64,000 nucleotides of DNA. Source: Squalus acanthias. Taxonomy: Eukaryota. A model generated the notes under the pieces. The model had not been told where the DNA came from. It ran no database searches and was given only the letters and a program-made list of their open reading frames with translations. The position numbers and the translations under genes were made by a program. The DNA lies in contig CM059430.1 of the NCBI GenBank assembly GCA_030390025.1, forward strand, positions 76,818,001 to 76,882,000, given 5' to 3'. Of the stretch, positions 1 through 64,000 are shown piece after piece; position 1 is the stretch's first letter; each line of letters begins with the position of its first letter.

Positions 1-1212
1 ACCCTTGTGCCTTCTTCATTTCACACACCAAAGAAATGCAGATTGCCCAGGCAATGGTTCACTAAGACAAGGGAGAGGAGAGTGAAGAAGAAGAAGAAGG
101 AACACAGTCTCTTGATTTGACACTCCAAGCCACCAGCTCCTCAAGGTTGACCAGCAAGGCCATCTGCAGTGTCCCCCATTGAAAGTCAGCAGCCTTCCAC
201 CAGCCATGTTGCAGCCACTGGGGTAGCACTACGTGATATCAGTAGGATAGACAAAGGCACACACAAGACAGTCACTAGGAGAATGCATAAGGGTGATGTG
301 TCGATATCTTGATGTAACATTGAATGGATAGATGTATATATAGGTGGATTGGAAAGTTTGCTTTGTGGTGGCTTTTATTTCAGCATCGTGACCGAGTGGA
401 TGCCGTGATGGTCAATAACAGAAGGAAGGTAGGGTGGGGGACTGATGTTGATGGGGGAATTGGGGTTGTGGTCACTGGTACCGCAAGCCGATGATTCCAT
501 CCCGGATAGCCTGGCCAGAAAGGAGCCATCGGGGATTTATCCTTCCGTCTGCTTCCTCCTTTTCGGCTTCCTTCTCTTCAACTTCTTCCTCTGCTGTTTC
601 TTCCTCTCCTTCGTCTTCCTCTTCCCTTGGCGAACGGATGCTGTAGATCTAAAATGACACCATAAAATGCTGGAAATACTCAGCAGATCAGGCTGCATCT
701 TGACCTGAGAGGTGAACTCTCTCCACGGATGTTGCCTGACTTGCTGAGTATTTGCAGCATTTTCTGTTTTCTCAGCCGTCCTGCAAGCGTCCAGCAGCTC
801 TCCCTACACAGTTAAAAAAACTTTTAACATGTATCGCAGCAAGCCATTCCTTCAACAACATCAAAGTCCAAAAGCTTAAATGCAAAATTACCTGAAAGAT
901 GTAGTGATCCCTTTAAGAGTTGCTGACAGCGCCACTGTCAATCTGCTGCACACTAGGTTTACCTCGAAGCTTAGGATCCAGCGCTGAAATCAGCACTAAG
1001 GTCCAAGTTCGCTATGCTGACATTAAGTCGGCGATGTCACCTCTCCCTCATTTTTATTTGCAGGGAGTTGGATCTTACCGGCAGCACCGTCGGGCCTGGG
1101 AAAATGGAGGACGCCACGGGACTGACACCAGCTGGCGAAAGAGCGGCAGCCGCCCACTTTACGCAACCTTTTGCGGGTAATGGGTGATGTTAAGCCCCCG
1201 AATTTTTAGCCC
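1..1212. mobile_element. Degenerate Harbinger/PIF-derived element (right part); paralogous to 56517-57752
   Basis: Acidic E-rich transposase-like C-terminus on the minus strand (~470-640). End sequence cgaatttttagccc resembles the TIR of the 27867-29730 element. Confidence 0.6.
665..763. repeat. Hairpin built from inverted Penelope-type tails (also ~57198-57305)
   Basis: aaaatgctggaaatactcagcagatcagg pairs imperfectly with cctgacttgctgagtatttgcagcatttt; same motif as the Penelope tail at ~21460-21500. Confidence 0.6.
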
Positions 1213-1589
1213 ATGAGTTGAGTGTAATAGTAGCACAACGCTGTTCTGTTCCTGTGACAGAATACCAGCCCCTTGAACTGTCCAGTTTCCCAAATAAACT
1301 CCCCTCTGCACCAACTTTTGAAAATTGCGACTGTTTCGTCAGAGCAGAGAAGATTATGGGGTCATTAGATGTGTTTACAATTATGAATGATGGGATAGGT
1401 TAGATAGACATAATTTTGGCGATAGTGTAAAAACGACGATATGAGATCGTTTGCCCATTATACACCTCGCCCGATTTTGCTTTCCAATGAAGGAAAGTCG
1501 GGCTGAACCAATATCGCCAATTTTAAACCATCGCCAAAATGACCCCAGACTGTTTCCAGTGATTGAAGGGTCTAGAACGAGCCTATAGA

Positions 1590-1840
1590 GATATAGGATT
1601 GAATGTAAGAGAGGAGGAGAAACCTTTTTGCACAGAGGGTTGTGAAGATGTGGAATGCATTACCAAAGTTAATAGATGAATCAGAGACCATGCCAATATT
1701 TAAGAATAGGTTGGCTGGGTGGTGGAAGGAAATGGAGATAAATGAAGCGGGTGACCACATGGGATTTGATACTGCTGGAGGATAAGCACTGTTTAGGCCG
1801 ATAGGCCCGCTTCGTGTTGCAATTTCTATCTAATTCTATG
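1590..1840 (+). mobile_element. Old CR1 LINE 3' end fragment (also ~58140-58390)
   Basis: Degenerate 'RNLFAQRVVKMWNALP'-type C-terminus followed by a ttctat-like tail. Confidence 0.7.
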
Positions 1841-1908
1841 CAATCTGCTGGTAATCTTTATTAAATTCTTTTCCAGAACTTTTTTAAATAAAAAAAACTA
1901 TTTATTAC

Positions 1909-2022
1909 CTTTACTTTTCTTTAATTGACATCGCTTCGCAATAATGAGAGCCACCATTAGAAATACCAGTCCAACCCATGCACATCTGGAAATCAGTAAG
2001 ACACGGGAGCTGTTGGCATGAT
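1909..2022 (-). CDS. Gene A transmembrane exon: DHANSSRVLLISRCAWVGLVFLMVALIIAKRCQLKKSK
   Basis: Acceptor aatattttag, donor G|gtaata, 114 nt, phase 1-1. ~22-aa hydrophobic helix containing Arg, followed by a basic stop-transfer segment. Confidence 0.85.
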
Positions 2023-2694
2023 CTAAAATATTAAAGTAAATTATATAAATATTAAGGATTTGTTCAAATTGGCACCCAACCACAACTATAAGTAATGGAT
2101 TCCTGTCTGAAAATTATTCTCAGCAAACACGTGGTCTGAAAAAACAGACATTTTAAATCAATCTTTGCCATTTTGTATTTTTTTCACGAAAGTCTAGTGT
2201 TATGAAAAACATATTTTCTCAAAACGAATTTTAACCTTGTTTCTTGTTGATAATAAGATTGCGACTGAAAGTGACAACGGTAATTTTTAACTTTGTACTG
2301 TGTCTAATAGCTGTTGATACAATTACAGTTTGCAGCAGATTGTGAGCACAGATTGTGGGACGCAGGAGGCAGCGATTCTGCAACAACCTGTCGGGTGGAG
2401 TTACAGCCCACTCTTGCCCCAAGAGTCAGTGCCACATCTGAGCCGTGACACCAGGACTGCAGGAGGAGCCTCCCAATAAGGCAGGAGACCACGAGCAGCA
2501 ATCGTAGAGCTCTTTGAACAGAATTAAACCTGATTAAAAGTGAACAAAGGCAAACAGGATTCCTACACTTTTATGGAAGTAAAACCTGGTGAAAGAGCCG
2601 GAGTAGAACAACGAGTGAGAAAGGACAGTTTGTTCAACCGGGAGAGTCGCAGCAACTGCTCTGTCTGCAGGATAACTGAGGTCTACAATCTTAC

Positions 2695-3003
2695 CTGTAG
2701 GGTTCCTGACAATGTGGGTGGCCGTGGCTGAAATTTTGAGGGTACTGTGAGACACCAGGCAGGTATAAACGGTTCCGGTCTCGACAGCCTTCGTCTCTTC
2801 CAACCGGCTGGAAGCTTCATATAGTCCATCGGTGTTGGGTTGATTAATGTTATTTATCCTTGTTGTAATTTTGGTGCCATCCTTATACCAGGTGAAGCTG
2901 ATATTCTGCGGATAAAAGGGAGATGCTGTGCACAGTACAGTCAGAAGCGCAGGTGAATCCTTTTCAGGTTTGATAGAGACAATTTTCAGTGGAGTTGGCG
3001 GAA
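2695..3003 (-). CDS. Gene A Ig C1-set exon
   Basis: LTVLC...[14 protein letters not shown]...[10 protein letters not shown]...YTCLVSH C1 motifs; acceptor ttttag, donor G|gtaag; 309 nt, phase 1-1. Confidence 0.93.
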
Positions 3004-3789
3004 CTAAAAAAGTGGAGGAAAAGAACGTTACTTCGACATCATTCAAGGTCATAAATCCATCGTTGCATTTATGACAGGACATTTTCGCTGTGCGCTATCA
3101 GTAGGGACACAGATAACGGCATCTTCTAAATCTAAACCTGATGTTCATGTTTCCCTCTTTATTTGTGGATAAATTGTGTCATGTACTATTACATTTGCTC
3201 TACATAATTTTCTGTTGTATTCTATTATTACTCAGTGCTAATTTTTCAGGTTTTTAACATCTTCACAACTTTAACAATCAGCACAAGGAAGTGTTGTTCT
3301 TCAATGTATCTGATCTAAATTCACAACATTAAAATACACCACAGGCCCTTTCCATAAGGGTAAGGAACACAGTCTGCTTCTCCCTCTATATGGCTCCTTG
3401 GATGAAGCAAATAATCTGATGTATGCAATTGAGAAAGTTTGCTGAAATTATATTCTGTACATTTAACCGGGGGTCTTACACTTTCGCCGATTTAAAACCT
3501 GGTTAAAGGCTGCAACAGGTGACAAAGTACGATTTTCCCAAGCGGGAGAGGCTTTAGGACTCAGGTTCTGGTCAACATTTTCCTTACTGGAGATTAGGAA
3601 GTTTATGAAAATATGGGGTTGGTGGTTCAGGACGCAGACAGAGCACAATAACTAACTGTTATTTACACCCGGATTTCAAGACTCTCAATATATGGATCAT
3701 TATATTATAAATCCGCCAATCTGTATTCCAAGAGTAAATGTCAGCCCTCACAAACCAAGACAGACAATGACGTACATTTGCATTATAAT

Positions 3790-4145
3790 CTTTGTTGATA
3801 TGCTAGCATAACAGCAGCCAATTCGCACACAGCAAGGCCCCACAGAGAGTTCTGAGGTAAATAATCAGATAATATGTTTCAGTAGTGTTGCTGAGCGATA
3901 AATATTGGCCAAAACTCCACTGCTCTTCCTGGAATAGTGTCATAGGATCTTTTGCGTCCTGAGAGGGCAGATGGTGTCTCGGTTTAAGGTCTCCACAGAC
4001 TGATGGAATCTCCGACAGTGCAGCACTCCCTCAGCACTGCACTGAAGTGTCAGCCTAGATTAAGTGCTCAAGTATCTGGAGTGAGATTTGAACCAAGGAC
4101 CTTCTGACTCCGAGGCAGGGTGACACCAGTGAGCCATGGGTGACA
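3790..4145 (-). mobile_element. tRNA-derived DeuSINE (SacSINE1-like); paralogue ~60335-60680
   Basis: Minus strand shows A/B-box-like head (ggctcactgg...ggttcaaatc) then ...gagggagtgctgcactgtcgga...ttaaaccgag Deu-type core. Confidence 0.75.
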
Positions 4146-4339
4146 TACTGGGGGAGATTTTCAACTTGCTGGCTTGGTGTCCCCTATTGGCCAGCCCTTA
4201 TAAAATCCTGGATTTTCATTTTCACTGATATGGGGCGGTTTCTATAACTGGTGGCCCAATCCTAACTCCAATTTTACTCTGGATTTGCAAATTGAATATC
4301 TACCCCATCAAAAAGAAGATGGCGGCAGATAAGCACCAA

Positions 4340-4524
4340 GGGGTAGATTTGATGTTGTACGATAGTGTAACACGGGTGATTGCAAGTCGACAGTCCGGTT
4401 TACATCTCTACCGATTTTTATTTCCATTGATGTCAATAGAGTGCAAAATCGGAAGAAATGGAAAACGGGCTGTAGATTCGCCATCACCCGAATTACATTC
4501 TCACACAAATTTAAAACCTACCCC
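4340..4524. mobile_element. Short hairpin MITE; relatives at ~1400-1545, ~4665-4790, 13545-13657, ~14117-14270 and in the duplicated copy
   Basis: Terminal inverted repeats ggggtagattt...aaacctacccc and a shared internal motif cgatagtgtaa. Confidence 0.6.
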
Positions 4525-4934
4525 AAGTAGATCATTGCAGCCGAGATACTTCTTGAGGGATGGATCCATTCTTCACATATACTGCAACTTTCAACTCTAC
4601 GAGTTTGTTATACAGATGGTGCTCTTAAATCTTACAATGAGTCTGTTAACATATTAAACACTAGTTGAACTTTTGGGGCCGATCGTTATACCGATATTTT
4701 ATTCCATTCACTTCAAAGGAAAAGACAATAGGGAGGGTGAATAACGAGCAGTCGCTCCGATATAGCGCGTTTTACACTATCCACAAAATTAAAACAACAA
4801 TCGATTTGTTTAATAATAGGGAAGTATTGAAATAATCATCTACATGTAACGCTATCAGTCTTCCGTGTAAGTACAATTTATATATATATAAAACAATTGG
4901 AATTTGAGTTGCAAAGTAAATCCATCAATGTATA

Positions 4935-6184
4935 GAAACATAGAAGATAGGAGCAGGAGTAGGCCATTGGGCCCCTCGAGCCTGTTCCGCCATTTAGTGA
5001 GATCATGGCTGATCATCCAAGTTCTGTACCCTGTCCCTGCTTTCTCCCCATATCACTTGATCCCTTTTGCCTTAATAAATATATCTAACTCATTCTTGAA
5101 TATATTTAATGAATTGGCCTCAACTGCCTTTTGTGGTAGAGAATTCCACAGGTTCACCACTCTGTGGGTGAAGAAATTCCTCCTCATCTCAGTTCTAAAT
5201 GGCTTACCCCTTATCCTTAGACTGTGACCCCTGGTTCTGGACTTCCCCGCCATCGGGAACATCCTTCCTGCATCTAGTCTGTCTAGTCCTGTTAGAATTT
5301 TATAAGTGTCAATGAGATCCTCTCTCATTCTTCTGAGCTCTAGCGAATATAATCCTAATCGACCCAATCTCTCTTCATACGTCATTCCTGCCATTCCAGG
5401 TTCCTGTCTGGTGAATCTTCGCTGCACTCCCTCCATGGCAAGAACATCCTTCCTCAGATAAGGCGACCAAAACTGCACACAATACTCAAGGTGTGGTCTC
5501 ACCAAGGCCCTGTACAACTGCAGCAAGACATCCTTGCTCCTGTACTCGAATCCTCTCGCTTTGAAGGCCAACATGCCATTTGCTTTCGTAAGCGCCTGCT
5601 GCACCTGCATGCTTACCTTCAGCGACTGGTGCACAAGGACACCCAGGTTTCATTGCACTTCCCCTTTTCCCAATCTATTGTCGTTCAGATAATAATCTGT
5701 CTTCCTCTTTTTGCCAACAAAGTGGATAACCTCGCATTTATCCACATTATACTGCATCTGCCATACATCTGCCCACTCACCCAACCTGTCCAAATCATAC
5801 TGGAGTTGCTCTGCATCCACCTCACAGCACACACTCCCACCCAGTTTTGTGTCATCTGCAAACTTAGAGATATTACATCTAGTTGCCTCGTCTAGATCAT
5901 TAATATATATTGTGAATAACGGGTTCTAGCACCGAACCCTGCGGTACCCCACTAGTCATTGCCTGCCACTCGGAAAAAGACCCGTTTATTCCAACTCTTT
6001 GCTTCCTGTCTGCCAACCAGTTCTCTATCCTAGTCAATACCTTACCCCCAATCCCATGTGCTTTAACTTTGCATGCTAATCTCTTATGCGGGACCTTATC
6101 GAAAGCCTTCTGAAAGTCCAAATACACCACATCCACTGGTTCTCCCTTATCTATTCGATCAGTTACATCCTCAAAAATTCCAGG
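4935..6184 (-). mobile_element. 5'-truncated CR1 LINE inserted in the V-C1 intron of gene A only
   Basis: RT motifs VYLDFQKAFDKVPH, GVPQGSVL, RPHLEYCVQFW. Absent from the paralogous site (~61468); flanked by 'ata' on both sides. Confidence 0.95.
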
Positions 6185-6319
6185 ATAACTGAACAATGCT
6201 GCGAACTGTGAAACAGTGTAGAATGCAAACAATTCCAAAGTATGATTGATCCGCTGGATATATTTGTAATAAAATAATGCAGTCACATGGATGTCATTCG
6301 CCGCTTCTTTTATACTTAC

Positions 6320-6640
6320 CCCAGACGGCTAAATTGGATCCCGTTCCGTTTCCAACTATTTTGCCACGATGGGCGACAGTACAATAATATACTCCCGAGT
6401 CCTGGACACTCACATTGATTATCTGAAGGAAGCCGCTGAATTTAGTTTTGGAGCCAGTTACTTTTCTGTTATCAGGTCCAGTGCTTAGATATTTTTTATC
6501 ACCCTGTTTCCACCAATATACGTTCACCCCTGGTCCGTCTTGAAAGAAGGGAATCGAGCAATGAAAGAAAACGCTTGTACCCGTGATTCCGCTCGCGCTT
6601 TCAGGGAGCTGAGTCACTTTGAGCGAAGTTTCGCAGAAGC
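6320..6640 (-). CDS. Gene A Ig V-set exon with germline-joined J-like segment
   Basis: VTQ-P..., FHC, VYWW, LQIINVSVQDSGVYYC, NGTGSNLAV (FGxGTxLxV register). Acceptor tttcccgatag, donor G|gtaag; 321 nt. Confidence 0.93.
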
Positions 6641-6811
6641 CTATCGGGAAAGAAAATCAAAACCGAATTATTGAGAATATTACAGGAGAAAAAGCGCGAG
6701 GGTAAGTGAGTCAGGCAATGTGTGCAAAGGACAATGAAACATTTTGTATTAAATGGAAGTTAAGCAACTCCACGTTTTAGCGAGAAAGCAATGTATAGAA
6801 ACAACAGGTAC

Positions 6812-6866
6812 CTGTGAACATGATCCCCAGAACAGAGAGACACTGAAGTACAGCACTCGCCAACAT
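6812..6866 (-). CDS. Gene A leader exon MLASAVLQCLSVLGIMFT(G)
   Basis: ATG at 6866, hydrophobic signal peptide, phase-1 donor G|gtacct, in frame with the V exon across a 171-nt intron. Confidence 0.85.
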
Positions 6867-6929
6867 TCTGAAACAATTGATCACTCGGAGCGACAGACCG
6901 TGAACTGGCTGATGGTTCGTAAGAACGTT

Positions 6930-7060
6930 GAAAAGCCGGAAATGCCAGACGTCACACTGAAGCGTGACATCCTGATGTAGAATTTCCTCTGAATTTATTC
7001 GCGAAACCTGTCCAATCTGGGCTGGGGGGAGGTAAACGGTGGGAATCGGACGTCATGAAT
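6930..7060 (-). promoter_or_regulatory. Putative gene A proximal promoter (ETS and CRE/ATF-like sites)
   Basis: CCGGAAAT (6936), GACGTCA (6948, 7049) and GTGACATC ~70-190 nt upstream of the ATG; no TATA seen. Confidence 0.45.
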
Positions 7061-8058
7061 TACAGGCCCTTGTGCGTGTTGTTAGAAGTGGAGGGGGTGG
7101 TAAGAATGACCGGCACCCCTATTGGCAATGATAAGGAAATGACAGGTGTTACAGGATGACACCAACCATTCGAAAGCCGTCATTCATGCCAGGTTTGTCC
7201 CGTCTGACGCTCGGGTCGATACCTGCAGCCGGGAATCGAGCTGGAAGTAACTTTTTAAAAGGCGTTATTGGTTCTACAAGAACGACCGATAAGTTGGCAA
7301 TTTATGAAAGCAAGCCGGCCTTCGATCTCTCTTTCTATGGTCTTTGGGGTAGGCGAAAATATTTTCTTTCGAATTCACATAAGCTTCAATAAATGGGTTT
7401 CCAAAGGGGATTCTTCTCTACAGTGTCTTAACCGGAGCAGGAGGAAAAGCATACCAGGGAAGCAAACTTCATTTGCCATCAAAGGAGTACGATAAGATCT
7501 CGATAAATCCTCCTTCCAAGATGTCACTCAAGAGATATGTCTGAGGTGGCTGCACTTACTGAAGAATCTCTACATAAGAAGCCAGACCTGAAACTAGCTT
7601 CCACCACCAGGTCATCACTTAGTCTCGGTGAGCTCATTATCCATAAGACCAAAGGGTTGGGGTTGTGGCCTAGGCTGACATGATGTTCTTCACCCAATAG
7701 ATCAATGTTTTCGACAGGAGAAGTTTCCAGTCTCTCAATGTACAAATTCTGTGTGACAACATGCAAACGTCCCTACAGTTCAATGTGAGGTATGATAGAA
7801 GTTGTCACTATGATTCATCCATTGACATCTAACAGTCCCTGACCGCTACCCGGAGTAAAATCATGTCAACAGATGGCTTGTGGGTGACAAAGCTGTTCTC
7901 ATTGAAATGATCTCATGAAACGTGGCCTGAACAACAGCAGAGCAGGGTGACAATCAGACGCAAACGTCTTTCAGATTGGTAATTGAAAGGACGACCCGTG
8001 CTGTGGATAGTACACACTGCAGCCAGAGTACGCCGCCGGTAAAGGGAGTGGAAGTTAA

Positions 8059-10910
8059 GAACATAAGAACATAAGAAATAGGAGCAGGAGTAGGTCATTC
8101 GGCCCTTCGAGCCTGCTCCGCTATTCAATGAGATCATAACTGATCTTCTGCCTCAACTCCATTCACCGGTCCTATCGCCATATCCGTTGATGCCCTTACT
8201 AGTCAGAAATGTATCGACTTCTGTTTTGAATATTCCCAATGACTGAGCCTCAAAAGCCCACTGGGGTAGAGCATTCCAAAGATTCACCACCCTCTGTGTG
8301 AAGAAATTTCTTCTCATCTCAGTCCTGAATGGCCTACCCTTTATCCTGAGGCTGTGGCCCTTGGTTCTAGACTCTCCAGCCAAGGGAAACATTCTCCCAG
8401 CATCCACCCAATCAAGCCCTGTAATAATTTTGTATTCTTCAATGAGATCCCATCTCATTCTTCTGAATTCGAGAGAATACAGGCCTAGTTTACTCAATCT
8501 CTTCTCATACGACAGTCATGCCATCCCAGGAATCAATCTCGTGAATCTTTGTTGCACGCCCTTTATGGCAAGTATATCCTTCCTTAGGTAAGGAGACCAA
8601 AATTGTACACAGTACACCAGGTGTGGCTCACCAAGGCCCGATATAATTGGAGTAAGACTTCTTTACTCCTGTACTCAAATCCTCCTGTAATGAAGGCCAG
8701 CATACCATTTGCCTTCCTAATGGTTTGCTGCACCTGCACATTCACTTTCAGTGACTCATGTACAAGGACACCCAGAACCCTTTGAGCATCTGCATTCCCC
8801 AATCTTTCACCATTTAGGAAATACTCTGCCTTTCTGTTTTTTCTACCAAAGTAGATGACTTCACATTTATCCACATTTTATTCCATCTGCCATGTTCTCG
8901 CCCACTCACTGAGGCTGTCAAGATCCCCCTGAAGCCTCTTCACATCCTCTTCACAACTGACACTGACATTTAGCTTTGTACCATCAGCAAATTTGGAAAT
9001 GTTACATTTAGTCCCCTCATCCAAATCATTGATACAGATTGTGAATAGCTGGGGCCCAAGCACCAATCCTTGCGGTACCCCACTAGTCACAGCCTGCCAT
9101 CCTGAAAAAGACTCGTTTATCCCTACTGTTTGTTTTCTGTCTGTTAACCAATTCTCAATCCATGCTAGTATATTACCCCCAATTCCATGTGCCCTAATTT
9201 TGTTCACCAACCTCTTGTGTGGGATCTTATCGAAGGCCTTCTGAAAATCCAGATACACCACATCTACCAGTGCCCCTTTGTCTACTCCACTAGTTACATC
9301 CTCAAAGAACTCCAATAGGTTTGTCAAACAGGATTTCCCTTTCATAACTCCATGTTGACTCTGCCCAATCTTACTATTAGTTTCTAAGTGCCCAGTTATT
9401 GCATCCTTTATAATAGATTCCAGCCTTTTCCCAACTACTGATGTGAGGCTAACAGGTCTGTAGTTCCCCGTTTTCTCTCTCCCTCCCTTCTTAAATAGCG
9501 GTGTTACATTTGCCATCCTCCAATCTGCAGGAACCGTTCCAGAATCTATAGAATTTTGTAAGATGACAACCGATGCGTCCACTATCCCAATGGCCACCTC
9601 TTTCAAAACCCTAGAATGTAGGTCATCCTGTACTTGGCATTTATCAACTTTTAGTCCCATTAATTTTGCTAGTACTGTGTTTTTTACCAATAATAATTTC
9701 TTTAAGTTCCTTATTCTCGCCACACCCTTGGTTTTCTCGTATTTCTGGGAGTTGTTTTGTGTCTTGCTCCGTGAAGGCAGAAACAAAGTATTTATTTAAT
9801 TTCTGTCATTTCCTCATTCCCCATTATAAATTCTATCATCTCTGACTGTAAAGGACCTACATTTACCTTCGCCAGTCTTTTCCTTTTCACATACTTATAG
9901 AAGCTTTTACCATCCGTTTTCATATTTTTCGCAAGTTTGTGCTCATATTCCATTTTCCCTTTCTTTATCAATGTCTTGGTCCCCCTTTGCTGATTTCTAA
10001 AAAGATCCCAATCCTCAGGCTGACCGCTTTTTCTGGCAATTTTATAAGCTTCCTCCTTTGACTTAATATTAGGATTTAATTTCTTTTGTTAGCCATGGTT
10101 GGATCACTTTTGCTTTTGGGTTTTTATGCCCGAGAGGAATATATGTTTGTCGCAAATTATGCATTATTTCCTTGAATGTTAGCCTTTGTATGTCCAACTT
10201 CATAACTTTTAGTGTAGTCTCCCTATCTACCATGGCCAACTTGTCCCTCATACCCTTGTAGTTTCCTCTATTTAGATTGAAGACCTTAGTTTCAGATTGG
10301 ACTACATCACTCTCAAACTTAATGTAAATTTCAATCATGTTATGGTCACTTGTCCCTAAAGGCCCCTTTACCACAAGATTATTAATGAGCCCTTTCTCAT
10401 TACACAGTACCAGATCCAGAATAGCCTGTTCCCTGGTTTGTTCCTCCACATACTGATCCAGGAAACCATCTCGCATGCATTCCAAGAAATCGTCCTCCAC
10501 ACCATTAGTGGTAATTTGATTTGCCCAGTCAATATGTAGATTAAAGTCCCCCATGATTACCGTATTGACCTTGTTACATGCACTTCTAATTTCTTGATTG
10601 ATACTACGCCCTACATTACCACTACTGTTTGGTGGCCTATACACAACTCCCACCAATGTTTTTCGCCCTTTGCTGTTTCTTAGCTCCACCCAAACTGATT
10701 CCAGTTCTACATCACGATCTGCCGAGCCAAGATCTTTTATCTCTAATGTACCGATCTCATTCCTTATTAACAGTGCTACGCCACCTCCTTTTCCTTTTTG
10801 TCTGTCCTTCCTAAATGTTGAGTACCCTGGAACCTGCAGTTCCCAGCTTTGGTCACCCTGCAACCATGTCTCTGTAATGGCAATTACATCATACCCATTT
10901 ACTTCTATTT
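8059..10910 (-). mobile_element. CR1 LINE with most of ORF2 (APE endonuclease + RT), frameshifted
   Basis: GVVYRPPN, MGDFN, SDHN, NYRPVSLTS, GVPQG motifs; (ttcttatg)n tail; GTTAA target-site duplication. Confidence 0.95.
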
Positions 10911-11460
10911 GTTAAACTTGGTGGATGAGGTGCTGCTCAAGGGGACTATTTTATTCTGGAGGGTGTCGAGCTTCTTGAGTGTTGTTGCAGCTGCACCCAT
11001 CCAGGCTATTGGAGAGTATTTCATTACCCTTCTGACCTATGTTTTGTGTATGGTGGAGAAGCTTTCCGGAATCAGGAAGTGAGACACTCGCCGCAGAATA
11101 CCCATACTCTAACCTACTCTACTAGCCACGGTTTTTATATGGCTGGTCCAGTTGATTTCCTGGTCATTGGCGACCCCCATGATACATATGGTGAGGAATT
11201 GGGCAATGGTAATGTGAAGATCAGGCGGTTATGGTCTCTATGGTTGGAGATGTTCATTGTCTGGCATTTGTGTGGTACAAATGTTATGGCACTGACAAGG
11301 CGAAGCCTGGAGTTCGTACTGCAAGCTTACAAGGATTGCATCATTAGCTGAGGAATTCTGATTGGATTTGAACATTCTGCATTCATCACCCTCACTTCTG
11401 AACTAATGCTGGAGGGAACGTCATTGTTGAAGTAACTGAACTCTTCCCTGCGGACCTCCC
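10911..11460 (-). mobile_element. Older LINE of a second CR1-like family, split by the 8059-10910 insertion (other part ~7990-8058)
   Basis: Reverse complement resembles 15400-15690 and 63520-63750. Confidence 0.7.
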
Positions 11461-12239
11461 ACAGCACTTCAGATGGATGTCTCTAACACATTCCCTACTT
11501 TCTTCCAGGAAAACGTTGCATCTGACATTTTGCAAGAAGCTGCAACAGGAGGAGGCCGAGTTTGTCTTCACATTAAGTTCCTTGTGCTGGCCATCATGGG
11601 CATGGGCAGAGTCATATCTTGGGGGAATTGTAATGCTGGAGGAGAGGCCGCACAGGGCTTCTTGATAACTTGCCCTTATTTTCCCTCCATGCTTCTATCT
11701 CACCCTACATTCTGCATGACAAACTGCAGCTTCATTCACTACCCATTTCACACTCTACTCTCCCGTCTCCACATGCAATCTCTGCAGCAGAGGGCTTAGA
11801 TGCTGAATTCGTGTGTCCAGACTGCCGAAGAAGGGAAAACACCAGCAAATGCTGGGTGCATTGGCCTATCTGCAAGTGGGCTTGCGTGGAAAGGCTCAGA
11901 GCAAGGAAGAGTCCAGCTTTCATTTGTGCCAGGGCTTGACGCAGTACATGGAGACCATACTATCTAATATGGACTGAGTGACGAGCTCCATGAAGACGAC
12001 AGTGACTCCCACCATGATGATCTACTGTTGACAGCTCTGATAGTCTCCATGGCAGCTCTCCTGCTGCTATGGAAGCTCAGTCACAGTTCCAGGAGAGTGG
12101 ACTTGGCTACATGGGAGAGGCACTTGCTGTCCTCTCTCAGAATGACAGCATGCCTGTATCCCCACCAACCAATCGGCCAATGCCCTTGTTCGTGCCTCAC
12201 ATATTATCAGAGTAGGATAGTATGATACAGCACAGAAAA

Positions 12240-12420
12240 AGGCCATTATCTGGCCATTTATTTAATTATTGTTTGTGCTTCCTAGCTGTGCGTTTATTCA
12301 CCACCCTATTTCCTACATTGCAGCAGTGGCTGCCCATCAAGTGTACTTCATTCGCTGTAAAGTGATTTGGGATGTCCTGAGATCGTGAATGGAGGTATAA
12401 AAATATCAGTCTTTGTTTTC
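12240..12420 (+). mobile_element. SINE 3' tail (DeuSINE/L2-type)
   Basis: ...ctgtaaagtgatttgggatgtcctgagatcgtgaa... L2-like tail. Confidence 0.55.
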
Positions 12421-12479
12421 TTTCTCCGCTATAAACCAGCCACCTCAGACTCAGCTGGGGTCACATCCTCACATCCTGC

Positions 12480-13258
12480 ATTTTGGGAGGACAATAAGGC
12501 AAGGGAATACACAATGAATGGTAGGATTCTAGGAAGGACAGAGGATCAGAGGCAGGTGCGTGTACATAGATCCCTGAAGGCAGCAGGACGGGTAGATAAG
12601 GTGTTTAAAAAGGCATATTGGATACTTGCCTTCATTAGCGGAGGCATAGAATATAAGACCAGGGAGGTTATGATGGAGCTGTACAAAACGCTAGATAGGC
12701 CACAGCTGGAATACTGTGTGCAGTTCTGGTAGCCACATAGGAAGGATGTGATTGCATTGGAGAGGGTGCAGAGGAGATTCACCAGGATGTTACCTGGGCT
12801 GGAGCGCTTCAGCTATGAAGAGAGACTGGACAGGCTGGGGTTGTTTTCCTCAGAGCAGTGAAGGCTGAGGGGGGACCTGATTGAGGTGTACAAAATTATG
12901 AGGGGCATAGATAGGGTAGATAGAAAGGAACTTTTCCCCTTAGTAGAGGCGTCAATAACCAAGGGGCATAGTTTCAAGATAAGGGGCAGGAGGTTTAGAG
13001 GGGATTTGAGGAAAAAACTTTTTCACCCAGAGGGTGGTTGGAATCTGGAACTCACTGCCTGAAAGGGTGGTAGAGGCAGGAACCCTCACAACATTCAAGA
13101 AGCAGTTAGATGAGCACTTCAAACGTCATAGCATACAAGGCTATGGACCAAGTGCTGGAAAATGGGATTAGAATAGATAGGGCTTGATGGCCGGCGCGGA
13201 CACGATGGGCCGAAGGGCCTCTTTCTGTGCTGTATAAATCTCTGACTCTATGACTCTA
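12480..13258 (+). mobile_element. CR1 LINE 3' fragment
   Basis: RPQLEYCVQFW motif; (tgactcta)n tail. Confidence 0.9.
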
Positions 13259-13794
13259 CCATATCCCCCCTCGGTTGGTGGATTATATAAGAGTGCAGGT
13301 CTAGTAGTATAACTCCTGCTCCTTATCCTTATTCTATTACCCTATCATAACGAACAGATTCATACAGAATCTCATGGCAGTGATATACCTGACTGATGAT
13401 TAGAAGCTAAAGACAACACACTGAGTAGGACACCGCTCGAAACGTTTTGCAGTTTTGATTCTCCACTTGTTCTAAAACTCACTGATATTTATAGTTCTGA
13501 TGGACAGTTCTATGCAACATCAGGTAATTTGCTTCGCACCTGTTGGGGTAGATCTTGACTCTATGCGATCTGGAAATAAACTTCGGAAAGATGCAAAACG
13601 GGCTGCTGACTCGCTATCACCCGTTTCACACTGTTGCACAAAGTCAAGATCTACGCCATCAACTCCAAGACTACTGTCATGTGATCCTTGTGTGTCATAT
13701 GCTACGACACCAGTAGGTGGTAATGCTGCACCACATATATTTCATGTTCACTGGAATGTGAAAGTTATTTCGGCGGGAATGTGGATACCTTAAT

Positions 13795-14030
13795 AGAATC
13801 ACAGAAGTATAGAATGATACAGAACAGAACCGGGCCATTCGGCCCATCGTGCCTCTGCCGGTTCTTGAAAGGATTATATAATTAGTCCCACTCCCCGCTC
13901 TTTTACCACAGCCCTGCATTTTTTCCCTTCAAGTATTGATCCATTTCCCCTTTGAAAGTTACTATTGAATCTGCTTCCACCATCCCTTCATGCAGTGCAT
14001 TCCAGATCATAACTACTGTCTGCCTACATT
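13795..14030 (-). mobile_element. CR1 3' end fragment
   Basis: ggccattcggccc hairpin-like 3' UTR and tail. Confidence 0.7.
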
Positions 14031-14339
14031 TTATTTCCTTATCTCGTTATTTGCCTTAAATAGATAGATAAGATTCACAATTTTTCCAGAAAAATGCCAA
14101 CAGGCCAGGCATGTTGAGGGTAATTTTGACTTTGAACGATAGTGTAAAACGAAAAAAGTCGGCTCGGCTACCCGTTAATCATCTCTCCAGATTGTGTTCT
14201 CATTGAACTCAATGGGAGATGTGTTTAAAGGGTGTGCGATATCACACACTTAACACTATCTGTTCAAATTACCATTGATGTCTCCAAGTTGTTACACTAA
14301 CAACACATTCTCCTTAATAAGCTTTAGTCTGCCGAATCC

Positions 14340-15690
14340 TAACGAACAAGGCTGAAGCGTTTCCAACGATCTTCAGCCAGAATGCCGAGTGGATGATCCA
14401 TATTGGCCTCCTCCTGAGGTCCCCACCATCACAGAAGCCAGTCTTCAGCCGAATTCAATTCACTCCACTTGATATCAAGAAACAGCTGAGCACACAGGAT
14501 ACAGCCATGGCTATGGGCCCCGACAACATCCCAGCTGTCGTGCTGAAGACTTCTGCTCCAGAACTAGCCGAGCCTCTAGCCAAGCTGTTCCAGTACAACT
14601 GCAACACTGGCATCTACTGCCCAGGTATGTCCTGTCCACAAAAAGCATAACAAATCCAATTCGGCCAATTACCCCCCCATCAGTCTGCTCTCAATCATCA
14701 GCAAAGTGATGGAAGGCATCGTCAACAGTGCAATTAAGCAAAATTAATCACCAATAACCTATTTACCGATGCTCTGTTTGGGTTCCACTAGGAGCACTCG
14801 ATTGCAGACCTCATTACAGCCTTGATCCAAACATGGACAAAAGAGCTGAATTCCAGAGGTGAGGTGAGAGTGATATCAAGGCAGCATTTCACCGAATGTG
14901 TCATCAAGGCGCTGGAGTAAAATTGAAGGCAATGGGAATCGGGGGAAAAGTCTCCACTGGCAGGAGTCATACCTAACACAAATGAAGATAATTGTGGTTG
15001 TTGGAGGTCAATCATCTCAGCCCCAGGACATCGCTGCAGGAGTTCCTCAGGGCTGTGTCCTAGGCTCAACTTCCTTCAGCTGTTTCATCAATGACCATCC
15101 CTCCTTCATAAGGTCAGAAGTGGGGATGTTCACTGATGATTGCACAGTGTTCAGTTTCATTCAGAACTCCTCAGAAAATGAAGCAGTCCATGCCCGCATG
15201 CAGCAAGACCTGGACGACATTCAGGCTTGGGCTGATAAGTGGCGGGTAACATTTGCACCACACAAGTGCCAGGCAATGACTATCTCCAGCAAGTGAGAGT
15301 CTAACCACTTCCCCTTAACATTCAACGGCATTACCATCGCCGAATCCCCCATCATCAACATCCTGGGGGTCACCATTGACCAGAAACTTAACTGGACCAG
15401 CCAAATAAATACTGTGGCAACAAGAGCAGGTCAGATGCTGGGTATTCTGCGGCGAGTGTCTCGCCTCCTGCATCCCCAAAGCCTTTCCACCATCTACAAA
15501 TCACAAGTCAGGAGTGTGATGGAATACTCTTCAGTTGCCTGGTTGAGTGCAGCTCCAAAACACTCAAGAAGCTCGACACATTCTAGGAGAAAGCAGCCTG
15601 CTTGGATTGGCACCCCATCCAACACCTTAAACATTCACTACCTCCACCACCAGCTTACCGTGGCTGCACTGTGTACCATCTACAAGATGC
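14340..15690 (+). mobile_element. LINE RT fragment of the second CR1-like family
   Basis: MGPDNIPAVVLK, GVPQGCVLG, FTDDCT, IYKSQVRSVMEYS; disrupted frames. Confidence 0.9.
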
Positions 15691-16819
15691 ACACAGAGGA
15701 TATTCTCATAATACACAGACATTAAAACTGACTTTTGTTTTGTTAATGTTTTACACATTATTTTTCACCAGATGTTCTGCTGGATCACACCCAATGCGAT
15801 TTCTACCCGCTCTCCTTTACTGTAGCCCTCTATGCTAACTGTAGAATATAATAGCGATATGGTCATAGTGGGCGAAGACGCAAGGGAAGAACATATACTT
15901 CACTTGCAATAGATACAGGATGAAAAGTGGGCAATAAGTCTGTAGCTGTAGGTTGCAGCAGAAACAATTAATAAGTACGTATTACAAGGTGGATGAGCAA
16001 AGATTAGTGAAATTTAGAGGGGTGGAGAATAGGTGGCGTTATAGGAAGGGGGATGGACAGAATATACGTGCTTACCCAGCGCAAGAAGGTAGAACTCTGA
16101 GTCTAGAGCGCTCTAAGACCTGGAAAATTCTGGTCTAGACATAGAAAGAGATCTAACAGTTAATGTGAGGTAATGAATAATAATGAATGCATTTCTATAC
16201 TAACTATAAATATGGGAGGCACCTAAGGGGCTGAAACGCCTATTCCAAGGAGCCTTGAAGCAACATGCGTACAGGTTCGTAGCAGAGTGGCTTTTCCACG
16301 TGCACAGTTATGAATGTCTCTGAGAGCCCTGATGGGATTCCCTTTTTTGTGCAGAGTTTCGAGACATGCAGATATATGTTACTGAACTACTAATAATGTA
16401 CTAACTGCTAATTAGTCCACTCTCCGTATATGAATCTTGTTCGGATTTACACATTCCAACACTAATTAGACCATGATATCCTTTATCCATACCAACCTCT
16501 TACATTATACACTATTCTACATTCCCCTCCTTGGTACACAGGAACACACCTTCCCTATGATTCCACACTCAACTATATCTTTCACTGTTTCCTTCAAATT
16601 CTTCATTTATTTCACTTGCTTCCGGATCCATCTTACCACTCATATCATTGTAATTAATAATACACACATTAATGACTTAGACTACCACGAGCATCCTACT
16701 GCACCATCCTATTGCAGCACCGTGTCTGGGTTTGTGTCTTCTCTACCAGAAATCTCCTGCCGTAGCAGGGAGATTCTAGAATTTCAATCGGCTCCTTAAC
16801 AATTCCACACATCAAAACA

Positions 16820-17720
16820 TATAACTTGTCTGACATACAGTTCTGGATGACCAAAGATTTTCTCCAATTAAGTAATGGGAAGACCGAAGCCATTGTTTTC
16901 GGTTTCCGCCACAAACTCCGTTCCCTAGCCACTGACTCCAGCCCTCTTTCTAACATCTGTCTGAGGCTGATCCACACTGTTCACAAACTTGGTGTCATAT
17001 TTGACCCTGAAATGAGCTTTCAATCACATATCCGCAACATAACAAAGACCACCTACTTCCACCTCTGCAACATCACCCTTCTCTGCCCTTGCCTCAGCTC
17101 ATCTGCTGCTGAAACCCTTATTCATGCCATTATTACCTCTAGACTTGGCTATTCCAATGCACTCCTGGCCGGCCTCCCACATTCCACCCTACATAAACTT
17201 GGGGTCATCCAAAACTCGGCTGCCCATGTCCTAACTCGCACCAAGTCCTGTTCGCCCATCGCGCCTGTGCTCACTGACCTACATTGGCTCCCAGTTAAGC
17301 AGCGCCTCGATTTCAAAATTCTCATCCTTGTTTTCAATCCCTCCATGGCCTCGCCCCTCCCTATCTCTGTAATCTCCTCCAACTCCACAACCCCCCGAGA
17401 TATCTGTGCTCCTCTAATTCTGCCCTCTTGAGCATCCCTGATTATAATTGCTCAACCTTTGGTGTCCTTGCCTTCTGTTGCCTAGGCCCTAAGCTCTGGA
17501 ATTCCCTCCCTAAACCTCTTCACCTCACTACTTCTCTTTCCTCCTTTAAGACGCTCCTTAAAACCTACCTCTTTTACCAAGCTTCTGGACACCTGCGCTA
17601 ATTTATCCTTATGTGGATCGGTGTCTAATTTTTTGTCTTAAAATACTCCTGTGCAGCGCCTTGGGACATTTTACTATGTTAAAGGCGCTATATAAATACA
17701 AGATGCTGTTGTTGTTGTTT
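16820..17720 (+). mobile_element. L2-clade LINE 3' fragment
   Basis: WMTKDFLQLSNGKTEAIVFG, LGVIFD, LHWLPVKQRLDFKIL; tail ggcgctatataaatac...(tgt)n. Confidence 0.9.
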
Positions 17721-17944
17721 AATCAAAGTTACAGGAATGTTTGAAAATAACAGTTCCTGGGTCCTAACGCACGATGATGTCCATTACTCCTTGCTTCTCT
17801 TCATTGATTAATCATTCTTACTTAATTCAAAGAATTTCAACTGACCACATTCCTTTACGCTTATTAATTCAACTTGAATAATTAGTAAGTGAACAATTTG
17901 CAAGTAGAGTTGAAGATTTGATCTTGAATTCTTAATGACTGTGA

Positions 17945-18425
17945 AACATAGAAACATAGAAAAATAGAAGATAGGAGCAGGAGTAGGCCATTCGGCCCCT
18001 CGAGCCTGCTCCGCCATTCGATGAGACCATGGCTGATCATCCAAATTCAGTACCCTGTACCTGCCTTCTCCCCATATCCCTTGATACCTTTAGCTTTAAG
18101 AAATATATCTAACTCATTCTTGAATATATTTAATGACTTGGCCTCAACTACCTTCTGTGGTAGAGAATTCCACAGGTTCACCACTCTCTGGGTGAAGAAA
18201 TTCTTCCTCATTTCTGTCCTAAATGGCTTACCCCTTATCCTTAGATTATGACCCCTGGTTCTGGACTCTCCGACCATCGGGAACATTCTTCCTGCATCTA
18301 GTTTGTCCAGACCTGTCAGAATTTTATATGTTTCGATGAGATCCCCTCTCATTCTTCTATACTCCAGCAAGTATAAGCCCAACCGACCCAATCTCTCCTC
18401 ATATGTCATTCCTGCCATCCCAGGT
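17945..18425 (-). mobile_element. Young CR1 3' fragment (left arm of inverted pair)
   Basis: IPGMAGMTYEERL...GYGEKAGTGY* with tail. Confidence 0.92.
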
Positions 18426-19409
18426 ATCGAAGTAAGGAGTGACTCGCCTCTCGTGACCATAAAACGGTCTGTAAGAAGGAGGGCGGAAGCAAATGCAGCT
18501 GCAGGAAAGGCACAAGCGTACTCCCAATTTTAAACATTGTTACATTTAACGACAGCACCTCAGGCACAATGCATAACAAGATAAGCAGAGGGTGTCCAAA
18601 ATCGAAACATTTCTATCCTTAGGAAATGCAAATCTATTGAAACAAACATAAATCATTAATTGATTGATTACAATTATCACCACCCTTCATATTTCTGTAA
18701 AATTGTGCAGCTTATTCCTATAGCGGAAGACTGAACTTAATTTGTTGAACTCAGTTAAAATGAAACTTAATGTTGCCTAGCCCTGTTTCATGCACACAAA
18801 ATAGAGGAGGCAAAGCAGGACCACCTTAGGCCTCTCTAGATTTTGGGGTCCAATATTAAATTAAAATGACTTCTCCAAAGGCATCATTACGTTAATTCCT
18901 TCTATTTTAACGAGGTTTTCATAACTATCAAATATATTTATGTTCTCAGTAGTTAACATAACAAATCCGGTTACCGTTATTACAAGTAACACTTAACGGG
19001 CTCTCCTTATTAACTCAGATACCGCTCAAATTATCATTCTCTGTGATGGGCGAGGAACTCAAAATATCCATTGTTACATGAGAATCTCATGTCGGGCGTT
19101 CCGGGAGTCTTGAAGTCATTTCATTTACTAACTGTCTGTGGTGGCCAACCCCAGAAATCCAGTATTGCTAATTTAATAATTTTATCAGACAATCAGTCTG
19201 TAAATTCAGGTTAAATAACATCAATTATTCAATAGAGACCCAATAACGCATGGAGTGCATATCGCAAAAAATAACACATATTGGATTTTAAAATAAATAT
19301 AAATGTACGTCAGCAAATCGTTCCAAATACCCACTAGGTAACAAATCATCTCGCTGTCATTACTTGTGACTTTATCGTGTGTATTCCTTTGTGGTCCTAT
19401 CCCAATCCT

Positions 19410-19947
19410 TGTCTGAGGAAGGATGTTCTTGCCATGGAAGGAGTTCAGCGAAGATTCACAAGGCTGATACCTGGGATGGCAGGAATGACATATGAGGAGA
19501 GATTGGGTCGATTGGGCTTATACTCGCTGGAGTATAGAAGAATGAGAGCGGATCTCATCGAAACATATAAAATTCTGACAGGTCTGGACAAACTAGATGC
19601 AGGAAGAATGTTCCCGATGGTCGGAGAGTCCAGAACCAGGGGTCATAATCTAAGGATAAGGGGTAAGCCATTTAGGACAGAAATGAGGAAGAATTTTTTC
19701 ACCTAGAGAGTGGTGAACCTGTGGAATTCTTTACCACAGAAGGTAGTTGAGGCCAAGTCATTAAATATATTCAAGAATGAGTTAGATATATTTCTTAAAG
19801 CTAAAGGTATCAAGGGATATGGGGAGAAGGCAGGTACAGGGTACTGAGTTTAGATGATCAGCCATGGTCTCATCGAATGGCGGAGCAGGCTCGAGGGGCC
19901 GAATGGCCTACTCCTGCCCCTATCTTCTATGTTTCTATGTTTCTATG
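19410..19947 (+). mobile_element. Young CR1 3' fragment (right arm of inverted pair)
   Basis: Near-identical reverse complement of 17945-18425; (ttctatgt)n tail. Confidence 0.92.
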
Positions 19948-20420
19948 TAATCCTGGTTTTTCTTTTGTTATTTATGTGTCTGTAGAATACTTTACTATTT
20001 TTATATTCCTTGATAATTTAATTTCGTAGTTTCTCTTTGCCTTCCTAATTGTTTTTTTGACTGCTTTCTAAACTTCTCGTATTCCCTGTTGTCATCTTTC
20101 TCCTTTGTTTTCTCTGTAATTAGTGTTTGCCTTTTTCTTCAGTTTCACTTTGCTCTTATTTCTTTATTCATCCATGGTGTGTCATTACTGGTTAGTTTGT
20201 TCTCACTTTTTATTTGGATATATTTCCCCTGGACTCTATTGATCTCTGTTTTAACTATTTCCTACTGCTGTTCTGACTCTTTGATTGTCAGTCACTTTTT
20301 CCAGTTATTTTCCCTAGTTCCATCCTCATCCTCTTAAAATCAGTTTGTTTTCGATTTATCACTTTGAGCTTTGTTTTACTTATGTCCTCCTCAAGTATAT
20401 ATTTCCTGGTTGAGAATCTG

Positions 20421-23400
20421 TGGCCGGAATTTTCTGGCATCCATGTGGGTGGGATGGAGGCTGGTCGGAAGTGAAAGTTAAAATAATTTGGAGCGGATCG
20501 GGAACCTGCCAACATTCCGCCCCCACGCGCCTTTCACTCGAATGCGTTTGCCAGCGCAGCCATTTCTGCCACCTCCAGCGTGATCCGACCACCAAACACA
20601 TCTTCCCCTCAGCTCCGCTTTCAGCATTCTGAAGGGACTGCTCCCTCCGCGATACCCTGGTGCACTACTGTATCAACCCCAACACCCCTTCCCATTTGCC
20701 TGGCATCTTCCCATGCAAGTGCAGGAGATGCAACACATGCCCTTTTACCTCCACACTTCCCACTATCCAGGGCCCCAAACACTCCTTCCAGGTAAAACAG
20801 CGATTTACCTGTACTTCTTCCAATTTAGTATACTGTATTCGCTGCTCCCAATGCGGTCTCCTCCACACTGGGGAGACCAAATGCAGATTGGGTGATCGCT
20901 TTGCAGAACACCTCCATTTAGTCTGTAAGGGTGACCCTGAGCTTCCGGTTGCCTGTCACTTTAATTTTCCGCTCCACTCCCACTCAGACCTCACCGTCCT
21001 CGGTGTCTTACACTGTTCCAATGAAGCTCAAGGTAAGCTCAAGGAACAGCACCTCATCTTTCGATTAGGCACTTTACAGCCTTCTAGACTCAACATAGAG
21101 TTCAACAATTTCAGACCATAACCTCTGCCCCTATCCTTTTTTCCCCATTTTTTTTCTCTCCCACATGGCAGCTGTCTTTCATTCTGCCAATGCCATTTAC
21201 ACTTCATCTAGAGCCATCTTTTGTTTCTTAACTTGTCCCCTTACCATCTCCTTTTGCCTTGCATCATCTCTTAAACTCTCTCAATGTCTCCTAATCTCTC
21301 CTGCCTTCCATCCTATCACAGACCTTCCCTTTTGTTCTTTCCTACGCTCCCCACTTTGCTTGACCCTGCACTTGCTTAAAAACCTGTTCCATCTGCAGCT
21401 TTTTCCAGTTCTGACAAAGGGTCATCGACCTGAAATGCTAACCATGTTTCTCTCTCCACAGATGCTGTCTGACCTGCTGAGTATTTCCAGCATTTCCTGT
21501 TTTTATTTCAGATTTCCAGCATCTGCAGTATTTGCTTTTGTACCTGAACAGCAGAGGTGGCCGAGCTAATTTACATAATTATTAGGCACATGTCAGACGT
21601 CTTTTTAACCCTAACTTTCCAATTTCACTGGATGACCAGAGGAATCACGAAGCTCGGGGACCAGGTCTGTGAACCTAAGGCTGAAGTTCATTGGCCATTG
21701 AAGGAACTCTTTAGTGCAAATCATGGAAAGCACAATAAATACTCCCACCTGACACCAGGTTACTTTCGTAAGGCAGGTACTGTTGCTAAGTGCATTGTCA
21801 TCACAGATTTAGCAAGTATTTTCAGCAAAGTCGAGATCTACTGTCTCCTCATTGGCAGAACCTATCACACCATTGGCAGATTGCTTCTTTCATCTCTACT
21901 TGACCTGCCATCTATTACATCAGCATAGTGCCATTCATAGTGTCTCACCTTGGTCTCAGAATCGGACCACAATGAATCCCAACACCAGCAGTACAAGACA
22001 CACCAGCAGTACTGACAACAACACCACCAACCTTCTCCTCAACCACCTGATGCTCCACAGGACAGAGGGCATCAGCGCAGGGCTGCACCGCGCTGGAGGC
22101 GATACCCCCAACACAGGGTATACAGGCAGAGGATGAGCTTCCTCAACATGACTGAACAGCAGTGCCAAAGGAGGCTTAGGCTATCACGCCATGTCGTCTC
22201 AGACATTTGCAGAGTGCTGGAGCAAGACATGCAGCCCAGAGGAGCAGCGCAGACATGCCTTACCAGTGGCTGTCAAAGTTACCAGCACTCTCAAATTCTT
22301 CACTTCAGGCTCCTTCCAGGGAACTGCAGCAGACATTTGTGGCATCTTGCAGTCGGCCGCACACAGATGCATCACAACAGGTCACCGATGCCCTGTTTGA
22401 CAAGTCTGCCAATTATATCAACTTTGCCACTGATGAAGCCAGTGTTACTGGAGCAGGCGATCGCCTTTGTTGCTCTGGCTGGCTTCCCACGGTTGCAGGG
22501 CGTTATCGACTGCACACATGTGGCCATCAGGAGACCCCATCATCACCCAGGAATCTTTATCAACCACAAGGGCATCCACTCCCTCAATGTGCAGCTGGTC
22601 TGCAACCAAACGAAGATCATCATGCATGTGTGCGCCAAATTCCCTGGCAGCTGCCATGATTCATTCGTCCTGCACCAGTCCACCCTCCCTCAGCTCTTCG
22701 CACCTCCAAACATATTTTCCGGCTGGCTGCTTGGAGACAAGGGCTATCTACTGAAGACGTAGCTCATGACACCTTCAGGAGGCCAAGTACTGAGGCTGAG
22801 GAGAGATATAATGAAAGCCACATTTCCACAAGGTTTGTCAAAAAACACCCAAATGCTGACCCTTGTGCATCTACTTGTGTTTTACCTTTCTCTTATGCTT
22901 GCTTCCACGAGGTGCTAACCTTCTGGCTTCAGCAGAGGTAGATGCAGCATTCTCACTGCATAGACACTTTCGGCAGACGTCCTCTGGGTCTTGGAGCCTG
23001 TGATGGCCCTGCCAATGTCTGCACCTCCTGCGACTGTGCAGGGGCAGATTCGGCCATCGTGATTCCAGGAGACATGTGGGGCTCTGACTGAGGGAAGGCA
23101 AACGGGGAAAAGTGTGAGCGCTTTGAGAGGAGCCCCCACTTCCATGTCCCCTCTCACCGTCATCCCTCTCATGGGCCTCCAGCACGTCCCTGCCAGCAAG
23201 GAAGTAGAGAGCACCTTGCTGCACATAAATGGGTCCACGAGGACCCATGCCAACATTTACAACCCTCCTAGAGAGGAGGTCTATGAGCGTCTGCCATCTA
23301 TTCTCCATAGATAGCCATCTATTCTCCATAGATCCTATGTACTCATCTGAGTGACACATTAGCTGCTCCCTGCAGGTGACCATCTTTTCCATCGAAGAGC

Positions 23401-23824
23401 ATACAGTCACCATCGCCTGTGACACAGTGGTGATCATGTTAGAGATGGACTCCTCCATTCTCTGCATATTTGCAGATATCGCGGTCGCAAAACCTGTCAA
23501 AGCCTCCTGCACTTCTTGCTGCACCTCCAGGATCGCCCTCTTTCTGGATGGCCCCCGAGGCTCAGCGTCTGCATGCAGCTGAGCAGAGCTGAGAGCGTCC
23601 TGCACCCACCGGCGAGGAGTCTTCAATCTGATTGGTTGAAGAGACGCACTGTTAATTGTCCTGTTCACACATGCGACAGATCCCCTGTAGAGGGTGCGGC
23701 GCTGAAAATGATCTCCAGCAACCATAAATTGCCGATCAAAAGCCCACGAAACATCTGTGCGCAACTGTAACGGTAATGAATGGTGAGCGCTGTTCTGTCA
23801 CCGCTGACCGCAAACTTCAGGCCA
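20421..23824. mobile_element. Degenerate Harbinger transposon: transposase (+, ~21930-22840) and convergent second ORF (-, 22871-~23700)
   Basis: [43 protein letters not shown] (HARBI1-type DDE); frameshifts. Second ORF resembles the 46130-46980 ORF. Ends tggccggaatttt / aaacttcaggcca are approximate. Confidence 0.85.
20560..21545 (+). mobile_element. Penelope-like retroelement 3' fragment (GIY-YIG endonuclease) nested in the Harbinger end
   Basis: CNTC...FTCTSSNLVYCIRCSQCGLLHTGETK...RFAEH...VACHFN...GTLQPSRLN; characteristic tail. Confidence 0.9.
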
Positions 23825-24607
23825 TTACTGAATTGGTAAACTCGATGAAAAGGCGCAAGGATGATCGGTATAGGATATGCCAATTTCATACTTGTGCCTG
23901 GTGATTTAGTGAGGCATATTTTGGGATAACATAGAGGGGGTTTGACTCCCCCATCGCTATCTGCCCCACTAAGGCATGAATCTAACATGGGTAGCATAAA
24001 TAGACAAATTATTTTCATTACCCAGCACTTTTGTGCTTAACTTGAAAAACAAAAGCTTTATTTTGGGAGCGCTAAATATATTAAAGAATTAATTCATGAC
24101 AGACTAAATTAAATATTACTAACAATGAATAAGACACCAACTTTGACATTGAGAGGAGATCGCTAAAATAATTCGGTACCGTTTGCTATGATTACATTTT
24201 ACATTTTAATAGTTGTCTCCCTGGACAGGGAGTCATGAAAACACATCATAATGTTGATGTAAACACTGGAAACATTACAATTAAGGAGAATTAAACAGCA
24301 TAAAGATCAGCATCTGAAAGAGGAAGCTCGGATGGAACGCCTCATCGGAGCAGTGATGTCAGATCGTATTGTGGTTTTCTACTATTTTCTGTTTTAATTT
24401 AAGTTTAACAAAACTATCGGGTTGGTGTGTATTTTTCACATATTTAACAATAATAGATAAGGCCAGCACGGTCCAGTGAAATGTTACATCCGCCAGTGGC
24501 ATCATTTCGCTCTTCTGTTAGATGAGCAAAGATTCTTTCCTTATTGTTTCGCCTGTTCCTCTGCTTACACTTTTCGTTCTCTTTAGGTTTCCGTCTTTGA
24601 TTACAAC

Positions 24608-24652
24608 TTATGCCATCTGCAGCAGTCTATTTTCTACCGTCCCTTCCGTGGT
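24608..24652 (-). CDS. Candidate terminal cytoplasmic exon of gene B (TTEGTVENRLLQMA*)
   Basis: Acceptor cgattttacag; phase 0 matches the upstream 30059 donor; unique sequence. No transcript support. Confidence 0.3.
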   Translation of the reverse strand, partial: TTEGTVENRLLQMA

Positions 24653-24939
24653 CTGTAAAATCGAAGCGATTTCCCGTTAGCTCATGACCTTAATTAGTCA
24701 GCAGAGTGCTGGATGAAACAGAGTGCGATCGGCTGTAGCTAAATTGAAGATTCACGAATATGTCAGTTGAATAATGAATATATCACTATCAGTGTATCAT
24801 TATTGAAATTGCACAATTTTTCTGCTTGTACAGACGCGTAAAAAAAAAACCATTACAATCCTTCGAATTCAACTAATTCCTAGAAACTGAAAAGCAGTAT
24901 GAATCTCCTCTACACTCAGTGAGCAACTGCATTGTGCAT

Positions 24940-27175
24940 TACTCTGTATCTAACCCGTGCTGTTCCTGCCCTGGGAGTGTTTGATGGGGCAGTGTAGAGG
25001 GAGCTTTACTCTGCATCAAACCCGTGCTGTACCGACTCTGGGATTGTTTGATGGGACAGTGTAGAGGGAGCTTTACTCTGTATCTAACCCCGTGCTATTC
25101 CTGCCCTGGGAGTGTTTGATGGGACAGTGTAGAGGGAGCTTTAATCTGTATCTAACCCGTGCAGTTCCTGCCCTGGGAGTGTTTGATGGGGAAGTGTAGA
25201 GGGGGCTTTACTGTGTATCTAACCCCGTGCTGTACCTGCCCTGGGAGTGTTTGATGGGACAGTGTAGAGGGAGCTTTGCCCTGTATCTAACCCCGTGCTA
25301 TTCCTGCCCTGGGAGTGTTTGATGGGACAGTGTAGAGGGAGCTTTACTCTGTATCTAACCCGTGCTATTCCGACCCTGGGAGAGTTTGATGGGAGTGTGT
25401 AGAGGGAGCTTTAGTCTGTATCTAACCCCGTGCTATTCCAGCCCTGGGAGTGTTTGATGGGACAGTGTAGAGGGAGCTTTATTCTGTATTAAACCCCGTG
25501 CTATTCCTGCCCTGGGAGTGTTTGATGGGACAGTATAGAGGGAGATTTACTCTGTATCTAACCCGTGCTATTCCTACCCTGGGAGCATTTGTTGGGAGAG
25601 TGTAGAGGGAGCTTTACCCTGTATCTAACCCCGTGCTATTCCTGCCCTGGGAGTGTTTGATGGGACAGTGTAGAGGGAGCTTTAATCTGTATCAAACCCG
25701 TGCTGTTCCTGCCCTGGGAGTGTTTGATGGGACAGTGTAGTGGGGGCATTAATCTGTATCTTATCCGTGCTATTCCTACCCTGGGAGTGTTTGATGGGAC
25801 AGTGTAGAGTGGGCTTTACTCTGTATCTAACCCGTGCTGTTCCTCCCCTGGGAGTGTTTGATGGGACAGTGTAGTGGGGGCATTAATCTGTATCTTATCC
25901 ATGCTATTCCTACCCTGGGAGTGTTTGATGGGACAGTGTAGAGTGGGCTTTACTCTGTATCTAACCTGTGCTATTCCTGCCCTGGGAGTGTTTGATGGGG
26001 CAGTGTAGAGGGAGCTTTGCTCTGTATCTAACCCCGTGCTATTCCTACCCTGGGAGTGTTTGATGGGCCAGTGTAGAGGGAGCTTTACTCTGTATCTAAC
26101 CCGTGCTGTTCCTCCCCTGGGAGTGTTTGATGGGACAGTGTAGAGGGAGCTTTGCTCTGTATCCAACCCCGTGCTATTCCTACCCTGGGAGTGTTTGATG
26201 GGCCAGTGTAGAGGGAGCTTTACTCTGTATCTAACCCGTGCTATTCCTACCCTGGGAGTGTTTGATGGGACAGTGTAGAGGGAGCTTTACTCTGTATCTA
26301 ACCCCGTGCTATTTCTGCCCTGGGAGTGTTTGATGAACAGTGTAGAGGGGGCTTTACTCTGTATCTCATCCATGCTATTCCTACCCTGGGAGTGTTTGAT
26401 GGGACAGTGTAGAGGGGGCTTTACTCTGTATCTAACCCGTGCTGTTCCTGCCCTGGGAGTGTTTGATGGGAAAGTGTAGAGGGAGCTTATACTCTAACTA
26501 ACCCCGTGCTATTCCTACCCTGGGAGTGTTTGATGGGACAGTGTAGAGGTAGCTTTACTCTGCATCTAACCCGTGCTGTTCCTGCCCTGGGAGTGTTTGA
26601 TGGGACAGTGTAGAGGGAGCTTTAATCTGTATCTAACCCGTGCTGTACCTACTCTGGGATTGTTTGATGGGACAGTGTATAGGGAGCTTTACTCTGTATC
26701 TAACCCCGTGCTATTCCTGCCCTGGGAGTGTTTGATGGGACAGTGTAGAGGGAACTTTACTCTGTATCTAACCCGTGCTGTTCCTCCCCTGGGAGTGTTT
26801 GATGGGACAGTGTAGAGGGAGCTTTACTCTGTATCTAACCCCGTGCTTTTCCTACCCTGGGAGTGTTTGATGGGACAGTGTAGAGGGGGCTTTAATCTGT
26901 ATCTAACCCGTGCTGTTCCTGCCCTGGGAGTGTTTGATGGGACAGTGTAGAGCGAGCTTTGCTCTGTATCTAACCCCGTGCTATTCCTACCCTGGAAGTG
27001 TTTGATGGGGCAGTGTAGAGGGAGCTTTACTCTGTATCTAACCCGTGCTGTTCCTGCCCTGGGAGTGTTTGATGGGACAGTGTGGAGGGAGCTTTACTCT
27101 CTATCTAACCCGTGCTGTTCCTGCCCTGGGAGTGTTTGATGGGACAGTGTGGAGGGAGCTTTATTCTGTATCTAT
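24940..27175. repeat. Minisatellite, ~36 copies of a 61-62 bp unit
   Basis: Unit ttactctgtatctaaccc(c)gtgct(a/g)ttcctgccctgggagtgtttgatgggacagtgtagagggagct in head-to-tail array. Confidence 0.97.
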
Positions 27176-27866
27176 CCACACTGCACTAGCCTGTAGATAT
27201 TTGATGGGCTGGTGTAGAGGGACTTCATTCTGGAGGTTCCAGTTTGGTCACTATCGATGTTACGGACGCAAAATGCACTCATAAATGCGCTAGTTTTGAG
27301 AAGAGTTGTTTCCTCAAGTTTCCGCTCAAAATAAGTTGCAAAACACCGAAGTTAAAATCTGTCATGTATCAGTGCAAGCAGGCAGCGGTTTAGAATTATT
27401 TGTTAAATTGCATTAATATTTATATATATAAGTTTGGTAACCTGGTGCAGCTTTATTAATACAGCTGACAATGGGTTTATCAGAAAATATAAGCATTTTT
27501 AATCTGTGTTTCTAGCCCACAAACTGCGAGTAACCCGATTTTAAATAACTGAGAATAACTTTCAAAACTTTACAGAACCATTTACTAGTTACATTGGTAT
27601 ACAATAGTCAGTTTCGTAGTAAATTATAATACATATATTTTTGAAAGCTTTTTAAATGTGCCCTGTGCCTAAAAGAAAGCTTAATTTTAAGAGCCTCCTT
27701 GAAGGCCCTAAAATGGGCGCAATTAGAAGAAACTCGCAATGATCTGGGGGGAGGGGCCTGGCCAGTTTTGTGGGTGGGGGCAGATTCTAGTGTGGTATTT
27801 GTTAAACTAGTGAAAATTGGCTGAATGTAGATTTGCGCTGAACGTAATGTGTGCTAAATATTCCTC

Positions 27867-29730
27867 GGGCAAAAATTCGCGTCCGCCACGAGAGTTGGCG
27901 GTGTGACTGGCAACTCGGGTTAATGGCCGCTGAAAATTGACGGAGCGCTACCAGGGGAAAATTCACGCTGGGGGCAAAATGTTTTTTACCGTGTAACGCT
28001 CTCCTGGTGGCGGTAGTGCAGCGTTGCAGCTTCCAACAGCCTCTGGAAATGAGGCTACGGAGTTCGCTAGGAACTGTGGGAAATTAAAAGGGCAATGTAT
28101 TAAATAAACTAATGAAAATTAAAATGAAGTGAAAAAAATGAGTTTGCAGCTCTTCCTGCCTTCCTAAAAATAGTGAACATTAAAAAGAAATTCCAAATGG
28201 GAGTCTTCAGCACTTAAAGCTGAATTCCGTTCCGCACCTCAAAAAATGGGAAAAGTGCTTCAGCATTAACACAAGTGTATCAGCCTTAGGTAAGGGTCTC
28301 CCAGCGTCTCACATGCAGCACTCCACCTTTGTGCAGGGTGTCAACACTGCATGAGAGTTCCTTTACCCACAGGGGCCAGGAGGCCCTCCAGAAATGGGAG
28401 CACATCACCCAGGTGTTCACTGCCAGCAGTGTCGCCCCCACCATCTGTCCAAAATGCCCAAAGAAACCTCAGCACCACAGACCACTGGCCAAGGTCAGTG
28501 AATACATGTTCAAAAGCCATCTCCTACCAACTGCAGCACTAGCCTCACACACGGCTCAAAGTATGAATCCGCCCCCCCCCCCCCCCCCATCACTCACCTA
28601 CCAACAATCTGTACAAATCATGAGGGACATCTCCCATTCCTAGCCACATCTCAGCCCATTGGAGGAGACAGTGAAGGCCGTTCTTGGCAGGGGCCCTTGG
28701 TCAGCGGTGGGGCTGATAGGATACAAGATGCTGGTATATTCATACGTTAGCCTCCTTCTGGCATGCACCTCTTGCTTTCCCGCGATCCCCTCACCACAAC
28801 TCCACCCTTGTGCCTTCCTCATTTCACACACACAAGAAATGCAGCCTTCCCAGCCTGTGGTTGGCCAAGATGAGAGAGAGGAGAATGAAGAAGAATAAGA
28901 AGAAACACTATCACTGGATTTCACACTGCCAGCCACCACCTCCTCAAGGTGGACCAGCAAGGCCATTTGCAGTGTCCCTCACTTCCACCAGTCATGCTAC
29001 AACCACTGAGGTGCAACTGCATGACATCAGTAGGATGAGCAAGGGCACACACATGGCAGTCACTAAGGGAATGCATAAGGGTGATGAGTTGATTTCTTGA
29101 TGCCATATTGGATGGATAGATGTATAAAGTTGGATTGGAAGGTTTGTTTTGTGGTGGCTTTTATTTCAGCATTGTGGCCAAGCAGACGCTGTGATGGTCA
29201 TTAACAGAGGGAAGGTAAGGTGTGGGACTAATGTTGAAACGGGAATTGGGGCTGTGGTCACTGGGACCGTAGGCAGATGATCCCGGCCAGAAATGGGCTG
29301 TCTGGGATGCATCCTTCCTTCTGCACTCCTTACACACTTAAACAATCTTTTAACATGTATTGCAGCAAACCACTAATACAGTAAAATCAACAAATCCAGT
29401 CCAGAAGCTTAAATGCAAACTTACCTGAAAGATGTGTGTATCCCTTTAAGAGGTACTGACAGCGCCTCTGTGAGTCTGCTTGCAGGCTGGATTTACATGC
29501 AGAGCTTAGGACCCAACACTGACTCAGTGCAAATGTCCAAGTTCGCGGTGGTAAAGGTAACTCGGCGTTGCAAGCAGACTGACATCACTGCTCCGTCATT
29601 TTAATTTGGAGGGCGATGCATCTTACCGGCAGCGCTGCTGGGCCCACCACCTGCTGGCGAAAGAGCGGCTGCCGACCTCCTCACGGTTTTTTGACGGTAA
29701 CGGGTGGCTAAAAGCCCCCGAATTTTTGCA
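27867..29730. mobile_element. Non-autonomous Harbinger-derived element with TIRs
   Basis: gggcaaaaattcg ... cgaatttttgca inverted ends; internal Myb/SANT-like remnant; homologous to 55760-57752. Confidence 0.7.
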
Positions 29731-30058
29731 GTTTTTTGGCAGGTTTCGGGCGAATTGCGCTGAAAAAGGTAGCGCAACCTAGCGGAAAGTAACGCTACTG
29801 CACCAGACGTCGGGTGGGGGGATCACCGGACAGCGTCGTTCGGCCGGTGTGCACCCAGTGCTGTACTTGGCTGGGAATGTTTTCCACTGATGATGATTTG
29901 TTGATTTTTTTACGGTGGCCCCTCGTGGACATGAACACAAACATTTACCAACGATATAAGGAGTAATCGTGTAAAGTGTACATTTGAAATATGCTTAGTT
30001 TAGGATCACATTTTTTTTATAGTTGAAACATTTTCGAAAATGTAGGAGAGAAACGCAC

Positions 30059-30102
30059 CCGTTCTTCCACATGGCGAGGCCCCTCTTCGTTTCCGTGGGC
30101 GC
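30059..30102 (-). CDS. Gene B short cytoplasmic exon (G)AHGNEEGPRHVEER
   Basis: Acceptor tgtatttcactag, donor CGG|gtgcgt, 44 nt, phase 1-0, open and in frame with the TM exon. Confidence 0.6.
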
Positions 30103-30518
30103 CTAGTGAAATACAAACTTAAACTTTGACCAGACATCAGCGAGTGAATCAACGAAAGCTCATCCAGAAACACCTTCAGGATCACAGCTCATGAAAAGTT
30201 TTGAAAATGTAATCGCAAATCTCCCCTCCCGCCCCCTTGGCTGAACAACCTAGAGGTAAAGTTCCTGAAATGCCTTCAGGGAACACAGGGAATCACTGAT
30301 TCAAAACTACAAAACACCACCAAAAAATGCAAAAATCGGTGTTCGTTTATCATATATGTTGACTGCATTTCAGATCGTGGAACCAAATACAATTGTTCAA
30401 CATATCAACGGAATTTCATTTCTGTAGGACCTTTAACGCTCCTACATCTGCCCGCCGTCATCCTGTTCCCTCTTTATTACAGAATTATCACAGTGAAGCT
30501 ACATAGGTGGCTCCTTAC

Positions 30519-30635
30519 CTTTACAGTTACTGAGTTGGCAACTGCTCCCAAGGACGGTGATGAGGGCGAGAAATATCAGTACACTCCCTGTACATCCAAC
30601 AATCAGTAGGTAAAGGGATGTGTGTCCATAAACCT
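30519..30635 (-). CDS. Gene B transmembrane exon EVYGHTSLYLLIVGCTGSVLIFLALITVLGSSCQLSNCK
   Basis: Acceptor gattctag, donor G|gtaag, 117 nt; aligns with the A/C TM exon (LLI..C....L.FL...CQL...KG). Confidence 0.87.
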
Positions 30636-31105
30636 CTAGAATCATAATAAAACTAATAATGTTAATAGTCAATTCCCAGCTCTTCATTGTAGGCGGTGTT
30701 TTGTAATCAGACACTTGAACAATATGTTAGTTGTACGATTTATATTTTCAGTGGTTCCATAGCAGGGCATGAGGACTGAGACTGTTAACGTGTCCACGCT
30801 GAGATAATTCTATTTATAAAATATCGTTTCGTTGATTCTTGTTTCCCCTTAAACTGAATCAGGCACGTCAATGGTTTACCTTATTGGATTAAAATGACAT
30901 TTTTGGATTTTCGTCACACGGCAATGATGAACTTTGAAGGCTAAGAAGATTGTGTCGCAAAATGCCTCTGATGGGAGGCGTTTGCCTCTTTTATCCGTTT
31001 TACAAGTCCGCAAATGGAAAAAATCTTTAAAAGGACTTAGAGCAAATAAAGCCAATTTAAAGTGGTCAGTGGCTGATAATATTTGTAAAAATGTCAGCAT
31101 CTTAC

Positions 31106-31414
31106 CTGGGTTAGAACTGGAATCAAAGTAAACAGCCACGGCTGGACTCTGCAGTGTGAGGTGAGACACCACACAGGTATATACAGCCCCGCTCTGGGCT
31201 GGCTGTGTCGTTTCCAATCTGCTGGAAGCTTCATACATTCCCTCCGAATTCAGCTTTTTAATGGTGTTGATCCCACTCACAATGTTGGTGTCATTTTTAT
31301 ACCAAGTGAAGGTGAGAGCCTCCGGGTAGAACTCGGCCGTTTCACACACAAGTGTTAGAGTAGATGGGTTGGTTCCGGACACTTTGGGGACCAGTCTCAC
31401 GGGTTCTGGGGAAG
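31106..31414 (-). CDS. Gene B Ig C1-set exon
   Basis: LTLVC...FYPEALTFTWYKN...[11 protein letters not shown]...YTCVVSH; 309 nt, same length as A/C; acceptor ttccacag, donor G|gtaag. Confidence 0.93.
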
Positions 31415-32789
31415 CTGTGGAAGAGGGTCAAGAATACACTGATTGCCCAGACTCTGCTATTTCAGTCCCGTTTGGCGTCCAGTCTTCCTGAATATCATAC
31501 GATGATTCCAATTCGCATTTTGGTTAATTAACAATTGGAAATAAGATTCTTAACATAACTTTCTCGACTAATATGCGAACGATGCAGACGCGAGTTGCAG
31601 GAACAGGAGAAACAATTCAGTGCGACTAGACATTCAGGCCGTCGCCGCTTGTGTTTAGTGCACGCAAAAAATTATAATTATATTACAACTCAGCAGCTTT
31701 TTGCTCAGTTTTGTCATTAGGCAGGTTTAAATAAATAGGCAAAACTTATTTCAAACAACTCGCATTAAAATTAGTAAATTTGGAACAAAGGGTTGAAAAT
31801 GATTCTTTGCGTGGACTAAGCACCTTTTTGCTCAGTTTTCTTATTGGGCATCTTTAAACAAATATGTAAAACTTATTCAGGTAATATTAATGCAAACTGT
31901 TCGCGCTAAGATTTGTAGATTTGAATCAATTGGGCAAAATGATTACCGTCTGGAGAAGCGATACATTGATCCCGGAATATTGTCGGGCAGAAAAACTAAC
32001 GTTGTTCAAAACTATAAAGAGAAAAGAAACATCTTGCTGGAAAAGTAATTGTGTGGGAATGGCGGGAAGTGATGTTTGAGGTGTTCATCCGTGGATCTGA
32101 ATGAGGGAAGTGGCTGAATGTCCAGTCACAGCCTCTTCCAGCCTGACACACAGCAAGGCTAACATTAGACTGAAGATATACTGGGCCAAAATTTGCGGTG
32201 ATATGCCTCCGACCTGCAAAAAATCCACGAATTTACCTGGTGGTCCGGGAGTTCTGGAGAATTGCGCCCCTGGGCCTCTCCGGGTAGGCGCGGGCACAGG
32301 CCCATGTATCCCAGGGGCGCACGTGGTTCGCAAGCGTTCGCACCCACTAATTACGGCCCATTATTACTGTCAAGCGTGCCCCCATTCGTAGTTGTTAACG
32401 TTACAATTTAAATCGAGAGTTGTGATCTGACCTCAGTCCACGAGAAGCGGGTGAGATTCCTTGGAGAAGGCTGGCTCATAGTTGGGTTCGACACGCATGC
32501 AGTATAACTCCGGGCTAGTACCAAATCTAGTTTTAATAAATGACCAAAGGGTCCCGAGGACCACATTATATATTTACATGGAGTTTATTCAGATGCTCAT
32601 AGATTGTAGATTCTCCGTTTCTGTTCTCCATGTATATACAGAGCTCTACCTCGGAGAGGGGCATTGTCACTCTCATCTCCCAGTATTCAGTGTCATTATT
32701 GTTACAGTTACAACTCAGTATTCCACTCAATTTATCGAGTTAAAACCGATAGGACCCCGAGGAATTTAACATCCGGGTCAGTTTATATA

Positions 32790-33590
32790 ATTGGACTACC
32801 ATAAATCTTTGAGGGTGGCAGGACAAGCACATTGACAAGGAAGTTATGCTGAACATTTATTAATCACTGGTTAGGCCTCAGCTGGAGTATTGTGTTCAAT
32901 TCTGTGCGGCACATTTTGAGGAGGATGTCAAGGCCTTGGAGAGGGTGCAGAAGAGATTTACCAGAATGATACCAGGGATAAGGGAATTTAGTGTTGTGGG
33001 GAGACTGGAGAAGTTGGGATTGTTGTCCTTACAGCAGAGAAGGTTAAATAGGAAATGTAATTGAGGCGTCATAAATGATGAGGCGTTTTGATAGGGTAGA
33101 CAGGGAGAGACTGTTTCTAGTGGCAGGAAGGTCGGCAAGCAGAAGGCAACGATTTAAGATTATTGCCCAAAATACAGAGGGGAGAAGAGTTTTTTTTAAA
33201 TAATTGATAAAATAATTTCCCCATGTTTCAGGATTTGATCCACCTTCTCTTCATTTGTTTCCTTTTCAGCCAGTTGAATCTCTGCAACATTTGCTGTAGA
33301 ATCTATTCGCACAAGAGAACCAAATTTCTTATTTTCTGCTGTGTTTGCAATCATAATTTTCTCATTTCTTGTTGTGATCTGGAATGCGCTGTTTGACAGG
33401 GCGGTGGAAGCAGATTCAATAGTAACTTTCAAAAGGGAATGGAATATATACTTGAAAAGGGAAACTTTGCAGGGTTATATGGGAATAGTAGGGCAGTGGA
33501 ACTAATTGGAGAGCTCTTTCACAGAGCCGGCACAGGCAAGATGGGCTGAACGACCTGTTTCTGTGCTTTAAGATTCTCTGATTCTATGAA
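32790..33590 (+). mobile_element. Degenerate CR1 3' fragment, interrupted
   Basis: RPQLEYCVQF-like sequence; gattct tail. Confidence 0.8.
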
Positions 33591-34274
33591 GTTAGAGAAT
33601 GTCGCCTTCATTGTGACAAAAGTTTTAGAATACACAGTAATAATTTCACGTGAAATGTAGGATCGGAAAATACTCTGCAGTCTAGCTGTCCATTCCCCAA
33701 ATCTAAAACCTCAGATCCGTTCACTCTGTCAAATATCGATTCAGTTTCCCCTCAGCATCTTTCATGTAATCTGCGTCCACTGGACAGTCGGTTTCACATA
33801 TTCACAATTTTCTGCGAAAAGTAGTTCAATCTAAACTCTCTGTCGGCTCCCTCTGTAAAGTTTCAGCCACTATCCACTGTTTGCCGTCTTTGGGGCAAAC
33901 TCCATCTATCTATTCTCTTAATAATCTCGAGTACTAGAATACAATCTCCAATGCGCCTTGTGCGCTCCAAAGTAAACAGGCCCAGGCTCCTCAAGGTCTG
34001 GACCTCAGTCCGGTTCCTCAAGCTAGTTTTCATTTTCTACACTGCGTCCAATGCTTGTGTATCCTCACTGTAGTTTGGTGATATAGTTGTGCACAGAAAT
34101 TAAGGTGTGTCCGTACATTGCAGAAACAGATTTGTTCTCTATCCTTGTGGCCAGTCAGCCATCTCGTGTTTGCTACCACAATCCGCGCGCTTGGCTTCAG
34201 ACCCCTCTTCTGCAAAGTGTCCTGGATACTTATCTTACATATATGAATAGAAAATAAAACATCATAATGGGTGA

Positions 34275-35343
34275 TAACGGGTCTTTTTTCCGAGTGGCAG
34301 GCAGTGACTAGTGGGGTACTGCAGGGATCGGTCCTTGGACCCCAGCTATTCACAATATACATTAATGATCTAGATAAGGGAACTAGATGTAATTCTCCAA
34401 GTTTGCAGACGACGCAACACTGGGTGGGAGTGTGTGCTGCGAGGAGGATGCCGAGAAACTCCAGGATGATTTGGATAGGTTGGGTGATTGGGCAGAAGCG
34501 TGGCAGATGCAATATAACGTGGATAAATGCGAGGTTATCCACTTTGGTGTCAAAAACAGAAATGCAGATTATTATCTGAATGGCAATAGATTGGGAGAAG
34601 GGGAAGTGCAACGAGACTTGGGTGTCCTTGTGCACCAGTCGCTGAAGGTAAGCATGCAGCTGCAGCAGGTGCTTAAGAAGGCAAATGGTATGTTGGCCTT
34701 CATAGCGAGAGGGTTTGAGTACAGGAACAAGGATGTCTTGCTGCAGTTGTACAGGGCCTTGGTGAGACCACACCTTGAGTACTGTGTACAGTTTTGGTCG
34801 CCTTATCTGAGGAAGGATGTTCTTGCCATGGAAGGAGTTCAGCGAAGATTCACAAGGCTGATACCTGGGATGGCAGGAATGACGTATGAAGAGAGATTGG
34901 GTCGATTGGACTTATACTCGCTGGAGTTTAGAAGAATGAGAGGGGATCTCATTGAAACTTATAAAATTCTGACAGGACAGGACAAACTAGATGCAGGAAG
35001 GATGTTCCCGGTGGTCGGGGAGTCCAGAACCAGGGGTCACAGTCTAAGGATAAGGGGTAAGCCATTTAGGACAGAAATGAGGAGGAATTTCTTCACCCAG
35101 AGAGTGGTGAACCTGTGGAATTCTCTGCCACAGAAGGCAGTAGTGGCCAATTCATTAAATAGATTCAAGAAGGAGTTGGATATATTTCTTAAGGCTAAAG
35201 GGATCAAGGGATACGGGGAGAAAGCAGGGACAGGGTACTGAATTTGGATGATCAGCCATGATCGCATTGAATGGCGGAGCAGGCTAGAGGGGCCGAATGG
35301 CCTACTCCTGTTCCTATCTTCTATGATTCTATGATTCTATGAT
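34275..35343 (+). mobile_element. Young 5'-truncated CR1 LINE in the gene B V-C1 intron
   Basis: 269-aa open RT C-terminal ORF 34432-35241; (ttctatga)n tail. Confidence 0.95.
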
Positions 35344-35603
35344 AACCGCGATACGACTTCAGATCTCATCGCACATAAACTAACCTCATGGAAAATTCAT
35401 TAGATAATCAAAACAATTTATGATACCATCTACTTAATTCTATATACTTAAAACACTTCAATTAAAAATACCCAAACATAAAGGTACAAGAGGTCGACTA
35501 TTAGCAATGTTTGAAATGAAGCCTCATAACATGGCCGCTCCGCCTGTTTTTTTTATTTTTGTTATTTTGGAATGGCGATCCTATAATAGGAGCGGCCGCT
35601 TAC

Positions 35604-35915
35604 CGTGCACAACAAGCTCCGATCCAGTTCCATTTGCGATCGTGTTTCCTGTGTATCTCACTCCGCAGTAATAGGATCCGGAGTCTGGGACACGGACACT
35701 CAGGATCTGGAAGGAAGCCTCTCCGTTTCTCAAAGGAAAGAATCGTTTTCTGCCGTCAGAAGCTAGTTGTATGAATTGATTGTCGCCAAGTCTCCACCAA
35801 TGAACATTTACATCTGCATTACCCTGGAGAGAGCTCGTCATGCAATGGAACGTAATGTCTGCACCTGCCATCACACTGGTGCTTTCAGGGGTTTGGAACA
35901 CTGCAGCGGGAGCAA
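35604..35915 (-). CDS. Gene B Ig V-set exon with joined J-like segment
   Basis: VFQTP, ITFHC, VHWW, FQILSVRVPDSGSYYC, NGTGSELVV; acceptor tattttacag, donor G|gtaag; 312 nt. Confidence 0.93.
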
Positions 35916-36115
35916 CTGTAAAATATTTTAAACAGTTAGTAATAAAATAGAAACAAAATATACATAGGCACGCATAGTTAGATGGCTACATTGATAGATA
36001 GACATATTTAGATAAATATATAGACAGAAGGAAAGCAAGCAAAAAAGAAAGATTGGAAGATTGATTGGAAGAAACAAAAGGAAAAAGAAAGCAGGACCGA
36101 TTATTACCGAAATAC

Positions 36116-36161
36116 CTTCGTAAATAATCCCCAAGGCCCATATGTACTGACACACAAACAT
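36116..36161 (-). CDS. Gene B leader exon MFVCQYIWALGIIYE(V)
   Basis: ATG at 36161, phase-1 donor G|gtattt, 200-nt intron; Q....LGI pattern shared with the A/C leader. Confidence 0.7.
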
Positions 36162-36469
36162 TGTATAATGGCTATTGTTCTGCCGATGTACCGCGGCTCT
36201 GATGGTTTGGAAATATTAGTTTGTAGATCATCCGATTTGATTTATGATGTGATCAGGTGTCGTATCACGTGTCAAAAACTGTTTCCGATAAACTATTTTA
36301 ACAGACGTGATGTGAATCTCAATTCAACAGGATCTGTAATCCGAAGTTAAAGAAAAGCCCCACTGATCGGCCTGTATGTGCTTTATCTCAATAACATATC
36401 ATCAAAGTGACAGGTTCACAACACGTTGAAGAAACTCATCGATTAGTCAATGACATAGTAGAACTGGAG

Positions 36470-36530
36470 GAAGAGAGAAAAGGAAGTTGTGGGGAGGGTC
36501 GCTTGGCCAATGAGAAGGCGGGAAAGCGTT
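36470..36530 (-). promoter_or_regulatory. Putative gene B promoter motif cluster
   Basis: AGGAAGT (ETS), TGTGGG (RUNX-like), CCAAT and GGCGGGAAA within ~50 bp, ~330 nt upstream of the ATG. Confidence 0.4.
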
Positions 36531-37659
36531 GAGAAAGGTGATATTTTGAGATAAATCTGGTCCAAGTGACTCCGTTCCTAACCCACCAGTATTCCCTCCC
36601 TCGGCTTTCATTATTAATGCGGTAAAACGGAGCTAGCGCAGATTTCTAAAGGCTGCAGCCAGGTAACGAGGACATCAGTTGCTGGATTCTCCTCTTTGCG
36701 TCGGAATTCGTTCAAGGCAGGACTTCCACCCGTCATTCCGAATCCACCCCGATCCTGATCTATGTTTATCTAGTCGAACTTCATCTGAGAGGCACCGCGG
36801 TTCCCGGCGGTATTTCCGCCAGGAAGAGACAACTCGCCTGTGCCCAGAGGCTAAATAGCAGTGGATCTCCACTGCAGCACCTTGAGAGATGGTCGGGCAT
36901 TTAAGGGGGATGAAGAGAACCCCGAGGCCGGATTGAACGGTGACCAGCAGCCACAGCAGAGAAGGAAGCCCACGCCAGAGGATAATGGGATCAGATTGGA
37001 GGGAATAAAGGCCGCTACAAGGTCCTCTCCCTCTCTCCCTCCATTGGGGTCCTGATGGCTGTTGCCGCCACATGCCTTGCGTTACCAACACATTGTACAT
37101 GGTGGCTCTGGGGAGCAATGCTGAATGCCAGGGAAATGTATAAGGGAGCTGAGTCCTGAGTGACCCCCCTCCCCCACCACCACTTTCATCTGGCGGGAGG
37201 ACAAGAAGCGATTCCCCTCAGCACCAGAATGTTCCTTCATTCTCCGGTGCTTATCCCACCCAGTTGCAGGCTGGCGCGTGGAGGAGATTCCAGCTTTAAA
37301 TTTTGAGAAGCAGAGAGTGCAAGATATCCGAGGAAGCAGCAGCGCTTGGGGAGGGGACTCGGTACCAAGAAGAGCGCTCAGATTCTCTGGTGCTCCGTGG
37401 AGATGTTGCTGGCTCAAAATGGGGAAACTGGGGAAAACTCCGGCGGAATATTTGAGTCTGCCTTCCAATCCCTGATACCTCTCTTGCCGATTCCATGGCC
37501 ACGTGTTTACGGCAGAGAGGCGGTGTCACAAATCCTTCCTCATGGAATCGATCCTCCATATTACTGTGAAAATGAACAGAAAAAAGGGCACAAGATGCAT
37601 GTAGGTAACGACTCCTATGGTTTGACGATAACAGACAGTGTATTGAAATTTATGGGCTT

Positions 37660-39230
37660 CTATCAGTATAACTAAAGACATAGCACTGTAGAAATTAATG
37701 TGACTAAGTGGCGACAAATCACTTGGACCTGACGACCTGCATCCTAGGCTTTTAAAAGAGGTAGCTGAAGAGATATTGGATGCACTGGTATTAATCTTCC
37801 AGAATTCCCTCGTAGAACAGTCCTCAAGGATTGGAAGGTAGCAAACATAACCCCGCTATTTAAGAAGGGAGGAAGGGAAAAACGGGGAACTAGAGGCCAG
37901 TTAGCCTGACATCAGTAGTAGGCAAAATGCTAGAATCTATTATTAGGGACGTGGTAACAGGGCACTTAGAAAATCATAATAGGATTAGGCAGAGTCAACA
38001 TGGTTTTATGAAAAGGAAATCGTGTTTGACAAATCTGTTAAGAGTATTTTTAAGATGTAACGAGTAGGATGGATAAGGGGAACCAATGTATGTAGTGTAT
38101 TTGGATTTTCAAAAAGCTTTCGATAAGGTGCCACACAAGAGGTTATTAAACAAAATTAGTACTCATGGTATTGGGGGTAATATATTAGCATGGATCGAGG
38201 ATTGGTTAATGGACAGAAAACAGAGAATAGGAATAAACAGAACTTTTTCAGGTTGTCAGGCTCTAATTAATATGGTACCACAAGGATCAGTGCTTGGGCC
38301 TCAGCTATTTACAATTTATATTAATGACGTAAATGAAGGGACTGAGTGTAACCTATCCAATTTGCTGATGATGCACAGTTAGGTGGGAAAGTAAGCTGTG
38401 AGGAGGATGCATAGAGGCTGCAGAGAGATCTAGACAGGTTGACTGAGTGGGCAAGAACATGGCAAATGTAATACAATGTGGGGAAATGTGATGTTATACA
38501 CTTTTGTAGGAAAAACAAAAAAGCAGAATATTTTTTGAATGGTGAGAGACTGGGAAATATTTGCACTCAGAGGGACCTGGGTGTCCTTGTGCGTGAATTA
38601 CAGAAAGTTAACATGTTAGCTTTTGTTACAAATGGATTAGAGTATAAGAGTAAATAAGTCTTAGTACAATTATACAGGGTATTGGTGAGGCTACTGTTCT
38701 GATCTCCTTACCTAAGGAAAGACATACTTGCCTTAGAGTGAGTGCAACGAAGGTTCACTAGACTGCTTCCTGGGATGAGGGGATTGCCCTATGAGGAGAG
38801 ATTGAGTAGACTAGGCCTATATTCCTTAGAAGAATGAGAGGCGATCTAATTGAAACATATAACATTCTTAAGGGGCTTCACAGGGTTAATGCTGGGAAAA
38901 TGTTTCCCCTGGCTCGGGAATCTAGAACAAGGGCTCACAGTCTCAGAATAAGGGGTCGGCCATTTAGGACTGAGATGAGGAGAAATGTCATCACTCAAAA
39001 GGTTGTGAATCTTTGGAATTATCTACCGCAGAGAGCTGTGGATGCTCAGTCGTTGAGTATATTCAAGACAGAGATCGATAATTTTTGGGGAACTAAGGGA
39101 ATTAAGGGATATGGGGATGGTGCGGGAAGGTGGAGTTGAGGTAGAAGATCAGCCATGATCTTGTTGAATGGTGGTGTGGGCCCGAAGGGCCAAATGGCCT
39201 ACTCCAGCTCCTATTTCTTATGTTATTATG
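37660..39230 (+). mobile_element. CR1 LINE RT fragment, degenerate
   Basis: VYLDFQKAFDKVPH, VPQGSVLGP; many stops. Confidence 0.92.
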
Positions 39231-41567
39231 TGAAATTTAGAGAAACTCTGCAGTGAAAAAGAACACAACAGGCCTCCTCAGTATTCCATCTCCTACCTCC
39301 GAACCCAACTCTACCATTGCCAGACAAAATGGTTAACGTGAAGCGTAGCAGCTATTAATAAAGACACATTAAAAGATCGGCAGAATTAGCATTCTCCCGA
39401 TGTGTGAATTAGTTTTTAAATCTATATCGAAACTTGTGCAATAGTTAGTTGCTAACCAGATAACGCATTTCCATTATGCTACAATAAGCTTCGTGCTTGA
39501 AGTACTGATGCCCCGAGATGTGGCAAGAACCGCTTCCTCTCTTACTCGTAAACAACAATATTAAAGACAAATGTAGGGCAACAGTTTTCAGTACAACAGA
39601 AACCGCATCACAGTTTTGGTAAAATTCGTATCTCGCTGTGTACGTGAGCAGCAAACCCCCCACTCGTTAACCCTTATACTGCTGTAGCCAAAAGGACACT
39701 ATTTCTATTTCTTTGAGTATATCATGATTACACTTAAAGGGAAGACATTTCTATTGGCGCTATCTGCAGCACGCTGGTTATGTTGCAGACATCGCCAGTT
39801 TTCCTCAGGGTTCGGACGATGTCTGATGCTATCTAGTTTTTCCTGTTCACACAACCTAATGTATTACCGAGCCGTGACCACCTGAAACTTGTGAACAAAG
39901 AACTGAGCTTTTTGTGTTCGTAAATATCTGAACATCTTTCAGAAGTGATAGTCGCGGGGGGATACGAGGAGCTTGGGGATCTCACCACCGAAATGTTCAA
40001 TTGAGGTCCTTGAACTCCTACAGATATTGTACAACGATTATTATTAACCAGTATAATGAGTGCCTCACTTTTTCATCTGTCTTCACAATTATGCTTTTTC
40101 AATTGAAATTCTTTGGTGAAAGTCAAGGACGCATCATTGGTTCAAAAGAGTGGTGGAGAATACGAGATGAATCCGATTGGATGACATCTTAGTACCTCAG
40201 CTCTCCCATTATATCATTCATCACATTTTCAATCCAACTGGTGTTGGTTCTGTAGCCACTCTTCGAAAAATAGTTCTTACTTTAGTTACTTTCTGGGGAG
40301 CAGGCAGTTCGCAAGCATCCCTGGGATCACGTGGGCCAGCCCAACCAATCCCAAAGGGGGATTCTCATTATGCATATTGAGATTCTAATTATGTATGGAA
40401 TCCCCATAAGCATAATATGAATCGTCTAAAAATACATTTTCACAAGACTGAAATAAAAATAAATCATCACATGGTAAAAATTAATTAAATACAATTTAAT
40501 TAAACATTTGAAACAAAAATCTAACTTATTGAAAAATAAATTTGAACATTTTTCAAGGGGCCAATAGTAACCTAACTAATTTAGTGGAAACCCGGAACTT
40601 GCATGGCACTTATGCTCGTGTAATCTGTGCATACGCCGTCACAGGCGCCGGAAAATCCGGGCCAATGACTTAGCGCCATGTGTAACAAATTCGGGAGCAC
40701 TTCTCAGAAGAACAAACTTGCAATTCGGTTGCACATAAAGAATAGAGGAATTGTATTCCCATCACAACCAAATATTTCAATTGGATATAATCATTTTTAT
40801 AAATGCCTTCACCACGATTTCCTCTGCTCAGTATTTCTAGCAAAAATACTCATGATATCACTACAGCTAAGGATCAGAGCAATTTTTACTCATACAATTA
40901 GAAAGAGGAGGGAATATACATTGTATTAATCTGCCTCGCTCCTCTTATGTTTCAGTTTTGAAAAGGGGTCCACATCCGAAACAGTAACGTTTCTGTTCTT
41001 GTCACAGATGCTGACTGAACTGCATTGTGTTGCTGTCTTTGTTTCTCATCTCTACCATCTACACTACTTCTAAGCATACGCTTTCTGCTTACAAATCAGT
41101 AAAATAAGAAAAAGTAAAAAAAAACTGCACCACAATTCTACGATGTTAGTTCTCTGCCCTCCAGAACTTCTGTTAATACAGAATAACAGTGATGCACTGG
41201 AAAGTAGTTCACTATTAAATGGATAATAAGAGCAAGAGAAAAGTCAAGGACCAGTATGGACCAGTTCGTCCACTGAAGCTCTACTATCCCAGCTCTCCCA
41301 TTAGAGCATCTAGATACATTTACAATGCAATATTGGATTTGTAGCCTCTTTTGAAGAATTATTCTAGCCACTGAGCAAAAAAAAACATTCCGATATCTGT
41401 TTTATTTCTTACTTGCAGAGTTTTTTGCTCTCTAGTACTACTTCTTGGTTTACTGTGAACTCCTCCATTCACCCTACCTATCCTATTTAATAGTCTATAT
41501 ATATCCCAGTAAATGACTCAAATTACTGCCTCCTTCCTGGGCTGCAGTGCTTGAACTTATCTAGCGT

Positions 41568-41765
41568 TGGCTCAGTGGTAGCAGTCTCGTCTCTGAGTCA
41601 GCAGGTTAATGTTTCAATACCCACTCCTACGATTTGAGTTTATACTCCCGGCTGACACTTCCGTGCAGTACTGAAGGAGTGCTGCACTGTTGGAGGTGCC
41701 GTCTTGCGGATGAGACGTTAATTGAAATCCAGGTTTGCCCTCTCAGGTGGACCTGAAACATCCTT
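41568..41765 (+). mobile_element. DeuSINE (SacSINE1-like) 5' part
   Basis: tggctcagtggtagc A-box...ggatgagacgttaa core. Confidence 0.75.
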
Positions 41766-42039
41766 TGCTCGGCTCCTTCCACCCAACACAATCCCTATGG
41801 CAAGACTTCAATGGAAAGGAAATTCAAGTGCAAAACAGGCAACCTATTCGATATTGCTCATTGTGCACTACCGCCCAAGATGAATTTATTACCCATAAAG
41901 ATTATATCCACATTTCTATTAGTTTTCAAATGACTCAAACTACAAAGCGATCATGGCGTTATGATTTAGGATTTATCTACCAGGATAGTGAAATAATCAG
42001 TAGGGCCGATTAGGGAACAAAAATGAAATCATCTTGTGG

Positions 42040-43628
42040 AGGCAGAGTACATGGCTGAGGTACTAAATACATACTTTGCATCTGTCTTCACAAAGCAAGA
42101 GGATGCCTGCCAATGTCAGAGTAAATGAGGAGGCAGTGGAGACAATGAATAGGGTAAAAATTGATAAAGAGGAGGGGTCCTATTTTCCGATCGGATGCCT
42201 GCTGCGTGCGGAGGCCTCCGATCTGGAAAAATATACGAACTTACCTGAGGGCTCCCGAGGGAGCTATACTTCAGATCCTGGGCCTCTCCAAATTCCAAGT
42301 GCACAGGGCCCACGTGTCCCAGAGGCGCATGGGGCTCGCAAGCGTCCGTGGGATCACGTAGGCCATGGGGAGCCAATAGGAGAAGGGACTCTTGACAGAT
42401 AGACCTGTCATATATATGAATGGAGATCACCTCAAAAACAGTTGAACATTAAATAATTAAAAAAATCACCTTTTTAAAATTAGTTGAAATTACAATAAAT
42501 TAAATATTTTAAACAAAAATTTGATTTTTTCAAAAAAAATAATTAAAGTTTTTTACGGGGCTAAAGATAAACTTACCTTTTTAAAAGTATTTGTAAATGA
42601 TAAATGAGTGAATTTTTTTTTCTCACTTTTTTCAACTCTTATCCTGATAAAAGCCTGCTTTTACCAGGCGTAAGAATTGTAAGGGTTTTCTGTGGGAGGA
42701 GGGTCTCCAGAAAGTGGAACTCTCTGCCTGTGGAGGTCCTTCTCCAGGGCAGGCGTCCGATCTGTCAAGAGCATTCTTGACAGATCGGAAATGCTGGTTT
42801 TCAGCGCTTGCGCTGTGCATGCCTGAACACCCGTACACACCCGTAGGGATCGAAATATACGGCCCGAGGTATTGAAAATGCTGGAGGAGATCAAAGTGGA
42901 AAAGTCACCACGTCGGGATGGGATGCATCCCAGGATACTGAGGCAAGTAAGGATGGAAATAGCAGAGGCTATATCCACAATATTTCAATCCTCCTTGGAT
43001 ATGGGATTGCTGCTCGAGGGCTAAGAGATTGCAAAAGTTACCCCCGTTAAAAAAGGAGGGAGGAATAAACCGGTAATTACATGGCAATCAGCCTAATGTC
43101 AGGGAGGGGAAACTTTTAGAGACAATAATCCTGGCAAAATTGTCACGTGGAAAAAATTGGATGAATAAATGGCAGCTACCATGATTTGTTGAAGGAAAAT
43201 CGTGTCCCACAAACTTGATTGCTTTCTTTACTGAAATATCAGAGAGGGTACATGAAGGTTGTGCGTTTGATGTTGTGCCAATGGCCTTTCAAAGGGCGTT
43301 TGATAAAGTGCCACATAATAGAGCTGTTAGCAAAACTGAAGCTCATGGGTTTAAAGGGACAGTGGCAGCGTGGATGTGAAATGATAAGAGACAGAAAGCA
43401 GAGAATGCAGGTTACCAATTGTTTTTAAGACAGGACGGAAGTATACAGTGGTATTCCTCAGGGGTGGTATTCGGACCACTGCCCTTTTTGATATATAGTA
43501 ATGATCTGGACTTGGATATACAGCGCATAATTTAAAAGTTTGGAGATGACACGAAACTTGGAAATTTAGTATAGAGTGAGGAGGTACTAAATTACTACTT
43601 TACATCCGTCTTCACTAAAGAAGAAAAT
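42040..43628 (+). mobile_element. Old CR1 fragments interrupted by MITEs
   Basis: Degenerate RT motifs (FASVFT, AFDKVPH-like, GIPQG). Confidence 0.7.
42175..42865. mobile_element. Harbinger-type MITE with 3-bp TSD (GAG); relatives at ~32182-32345, ~40290-40665, 43629-44560
   Basis: Imperfect TIRs gggtcctattttccgatc / gatcgaaatatacggccc; removing the element restores the CR1 sequence gataaagaggaggtattg. Confidence 0.75.
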
Positions 43629-44559
43629 GGGCCCTATTTTGCGACCCCCTACAGGTGCGTACGTGGTGTGCACGTGCCTATAGGGGCCGCACAAGTTCCG
43701 GGTTTAGGTATGCGAAGCGCTTGCGCAAAAACCCAGAACTTGCGATCTGTCAAGAATCTTCTTGACAGATCCTTGCGTCCCTGGGAGATGGGCCTCTGCA
43801 GGTGGAGAGTTGCGCTATTTGCCCAACTTCCGCCCGCTGAATGCCCGTGAAATTATTATGCTTGGTAAAAGCAGGCGTAAGGCCTGCTTTTACCAGCATA
43901 AGAGTTAAAAAAAAAAAAAAAAAATGTTATGACTCATTTATACATTAAAAACCCTGTCCAATAAAGTAAGTTTATTTTTAAGCCCGTTAAAACATATCGG
44001 GCCAGAAATTCAGTTCTCCGGCTTCCCGCGGGTGCAAGGATCGCGCGCGTACTTACCTAGCGTGCCTGCCATTGTGCTTCAGGGCCGCGTGGACTTCGGC
44101 TCCTGGGCCTCCTGCAGCTGCCGGCGCGCAGTGCTTGCATATCCCAGGGGCGCAATTAGTTCGAAGCGTCCCCTGGGATCACATGGGCCATGGAGAGCCA
44201 ATGGGAGCAGAGAATCTCCATTCATAGATTTTGACAGGAAGACCTGTCAAATCTATGAATAGAGATCGGCCTCAAAACCTCACTTAAAACTTCAAATAAA
44301 TTAAAAAACATCACATTTTGAAAATAAATATAACTTACATAAATTAACTACTTCAAACAAAAATTTTAATTTTTGAAAAAATTAATTACACATTTTAACA
44401 GTGCTAAAAATAAACTTACCTTTCTTTAAAGTATGTAAAAAAGATAAACCTGTTGAAAAAATGTTTAAATTGTAATTAATTCACCACTTACCTTGTGCCT
44501 CCTTTTTTCCTGTGCAGCTTCTCCGTATATACCCTCACTCCAAAACCTGTAAAAAAAAC

Positions 44560-47500
44560 GGAAGTTCACTGCATGCGCGCTGCCTCTCTGGCGTACGCGT
44601 GGATCCAGTGCAGGAAAAGATTCAATGATCTCATGAGTTCAGGAAGGGTGAGTTCAATGCCACACTCACACTCACCTTCACTCTGATGTGCCTGTCACCA
44701 TATCCGCATCACTCTGGCTTCCCAAGCCTACTCCTGCACATCATTCCTCACACCAAACAACCTTGCAGGTCCACCCATCCCTCTCTGTCTATGTACATAC
44801 TCACATCCCTATCTGACTAACCACCCTGACACTCACCCTTTGGCAATGTAATGCCACTCACTCATAGATACCCACTACAGATGTAGCCCATTCATTCCTT
44901 GCACTCATTGCATCACTCTCACTCAAAGTTCTATTCTTTCCCTCCTTGCAGGAGAAGAGAGTCCATAACAATAGTGAGAGTATAGTGATAGACTTCAAGA
45001 GGACATAGACAGGCTGGTGGAATGGGCGGACATGTGGCAGATGAAATTTAACGCAGAAAATTGCGAAGTAATACATTTTGGTAGGAAGAACGAGGAGAGG
45101 CAATATAAACTAAAGGGTACAATTCTAAAAAGGCAGCAGGAACAGAGAGTCCTGGGGGTATATGTGCACAAATCGTTGAAGGTGGCAGGGCAGGTTGAGA
45201 AAGCAGTTAAAAAACATACGAGATCCTGGGCTTTATAAATAGAGGCAAAGAGTACAAAAGCAAGGAAGTGATGATGAAACACTGGTTCGGCCTCAACTGG
45301 AGTATTGTGTTCAGTTCTGGGCACCGCACTTTAGGAAGGATGTGAAGGCCTTAGAGAGAGTGCAGAAAAGATTTACAAGAATGGTTCCAGAAATGAGGGA
45401 CTTCAGTTACGTGAATAGACTGGGGAAGCTCGGGTTGTTCTTCTTAGGTTGAGAGGAGATTTGATAGAGGTATTCAAAATCATAAGGGGTCAAGACAGAG
45501 TAGTAGAGAAAAACTGTTCCCATTGGCGGAAGGGACGAGAACCAGAGGACACAGTTTTAAGTTGATTGGCAGAAGAACCAAAGGGGACATGAGGAAAAAC
45601 TTTTTACGCAGCGAGTGGTTATGATCTGGAATGCAATGCCTGGAAGGCTGGTGGAGGAAAATTTAATCGTGGCTTTCAAAAGGGAGTTGGATAAATACCT
45701 GAAGGAAAAAAAATGCAGGGCTACGGGGAAAGGGCGGGGGAGTGGGACGAGCTGAAGTGCTCTTGCAGAGAGCCGGCACGGGCTCAATGGGCTGAATGGC
45801 CTCCTTCTGTGCTGTAACCATTCTATGATTCTATGATTTTATGAGGCAGAGAAGCGGAGGTGGCCCTCCAATATTCATTCAATTGACTCCAGCAGAGGAG
45901 GAGTCCCTGGAGATCTCTCGAGTTGAAGAGCTGCTGGCGGTGTGAGATGGAGAGAGGGAGACATCCCAGCAATCCGGTGACTGAATTACATCCAATACAG
46001 TGACATGGCATACAGCAGTCATTGATATGGTGACTGATGTCAGTAGCCAGTGAAATATCATCATGTGCATAATGGCAACTTTACCTATTCTTATCATAAC
46101 ACCTTTAATTCACTCTTTACTCTCCCACAGGTCTCCCACTGTCCAACCGGAGGAGGAAGATGACTCCTCAGAGGAAGCTCCAGCATCTGAGGGTGCACCG
46201 TCAGCAGACCCAAGCGTAGCCAGCACCAGCGCAGATATACAAACCTTGGTGAGTCCTGTGCGAGATAGAGTAGTGTTGTCAGCTGGTGTCTCACAATTCA
46301 CAAGTGAGCAAAAGCAGCTGGTGTTGACAGGGACAGCAGTGGAGTCTCCTCGCCGGAGGGTGCAGGATGCTCCAAGCTCTGCTGAGCTGGATGCAGATGC
46401 TGAACCTTGGGGGCCATCGAGAAAGAGGGTGATCTCAGAGGGGCAGCAACAATTGCATGAGGCTCTGGCAGCTTTTGCAGCCGCGGTGTATGCAAATGTC
46501 CAGAGAATGGAGGAGTCCATCTCCAACATGAGCACCACCATGTCTCAACCGATGGCGATGATGTGCTGTTCCATGGAAAGGGCGGCCACCTGCACGGCAC
46601 AGCAAATGTTCCAGTCACACGAGCACGTGCTCGCTGTGGGCAACAGAGGGCAGAGGCTCATAGACCTCCTCTCAAGGAGGGATATAAATGTAGACTTGAG
46701 CGTTCATCGCCCCACTGCTGTGCAGCACAATGCTCTCCAGCTCCTTGCTAGTAGGGAAGTGTGGGTGTCCCATAAAAGGGATGATGGTGAGATGGGACAT
46801 GGAAGTGGGAGCTCTCCTCAAAGTGCTCCCACTTCTCCCCGTTGCCTCCCCCTCACTCTGGGCCCCACATGCTGCCTCGGATCCCGATGGCCGATTCTGC
46901 CCCTGCCAGGTGCAGGAGGAGCAGTGTATGGCGGGGACCTCACTGGCTCCAAGACCCAGAGGACGTCCGCCAAAAGTGTCTAACCAGTCGCAGCAGGGAA
47001 ATGAGCAGCCTGCCTCCACCTCTGCTGAAACCAGAGGGGTTGCACCTCATAGAAGCACTCGGAAAAGTATAAAGACACAATCCTAGATGCATAACGGTAT
47101 GCACATGGGTCTATGAAAAAATGTTAGTGCTAAGTTTTAGTTTTTTTAATGCACAAACGTATTTTTTGCACCACTTTCCGGTCTTGTCCATTTTTGCCTG
47201 CTACCTTGGAAGTGGCTTTGTCACTTCGAGTGAATGGTGAGGCATTACTTAACCTCGAGCAATGGGGGTTTGGGTGACAGGAATGGCTTGGTCTTTGTAG
47301 GGATGCTTTATGGTGTTGTTGATGAGGGGGAATTAGTACAGAATGTGGCAGCCACATGGGTACATTGGAGCAATTTAAGTAAATCTGGTCATGATGAGAC
47401 CATCCCAGGCCTCCCGGGCAGCAATGTGCGCCGCTGCTGGTGCCATCTCCTCCTCAAGTTCCTCCACCTCCTCCTCCTCGTCTTCCACCTGCTCCTACTC

Positions 47501-49152
47501 CTCCTCCTCTGAAGAGGCTGTGCGCTCTGTGCCTTGCTCCTTCTGCAGCTCCAGCCCTCGCTGCTGTGCTATGTGGTGCAGCACACAGCAACCAACGATG
47601 ATTCTGGAGACCCTGGCTGCTGTGTACTGAAGGGCTCCTCCACATCTGTCAAGGTAACTGAAGCGCATCTTCCACATGCCTATTGCTTGCTCTATGACAC
47701 ATCTTGTGGACATGTGGCTCTCATTATAACACTCCTGGGCCTCAGTATTTGGCCTCCTCAAGGGTGTCATGGCCCACGTCTTCAGTGGATAGCCCTTGTC
47801 TCCAAGCAGCCAGCCAGTAAGTCTGTTTGGTTGTGCGAAGAGCTGAGGGAGGGTGGACTGTTGTAGCACAAAAGAATCATGACAGCTGCCAGGGAATCTG
47901 GCGCACACATGCATGATGATCTTTTTATGATTGTAGACGAGCCGCACATTGAGGGACTGGAAGCCCTTGCGGTTGACAAAGACTCCTAGGTGATGATGTG
48001 GTGCCCTGAAGGCCACATGTGTGCAATCCATGATGCCCTGCACCTGTGGGAAGCCAGCCAGTGCCGCAAAGCCGAGCACCTGCTCAGTAACACTAGCTTC
48101 ATCAGTGGCAAAGTTGATATAATTGGTTGACTTGTGAAACATGCCATCATTCACCTGGGTGATGCATCTGTGGGCTGCCGACTGCGAGATCCTCCAAATG
48201 TCTGCTGCACATCCCTAGAAGGAGGCTGAGGCGAAGAAGTTGAGGGCGGTGGTGACTTTGACAGCCACTGGTAAGGCACGTCCACCAGGTCTTCTGGGCA
48301 GCAGGTTTTGTTCCAGCAAGCTACAGAAGTCTGCAATGACCTAGCGTGATAGCCTGAGCCTTCTGAAGCACTGCTGCTCAGTCATGTCCAGGAAGCTCAT
48401 ACTCTGCGTCTATATCCTGTGTTGGCGGCATCGCCTCCGGCTTGGTGCAGCCCTGTGCTGACCGCCTCCTGTGCAGCATCAGGATGGCGAGGAGAAGGCT
48501 GGTGTTGTGGTTGCTGCTGCTGCTGCTGGTGTTGTGGTTGCTGCTGCTGCTGGTGTTGTTGGTGCTGGGGCTCATCTTGTTCCGATTCTGAGGTCCAAGG
48601 TGAGACAGCATAAGTGGCACCCATGCTGATGTAATAGATGGCAGGTAAAGCGGAGATGAGTGGCCCAATCCCTCAATGATAGTGACTAGCAATGTGGTGG
48701 GAGTGGATTCCGAGATTGCAGAAATGACCTGCAAACTGCTGGCAGCTAAATCTCTGCACAACATGGAGTCAGCAAGAGCGTTTCCATTAGCCAAGTAATG
48801 AGGTGCAATGTGTTTTTCCAGGCTCTCAATTAATGGACTGGCACAAAGGCCACTGAGCTTCCACCTCCCCTTCACAGGCGAGGTTACCGAGGTGCATGAA
48901 ACCCATGCTCCTGAAGTTAAAGCCAAAAGCTGCTGTTAAAAACACACTTAAGGGTCTCTCATCAAGCATTTAAGTACTTAAATGAGGTCGCCCGCCTCTC
49001 CCGAGCGGGTCTGTGGCGCACCTCCAAACGCACCCGAGTTAAATGCAGAAGTCGACAGGATGACGGCGGGTTGCCAACACGCTGTCAATTTGCGTGAGTT
49101 TAACTGCTGATCCGCCCCCAAACCCTCACGCTTAGAACGGTATCATTCTGGC
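44560..49152. mobile_element. Degenerate autonomous-type Harbinger: spliced Myb/SANT gene (+) and transposase (-, ~47390-48625)
   Basis: WIQCRKRFNDL followed by a gtgagt donor. Transposase [48 protein letters not shown]; in-frame stops. Confidence 0.9.
44975..45838 (+). mobile_element. CR1 3' fragment nested in the Harbinger Myb gene
   Basis: WADMWQMKFNAENCEVIHFG; (ttctatga)n tail. Confidence 0.9.
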
Positions 49153-49730
49153 CATGGAGTACAGAAGGAAGGAAGTGATGCTGAACCTTCATGAATCACT
49201 GGTTAGGCCTCAGCTGGAGTATTGTGGCCAATTTTGCGCACCAAATTTTAGGGAGGATGTCAAGGCCTTGGAGAGGGTGCAGAGGAGATTCACCAGAATG
49301 GGTACCAGGGATGAAGGACTTCAGTTATGTGGAGAGATGAGAGAAAGTCAGATTGTTCTCCTTATAGCAGAAAAGGTTAATGGGAGATGTAATAGAGGTG
49401 TTCATAATCATGTGGGGTTTTGATAGAGTAGATCAGAATAAACTGTTTCCACTGACATTGTGGTCAGTAACTAGAGGACATAGATTTAAGATAATTATCA
49501 AAAATCCAGCGATTTGTTATAATCTGGAATGCACTTCCTGAAATCGTGGTGGAAGCAGATTCAATACTATCTTTAAAAAGGTAATTGGATATATTCGAAA
49601 AGGAGAAATTTGCAGGGATATGGGGAAAGAGCAGGTGAGTGGAAGCAATTGGATAGCTTTTCCAAAGATCCAGCACAGACGCGATGGACCGAATAGGCTT
49701 CGTCTATGCTGTATGATTCTATGTTTCTAT
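49153..49730 (+). mobile_element. CR1 3' fragment
   Basis: LVRPQLEYCGQF...LERVQRRFTRM. Confidence 0.85.
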
Positions 49731-52039
49731 GCTAGGACAGACACCGTGTTTGGGTGCTTCCTGCACAGAACGATGCAAGCTGGCATGAGAATCGCGGGTC
49801 GAAAGTCCATCCATTAAATTATTGGAAGCAAATTCAGTCACTACGGGCCCACAGCCTCCCGGCCGGCATAACATGCCAACACCTCCGGTGCCCTACTGGC
49901 GGAATCAGTCCAATTAACTCAAAAATAAGTGATCATAGTTCATTCTTGTAGTCCACTGGTAGGACTAGTCTGGGGTAATAACCTGCAACTGGCAAGGTTA
50001 ATATACTTGAAGTTATACTTTTGCTGCAGCAAAAAGTGACAAAACCATTTGGGTTCTTTGTGAAGTTGAGCATTATAACCTACAATTTTCCGATAAGCTT
50101 CTCCATGGTTGCTCGGTCGTCCGGCTGCTGCGGAGAAGCAGCATATTCCGACCAAGGAGTTGGAGGCAAAGACATTGGGGTTGTTCAAATTCAGTTGGAT
50201 GCTATGATGGGTAAATGAGGGAACTGAAGGGTATGCCGATTTCTCGCCATTTTGCGTGTTCAACCGCTGCATAATAAAAAAAGGTATCTGTGAGTGGCGC
50301 CCACTGGCGCATACTGGCACGGCCAGACAATGAATTCTGTCATGTTTCTTATTAATTCTCAGGACGCGGACATCGCTGACAAGGCCAACATTTATTGCCC
50401 ATCGCTTGATAGGATACTTCAGTGGGAAGTTCAGAGTCGACCAAGTTAGTATGGGATTGGAGTCACATATAGTCCAGACCGGGTAAGGACGGCAGGTTTA
50501 CTACCACAAAGGACATTCGTGAACCAGTTTTACGCTAATCCGACAGCTTTGTGGTTACTTTTACTAATATAAGCTTTTTGTTTACAGGTTGTATTAAACT
50601 GAAATCACATTCTCAAATTATCGATGTGGGGTGTCAACTCCCGTTTTCTGGATTTAGTTAGTTAGTTTAGTTAGAGTCAGTTAATGGGTACAAAAGTATA
50701 GACTATGCTGGTACGATGTCGCAACATACGCTGGGTCCAAGAGTAAAAGCAGATGTTTTTTACTATTCACTGCAGCTGATGGTATCTTTTAAACAACACC
50801 TTGTTTCGCAATCCACAGGTCACTTGTTATTCGGATGCCTCTGACCTACTGTCACAGATATTGAAAAATGTTTCCATGTGTGTTGTGTAAAAGCTGCTCT
50901 CACTTTGCACTATTTCTGTATGTATCTTTAGAACGACAGAATAAAATGGGGCCAATTATGGCATTTAATAGATTAAAGTGCACTTATGTATATCCTTACA
51001 TTTGAAATAATTTAGGATGAAAACCCATTCATTTACAATCACCTAACTTTCTCTCTACATGAAACCGGAAATTCCAGCTCCCGTTTTGAAAGTTGTGCTT
51101 ACTTTAGAAGAAATACAAAATAATTCCCGGAATTCGTGGTCAGCAGCGAAGTGAAGGCGTTCGCTGCTGGCCCCGAAGTCCGCTTCACACAAGGATATTG
51201 CAATCAATGTGTCGAGAACTTCGAGGTTCCCGCGGTGCAATTCAAATCAATGAACTGTAGTGGGGTTCCCCTTGTGCGAACTGCTGTGAGGTCAACTAGC
51301 TGTCTGAGCAGCCAATCAAAACACAGAATTCTCAGACAGCGAACAAGGAAGTGAGTATGCTCTTAAAATTCTATTTTTTTTTAAATAGTTAGAGGGAGGA
51401 AAACAAAGATTGAGGCTCTCAGATGGTGAATTAAAAACCTGAAATAAAGATGGACAAACTTTAAAACAGATTTTTAAAACATTTTCTTTTCAATTTTATT
51501 TTTTATTGAAATGGACAAATTTCATACAACACAAAATGAAAACTGGTTCTCGAGGCCCTTAACATTTGTTTATCATTGATAATGCTGTTAAAACCCCAGC
51601 TGCACCTAATCCCTTTGGGTTTAAATTTTAGTGGGGAATTTAACAGAGTACTTCCTGCGGAATAACTGAAGTTTGGATCACTTTCCCTGATTTGGCTGAT
51701 TACACGGATTGCTGGCTATGTTGAGGGGGTGGACACAGCGTAGCCTGTGTCTGAGCTGTCAATGACTGACCGCAATTTCGGGATTTCTGCCTACACTCCT
51801 GCCAAATCCAGAAGTTGCGGTCAGTTTCAAAGGCGGAATGATGGCGAACACTGGTTGGCAGTTAGGATTGACTAATGAGCGGCAGCCCATAGAAATCTCG
51901 ATGCCCTTGAATTTGTAGAATATCAAATCGCATCCATCTAACTTATGTTGCCTGTTTGTGTATTGCAATGTATATGAAACAGCCGTGACAGTCTGGTAGT
52001 CTCACTCACAATACTGCGCATTAGTTAGTATATGGATAC

Positions 52040-55000
52040 ATACGAACATAAGAAGATAAGCAATAGGAGCAGGAGTAGGCCATTCGGCCCTTCCAGCCTG
52101 CTCCGCCATTCAATGTGATCATGGCTGATCTTCTGCCTCAATTCCATTCACCGGCCTTATCACCATATCCCTTGATGCCCTTACTAGTCACAAATCTATC
52201 GACTTCTGTTTTGAATATACCCAGTGACTGAGCCTCCACAGCCCTCTGGGATACAGAAATCAAAAGATTCACCACCCTCCGTGTGAAGAAATTTCTTCTC
52301 ATCTCAGTCCTGAATGGCCCACACTTTAACCTGAGTCTATGGCCCCTGGTTCTAAACTCCCCAGCCAAGGGAAACATTCTCCCAGCATCCACCCTATCAA
52401 GCCCTGTAATCATTTTGTATGCTTCAATGAGATCCCCTCTCATTCTTCTGAATTCAAGAGAATACAGGCCTACTTTACTCAATCTCTTCTCGTACGACAG
52501 TCCCGCCATCCCAGGAATCAATCTCGTGAACCTTCGTTGCACTCCCTTTATGGCAAGTATATCCTTCCTTAGGTAAGGAAACCAAAATTGTACACAGTAC
52601 CCCAGGTGTGGTCTCACCAAGGCCCGATATAATTGGAGTAAGACTTCTTTACTCCTGTACTCAAATTCTCTTGTAATGAAGGCCAGCATATCATTTTCCT
52701 TCCTAATGGCTTGCTGCACCTGCACATTCACTTTCAGTGACTCATGTACAAGGACACCCAGGTCCCTTTGAGCATCTGCATTCCCCAATCTTTCACCATT
52801 TAGGAAATACTCTGCCATTCTGTTTTTTCTACCAAAGTGGATAACGTCACATTTATCCACATTATATTCCATCTGCCATGTTCTCGCCCACCCACTGAGC
52901 CTGTCGAGATCCCCTTGAAGCCTCTTCACAACCTCTTCGCAACTGACACTGCCACCTAGCTTTGTGTCATCAGCAATTTTGGAAATGTTACATTTAGTCC
53001 CCTCATCCAAATCATTGATATAGATTGTGAATAGCTGGGGCCCAAGCACCGATCATTGCGGTACCCCACTAGTCACAGCCTGCCATCCTAAAAATACCCA
53101 TTTATCCCTACTCTTTTTTTTCTGCCTGTTAACCAATTCTCAATCCATGCTAGTATATTACCCCCAATTCCATGTGCCCTAATTTTGCTCCCCAAATCTT
53201 GTGTGGGACCTTATCGAAGGCCTTCTGAAAATCCAGTTACACCACATCTACCGGTTCCCCTTTGTCTACTCCACTAGTTACATCCTCAAAGAACTCCAAT
53301 AAGTTTGTCAAACAGGATTTCTCTTTCATAACTCCATGTTGACTCTGCCCAATCTTACTATTAGTTTCTAAGTGCCCAATTATTGCATCCTTTATAATAG
53401 ATTCCAGCATTTTCCCAACTACTGATGTGAGGCTAACAGGTCTGTAGTTCCCTGTTTTCTCTCTCCCTCCTTTCCTAAATAGCTGGGTTACGTTTGCTGT
53501 CTTCCAATCTGCAGAAACCGTTCCAAAATCTATAGAATTTTGGAAGATGAAAACCAATTTGTCCAATATCCCAATGGCCACCTCTTTCGAAACCCTGGGA
53601 TGTCGGTCAACCGGTCCTTGGGATTTATCGACTTTTGGTCCCATTAATTTTCCTAGTAATGTTTTTTTACTAATAATAATTTCTTTAAGTTTCTCATTCT
53701 CGCCACACCCTCGTATTTCTGGGAGGTTTTTTGTGTCTTCCTCCATGAAGACAGAAACAAAGTATTTATTTAATTTCTCTGCCATTTCCTCATTCCAATT
53801 ATAAATTCTCCCGTCTCTGACTGTAAATGACCTACATTTACCTTCGCCAGTCTTTTCCTTTTCACATACCGATAGAAGACTTTACAATCCGTTTTTATAT
53901 TTTTCGCTAGTTTGTGCTCATATTTCATTTTTTCTTTCTTTATCAATTTCTTGGTCCCCCTTTGCTAATTCTGAAAAGATCCCAATCCTCAGGCTGACCG
54001 CTTTTTCTGGCAACTTTATACGCTTCCTCCTTTGACTTAATACTGGCTTTACTTTATTTTGTTAGCCATGGTTGGATCACTTTTGCTTTTGGGTTTTTAT
54101 ATCCTAGAGGAATATATGTTTGTTGCAAATTATGCATTATTTCCTTTAATGTTAGCCATTGTATGTCCACCTTCATACCTTTTAGAGCAGTCTCCTAATC
54201 TACCATGGCCAACTTGTCTCTCATATCCTTGTAGTTTCCTCTGTTTAAATTGAAGACCTTAGTTTTAGATTGGACTCCATCACTCTTAAACTTAATATAA
54301 AATTCAATCATATTATGGTCACTTGTCCCTAAAGGCCCCTTTACCACAAGATTATTGATTAGCCCTTTCTCATTACACATTACCAGATCCAGAATAGCCT
54401 GCTCCCTGGTTGGTTCCTCCACATACTGATCCAGGAAACCATCTCGCATGCATTCCAAGAATTCGTCCTCCACATCATTAGCGGTAATTTGATTTGCCCA
54501 GTCAATATGTAGATTAAAGTTCCCCATGATTACTGTATTGCCCTTGTTACATGCACTTCTAATCTGTTGATTGATACTGTGCCCTACATTACCACTACTG
54601 TTTGGTGACCTATATAACAACTCCCACCAATATTTTCCGCCCTTTGCTGTTTCTTAGCTCCACCCAAACTGATTCCAGTTCTACATCACGATCTGCTAAG
54701 TCAAGATCTTTTATCTCTACCGTACCAATCTCATCCCTTATTAACAGCACTACGCCATCTCCTTTTCCTTTTTGTCTGTCCTTCCTAAATGTTGAGTACC
54801 CTTGAACATTCAGTTCCTAGCTTTGGTTACCCTGCAACCATGTCTCTGTAATGGCAATTACATCATACCCATTTACTTTTATTAGTGCCATTAATTCATC
54901 CACCTTATTGCGAATGCTACGTGCATTTAGATCAAGTGTCTTCAACTTTGCCTGTTTAATATTTTTCTGCACTTTGACCTACTTTACAGTTGGCCTTTGT

Positions 55001-55157
55001 TTCTGCTTCCTACTAGTTTTGCTGACTATTTTCTAACTTGCACTTCCAGCTTTGTTTCTATCTGTTCTGGGCCCACACTTAGGTTCCCATCCCCCTGACA
55101 AACTAGTTTAAATCCTTCCCAACAGCACTTGCAAACCCCCCTGTGAGGATATTGGTC
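52040..55157 (-). mobile_element. CR1 LINE: end of ORF1 plus entire but disrupted ORF2; same subfamily as 8059-10910
   Basis: EN and RT motifs; ORF1 C-terminus-like LHL...GTNIL...LN* at ~55100-55157. Confidence 0.95.
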
Positions 55158-55759
55158 CCGGTTCTGCCGAGGTGTAACAAAATGGCTGCAGAATGTAGAC
55201 AAATCTATAGTCCCCGTGGGACATGGGGTGGAGGGTGCGGAGAGATCAGTTTCTGACCGCCTGGTTCTCTTTATTGAGATCTTTGATATTTACGGTTTTT
55301 GGAAAACGAACTCTTCTCATGGAGATGAGTATGGAGTGTTGTCAGCAGATACTGATGTTCTCAAATGAAAGATAAGGTCAGGGAGCAGGGCAGCGCCAAG
55401 TTTGAAAAGAAGAGGAGATGAATAGGAAAACAATAACCTTATGATGCCAAGCTTGGGTTTTAAATCTGCAGTTTCTGAAATATTTTATTGTGCAGTTGAT
55501 GTTGCACGAGCTGAAGGAACCAAACAATAGCAACAAATCCAGTTTCACAATCAGGATATTACAATATTTATGAACAACATTATTACACAATTTGAACAAC
55601 ATTATTACACAATTTAAACAACTGGTTCTAAAAGATTTATGGGTAAGCATTGGTGTTAGGCAACCTCCTTTCTCGTCTTGTTCACAACAACACGTTTAGA
55701 GTAAGCACAAAACTTCTGCTCAGGCATTCAAATCAAGTTCCCGTCCAGGAGCAGCATTC

Positions 55760-57752
55760 CAGATTCTCCGAGCATCTGGAAGCGAGGCAATAGAGCTCGC
55801 TAGGCATTGAGGGAAACTAAAAGGGCAATGCCTTCTGAACTAATACAAATAAAAATTAAGTGAAAAAATGCAGTTTTTAGCCCTCATTGCCTTAAACAAA
55901 AAGTCCCAGATGGGAGTCTCAAGCTCTTAAAGCTGAATTCCCTTCCGAAACTCCAAAAATGGGAAAAGAGCTTCAGCACTAACACAAATGGCTCAGCAAG
56001 CCCAGGGTCTCACACGCAGCATTCCAGCTATTTTCAGGGGGGCAACACTGCATGAGAGGTTGTCTACCCACAGGAGCCAGGAGGCCCTCCAGAAAGAAGA
56101 ATGTGGGACCAGATCACCGAGGCCGTCACTGCCAGCAGTGTTGCCCCCACCATCTGGCTCCAGTGCCGAAAGAAGTTCATAACATCAGACCACTGGTCAC
56201 GATCAGTGAATGCATCTTCAAAAGTCGTCTCCTACCAACTGCATCACCAGCATCACACACTTCTCAAAGCAAAACTCCCCCCCCCCCCACCAATCACTCA
56301 CCTACCAACAATCTGTACCAATCACGAGGCACTTCTCTCATTCCTACCCTCACCTCACTCCTTGGAGGAGACAGTGCAAGCCACTCTTAACAGAGGCATG
56401 GCTGAGCCCCTGGCCAATGGCGGGGCAGAAAGGATACAAAGTGCTGGTATCCGCATATGTTATCCTTCTTCTGGCATGCACCTCTTGCATTCCCTCCCTC
56501 CAACCAACACAAATCTACCCTTGTGCCTTCTTCATTTCACACAACAAAGAAATGCAGCTTGCTCAGCCAATGGTTGGCCAAGAAGAGGGAGAGGAGAGTG
56601 AAGTAGAAGAACAAAAAGGAAAACCGTCACTTGATTTGACACACCCAGCCACCAGCTCCTCAAGGGTGACCAGCAAGGCCATCTGAGGTGTTCCTCATTG
56701 AAATTCAGCAGCCTTCCACCAGCCATGTTGCAGCCGCTGGGGTAGCACTGCGTGACATCAGTAGGATACGCAAAGGCACACACAAGTTAGTCACTAAGAG
56801 AATACATAAGGTTGATGTGGCGATGTCTTGATGTCACATTGGATGGATAGATGTACATATAGGTGGATTGGAAAGTTTGCTTCGTGGCGGCTTTTATTTC
56901 AGCATCGTGGCCAAGTGGACGCCGTAATGGTCAATAACAGATGGAAGGTAACATGTGGGACTGATGTTGATGGGATAATTGGGGTTGTGGTCACTGGTAC
57001 CACAGGCGGATGATTCCATCCTGGATATCCTGTCCAGAAAGGAGCTGTTTCGGATTCATCCTTCCGTCTGCTTCCTTCTCTTTGGCTTCCTCCTTTTCGG
57101 CTTCCTTCTCTTCGATTTCTTCCTCTGCTGTTTCTTCCTCTCCTGCGTCTTCCTCTTCCCTTGGCGAGCGGATGCTGTAGATCTAAAATGACACCATAAA
57201 ATGCTGGAAATACTCAGCAGATCAGGCAGCATCTTGACCTGAGACGTGAACTCTGTTACTCTCTCCACGGATGTTGCCTGACCTGCAGAGCATTTTCAGC
57301 ATTTTCTTTCTTCTCAGAGGTCCTGCAATCGTCCAGCAGCACTCCCTACACAGTTAAAAAAACTTTTAACATGTATCGCAGTAAACCATTACTTCAATAA
57401 ATTCAAAGATCAAAGTCCAAAAGCTTAAATGCAAACTTACCTGAAAGATGTAGTGGTCCCTTTAAGAGTTGCTGACAGCGCCACTGTCAATCTGCTGCAC
57501 ACTAGGTTTACCTCGAAGCTTAGGATCCAGCGCTGAACTCAGCACTAAGTTCCAAGTTCGCCGTGCTGACGTTAAGTCGGAGATGTCACCTCTCCCTCAT
57601 TTTAATTTGCAGGGAGTTGGATCTTACCGGCGGCACCGTCGGGCCTGGGAAAATGGAGGACGCCACGGGCCCCGACACCAGCTGGCGAAGGAGCGGCAGC
57701 CGCCCACTTTACGCAACCTTTTGCGGGTAATGGGTGATGTTAAGCCCCCGAA
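55760..57752. mobile_element. Non-autonomous Harbinger-derived element
   Basis: WDQITEAV...WLQCRKKF Myb/SANT remnant (+); acidic transposase tail (-); TIR-like right end. Confidence 0.7.
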
Positions 57753-58457
57753 TTTTAAGCCCATGAGTTGAGTGTAATAGTAACACATCGCTGTTCTGTT
57801 CCTGTGACTGAATACCAGCCCCTTGAACTGTCCAGTTACCCAAATAAACTCCCCTCTGCACCAACTTTTGAAAATTGCGACTGTTTCGTCAGAGCAGAGA
57901 AGATTATGGGGTCATTAGATGTGTTTACAATTATGAATGATAGGATAGGTGGGATAGACGTAATTTTGGCGGTAGTGTAAAAGCGACGATATGAGATTGT
58001 TTGCTCATTATACACCTCGCCCGATTTTGCTTTCAAATGAAGGAAAATCGGGCTGAACCAATATCGCCAATTTTAAACCATCGCCAAAATTACCCCAGAC
58101 TGTTTCCAGTGATTGAAGGGTCTAGAACGAGCCAAGACAGATATAGGATTGAATGTAAGAGAGGAGGAGAAACCTGTTTGCACAGAGGGTTGTGAAGATG
58201 TGGAATGCACTACCGAAGTTAATAGATGAATCAGAGACCAAGCCAATATTTAAGAATAGGTTGGCTGGGTGGTGGAAGGAAATGAAGATAAATGAAGCGG
58301 GTGGCCACATGGGATTAGATACTGCTGGAGGATAAGCACTGTTTAGGCCGATAGGCCCGCTTCGTGTTGCAATTTCTATCTAATTCTATGCAATCTGCTG
58401 GTAATCTTTATTAAATTCTTTTCCAGAACTTTTTTAAATAAAAAAAATATTTATTAC

Positions 58458-58571
58458 CTTTACTTTTCTTTAATTGACATCGCTTCGCAATAATGAGAGC
58501 CACCATTAGAAATACCAGTCCAACCAATGCACATCTGGAAATCAGTAAGACACGGGAGCTGTTGGCAAGAT
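58458..58571 (-). CDS. Gene C transmembrane exon DLANSSRVLLISRCALVGLVFLMVALIIAKRCQLKKSK
   Basis: Same splice sites as gene A; 114 nt. Confidence 0.85.
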
Positions 58572-59246
58572 CTAAAATATTAAAGTAAATTATATAAATA
58601 TTAAGGATATGTCCAAATTGGCACCCAACCACAACTATAAGTAATGGATTCCTGTCTGAAAATTATTTTCAGCAAACACGTGGTCTGAAAAAACAGAGAC
58701 ATTTTAAATCAATCTTTGTCAGTTTGTATTTTTTTCACGAAATTCTAGTGTTATGAAAAACATATTTTCTCGAAACTAAATTTAATCTGGTTTCTTGTTG
58801 ATAATAAGATTGCGACTGAAAGTGACAACGGTTAATTTTTAACTTTGTACTGTGTCTAATAGCTGTTGATACAATTACAGTTTCCAGCAGATTGTGAGCA
58901 CAGCTTGTGGGACGCAGGAGGCAGCGATTCTGCAACAACCTGTCGGCCGGAGTTACCGCCCGCTCTTGCCCCAAGAGTCAGTGCCACATCTGAGCCGTGA
59001 CACCAGGACTGCAGGAGGAGCCGCCCAATAAGGCAGGAGACCAGGAGCGGCAATCGTAGAGCTCTTTGAACAGAATTAAACCTGATTAAAAGTGAACAAA
59101 GGCAAACAGGATTCCTACACTTTTATGGAAGTAAAACCTGGTGAAAGAGCCGGAGTAGAACAACGAGTGAGAAAGGACAGTTTGTTCAACATGGAGAGTC
59201 GCAGCAATGATTCTGTCTGCAGGATAACTGAGATCTACAATCTTAC

Positions 59247-59555
59247 CTGTCGGGTACCTGACAATGTGAGTGGCCGTGGCTGAAATTTTGAGGGTTCTGT
59301 GAGACACCAGGCAGGTATAAACGGTCCCGGTGTGGACATCCAGCGTCTCTTCCAACCGGCTGGAAGCATCATATAGTCCATCAGTGTTGGGTTGATTAAT
59401 GTTATTTATCCTTGTTGCAAATTTGGTGCCATCCTTATACCAGCTGAAGCTGATATTCTGCGGGTAAAAGGGTGAAGTGGTGCACAGTAGAGTCAGTGAC
59501 GCAGGTGACTCCTTTTCAGTTTCCAGAGAGACAATTTTCAGTGGAGTTGGCGGAA
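59247..59555 (-). CDS. Gene C Ig C1-set exon
   Basis: C1 motifs, 309 nt, canonical splice sites. Confidence 0.93.
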
Positions 59556-61590
59556 CTAGAAAAATGGAGGAAAAGAATGTTACTTCGACATTATTCAAGG
59601 TTATCAACCCATCGTTTCATTTGTGACAGGACATTTTCTCTGTGCGCTATCAGTAGGGACACAGATAACGGCATCTTCTAAATCTAAACCTGATGTTCAT
59701 GTTTCCCTCTTTATTTGTGGGTAAATTTTGTAATGTTCTATTACATTTGTTCTATAGAATTTTCTACTGTATTCTATTATTACTCAGTGCTAATTTTTCA
59801 GGTTTTTAACATCTTTACAACTTTAACAATTAGCACAAGGAGGTATTGTTCTTCAATGTATCTGATCTAAATTCACAACATTAAAATATTGCCCTTTCCA
59901 TAAGGGTAAGGAACACTGTCTACTTCTCCCTCTATATGGCTCCTTGGATGAAGCAAATAATATGACTTGTGCAATTGAGAAAGTTTGCTGAATTTATATT
60001 CTGTTCATTTAACCGGGGTTCTTACACTTTCCTCGATTTAAAACCTGGTTAAGGCCTGCAGTATAACAACTGGCGACAAAATACGATTTTCCCAAGCGGG
60101 AGAGGCTTTGGAACTCAAGTTCTGGTCAACATCTTACTTACTGGAGATTAGGAAGTTTATGAAAATATGGGGTTGGTGGTTCAGGATGCAGACAGAGCAC
60201 AATAACTAACTGTTATTTACACCCGGATTTCAAGACTCAATATATGGATCATTATATTATAAATCCGCCAATCTGTATTCCAAGAGTAAATGTCAGTCCT
60301 CACAAACCAAGACCGACAATGACGTACATTTGTTTTATAGTCTTTGTTGACATGCCAGTACAACAGCAGCCAATTCGCACACAGCAAGGCCCCACAGAGA
60401 GTTCTGAGGTAAATAATCAGATAGTGTTGCTGAGCGATAAATATTGTTCAATACTCCACTGCTATTTCTGGAATAGTGCCATAGGATCTTTTGCGTCCTG
60501 AGAGGGCAGATGGTGTCTCGGTTTAAGGTCTCCGCAGACTGATGGCACCTCCGACAGGCAGCACTCCCTCAGCACTGCACTGAAGTGTCAGCCTAGATTA
60601 AGTGCTCAAGTATCTGGAGTGGGACTTGAACCAACGACCTTCTGACTCCGAGGCAGGGTGACACCAGTGTGCCATGGCTGACATATTGGGGGAGATTTTC
60701 AACTTGCTGGCTTGGTGTCCACTATTGGCCAGCCCATATAACATCCTGGATTTTCATTTTTACTGATATGGGGCGGTTTCTATAACTGGTGGCGCAATCC
60801 TAACTACAATTTTACTCTGGATTTGCAAATTGAGTACCTACCCCATCAAAAAGAAGATGACGGCAGATAAGCACCAAGGGGTAGATTTGATTTTGTACGA
60901 TAGTGTAACACGGGCGATTGCAAGTCGACAGTCCGGTTTACATCTCTACCGATTTTTATTTCCATTGATGTCAATAGAGTGCAAAATCGGAAGAAATGGA
61001 AAACGGGCTGTAGATTCGCCATCACCCGAATTACATTCTCACACAAATTTAAAACCTATCCCAAGTAGATCATTGCAGCCCAGATACTTCTTGAGGGATG
61101 GATCCATCCTTCACTTATACTGCAACTTTCAACTCTACGAGTTTGTTATACAGATGGTGCTCTTAAATCTTAGAATGAATCTGTTAACATATTAAACTCT
61201 AGTTTAACTTTTGGGGCCGATTGTTGTACCGATATTTTATTCCATTCACTTCAAAGGAAAGGACAAGAGGGAGGGTGAATAACCAGCAGTCGCTCCGATA
61301 TAGCGCGTTTTACACTATCCACAAAATTAAAACGACAATCGATTTGTTTAATAATAGGGAAGTATTGAAATAATCATCTACATGTAACCCTATCAATCTT
61401 CCGTATAAGTACAATTTATACATATAAAACAATTGGAATTTGAGTTCCAAAGTAAATGCTTCAAAGTATAACTGAACAATTCTGCGAACTATGAAACAGT
61501 GTAGAATGCAAACAATTCCAAAGTATGCTTGATCCGCTGGATATATTTGCAGTGAAATAATATAGTCACATGGATCTCTTTTATACTTAC

Positions 61591-61911
61591 CCCAGACAGC
61601 TAAATTGGATCCTGTTCCGTTTCCAACTATTCTGCCTCGATGGGCGACAGTGCAATAATATACTCCCGAGTCCTGGACACTCGCATTGATTATCTGAAGG
61701 AAGCCGCTGAATTTAGTTTTGGAGCCAGTTACTTTTCTGTCATCGGGTCCTGTGCTTAGATATTTATTATCACCCTGTTTCCACCAGTACACCTTCACCC
61801 CTGGTCCGTCTTGAAAGACGGGAAGCGTGCAATGAAAGGAAACGCTTGTACCCCTCCTTATGTTCGCGCTTTCAGGGAGCTGAGTCACTTTGACCGAGGT
61901 TTCGCAGGAGC
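61591..61911 (-). CDS. Gene C Ig V-set exon with joined J-like segment
   Basis: 321 nt, DSGVYYC...NGTGSNLAVW, canonical splice sites. Confidence 0.93.
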
Positions 61912-62078
61912 CTATCGGGAAAGAAAATCAAAACCGAATTATTGAGAATATTACACAGAAAAAGCGCGAGGGTAAGTGAGTCAGGCAATATGTGCAAAGG
62001 ACAATGAAACATGTATCAAATGGAAGCTAAGCAACTCCACGTTTTAGCGAGAAAGCAAGGTATAGAAACAACAGGTAC

Positions 62079-62133
62079 CTGTGAACATGATCCCCAGAAC
62101 AGAGAGGCACTGAAGTACAGCACTCGCCAACAT
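62079..62133 (-). CDS. Gene C leader exon MLASAVLQCLSVLGIMFT(G)
   Basis: Peptide identical to the gene A leader; phase-1 donor. Confidence 0.85.
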
Positions 62134-63519
62134 TCTGAACCAATTGATCATTCGGAGCGACAGACCGTGAACTGGCTGATGGTTCGTAAGAACGTTGAAC
62201 AGCCGGAGTATGAAATACGTCACAATGAAGTGTTACATCCTGATGTAGAATTTCCGCTGAATTTATTCGCGAAACCTGTCCAATCTGGGCTGGGGGGAGG
62301 TAAACGGTGGGAATCGGACGTCATGAAATACCGGCCCTTGTGCGTGTTGTTAGAAGTGGAGGGGGTGGTAAGAATGACCGGCACCCCTATTGGCAGTGAT
62401 AAGGAAATGACAGGTGTTACAGGATGACACCAACCATTGGAAAGCCGTTATTCATGCCAGGTTTGCCCCGTCTGAAGCTGGGGTCGATACCTGCAGCTGG
62501 GAATCGAGGTGGAAGTAACTTTTTAAAAGACGTTATTGGTTCTGCAAGAATGACCAATAAGTTGGCAATTTATGAAAGCAACCCGGCCTTCGATCTGTAT
62601 TTGTATGGCTTTGTGGTAGGCGAAAATATTTTCACTCGAACTCACATAAGCTTCACTTAATAGGTTTCCAAAGGGGATTTTTCTCTACAGAGTCTGAACC
62701 GGAGCAGGAGGAAGAACATTACAGGGAAGCAAGCTGCATTTGCCATCAAAGGAGCACAATAAGATCTAGATAAATCCTCCTTCCAAGATGTCACTCAAGA
62801 GATATGTCTGAGGAGGCTGCACTTACGAAAGATTCTCTACATAAGAAGCCAGACGTGAAACTAACTTCCACCACCAGGTAATCACTTAGTCTCGGCGAGG
62901 TCATTATCCATATGTCCAAAGGGTTGGTTTTGTGACTCAGGCTGACATGATGTTCTACCCCCAAAGATCATTTTTTTCGACAGGAGAAGTTTCCAGTCTC
63001 TCAATGTACAGATTGTGTGCGACAACATGCAAGCGATCATACAGTTCATTGTAAGGTATGCTAGAAGTTGTCACTATGATTCATCCATTAACATTTAACA
63101 GTCCCTGCCTTAGCTCCTGCACACCTGATTAATGTGTTACCACCTGGGCCTTTTCCACTCCCTCTTATCCGGGATCTAGACGAAGTATACCGCGGGGCTG
63201 GCTCGTTCTATGATCGGGCAGGGTCCCACCCATATGGGTTCGAATGCATGTTCCCTTCTTCGGTAGTTCAGGAGCATAACCATATCCCCAACTTGATACT
63301 CAAAAGGCTGAACCTTTTTGTCAAAGTACTTTTTTATCTGTTGCTGGCTTTTCCCGGTCTGCTAGGCTAAGAACTTATTTGTTTTCTGAATGTGTTCTAT
63401 CATTGATTCTAACCACCTCTGGTTGTCTTGCATTTTACGCTCACCTAATCACCACCATTTGTCCTTTGGTGTTTGTTATTCGACCTCACTGGCATTCCAG
63501 CCATATATTCTTTGGCTCG

Positions 63520-64000
63520 TGTTTCATCTCCTGACTCCCCAAAGCCTTTCTACCATCTACAAGGCACAAGTAAGTAGTCTGATGAAGTACTCTCCACTTG
63601 CCTGGATGAGTGCAGCTCCAACAACACTCAAGTAGCTCGACACCATCCAGGACAAAGTAGCCTGCTTGATTGCCACCCCATCCACCACCTTAAACATTCA
63701 CTCCCTCCATCACCTGCGTACCGTGGCTGCAGTGTGTGCCATCTGCAAGATGCACTGCAGCAACTAGCCAAGGCTTCTTCGGCAGTACCTCCCAAACCCG
63801 CGAACTCTTCCACCTAGAGTGACAAGGGCAGCAGACGCATGGGAACACCACCACCTCCAAGTTCCCCTCCAAGTCACACACCATCCTGACTGAAAAGTAT
63901 ATCGACGATCCTTCATCGTTGTTGGGTCAAAATCCTGGAACTCCCGATCTAACAGCACTGTGGGAGTACCTTCACCAGACGGACTGCAGTGGTTCAAGAA
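63520..64000 (+). mobile_element. LINE 3' fragment of the second CR1-like family
   Basis: LTPQSLSTIYKAQVSSLMKYSPLAWMSAAP. Confidence 0.85.

Follow-up and report, generated by a model that had tools for sequence, protein, structure and literature searches.

Candidate activating and inhibitory A-type genes and a motif-less companion gene in a V-C1 receptor cluster of Squalus acanthias

We have analysed a window of 64,000 nucleotides of Squalus acanthias DNA (GCA_030390025.1, CM059430.1:76818001-76882000) that carries three genes, here called A, B and C. Comparison of their sequences with relatives indicates that A and C are probably activating members with an Arg in the membrane helix, that their inhibitory mates are likely ITIM-bearing paralogues of A, and that B is an uncharged companion without Tyr motifs, probably unable to signal alone. 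The three genes share the non-rearranging layout leader-VJ-C1-TM with phase-1 exons, and they lie at the edge of a cluster with at least 112 related V exons; a search of the 80 kb to the right of the window gave no further family genes. Their exons, numbered from the first nucleotide of the window, are as follows.

6812..6866, minus strand: gene A leader exon, with ATG and a phase 1 donor; N-terminus in agreement with RefSeq relatives
6320..6640, minus strand: gene A VJ domain in one exon, with a J-like NGTGS motif (Pfam V-set, 5.5e-10)
2695..3003, minus strand: gene A C1-set exon (C1-set, 1.2e-14)
1909..2022, minus strand: gene A TM exon, AGA (Arg) codon at 1985-1987
36116..36161, minus strand: gene B leader exon; N-terminus in agreement with P0002
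35604..35915, minus strand: gene B VJ domain in one exon (Pfam-type domain search)
31106..31414, minus strand: gene B C1-set exon (domain search)
30519..30635, minus strand: gene B TM exon, GGA (Gly) codon at 30595-30597; helix without charge
30059..30102, minus strand: first cytoplasmic exon of gene B (44 nt, phase 1 to 0), without Tyr; all 13 B copies have it
24608..24652, minus strand: gene B terminal coding exon, C-terminal ENRLLQMA-stop, without Tyr; P0002 ends in ENRLL
62079..62133, minus strand: gene C leader exon
61591..61911, minus strand: gene C VJ exon, 86% amino acid identity to gene A
59247..59555, minus strand: gene C C1 exon, 84% amino acid identity to gene A
58458..58571, minus strand: gene C TM exon, AGA (Arg) codon at 58534-58536

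Gene A retains a remnant tail exon without Tyr, which starts at G000:C6:76817117, just beyond the window edge, and its first tail exon is deleted. Downstream of gene C neither of the two tail exons of the Arg lineage is present, and read-through would give a basic tail of 15 residues. The Arg-type A copy at G000:C6:75.565 Mb, in contrast, retains the two tail exons. Near 24398 and 24210, downstream of the coding exons of gene B, there are hexamers resembling a poly(A) signal.

The TM exons of A, B and C are genuine phase-1 exons with AG/GT boundaries. At one aligned site, six residues into the helix, A and C have Arg (AGA) and B has Gly (GGA), as an earlier note on this DNA had described, and its gapless alignment of A and C to B was reproduced over the 32 residues quoted. 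The note had also called these exons otherwise homologous. The A-B local score for the TM exon was matched by none of 5000 shuffles, but the description applies loosely: TM identity is 32% (12 of 37 residues; 67 of 114 nucleotides ungapped), the V domains are 39% identical and the C1 domains 46%. The Arg was predicted to lie inside the membrane, as the sixth residue of the best-scoring 21-residue stretch on two scales (Kyte-Doolittle and a rough insertion-energy scale with approximate values). In A and C it is followed by only 16 apolar residues, and the aligned residue of uncharged paralogues is an Ala within the helix. In the V-C1 tree, from which a motif filter excluded eight proteins, the A and B lineages are each present in sharks and in rays. 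Because A and B are thus separate lineages, the Arg/Gly difference does not represent a switch within a pair of sister genes. A Tyr/Pro difference in the B helix between the two kinds of cassette was also considered as a TCR-beta-like contact; it does not line up with the Arg and was therefore dropped.

Thirteen cassettes, fetched from the cluster of this genome, were compared. Seven have an uncharged A-type TM exon followed by three tail exons, with motifs of the VTYAAL/APYAAL type, TVYAQV, LTYAAL and TEYAQL; the A-type TM exon of the remaining six carries the Arg, and none of these six has ITIM exons. The ITIM exon, used as a genome-wide query, had 60 matches; the seven at 85-100% identity all belong to uncharged cassettes, and no Arg cassette holds one. 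In the window and 150 kb of flanking sequence, no ITIM exon was found for A, B or C. In the remnant tail of the Arg lineage, Ser stands at the position of a Tyr in the horn-shark remnant. The V exons of the two kinds share 90-95% DNA identity. Judged from sequence, the A lineage thus appears to combine the traits of paired activating and inhibitory receptors, namely similar ectodomains and opposite signalling parts within one cluster. Since the membrane Arg is present and braking motifs are absent, A and C are likely activating. This had been proposed in the earlier note, and it gains strong comparative support from the association of Arg with missing ITIMs (six of six) and of an uncharged helix with ITIMs (seven of seven). 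The true counterparts of A and C, however, appear to be those A paralogues outside the window that carry ITIMs and no helix charge, and the relevant contrast is Arg/Ala rather than Arg/Gly.

A 6-versus-6 table of Arg against ITIM gave p 0.002, but it represents one event rather than twelve because the six Arg copies share one lineage. Their TM exons are 95-98% identical to each other, and the Arg group reached a support of only 58/17 in a TM tree that included one misframed row (inhR5). Moreover, one TM Arg is weak evidence alone, since similar residues arise elsewhere in the family: GGA became AGA in B_R3a and B_R6 at the very site of the A and C Arg, other helix Arg replaced Leu in inhR10, B_R6, B_R8 and B_R10 and Ser in inhR11, the Mustelus B-type protein P0026 has Lys at the Arg site, and Mobula P0216 bears ITIMs, yet has an Arg near that site. 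P0038, which combines Gly with a short tail, also counts against our preferred reading.

An activating role of A and C is further supported by the Arg in two other species and by Asp-bearing adaptor exons in the genome. Two short-tailed proteins, P0018 of horn shark (ISRCAW) and P0035 of stingray (ISRCVW), have Arg at the same TM site, and A-lineage relatives without the Arg are mostly ITIM-bearing; relatives of the family also occur in rays and chimaera. Among 52 candidates in the genome, two matches are TM exons of the zeta/FcR-gamma type with Cys and Asp. LILRA and PIR-A are Arg-coupled to FcR-gamma/zeta. The same coupling through an N-proximal TM Arg is described for CD89, NKp30 and NKp46 in a section of PMC13107469, and PMC8102735, on macaque activating KIR, gives a precedent for Arg-type adaptor coupling. 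In the mechanism that we propose, the Arg in the upper part of the helix would pair with the two Asp of a zeta/gamma dimer, as in TCR-alpha and CD89, and the inhibitory A proteins would recruit phosphatases through their ITIM/ITSM motifs. Judging from the comparison, the use of an Arg to couple a non-rearranging VJ-C1 chain to zeta/gamma may be as old as the shark-ray split. On the one hand, the upper-helix Arg, the short tail, the uncharged ITIM twins in the same cluster and the homogenised ectodomain exons resemble known paired IgSF receptors. On the other hand, the antigen-receptor-like VJ and C1 ectodomain, the cartilaginous fish host and the signalling-null companion after each gene are distinct from them.

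The ectodomain exons of the two A kinds have diverged less than their TM exons, with dS of 0.12 for V, 0.18 for C1 and 0.51 for TM. Gene C aligns with inhibitory genes at 87-91% over leader, V and C1 only; the TM exon is 69-73% identical and the introns are unalignable, whereas its introns align at 90-92% with those of Arg-type genes. The V and C1 exons of one Arg copy are nearly the same as those of one ITIM copy (support 100/99), and species or order, not TM type, decides how the Arg and ITIM forms group in the V-C1 tree. Gene conversion may hold the V and C1 exons of both A kinds alike; since the exons would be kept alike in this way, both kinds would see the same ligand. Exon-restricted conversion in paired receptors is described for Xenopus CEACAMs in an extract of PMC5112662.

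Considering gene B, all 13 copies lie on the same strand directly downstream of an A-type gene, at a distance of 18-46 kb and in both cassette lineages. Their cytoplasmic exons lack Tyr in 13 of 13 copies (the donors of B_R2 and B_R3b are mutated, and automated extraction cut these tails wrongly). In the inhibitory cassettes, the TM exon of each of the seven B copies encodes a single juxtamembrane Tyr, in a context that is not an ITIM, and no ITIM was found in the B relatives P0002, P0004, P0015, P0026, P0028 and P0031. As its tail has no tyrosine, B is not an ITIM inhibitor. The expectation that it is adaptor-independent also holds. The chances that it acts as an independent non-signalling receptor or decoy are, in our judgement, about even.

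B could also be an obligate partner chain, so that a germline VJ-C1/VJ-C1 heterodimer is formed in which A signals, in an activating or inhibitory manner, and B does not. This is compatible with our preferred reading of A, C and B and would extend it, and we put it forward tentatively. The sequences suggest a CD94-like partner chain through the fixed A-B neighbourhood and through joint decay: among 12 cassettes, broken ectodomains were seen in both A and B in three, in B only in one and in neither in eight, so that a broken A always comes with a broken B (3/3; one-sided p 0.018). In addition, between cassette lineages the dS of B is 0.17 for V and 0.11 for C1, below the 0.24 of the B intron, and sharks and rays each possess both lineages. 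However, block duplication alone would yield the co-occurrence, a third gene stands head-to-head upstream of the inhibitory cassettes, and whole cassettes may decay without protein contact. The J motif, mapped by motif, is N-G-T-G, and its Asn, part of the N-glycan sequon NGT, replaces the Phe/Trp by which Ig and TCR form the V-V interface. The stalks lack Cys, and inhibitory A has Ser in place of a TM Cys that Arg-type A shares with B. Unlike an invariant chain, B has a V domain about as variable as that of A (dN/dS 0.58 versus 0.61, computed without broken copies and without R11, a likely allele); the B tree was built without B_R8.

A section of PMC13107469 describes CD94 as making no contribution to TM assembly in CD94/NKG2. 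The logic proposed for B is similar, with a motif-less chain beside an activating or inhibitory partner. In contrast, CD94 is a type II protein with a lectin fold, encoded by a single gene in a Lys/DAP12 system, whereas B exists here in 13 variable copies and its dimer is only proposed. As a partner chain, B would make the cluster a link between TCR architecture and paired innate receptors; otherwise a sound, conventional paired-receptor family stands. The broadest reading, a germline TCR-shaped two-chain receptor of cartilaginous fish with an activating or inhibitory VJ-C1 chain A and a partner B, duplicated as cassettes, seems doubtful to us. If true, it would offer a candidate for the NK receptor system of sharks, and a heterodimeric antigen receptor of pre-RAG type could be studied in living animals.

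Alternatively, the Arg could be a tolerated substitution within an inhibitory family, in a branch that has lost its tail and is decaying, and A and C would then be non-signalling or dead. Stray TM Arg and many lesions across the cluster point in this direction, as does the loss of tail exons from gene C. Four Arg TM exons have dN/dS above 1 with very few changes, and therefore purifying selection on them is not seen within the species. Two of the six Arg copies carry breaks, no tail exon remains in C and the first one is gone from A, so that A or C may be defective. Nevertheless, the ISRC(A/V)W helix recurs in three species from sharks to rays, the AGA codon is kept in all six copies, V and C1 are open in four of the six, and these exons are homogenised with the inhibitory copies. 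Accordingly, we regard a decaying branch as improbable. The least probable reading by far is that B is the inhibitory member paired with A and C, as the earlier note had allowed; the uncharged helix of B and its place beside A and C speak for this reading, but we rejected it because B lacks ITIM/ITSM and, in 13 of 13 copies, any cytoplasmic-exon Tyr, its six relatives have no ITIM, its V is only 37-39% identical to those of A and C, and it also accompanies A genes that are already inhibitory.

To our knowledge, shark NK-type receptors are poorly known, and a cluster of more than 100 antigen-receptor-like V exons with clear activating and inhibitory forms offers concrete, testable genes. Our literature search gave no description of this cluster, which may be covered by Kinlein 2021, Flajnik 2012 and 2023, Ohta 2015 and 2019, Fu 2019 and their supplements.

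Among known families, SIRP comprises ITIM-bearing (alpha), charged (beta) and signalling-null (gamma) members; the ectodomain is V-C1-C1, SIRP-beta1 has a central Lys for DAP12, and the genes are syntenic with NSFL1C. The shark genes share the joined VJ and C1 and the ITIM/ITSM tail, and B is akin to SIRP-gamma in its lack of motifs. However, A, B and C have one C1 domain each, and the Arg is at helix position 6 with no central Lys. In the best 60 of 2138 PDB matches of P0018, UrIg2 ranked first (5.7e-18) and SIRP-alpha second (6.6e-16); SIRP was absent from the 60 PDB matches of the V profile. SEP-domain exons of the NSFL1C type, a search that does not tell paralogues apart, were located on C8 and C11 and not on C6, where gene A lies. 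SIRP membership of A, B and C is not supported.

Kinlein et al. 2021 reportedly describes a shark NCR3 family. NCR3/NKp30 resembles the present genes in its single-exon VJ domain and in a TM Arg near the top, but all three genes have an extra C1 domain, and human NKp30 has one Ig domain and a short stalk according to a portion of PMC12272517. NKp30 was absent from PDB lists of 47 and of 60 matches (V profile) and from the best 60 of 2138 for P0018. Membership in NCR3 is not supported, and overlap with published nurse-shark NCR3 subtypes is possible.

PRARP has a germline-joined VJ followed by C1. Excerpts of PMC12227049 and PMC10751288 describe a non-rearranging, germline-joined VJ followed by C1 in UrIg and UrIg2. 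UrIg2, however, is V-C1-C2-C3, unlike a multigene V-C1-TM cluster with activating and inhibitory forms. Linkage to the MHC, a point of comparison with UrIg, PRARP and NCR3, was not seen for the cluster: of 50 matches to MHC class I, none lies on C6 and many are on unplaced scaffolds. TCR and Ig chains share the order leader-V-C1-TM and the phase-1 exons, but the present genes have neither their Phe/Trp-G-x-G J motif, by motif mapping, nor a hinge Cys.

Regarding expression, one 137-nt read contig matches the Arg TM exon with two differences and ends 2 nt beyond the acceptor, the pattern expected of a spliced product, but no joint was listed; other contigs from the same reads (three runs of one study, RNA status guessed) extend into introns, and we weigh this result neither for nor against expression. 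The AlphaFold model of P0016 (pLDDT 62.8) matched only Fab chains at TM 0.4 and is uninformative beyond V-C1. RefSeq labels for family genes conflict, naming them light chain-like, SIRP-like, tapasin-like or B7-H6-like, and Atlas matches fell in generic V/C1 clusters, with SIRP-alpha as the top feature match.

We have found the three transmembrane (TM) peptides of genes A, B and C on the minus strand, at the limits that the earlier note had given, in real phase-1 AG/GT exons. Each gene has the exon order leader, single-exon VJ, C1 and TM. The TM residues of A and C are identical at 35 of 37 positions and those of A and B at 12 of 37, a similarity reached in 0 of 5000 shuffles. At the aligned helix position A and C share the codon AGA, against GGA in B, and this Arg/Gly contrast is a real feature. 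By hydropathy prediction, in part with a rough insertion-energy scale, the Arg is residue 6 of the best 21-residue hydrophobic window, which begins at Val, and is followed by 16 apolar residues and no more.

On the one hand, six A-type genes, A and C included, have the ISRC helix and all lack ITIM exons. On the other hand, seven have an uncharged helix (ISASAGGGL-type), each with three tail exons carrying ITIM/ITSM motifs; of these seven, one is interrupted by a stop in V, and in another the middle tail exon is frameshifted. When the ITIM exon was searched against the whole genome, the seven close matches among 60 all lay in uncharged cassettes (a cassette being an A-type gene with the B-type gene behind it), and no close match lay in the Arg cassettes. 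The association of Arg with ITIM-exon absence (Fisher p 0.002) is overstated, because the six Arg-type TM exons are mutually 95-98% alike, indicating a single origin followed by duplication. The Arg lineage has two small tail exons at most, with Ser where a horn-shark remnant has Tyr; the first is lost in A and both in C, and two of the six copies carry frameshifts. From these sequences, we infer that Arg-type A is activating and uncharged A inhibitory. Stray Arg/Lys in other helices counts against this assignment, and two B copies and a Mustelus B protein have such charge at the same helix site.

Adaptor coupling through a TM Arg is known for LILRA. In TCR-alpha and CD89, an Arg near the helix top and two Asp recruit zeta or FcR-gamma dimers, and NKp30 and NKp46 are assumed to couple likewise (PMC13107469). 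The earlier note had called this coupling established for NKp30, NKp46 and LILRA; for the first two PMC13107469 gives it as assumed, and LILRA is not named in the available part of that paper. The genome carries two exons for zeta/FcR-gamma-type adaptors, both of which encode Cys and Asp, and Arg-type A would activate through its helix Arg and such an Asp-bearing adaptor.

Charge gains and TM remnants on C6, the chromosome of the window in this assembly (G000), were as follows.
75716763-75716879 (L005) and 75528591-75528701 (L016): B-type copies with GGA changed to AGA (Arg); Mustelus P0026 has Lys at the site
76808190-76808340 (L041), 75579923-75580074 and 75631350-75631501: decayed orphan TM exons of the uncharged A type, lying downstream of three Arg-type genes at a distance of about 10 kb

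B_R3a, the B-type gene of one cassette, is among the copies that gained Arg and is otherwise intact. The orphan exons are likely relics of an inhibitory gene deleted from the Arg cassette.

The ISRC-type Arg helix is shared by two short-tailed proteins, P0018 of horn shark and P0035 of stingray. The ectodomain tree (42 rows, 8 left out by a motif filter) groups Arg and ITIM forms by species or order, and the short TM tree places the Arg helices together with weak support (58/17). Gene C is 87-91% identical to the inhibitory genes over leader plus V and C1 only, the introns not being alike, and dS between Arg-type and ITIM-type A is 0.12 in V, 0.18 in C1 and 0.51 in TM. This likeness limited to V and C1 is the pattern that, in the part of PMC5112662 available, is ascribed to gene conversion in paired receptors.

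B is a lineage of its own, present in sharks and sawfish, and its tail is encoded by two minus-strand exons of the window.
30059-30102: cytoplasmic exon of B, 44 nt, following the TM exon
24608-24652: terminal exon of B

Together they give about 38 residues with no Tyr and the C-terminus ENRLLQMA. ENRLL also ends the sevengill-shark relative P0002 and is kept in most B copies; it is possibly a sorting signal, though not a canonical dileucine motif. The surroundings of all 13 B-type matches (at least 70% identity) were examined, and in 13 of 13 the gene immediately upstream, on the same strand, is of A type. The cassette on an unplaced contig (C3675:35001-75000) matches C6:68.06-68.09 Mb at 98-99% identity along 30 kb; it is likely the uncollapsed allele of that cassette, so that 12 cassettes remain.

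B may be a partner chain of A, though at less than even odds. The gene order is fixed with both A kinds, a broken A ectodomain is accompanied by a broken B in three of three cassettes (p 0.018), and V and C1 of B are also partly homogenised. However, a third gene is co-duplicated with the inhibitory cassettes, indicating block duplication, a glycan sequon lies in the J motif at the usual V-V contact, the stalk lacks Cys, and V of B varies as much as V of A. The further reading of A and B as a heterodimer is rather unlikely. B as the inhibitory mate of A and C is rejected at the sequence level, since its cytoplasmic exons lack Tyr in 13 of 13 copies and its lineage is separate; the earlier note, whose title suggested paired receptors and which gave inhibitory as one of three options for B, is half right, being supported for A and C, which would be activating.

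B's V exon has 120 genome matches, of which 13 are the B-type ones, and at least 112 distinct V exons were tabulated on C6 at 57.5-76.9 Mb; in at least 42 cases an ITIM-type exon stands between the V exon and the following one. The cluster would resemble SIRP/LILR-type paired systems in how it works and is a variant of the paired-receptor kind. Membership in SIRP or NKp30 is not supported. The top PDB matches of a full-length protein were UrIg2 and SIRP-alpha, and both NKp30 and SIRP were absent among the matches listed for the V profile. None of 50 MHC class I exon matches is on C6, although many of the 50 are on unplaced scaffolds, SEP-domain genes, with paralogues pooled, are on C8 and C11, and the sole UQCRFS1-type exon is at 34 Mb on C6. 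The available parts of PMC11599192 and PMC10751288 enumerate known joined-VJ genes and name no such shark cluster. The cluster was undescribed in the literature searched, though key shark NCR3 papers lay outside its reach.

The named close full-length relatives are all from sharks, rays and chimaera, which places this genome among the cartilaginous fishes. Several turtle proteins with several V domains (P0061, P0071, P0080, P0202-P0209) share the J motif NG(T/S)G(T/S) and exist both as short-tailed forms with Arg and as uncharged forms with ITIMs; the family may thus reach into reptiles. Within the cluster, further receptor genes lie on C6.
68143449-68154885, 75352782-75368757 and 75468882-75479787 (L103-L106, L114-L115), and 67431597-67438738 (L113): genes X and W
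67782877, 61873014 and 62197995 (L013-L015): YLRIFGC subfamily, with a conserved Arg three helix positions higher and a truncated ITIM exon

Gene X, head-to-head upstream of inhibitory A cassettes, has Arg near the helix top, Asp-His near the bottom and a tiny tail, and its helix type is also found in chimaera P0039; gene W has an uncharged helix and ITIMs. A single horn-shark protein is matched by the V domains of both, with some 80-85% identity, and X and W are likely a second activating/inhibitory pair.

Repeats also occupy the window, in introns and between genes, with many LINE-like reverse-transcriptase fragments alongside the decayed elements.
24939-27174: tandem satellite, 67-bp unit, 33 copies, in the last intron of B
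1-1207, 21809-23625, 28018-29726, 46340-48735 and 55751-57756: decayed repeated elements with transposase-like ORFs, presumably Harbinger-like

Follow-up and report, generated by a model that had tools for sequence, protein, structure and literature searches.

The three genes in the analysed window (the whole stretch of 64,000 nucleotides of Squalus acanthias DNA) are members of a large multigene family of sharks, rays and chimaeras that has no established name, gene 2 belonging to a different, old subfamily from genes 1 and 3. This chondrichthyan family most likely comprises germline-encoded, non-rearranging type I receptors that act as SIRP-like paired innate immune receptors.

The sequence-only reading had described three co-oriented minus-strand genes, each made of leader, V(J), C1 and transmembrane (TM) exons, and this was confirmed in the window, together with a C1 exon of exactly 309 nt in all three genes, phase-1 introns with AG/GT at every junction, and frames free of internal stops in all 12 exons. 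The exons and one candidate exon are:

6812..6866, minus strand: gene 1 leader exon; ATG at 6866-6864, 18 codons plus 1 nt, phase-1 donor
6320..6640, minus strand: gene 1 V exon with the J-like strand inside the exon; 321 nt, Pfam V-set E 5.5e-10
2695..3003, minus strand: gene 1 C1-set exon; 309 nt, Pfam C1-set E 1.2e-14
1909..2022, minus strand: gene 1 TM exon; 114 nt, Arg in the span (..LLISRCAWVGLVFLMVALIIAKR..), located by hydrophobicity scan and tblastn of the P0002/P0003 TM region
36116..36161, minus strand: gene 2 leader exon; 46 nt, leader peptide identical to that of P0038 (Heptranchias perlo)
35604..35915, minus strand: gene 2 V exon with J-like strand; 312 nt, Pfam V-set E 6.7e-10
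31106..31414, minus strand: gene 2 C1-set exon; 309 nt, Pfam C1-set E 1.6e-13
30519..30635, minus strand: gene 2 TM exon; 117 nt, span without charged residue, located by hydrophobicity scan, collinear with the P0038 TM region
30017..30102, minus strand: gene 2 candidate short cytoplasmic exon; AG acceptor, phase 1, in-frame stop, no tyrosine motif
62079..62133, minus strand: gene 3 leader exon; ATG at 62133-62131, 84% identity to P0002 residues 1-19 (tblastn)
61591..61911, minus strand: gene 3 V exon with J-like strand; 321 nt, Pfam V-set E 2.1e-10
59247..59555, minus strand: gene 3 C1-set exon; 309 nt, Pfam C1-set E 5e-13
58458..58571, minus strand: gene 3 TM exon; 114 nt, the same Arg-bearing span as in gene 1, located by hydrophobicity scan

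All three genes have a split leader and a single-exon VJ, followed by a single C1 exon and, directly after it, the TM exon. The leader exon ends eight codons before the conserved V-x-Q of the V domain in genes 1 and 3, and four codons before it in gene 2. Each V exon matched Pfam V-set (E 2e-10 to 7e-10), and each C exon matched Pfam C1-set above the curated cut-off (E 1e-14 to 5e-13). The gene 1 leader is 84% identical to residues 1-19 of P0002 (tblastn), and the gene 3 V exon is 83% identical to P0002; for gene 2, the V exon is 75% identical to P0038, and the C1 exon is 85% and 82% identical to P0061 and P0038, respectively. The gene 1 TM exon ends with a phase-1 GT donor, and the unspliced frame would run to a stop at 1898-1900, with AATAAA overlapping the end. 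The segment 30017..30102 may be the cytoplasmic exon of gene 2, judging by its by-eye likeness to the post-TM tail of P0038; it also matches the post-TM stretch of P0021 weakly (tblastn E 0.46). The span 1909-62133, given by the sequence-only reading, extends from the donor after the gene 1 TM exon to the gene 3 ATG. When the collected Ig-domain proteins under 1,200 aa were compared with the window by tblastn, 955 out of 963 HSPs fell in the 12 exon intervals, the remaining eight being LINE-derived; thus, the window contains exactly three such genes and no Ig light-chain cluster.

A J-like strand had been noticed inside the V exons, and it is found in all three of them as G-N-G-T-G-S-x-L-x-V (in general form, G-x-G-(S/T)-x-L-x-V, in the same exon as V). 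A consensus scan of the window allowing up to three mismatches yielded no RSS with a 12-bp spacer (0.83 expected) and one with a 23-bp spacer (0.76 expected), the latter at 5126-5164, within a LINE fragment. Since a single exon holds both V and J, and RSS-like sites occur at the chance level, the genes do not rearrange, as had been claimed, and the L-VJ-C1-TM order, which is the layout of a TCR chain, holds in all three. The likeness to TCR and Ig light-chain genes includes the L-V(J)-C1-(TM) order, one exon per domain, phase-1 introns, and the basic span residue and short tail of genes 1 and 3. The genes differ from both in having neither separate V and J segments nor RSS above chance, in ITIM tails among their relatives, and in the canonical Phe/Trp position of J, which holds an N-glycosylation sequon (N-G-T); this replacement argues against Ig/TCR-style V–V pairing.

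The matches to these genes come almost entirely from cartilaginous fish. At E<=1, 74 out of 77 matches, all scoring at least 138 bits, originate from 16 species of sharks, rays and chimaeras, and the remaining three, at 49-64 bits, are two coelacanth Ig light-chain-like proteins and one loach TMIGD2; in a separate search, all 52 matches at E<=1e-5 are from cartilaginous fish. At E<=1e-30 there are 313 representatives, a count inflated by giant multi-Ig proteins. Thus, the family is indeed expanded and, within the searches made, restricted to cartilaginous fish. Its supposed lack of characterisation also agrees with the public records, where relatives carry conflicting automatic names (SIRP-alpha-like, Ig lambda-like, tapasin-related-like, B7-H6-like), and with the literature searched, in which a family of shark L-VJ-C1-TM genes is not described.

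Germline-joined Ig light-chain genes occur in cartilaginous fish, and the three genes might be taken for such genes, as their germline DNA already joins V to J, their V domain resembles lambda, and several relatives are automatically named "immunoglobulin lambda-1 light chain-like". We consider this extremely improbable, given that the TM exon immediately follows C1 in each gene, the J strand lacks the Phe of F-G-x-G, the family scores at least 138 bits versus 64 bits for the coelacanth Ig light-chain-like proteins, and in the tree the family C1 domains stay apart from the C rows of Ig light-chain-like proteins.

Among the collected proteins, heuristic counts give 103 with both the family V and the family C1 (98 of them V-C), a TM segment in 82 of the 103, at least one ITIM/ITSM-like tail motif in 44 of these 82, and a basic residue in or at the span in 21 of the 82, 16 of the 21 having no tyrosine motif. 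The relatives divide into two classes, one with long ITIM/ITSM-like tails and the other with short tails and a span arginine. Genes 1 and 3 belong to the arginine/short-tail class, predicted to be activating, and their Arg span (LLISRC..) is found again in P0014 from horn shark and P0016 from stingray. Gene 2 has neither a charged span residue nor a tyrosine motif. No ITIM/ITSM-like motif is encoded on the minus strand of the window, the single regular-expression match being flanked by stops.

Such paired forms are known for the SIRPs, which consist of a V and two C1 domains, the alpha form having ITIMs and the beta form having a basic TM residue and DAP12 (PMC12975943). Separate V and C1 phylogenies, as had been proposed, were made for the family. 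In the C1 tree (49 rows; like the V trees, without TCR, tapasin, B7-H6, NKp30, PRARP or UrIg rows), the family forms a clade (97/88) whose sister is the SIRP-like C1 of lungfish and skink (98/97), with the C domains of Ig, IgNAR and UrIg2 outside the joint clade. The lungfish row is a true SIRP relative, its best PDB match being human SIRP-alpha (E 6e-43). The ESM Atlas clusters nearest to the relative P0006 are SIRP-alpha clusters (0.96-0.97), and SIRP-alpha D3 gives the highest single-domain C1 score (45.5 bits) among the three top PDB chains listed with per-domain scores. The V domains stand apart from SIRP V in both the quick and the careful trees, and the AU test does not reject their grouping with SIRP V (p 0.147). 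The top PDB matches of the family V profile are Ig lambda V domains (about 41 bits, J region included), with no SIRP or NKp30 chain among the best 60 matches, all of at least 37 bits. For the V-C1 unit, PDB scores reach 90 bits for Ig lambda light chains, 69.8 bits for SIRP-alpha D1-D2, and 62.9 bits for UrIg2 V-C1.

The C1 tree, the SIRP-alpha clusters of the ESM Atlas, and the inhibitory/activating pairs make SIRPs the probable closest characterised relatives, and we infer descent shared with them. Of the earlier proposal that the genes are relatives of antigen receptors, the absence of rearrangement, the TCR-like layout and the expansion of the family stood, kinship with a pre-RAG receptor may hold, but the closest characterised relatives appear to be SIRPs and not Ig or TCR. 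The genes resemble SIRPs in placing a C1-set domain after an N-terminal V-set domain that has a J-like strand, and in the paired forms, with ITIM-type tails in one and a basic span residue and short tail in the other. They differ in having one C1 domain (98 out of 103 relatives are V-C) where SIRPs have two, in the N-glycan sequon in J, in the position of the charged residue (an Arg close to the outer side of the membrane span), and in the restriction to cartilaginous fish with several old subfamilies. Clean orthology with SIRP, which would have made the family an already characterised one, was not seen, because there is one C1, the V domains do not join SIRP V, a gap of 138 versus 64 bits separates the family from all non-family matches, and the AU tests leave room for a link to UrIg2.

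This link, among other observations, bears on another reading, namely, that a two-domain VJ-C1 lineage has survived in this family, with its place nearer to the stem of the antigen receptors (Ig light chain, TCR, UrIg/UrIg2) than to SIRPs. The V profile finds its top score in Ig lambda V, with the J region included, lambda light chains give the highest score of the V-C1 unit, a single-sequence PDB search with the C1 exon has UrIg2 as its best match, UrIg2-like V rows lie inside the unresolved V polytomy of the family, the family C1 and UrIg2 C as a single clade are not rejected by the AU test (p 0.18), and a two-domain VJ-C1 precursor has been predicted (PMC12227049). The family also resembles UrIg and UrIg2 in the single-exon VJ with a split leader, a feature of both of them (same source), in the C1-set domains, the absence of rearrangement, and the occurrence in cartilaginous fish. 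We nevertheless regard this reading as unlikely: the C1 tree separates the Ig, IgNAR and UrIg2 C domains from the family and SIRP (98/97), the family V profile gives UrIg2 V no more than 11-17 bits, the place of UrIg2 V in the tree carries a long-branch flag, and in Hemitrygon akajei a family member lies on a 91.7-Mb contig, whereas the UrIg2-like gene is on a 62.8-Mb contig. The architectures differ as well, since nurse shark UrIg2 has nine C domains and a TM (PMC12227049, as above), the UrIg2-like P0069 has seven C domains by profile count, and UrIg, described in the title of its paper as a shark antibody convergent with IgG, has several, compared to one C1 here; moreover, the present family consists of multiple genes, whose signalling classes are of the ITIM or the Arg type. 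As for linkage, the white shark has its family member on a contig of 193.5 Mb, and the MHC is on chromosome 19 (PMC10751288). UrIg is linked with the MHC, and UrIg2 with the IgH/TCR-alpha-delta complex.

The VJ domain of NKp30 (NCR3) does not rearrange, and the membrane span of this receptor contains an arginine; charged membrane spans occur in the activating forms of both NKp30 and NITR, and the second domains of NITR are not known to be C1-set. NKp30, PRARP and NITR have been grouped as joined-VJ receptors (PMC11599192), and the genes studied here share the germline-joined VJ domain with them. The genes might, therefore, be shark NCR3 members that have retained a C1 domain, the more so as several nurse shark NCR3 genes are listed with accessions in PMC12227049, and the family V profile scores the V of a CD28-family protein (loach TMIGD2) at 42 bits. 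This seems very improbable, as all three genes have a C1 exon, whereas NKp30 is a single VJ domain without C, neither Ginglymostoma nor a named NCR3 occurs among the 52 or the 77 matches, and NKp30 is absent from the best 60 PDB matches of the V profile mentioned above. PMC10751288 counts NKp30 as a VJ gene and introduces UrIg as the novel VJ-C1 gene, implying that shark NKp30 has no C1.

The loci of genes 1 and 3 are parts of one segmental duplication:

1..7400, minus strand: segmental duplication, gene 1 copy; partner gene 3 copy at 56517-62667, from blastn of both loci

The duplicated loci share about 93% DNA identity (blastn), interrupted by a 1.25-kb LINE-bearing insertion at 4935-6184 in the V-C1 intron of gene 1, and genes 1 and 3 are recent duplicates. 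Their exons are 91-92% identical, compared to about 93% across the whole loci, and dN/dS is 0.53-0.65. As the exons have diverged like non-coding DNA, one of these two genes could be decaying. More generally, any or all of the window's three copies might be duplicates that are silent or in decay within a functional family, a possibility consistent with these values, with the loss from gene 3 of the read-through stop of gene 1, and with three putative RNA runs having zero read depth on the gene 3 leader and V exons. We consider it rather improbable, since none of the 12 exons has lost its open frame or its AG/GT sites, two other shark orders have orthologue-like genes with 75-85% identity to gene 2, and low-depth contigs are near-identical to the C1 exon (one out of 256 letters differs) and TM exon (two out of 107) of gene 3. 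The contigs from the putative RNA runs on the gene 3 C1 exon (59247..59555) extend into introns, and a contig of run X11 spans 58467-58573, at the gene 3 TM exon, and has 28 additional letters with no match to the intron.

Taking all this into account, we prefer to read the genes as a SIRP-related family of paired innate receptors with one C1 domain. Each gene encodes, behind a split leader, a V domain whose G strand is J-like, a single C1-set domain and a membrane-spanning segment, and the V domain would bind a putative ligand. In long-tail members, the ITIM/ITSM-like tyrosines may recruit SH2 phosphatases, resulting in inhibition, and in short-tail members the arginine in the outer part of the span may pair with an ITAM adaptor, resulting in activation. 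Should the lineage nearer to the antigen-receptor stem be the true one, the family would be a relic of the type of gene that the RAG transposon entered.

Genes 1, 2 and 3, the three minus-strand receptor genes of the window, share one core layout of four exons, encoding a leader (L), a V domain, a C1 domain and a transmembrane (TM) segment.

Exons of the three genes (window positions, strand, feature, basis)
6812-6866, minus, leader exon of gene 1, sequence read
6320-6640, minus, V exon of gene 1 (321 nt), Pfam V-set
2695-3003, minus, C1 exon of gene 1 (309 nt), Pfam C1-set
1909-2022, minus, TM exon of gene 1, hydrophobicity scan and sequence read
36116-36161, minus, leader exon of gene 2, sequence read
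35604-35915, minus, V exon of gene 2 (312 nt), Pfam V-set
31106-31414, minus, C1 exon of gene 2 (309 nt), Pfam C1-set
30519-30635, minus, TM exon of gene 2, hydrophobicity scan and sequence read
62079-62133, minus, leader exon of gene 3, sequence read
61591-61911, minus, V exon of gene 3 (321 nt), Pfam V-set
59247-59555, minus, C1 exon of gene 3 (309 nt), Pfam C1-set
58458-58571, minus, TM exon of gene 3, hydrophobicity scan and sequence read

All introns are in phase 1, AG and GT are present at all junctions, and no stops occur within the exons. Pfam V-set matches all three V exons (E 2e-10 to 7e-10), and C1-set matches all three C exons above the curated cut-off (E 1e-14 to 5e-13). Exon reading and Pfam thus bear out the sequence-only reading of three co-oriented L-V(J)-C1-TM genes with phase-1 introns, intact frames and 309-nt C1 exons. 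The window has no N runs. In a tblastn search with Ig-domain proteins shorter than 1,200 aa, 955 out of 963 HSPs fell inside the 12 exon intervals, and the remaining eight were LINE pieces absorbed into the gene models of two relatives, which confirms that there are three genes; this search found no further Ig exons and no Ig light-chain cluster in the 64 kb.

At the 3' end of the V exon of each gene, Y-Y-C is followed by eight residues and then by N-G-T-G-S-x-L-x-V, and this G-x-G bulge motif indicates that a J-like G strand is encoded inside the V exon. An Asn sequon occupies the J position in all three window V exons and, in its strict form, in 55 out of 103 relatives. Matches to the recombination signal sequence (RSS) consensus with at most three mismatches do not exceed expectation: none with the 12-bp spacer (0.83 expected) and one with the 23-bp spacer (0.76 expected), the latter inside a LINE fragment. 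The genes were proposed to be non-rearranging, and both the position of the J-like strand and the RSS counts agree with this.

Genes 1 and 3 lie in the two copies of a segmental duplication, with approximately 93% identity between 1-4934 and 56517-61470, and between 6185-7400 and 61468-62667; the sole large difference is a 1.25-kb LINE-bearing insertion (4935-6184) in the V-C1 intron of gene 1. Identity of the exons (91.9% for V, 90.6% for C1) is no higher than that of the flanking DNA. The Nei-Gojobori dN/dS values, 0.53 for V and 0.65 for C1, are consistent with relaxed or mixed selection on the ectodomain and do not demonstrate positive selection; one of the two copies may be decaying. The gene 2 protein is only 37-41% identical to those of genes 1 and 3, and its closest collected proteins are 75-85% identical to it; for the V domains of genes 1 and 3 the closest collected proteins are 83% identical. 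Products of the three window genes themselves are absent from the collections searched.

Gene 2 is flanked by two copies of a Harbinger/PIF-like element in opposite orientation (22133-23764 and 46063-48154), whose approximately 300-aa ORFs are mutually similar, and LINE pieces (4935-6184, 8878-10863, 52138-54620) occupy intergenic space.

Coding segments of mobile elements (window positions, strand where assigned, feature)
22133-22762, plus, DDE_Tnp_4 ORF (E 1e-16)
22871-23764, minus, ~300-aa ORF beside DDE_Tnp_4, no Pfam match
46063-46983, plus, ~300-aa ORF beside DDE_Tnp_4, no Pfam match
47495-48154, minus, DDE_Tnp_4 ORF (E 5e-33)
8878-9786, RVT_1 of a LINE
10069-10863, endonuclease of a LINE

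Relatives were sought with separate window exons or with natural annotated relatives. The ORF containing the V exon of gene 3 (region 1-99) matched five proteins among seven candidates. Heterodontus francisci contributes three of them (74-81% identical), and Scyliorhinus canicula and Chiloscyllium plagiosum one each; their names are either "Ig lambda-1 light chain-like" or "PTPNS1 (SIRP-alpha)-like". These annotated relatives are collinear with the L, V, C1 and TM exons of the window. A profile of these five retrieved 52 proteins at E<=1e-5, each of them belonging to a cartilaginous fish. With a 19-member profile, 74 out of 77 matches at E<=1 came from 16 species (sharks, rays, skates and the chimaera Callorhinchus) at no less than 138 bits, the other three being two coelacanth Ig light-chain-like proteins (58-64 bits) and one loach TMIGD2 (49 bits). 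An exhaustive profile search gave 313 representatives at E<=1e-30, a count inflated by giant multi-Ig proteins. Within a species, nearly all members lie on a single chromosome-size contig. The family is large, and its age is at least that of the chimaera-elasmobranch split. Its automatic names (SIRP-alpha-like, SIRP-beta-1-like, Ig lambda-like, tapasin-related-like, CD276 homolog, NCR3LG1-like, MHC class I or II-like, TCR-beta-like) are mutually inconsistent, and hence it is uncurated, in line with the suggestion of an expanded, probably uncharacterized cartilaginous-fish family. A full-text literature search, with most subscription journals outside its reach, found no paper describing a VJ-C1-TM multigene family in sharks, nor is one mentioned in the consulted parts of PMC12227049, PMC10751288, PMC11599192, and PMC12975943.

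Architecture was surveyed by crude heuristics in 103 proteins scoring above 60 bits with both the V and C1 profiles of the family: 98 have the V-C layout and 82 a TM segment. Among these 82, the tail contains one or more [SIVLT]-x-Y-x-x-[ILV] motifs in 44, and a basic residue lies in or at the span in 21, 16 of which have no tyrosine motif. The usual order of motifs in long tails is x-P-Y-A-x-L, L-T-Y-A-A-(L/V), T-E-Y-A-(E/Q)-(L/I). The charged span L-L-I-S-R-C is present in genes 1 and 3, in a horn shark protein (P0014) and in a stingray protein (P0016). Another charged span places R near the outer face and I-I-V-D-H near the inner one. It is conserved from chimaera to sharks, carried by the relatives P0020, P0028, P0037, P0040, P0041, P0121, and P0188 and absent from the window; it appears to be a second, old TM exon of the activating type. 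Either kind of tail occurs on closely related V domains (a clade of 17 rows in the V tree), which is the signature of paired inhibitory and activating receptors. ITIM/ITSM pairs recruit SHP-1/2, and an outer-leaflet Arg suits adaptors of the FcR-gamma/CD3-zeta type; by this general knowledge, the long-tail relatives would recruit SHP-1/2 through their ITIM/ITSM pairs, and the Arg-span forms would partner adaptors of the FcR-gamma/CD3-zeta type.

In genes 1 and 3, the TM exon encodes ..SSRVLLISRC-A-(W/L)-VGLVFLMVALIIAKRCQLKKSK and terminates at a phase-1 GT overlapping AATAAA. Unspliced, gene 1 (1898-1909) reaches an in-frame TAG three codons past the TM donor; gene 3 (58410-58458) has TAT at this codon, and its frame is 12 codons longer, with the stop 15 codons past the donor. 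The membrane span of gene 2 has no charged residues, and a candidate short cytoplasmic exon (30017-30102, minus strand, ~415 bp downstream of the TM exon), which resembles the post-TM stretch of the closest relative, has no tyrosine. On the minus strand of the window, tblastn with 52 relatives found no ITIM/ITSM-like exons, and the sole match of a motif scan in the three minus-strand frames (15831-15854) has stops on both sides. For genes 2 and 3 the whole downstream interval is inside the window, so these two genes have no inhibitory tails; for gene 1, only 1.9 kb of downstream sequence is visible.

The best PDB match of the C1 exon is UrIg2 (9dmx), three domains of which score 23-29 bits each; IgM and SIRP-alpha come next. 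A single-sequence search with the V exon yielded Ig light chains as the best matches, with totals inflated by V-to-C cross matches and multi-domain proteins. With a V-only profile, Ig lambda V is at the top (~41 bits, the alignment extending through J), and neither SIRP nor NKp30 chains are among the best 60 PDB matches. A V-C1 profile gives lambda light chains up to 90 bits; it gives 71.6 to the lambda V-C stretch that opens chain 2rcj_C (labelled IgA1 heavy chain), 69.8 to SIRP-alpha D1-D2, 62.9 to UrIg2 V-C1, and 45.5 to SIRP-alpha D3. In protein-language-model features, the relative P0006 is closest to two SIRP-alpha clusters of the Atlas (0.97 and 0.96). An NKp30/NCR3 identity is supported neither by the best 60 PDB matches of the V-only profile nor by the 52 or the 77 profile-search matches.

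Two turtle proteins (P0141, P0158) and one from Mobula hypostoma (P0155) contain four or five tandem V domains, which score 26-49 bits per domain with the family V profile, the best ones (41-49) being above SIRP, Ig, and UrIg2 V; some of the turtle domains terminate in the J-like motif G-N-G-T-G-T-x-V-T-I. Beyond the family itself, these tandem-V proteins may provide its closest V relatives.

Outgroups were mined from a representative library, where the best 150 matches comprised the family and giant multi-Ig proteins with scores summed over domains, and few were usable (SIRP-like, IgNAR, UrIg2-like, MHC I, and IgH types). The trees included a lungfish SIRP-gamma-like protein (P0165; best PDB match human SIRP-alpha, E 6e-43), a skink SIRP-like protein, UrIg2-like proteins of Heptranchias and Hemitrygon, coelacanth IgL-like proteins, one IgH, teleost MHC I alpha-3, and a 678-aa protein whose V and five C domains led us to take it as the heavy chain of a shark IgNAR. 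In the careful C1 tree of 49 rows (26 out of 85 family C1 rows, spanning clades, and all 23 outgroup rows), the family forms a single clade (branch supports 97/88) and four SIRP-like C1 domains are its sister (98/97), with the Ig, UrIg2, and MHC rows apart; a quick tree of all 108 rows gave the same result. A clade of the family with UrIg2 is not rejected by the AU topology test (lnL lower by 11.2, p 0.18). The V trees recover the family as a single, weakly supported clade (62/90), adjoined on long branches by UrIg2-like and TMIGD2 rows, and SIRP V is more distant; a clade with SIRP V is not rejected either (p 0.147). Hence, of the separate V and C1 phylogenies proposed in the sequence-only reading, the C1 one places the family with SIRP-like proteins and the V one does not, and the sister relation in C1 is valid only within this sample, which is without TCR, tapasin, B7-H6, NKp30, PRARP, and UrIg rows. 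A germline-joined Ig light chain, the identity that the top V matches and some of the automatic names would suggest, is rejected on account of the TM exons, the gap in bit scores (at least 138 for the family against 64), and the C1 tree.

For expression, runs were mapped onto the gene 3 locus (56400-62300); besides the DNA runs of one organism (54-58% of sampled words), three further runs were guessed to be RNA. In all three putative RNA runs the C1 exon has low depth (no more than ~11), and in two of them, X11 and X14, so does the bin with most of the TM exon; on the side of the V and leader exons depth is zero in all bins of 61325-62300, and no splice joints in gene 3 are listed among the contigs of these runs. 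Contigs on the C1 exon (records 12, 15, 30) extend into both flanking introns. The contig of record 11 spans 58467-58573 with two other letters in 107, and ends 2 nt beyond the predicted TM acceptor, followed by 28 unmatched letters; since the C1 exon ends in AG, this shape is as expected from a C1-to-TM splice. Partial transcription of gene 3 is thus suggested. Two stretches, 60537-60733 and 57188-57384, one of them within the V-C1 intron of gene 3, have a summed contig depth of 19,000-48,000 in putative RNA and up to 940,000 in a DNA run, and look like a very abundant short repeat, probably transcribed.

Taking all this into account, what the evidence supports best is a family of SIRP-related paired receptors, specific to cartilaginous fish and bearing one C1 domain; genes 1 and 3 are its activating-type members, whereas gene 2 falls in another old subfamily and lacks known signalling motifs. 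We keep it apart from SIRP proper, as its single C1 domain does not match the SIRP domain number (source for SIRP features: PMC12975943) and its V domain falls outside SIRP V in the trees. The anatomy holds up, as does the description of these genes as non-rearranging, antigen-receptor-shaped, expanded, and uncurated.

Evidence on antigen receptors preceding the RAG transposon comes mainly from non-rearranging genes that combine a joined VJ with a C1 domain, and current shark accounts rest on UrIg, UrIg2, and NCR3. Known joined-VJ genes include CD79, NITR, SIRP, CD8, NKp30, and PRARP (PMC11599192, in part); UrIg and NKp30 lie in the shark MHC, on chromosome 19 of the white shark (PMC10751288, in part); nurse shark UrIg2 has VJ, nine C1 domains, and TM, and a two-domain VJ-C1 precursor of antigen receptors has been postulated by Flajnik and colleagues (both from the consulted part of PMC12227049). 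The family has exactly this two-domain layout with a membrane anchor, in inhibitory and activating forms. That it is the living form of the postulated receptor at the antigen-receptor root, standing as ancestor or sister to SIRPs as well as to the Ig light-chain/TCR lineage, we regard as improbable. If members stand among rearranging Ig light-chain clusters, a family member, rather than a UrIg2 duplicate, could be the gene type whose V exon was split by the RAG transposon. If the SIRP-related family is the cartilaginous-fish counterpart of SIRP, paired receptors of the SIRP type have their origin at the base of the jawed vertebrates; should Ig/TCR be the closer kin, the family is a new candidate in the question of antigen-receptor origin. 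Either way, it provides a concrete set of genes for work on expression, ligands, and adaptors in shark innate immunity.
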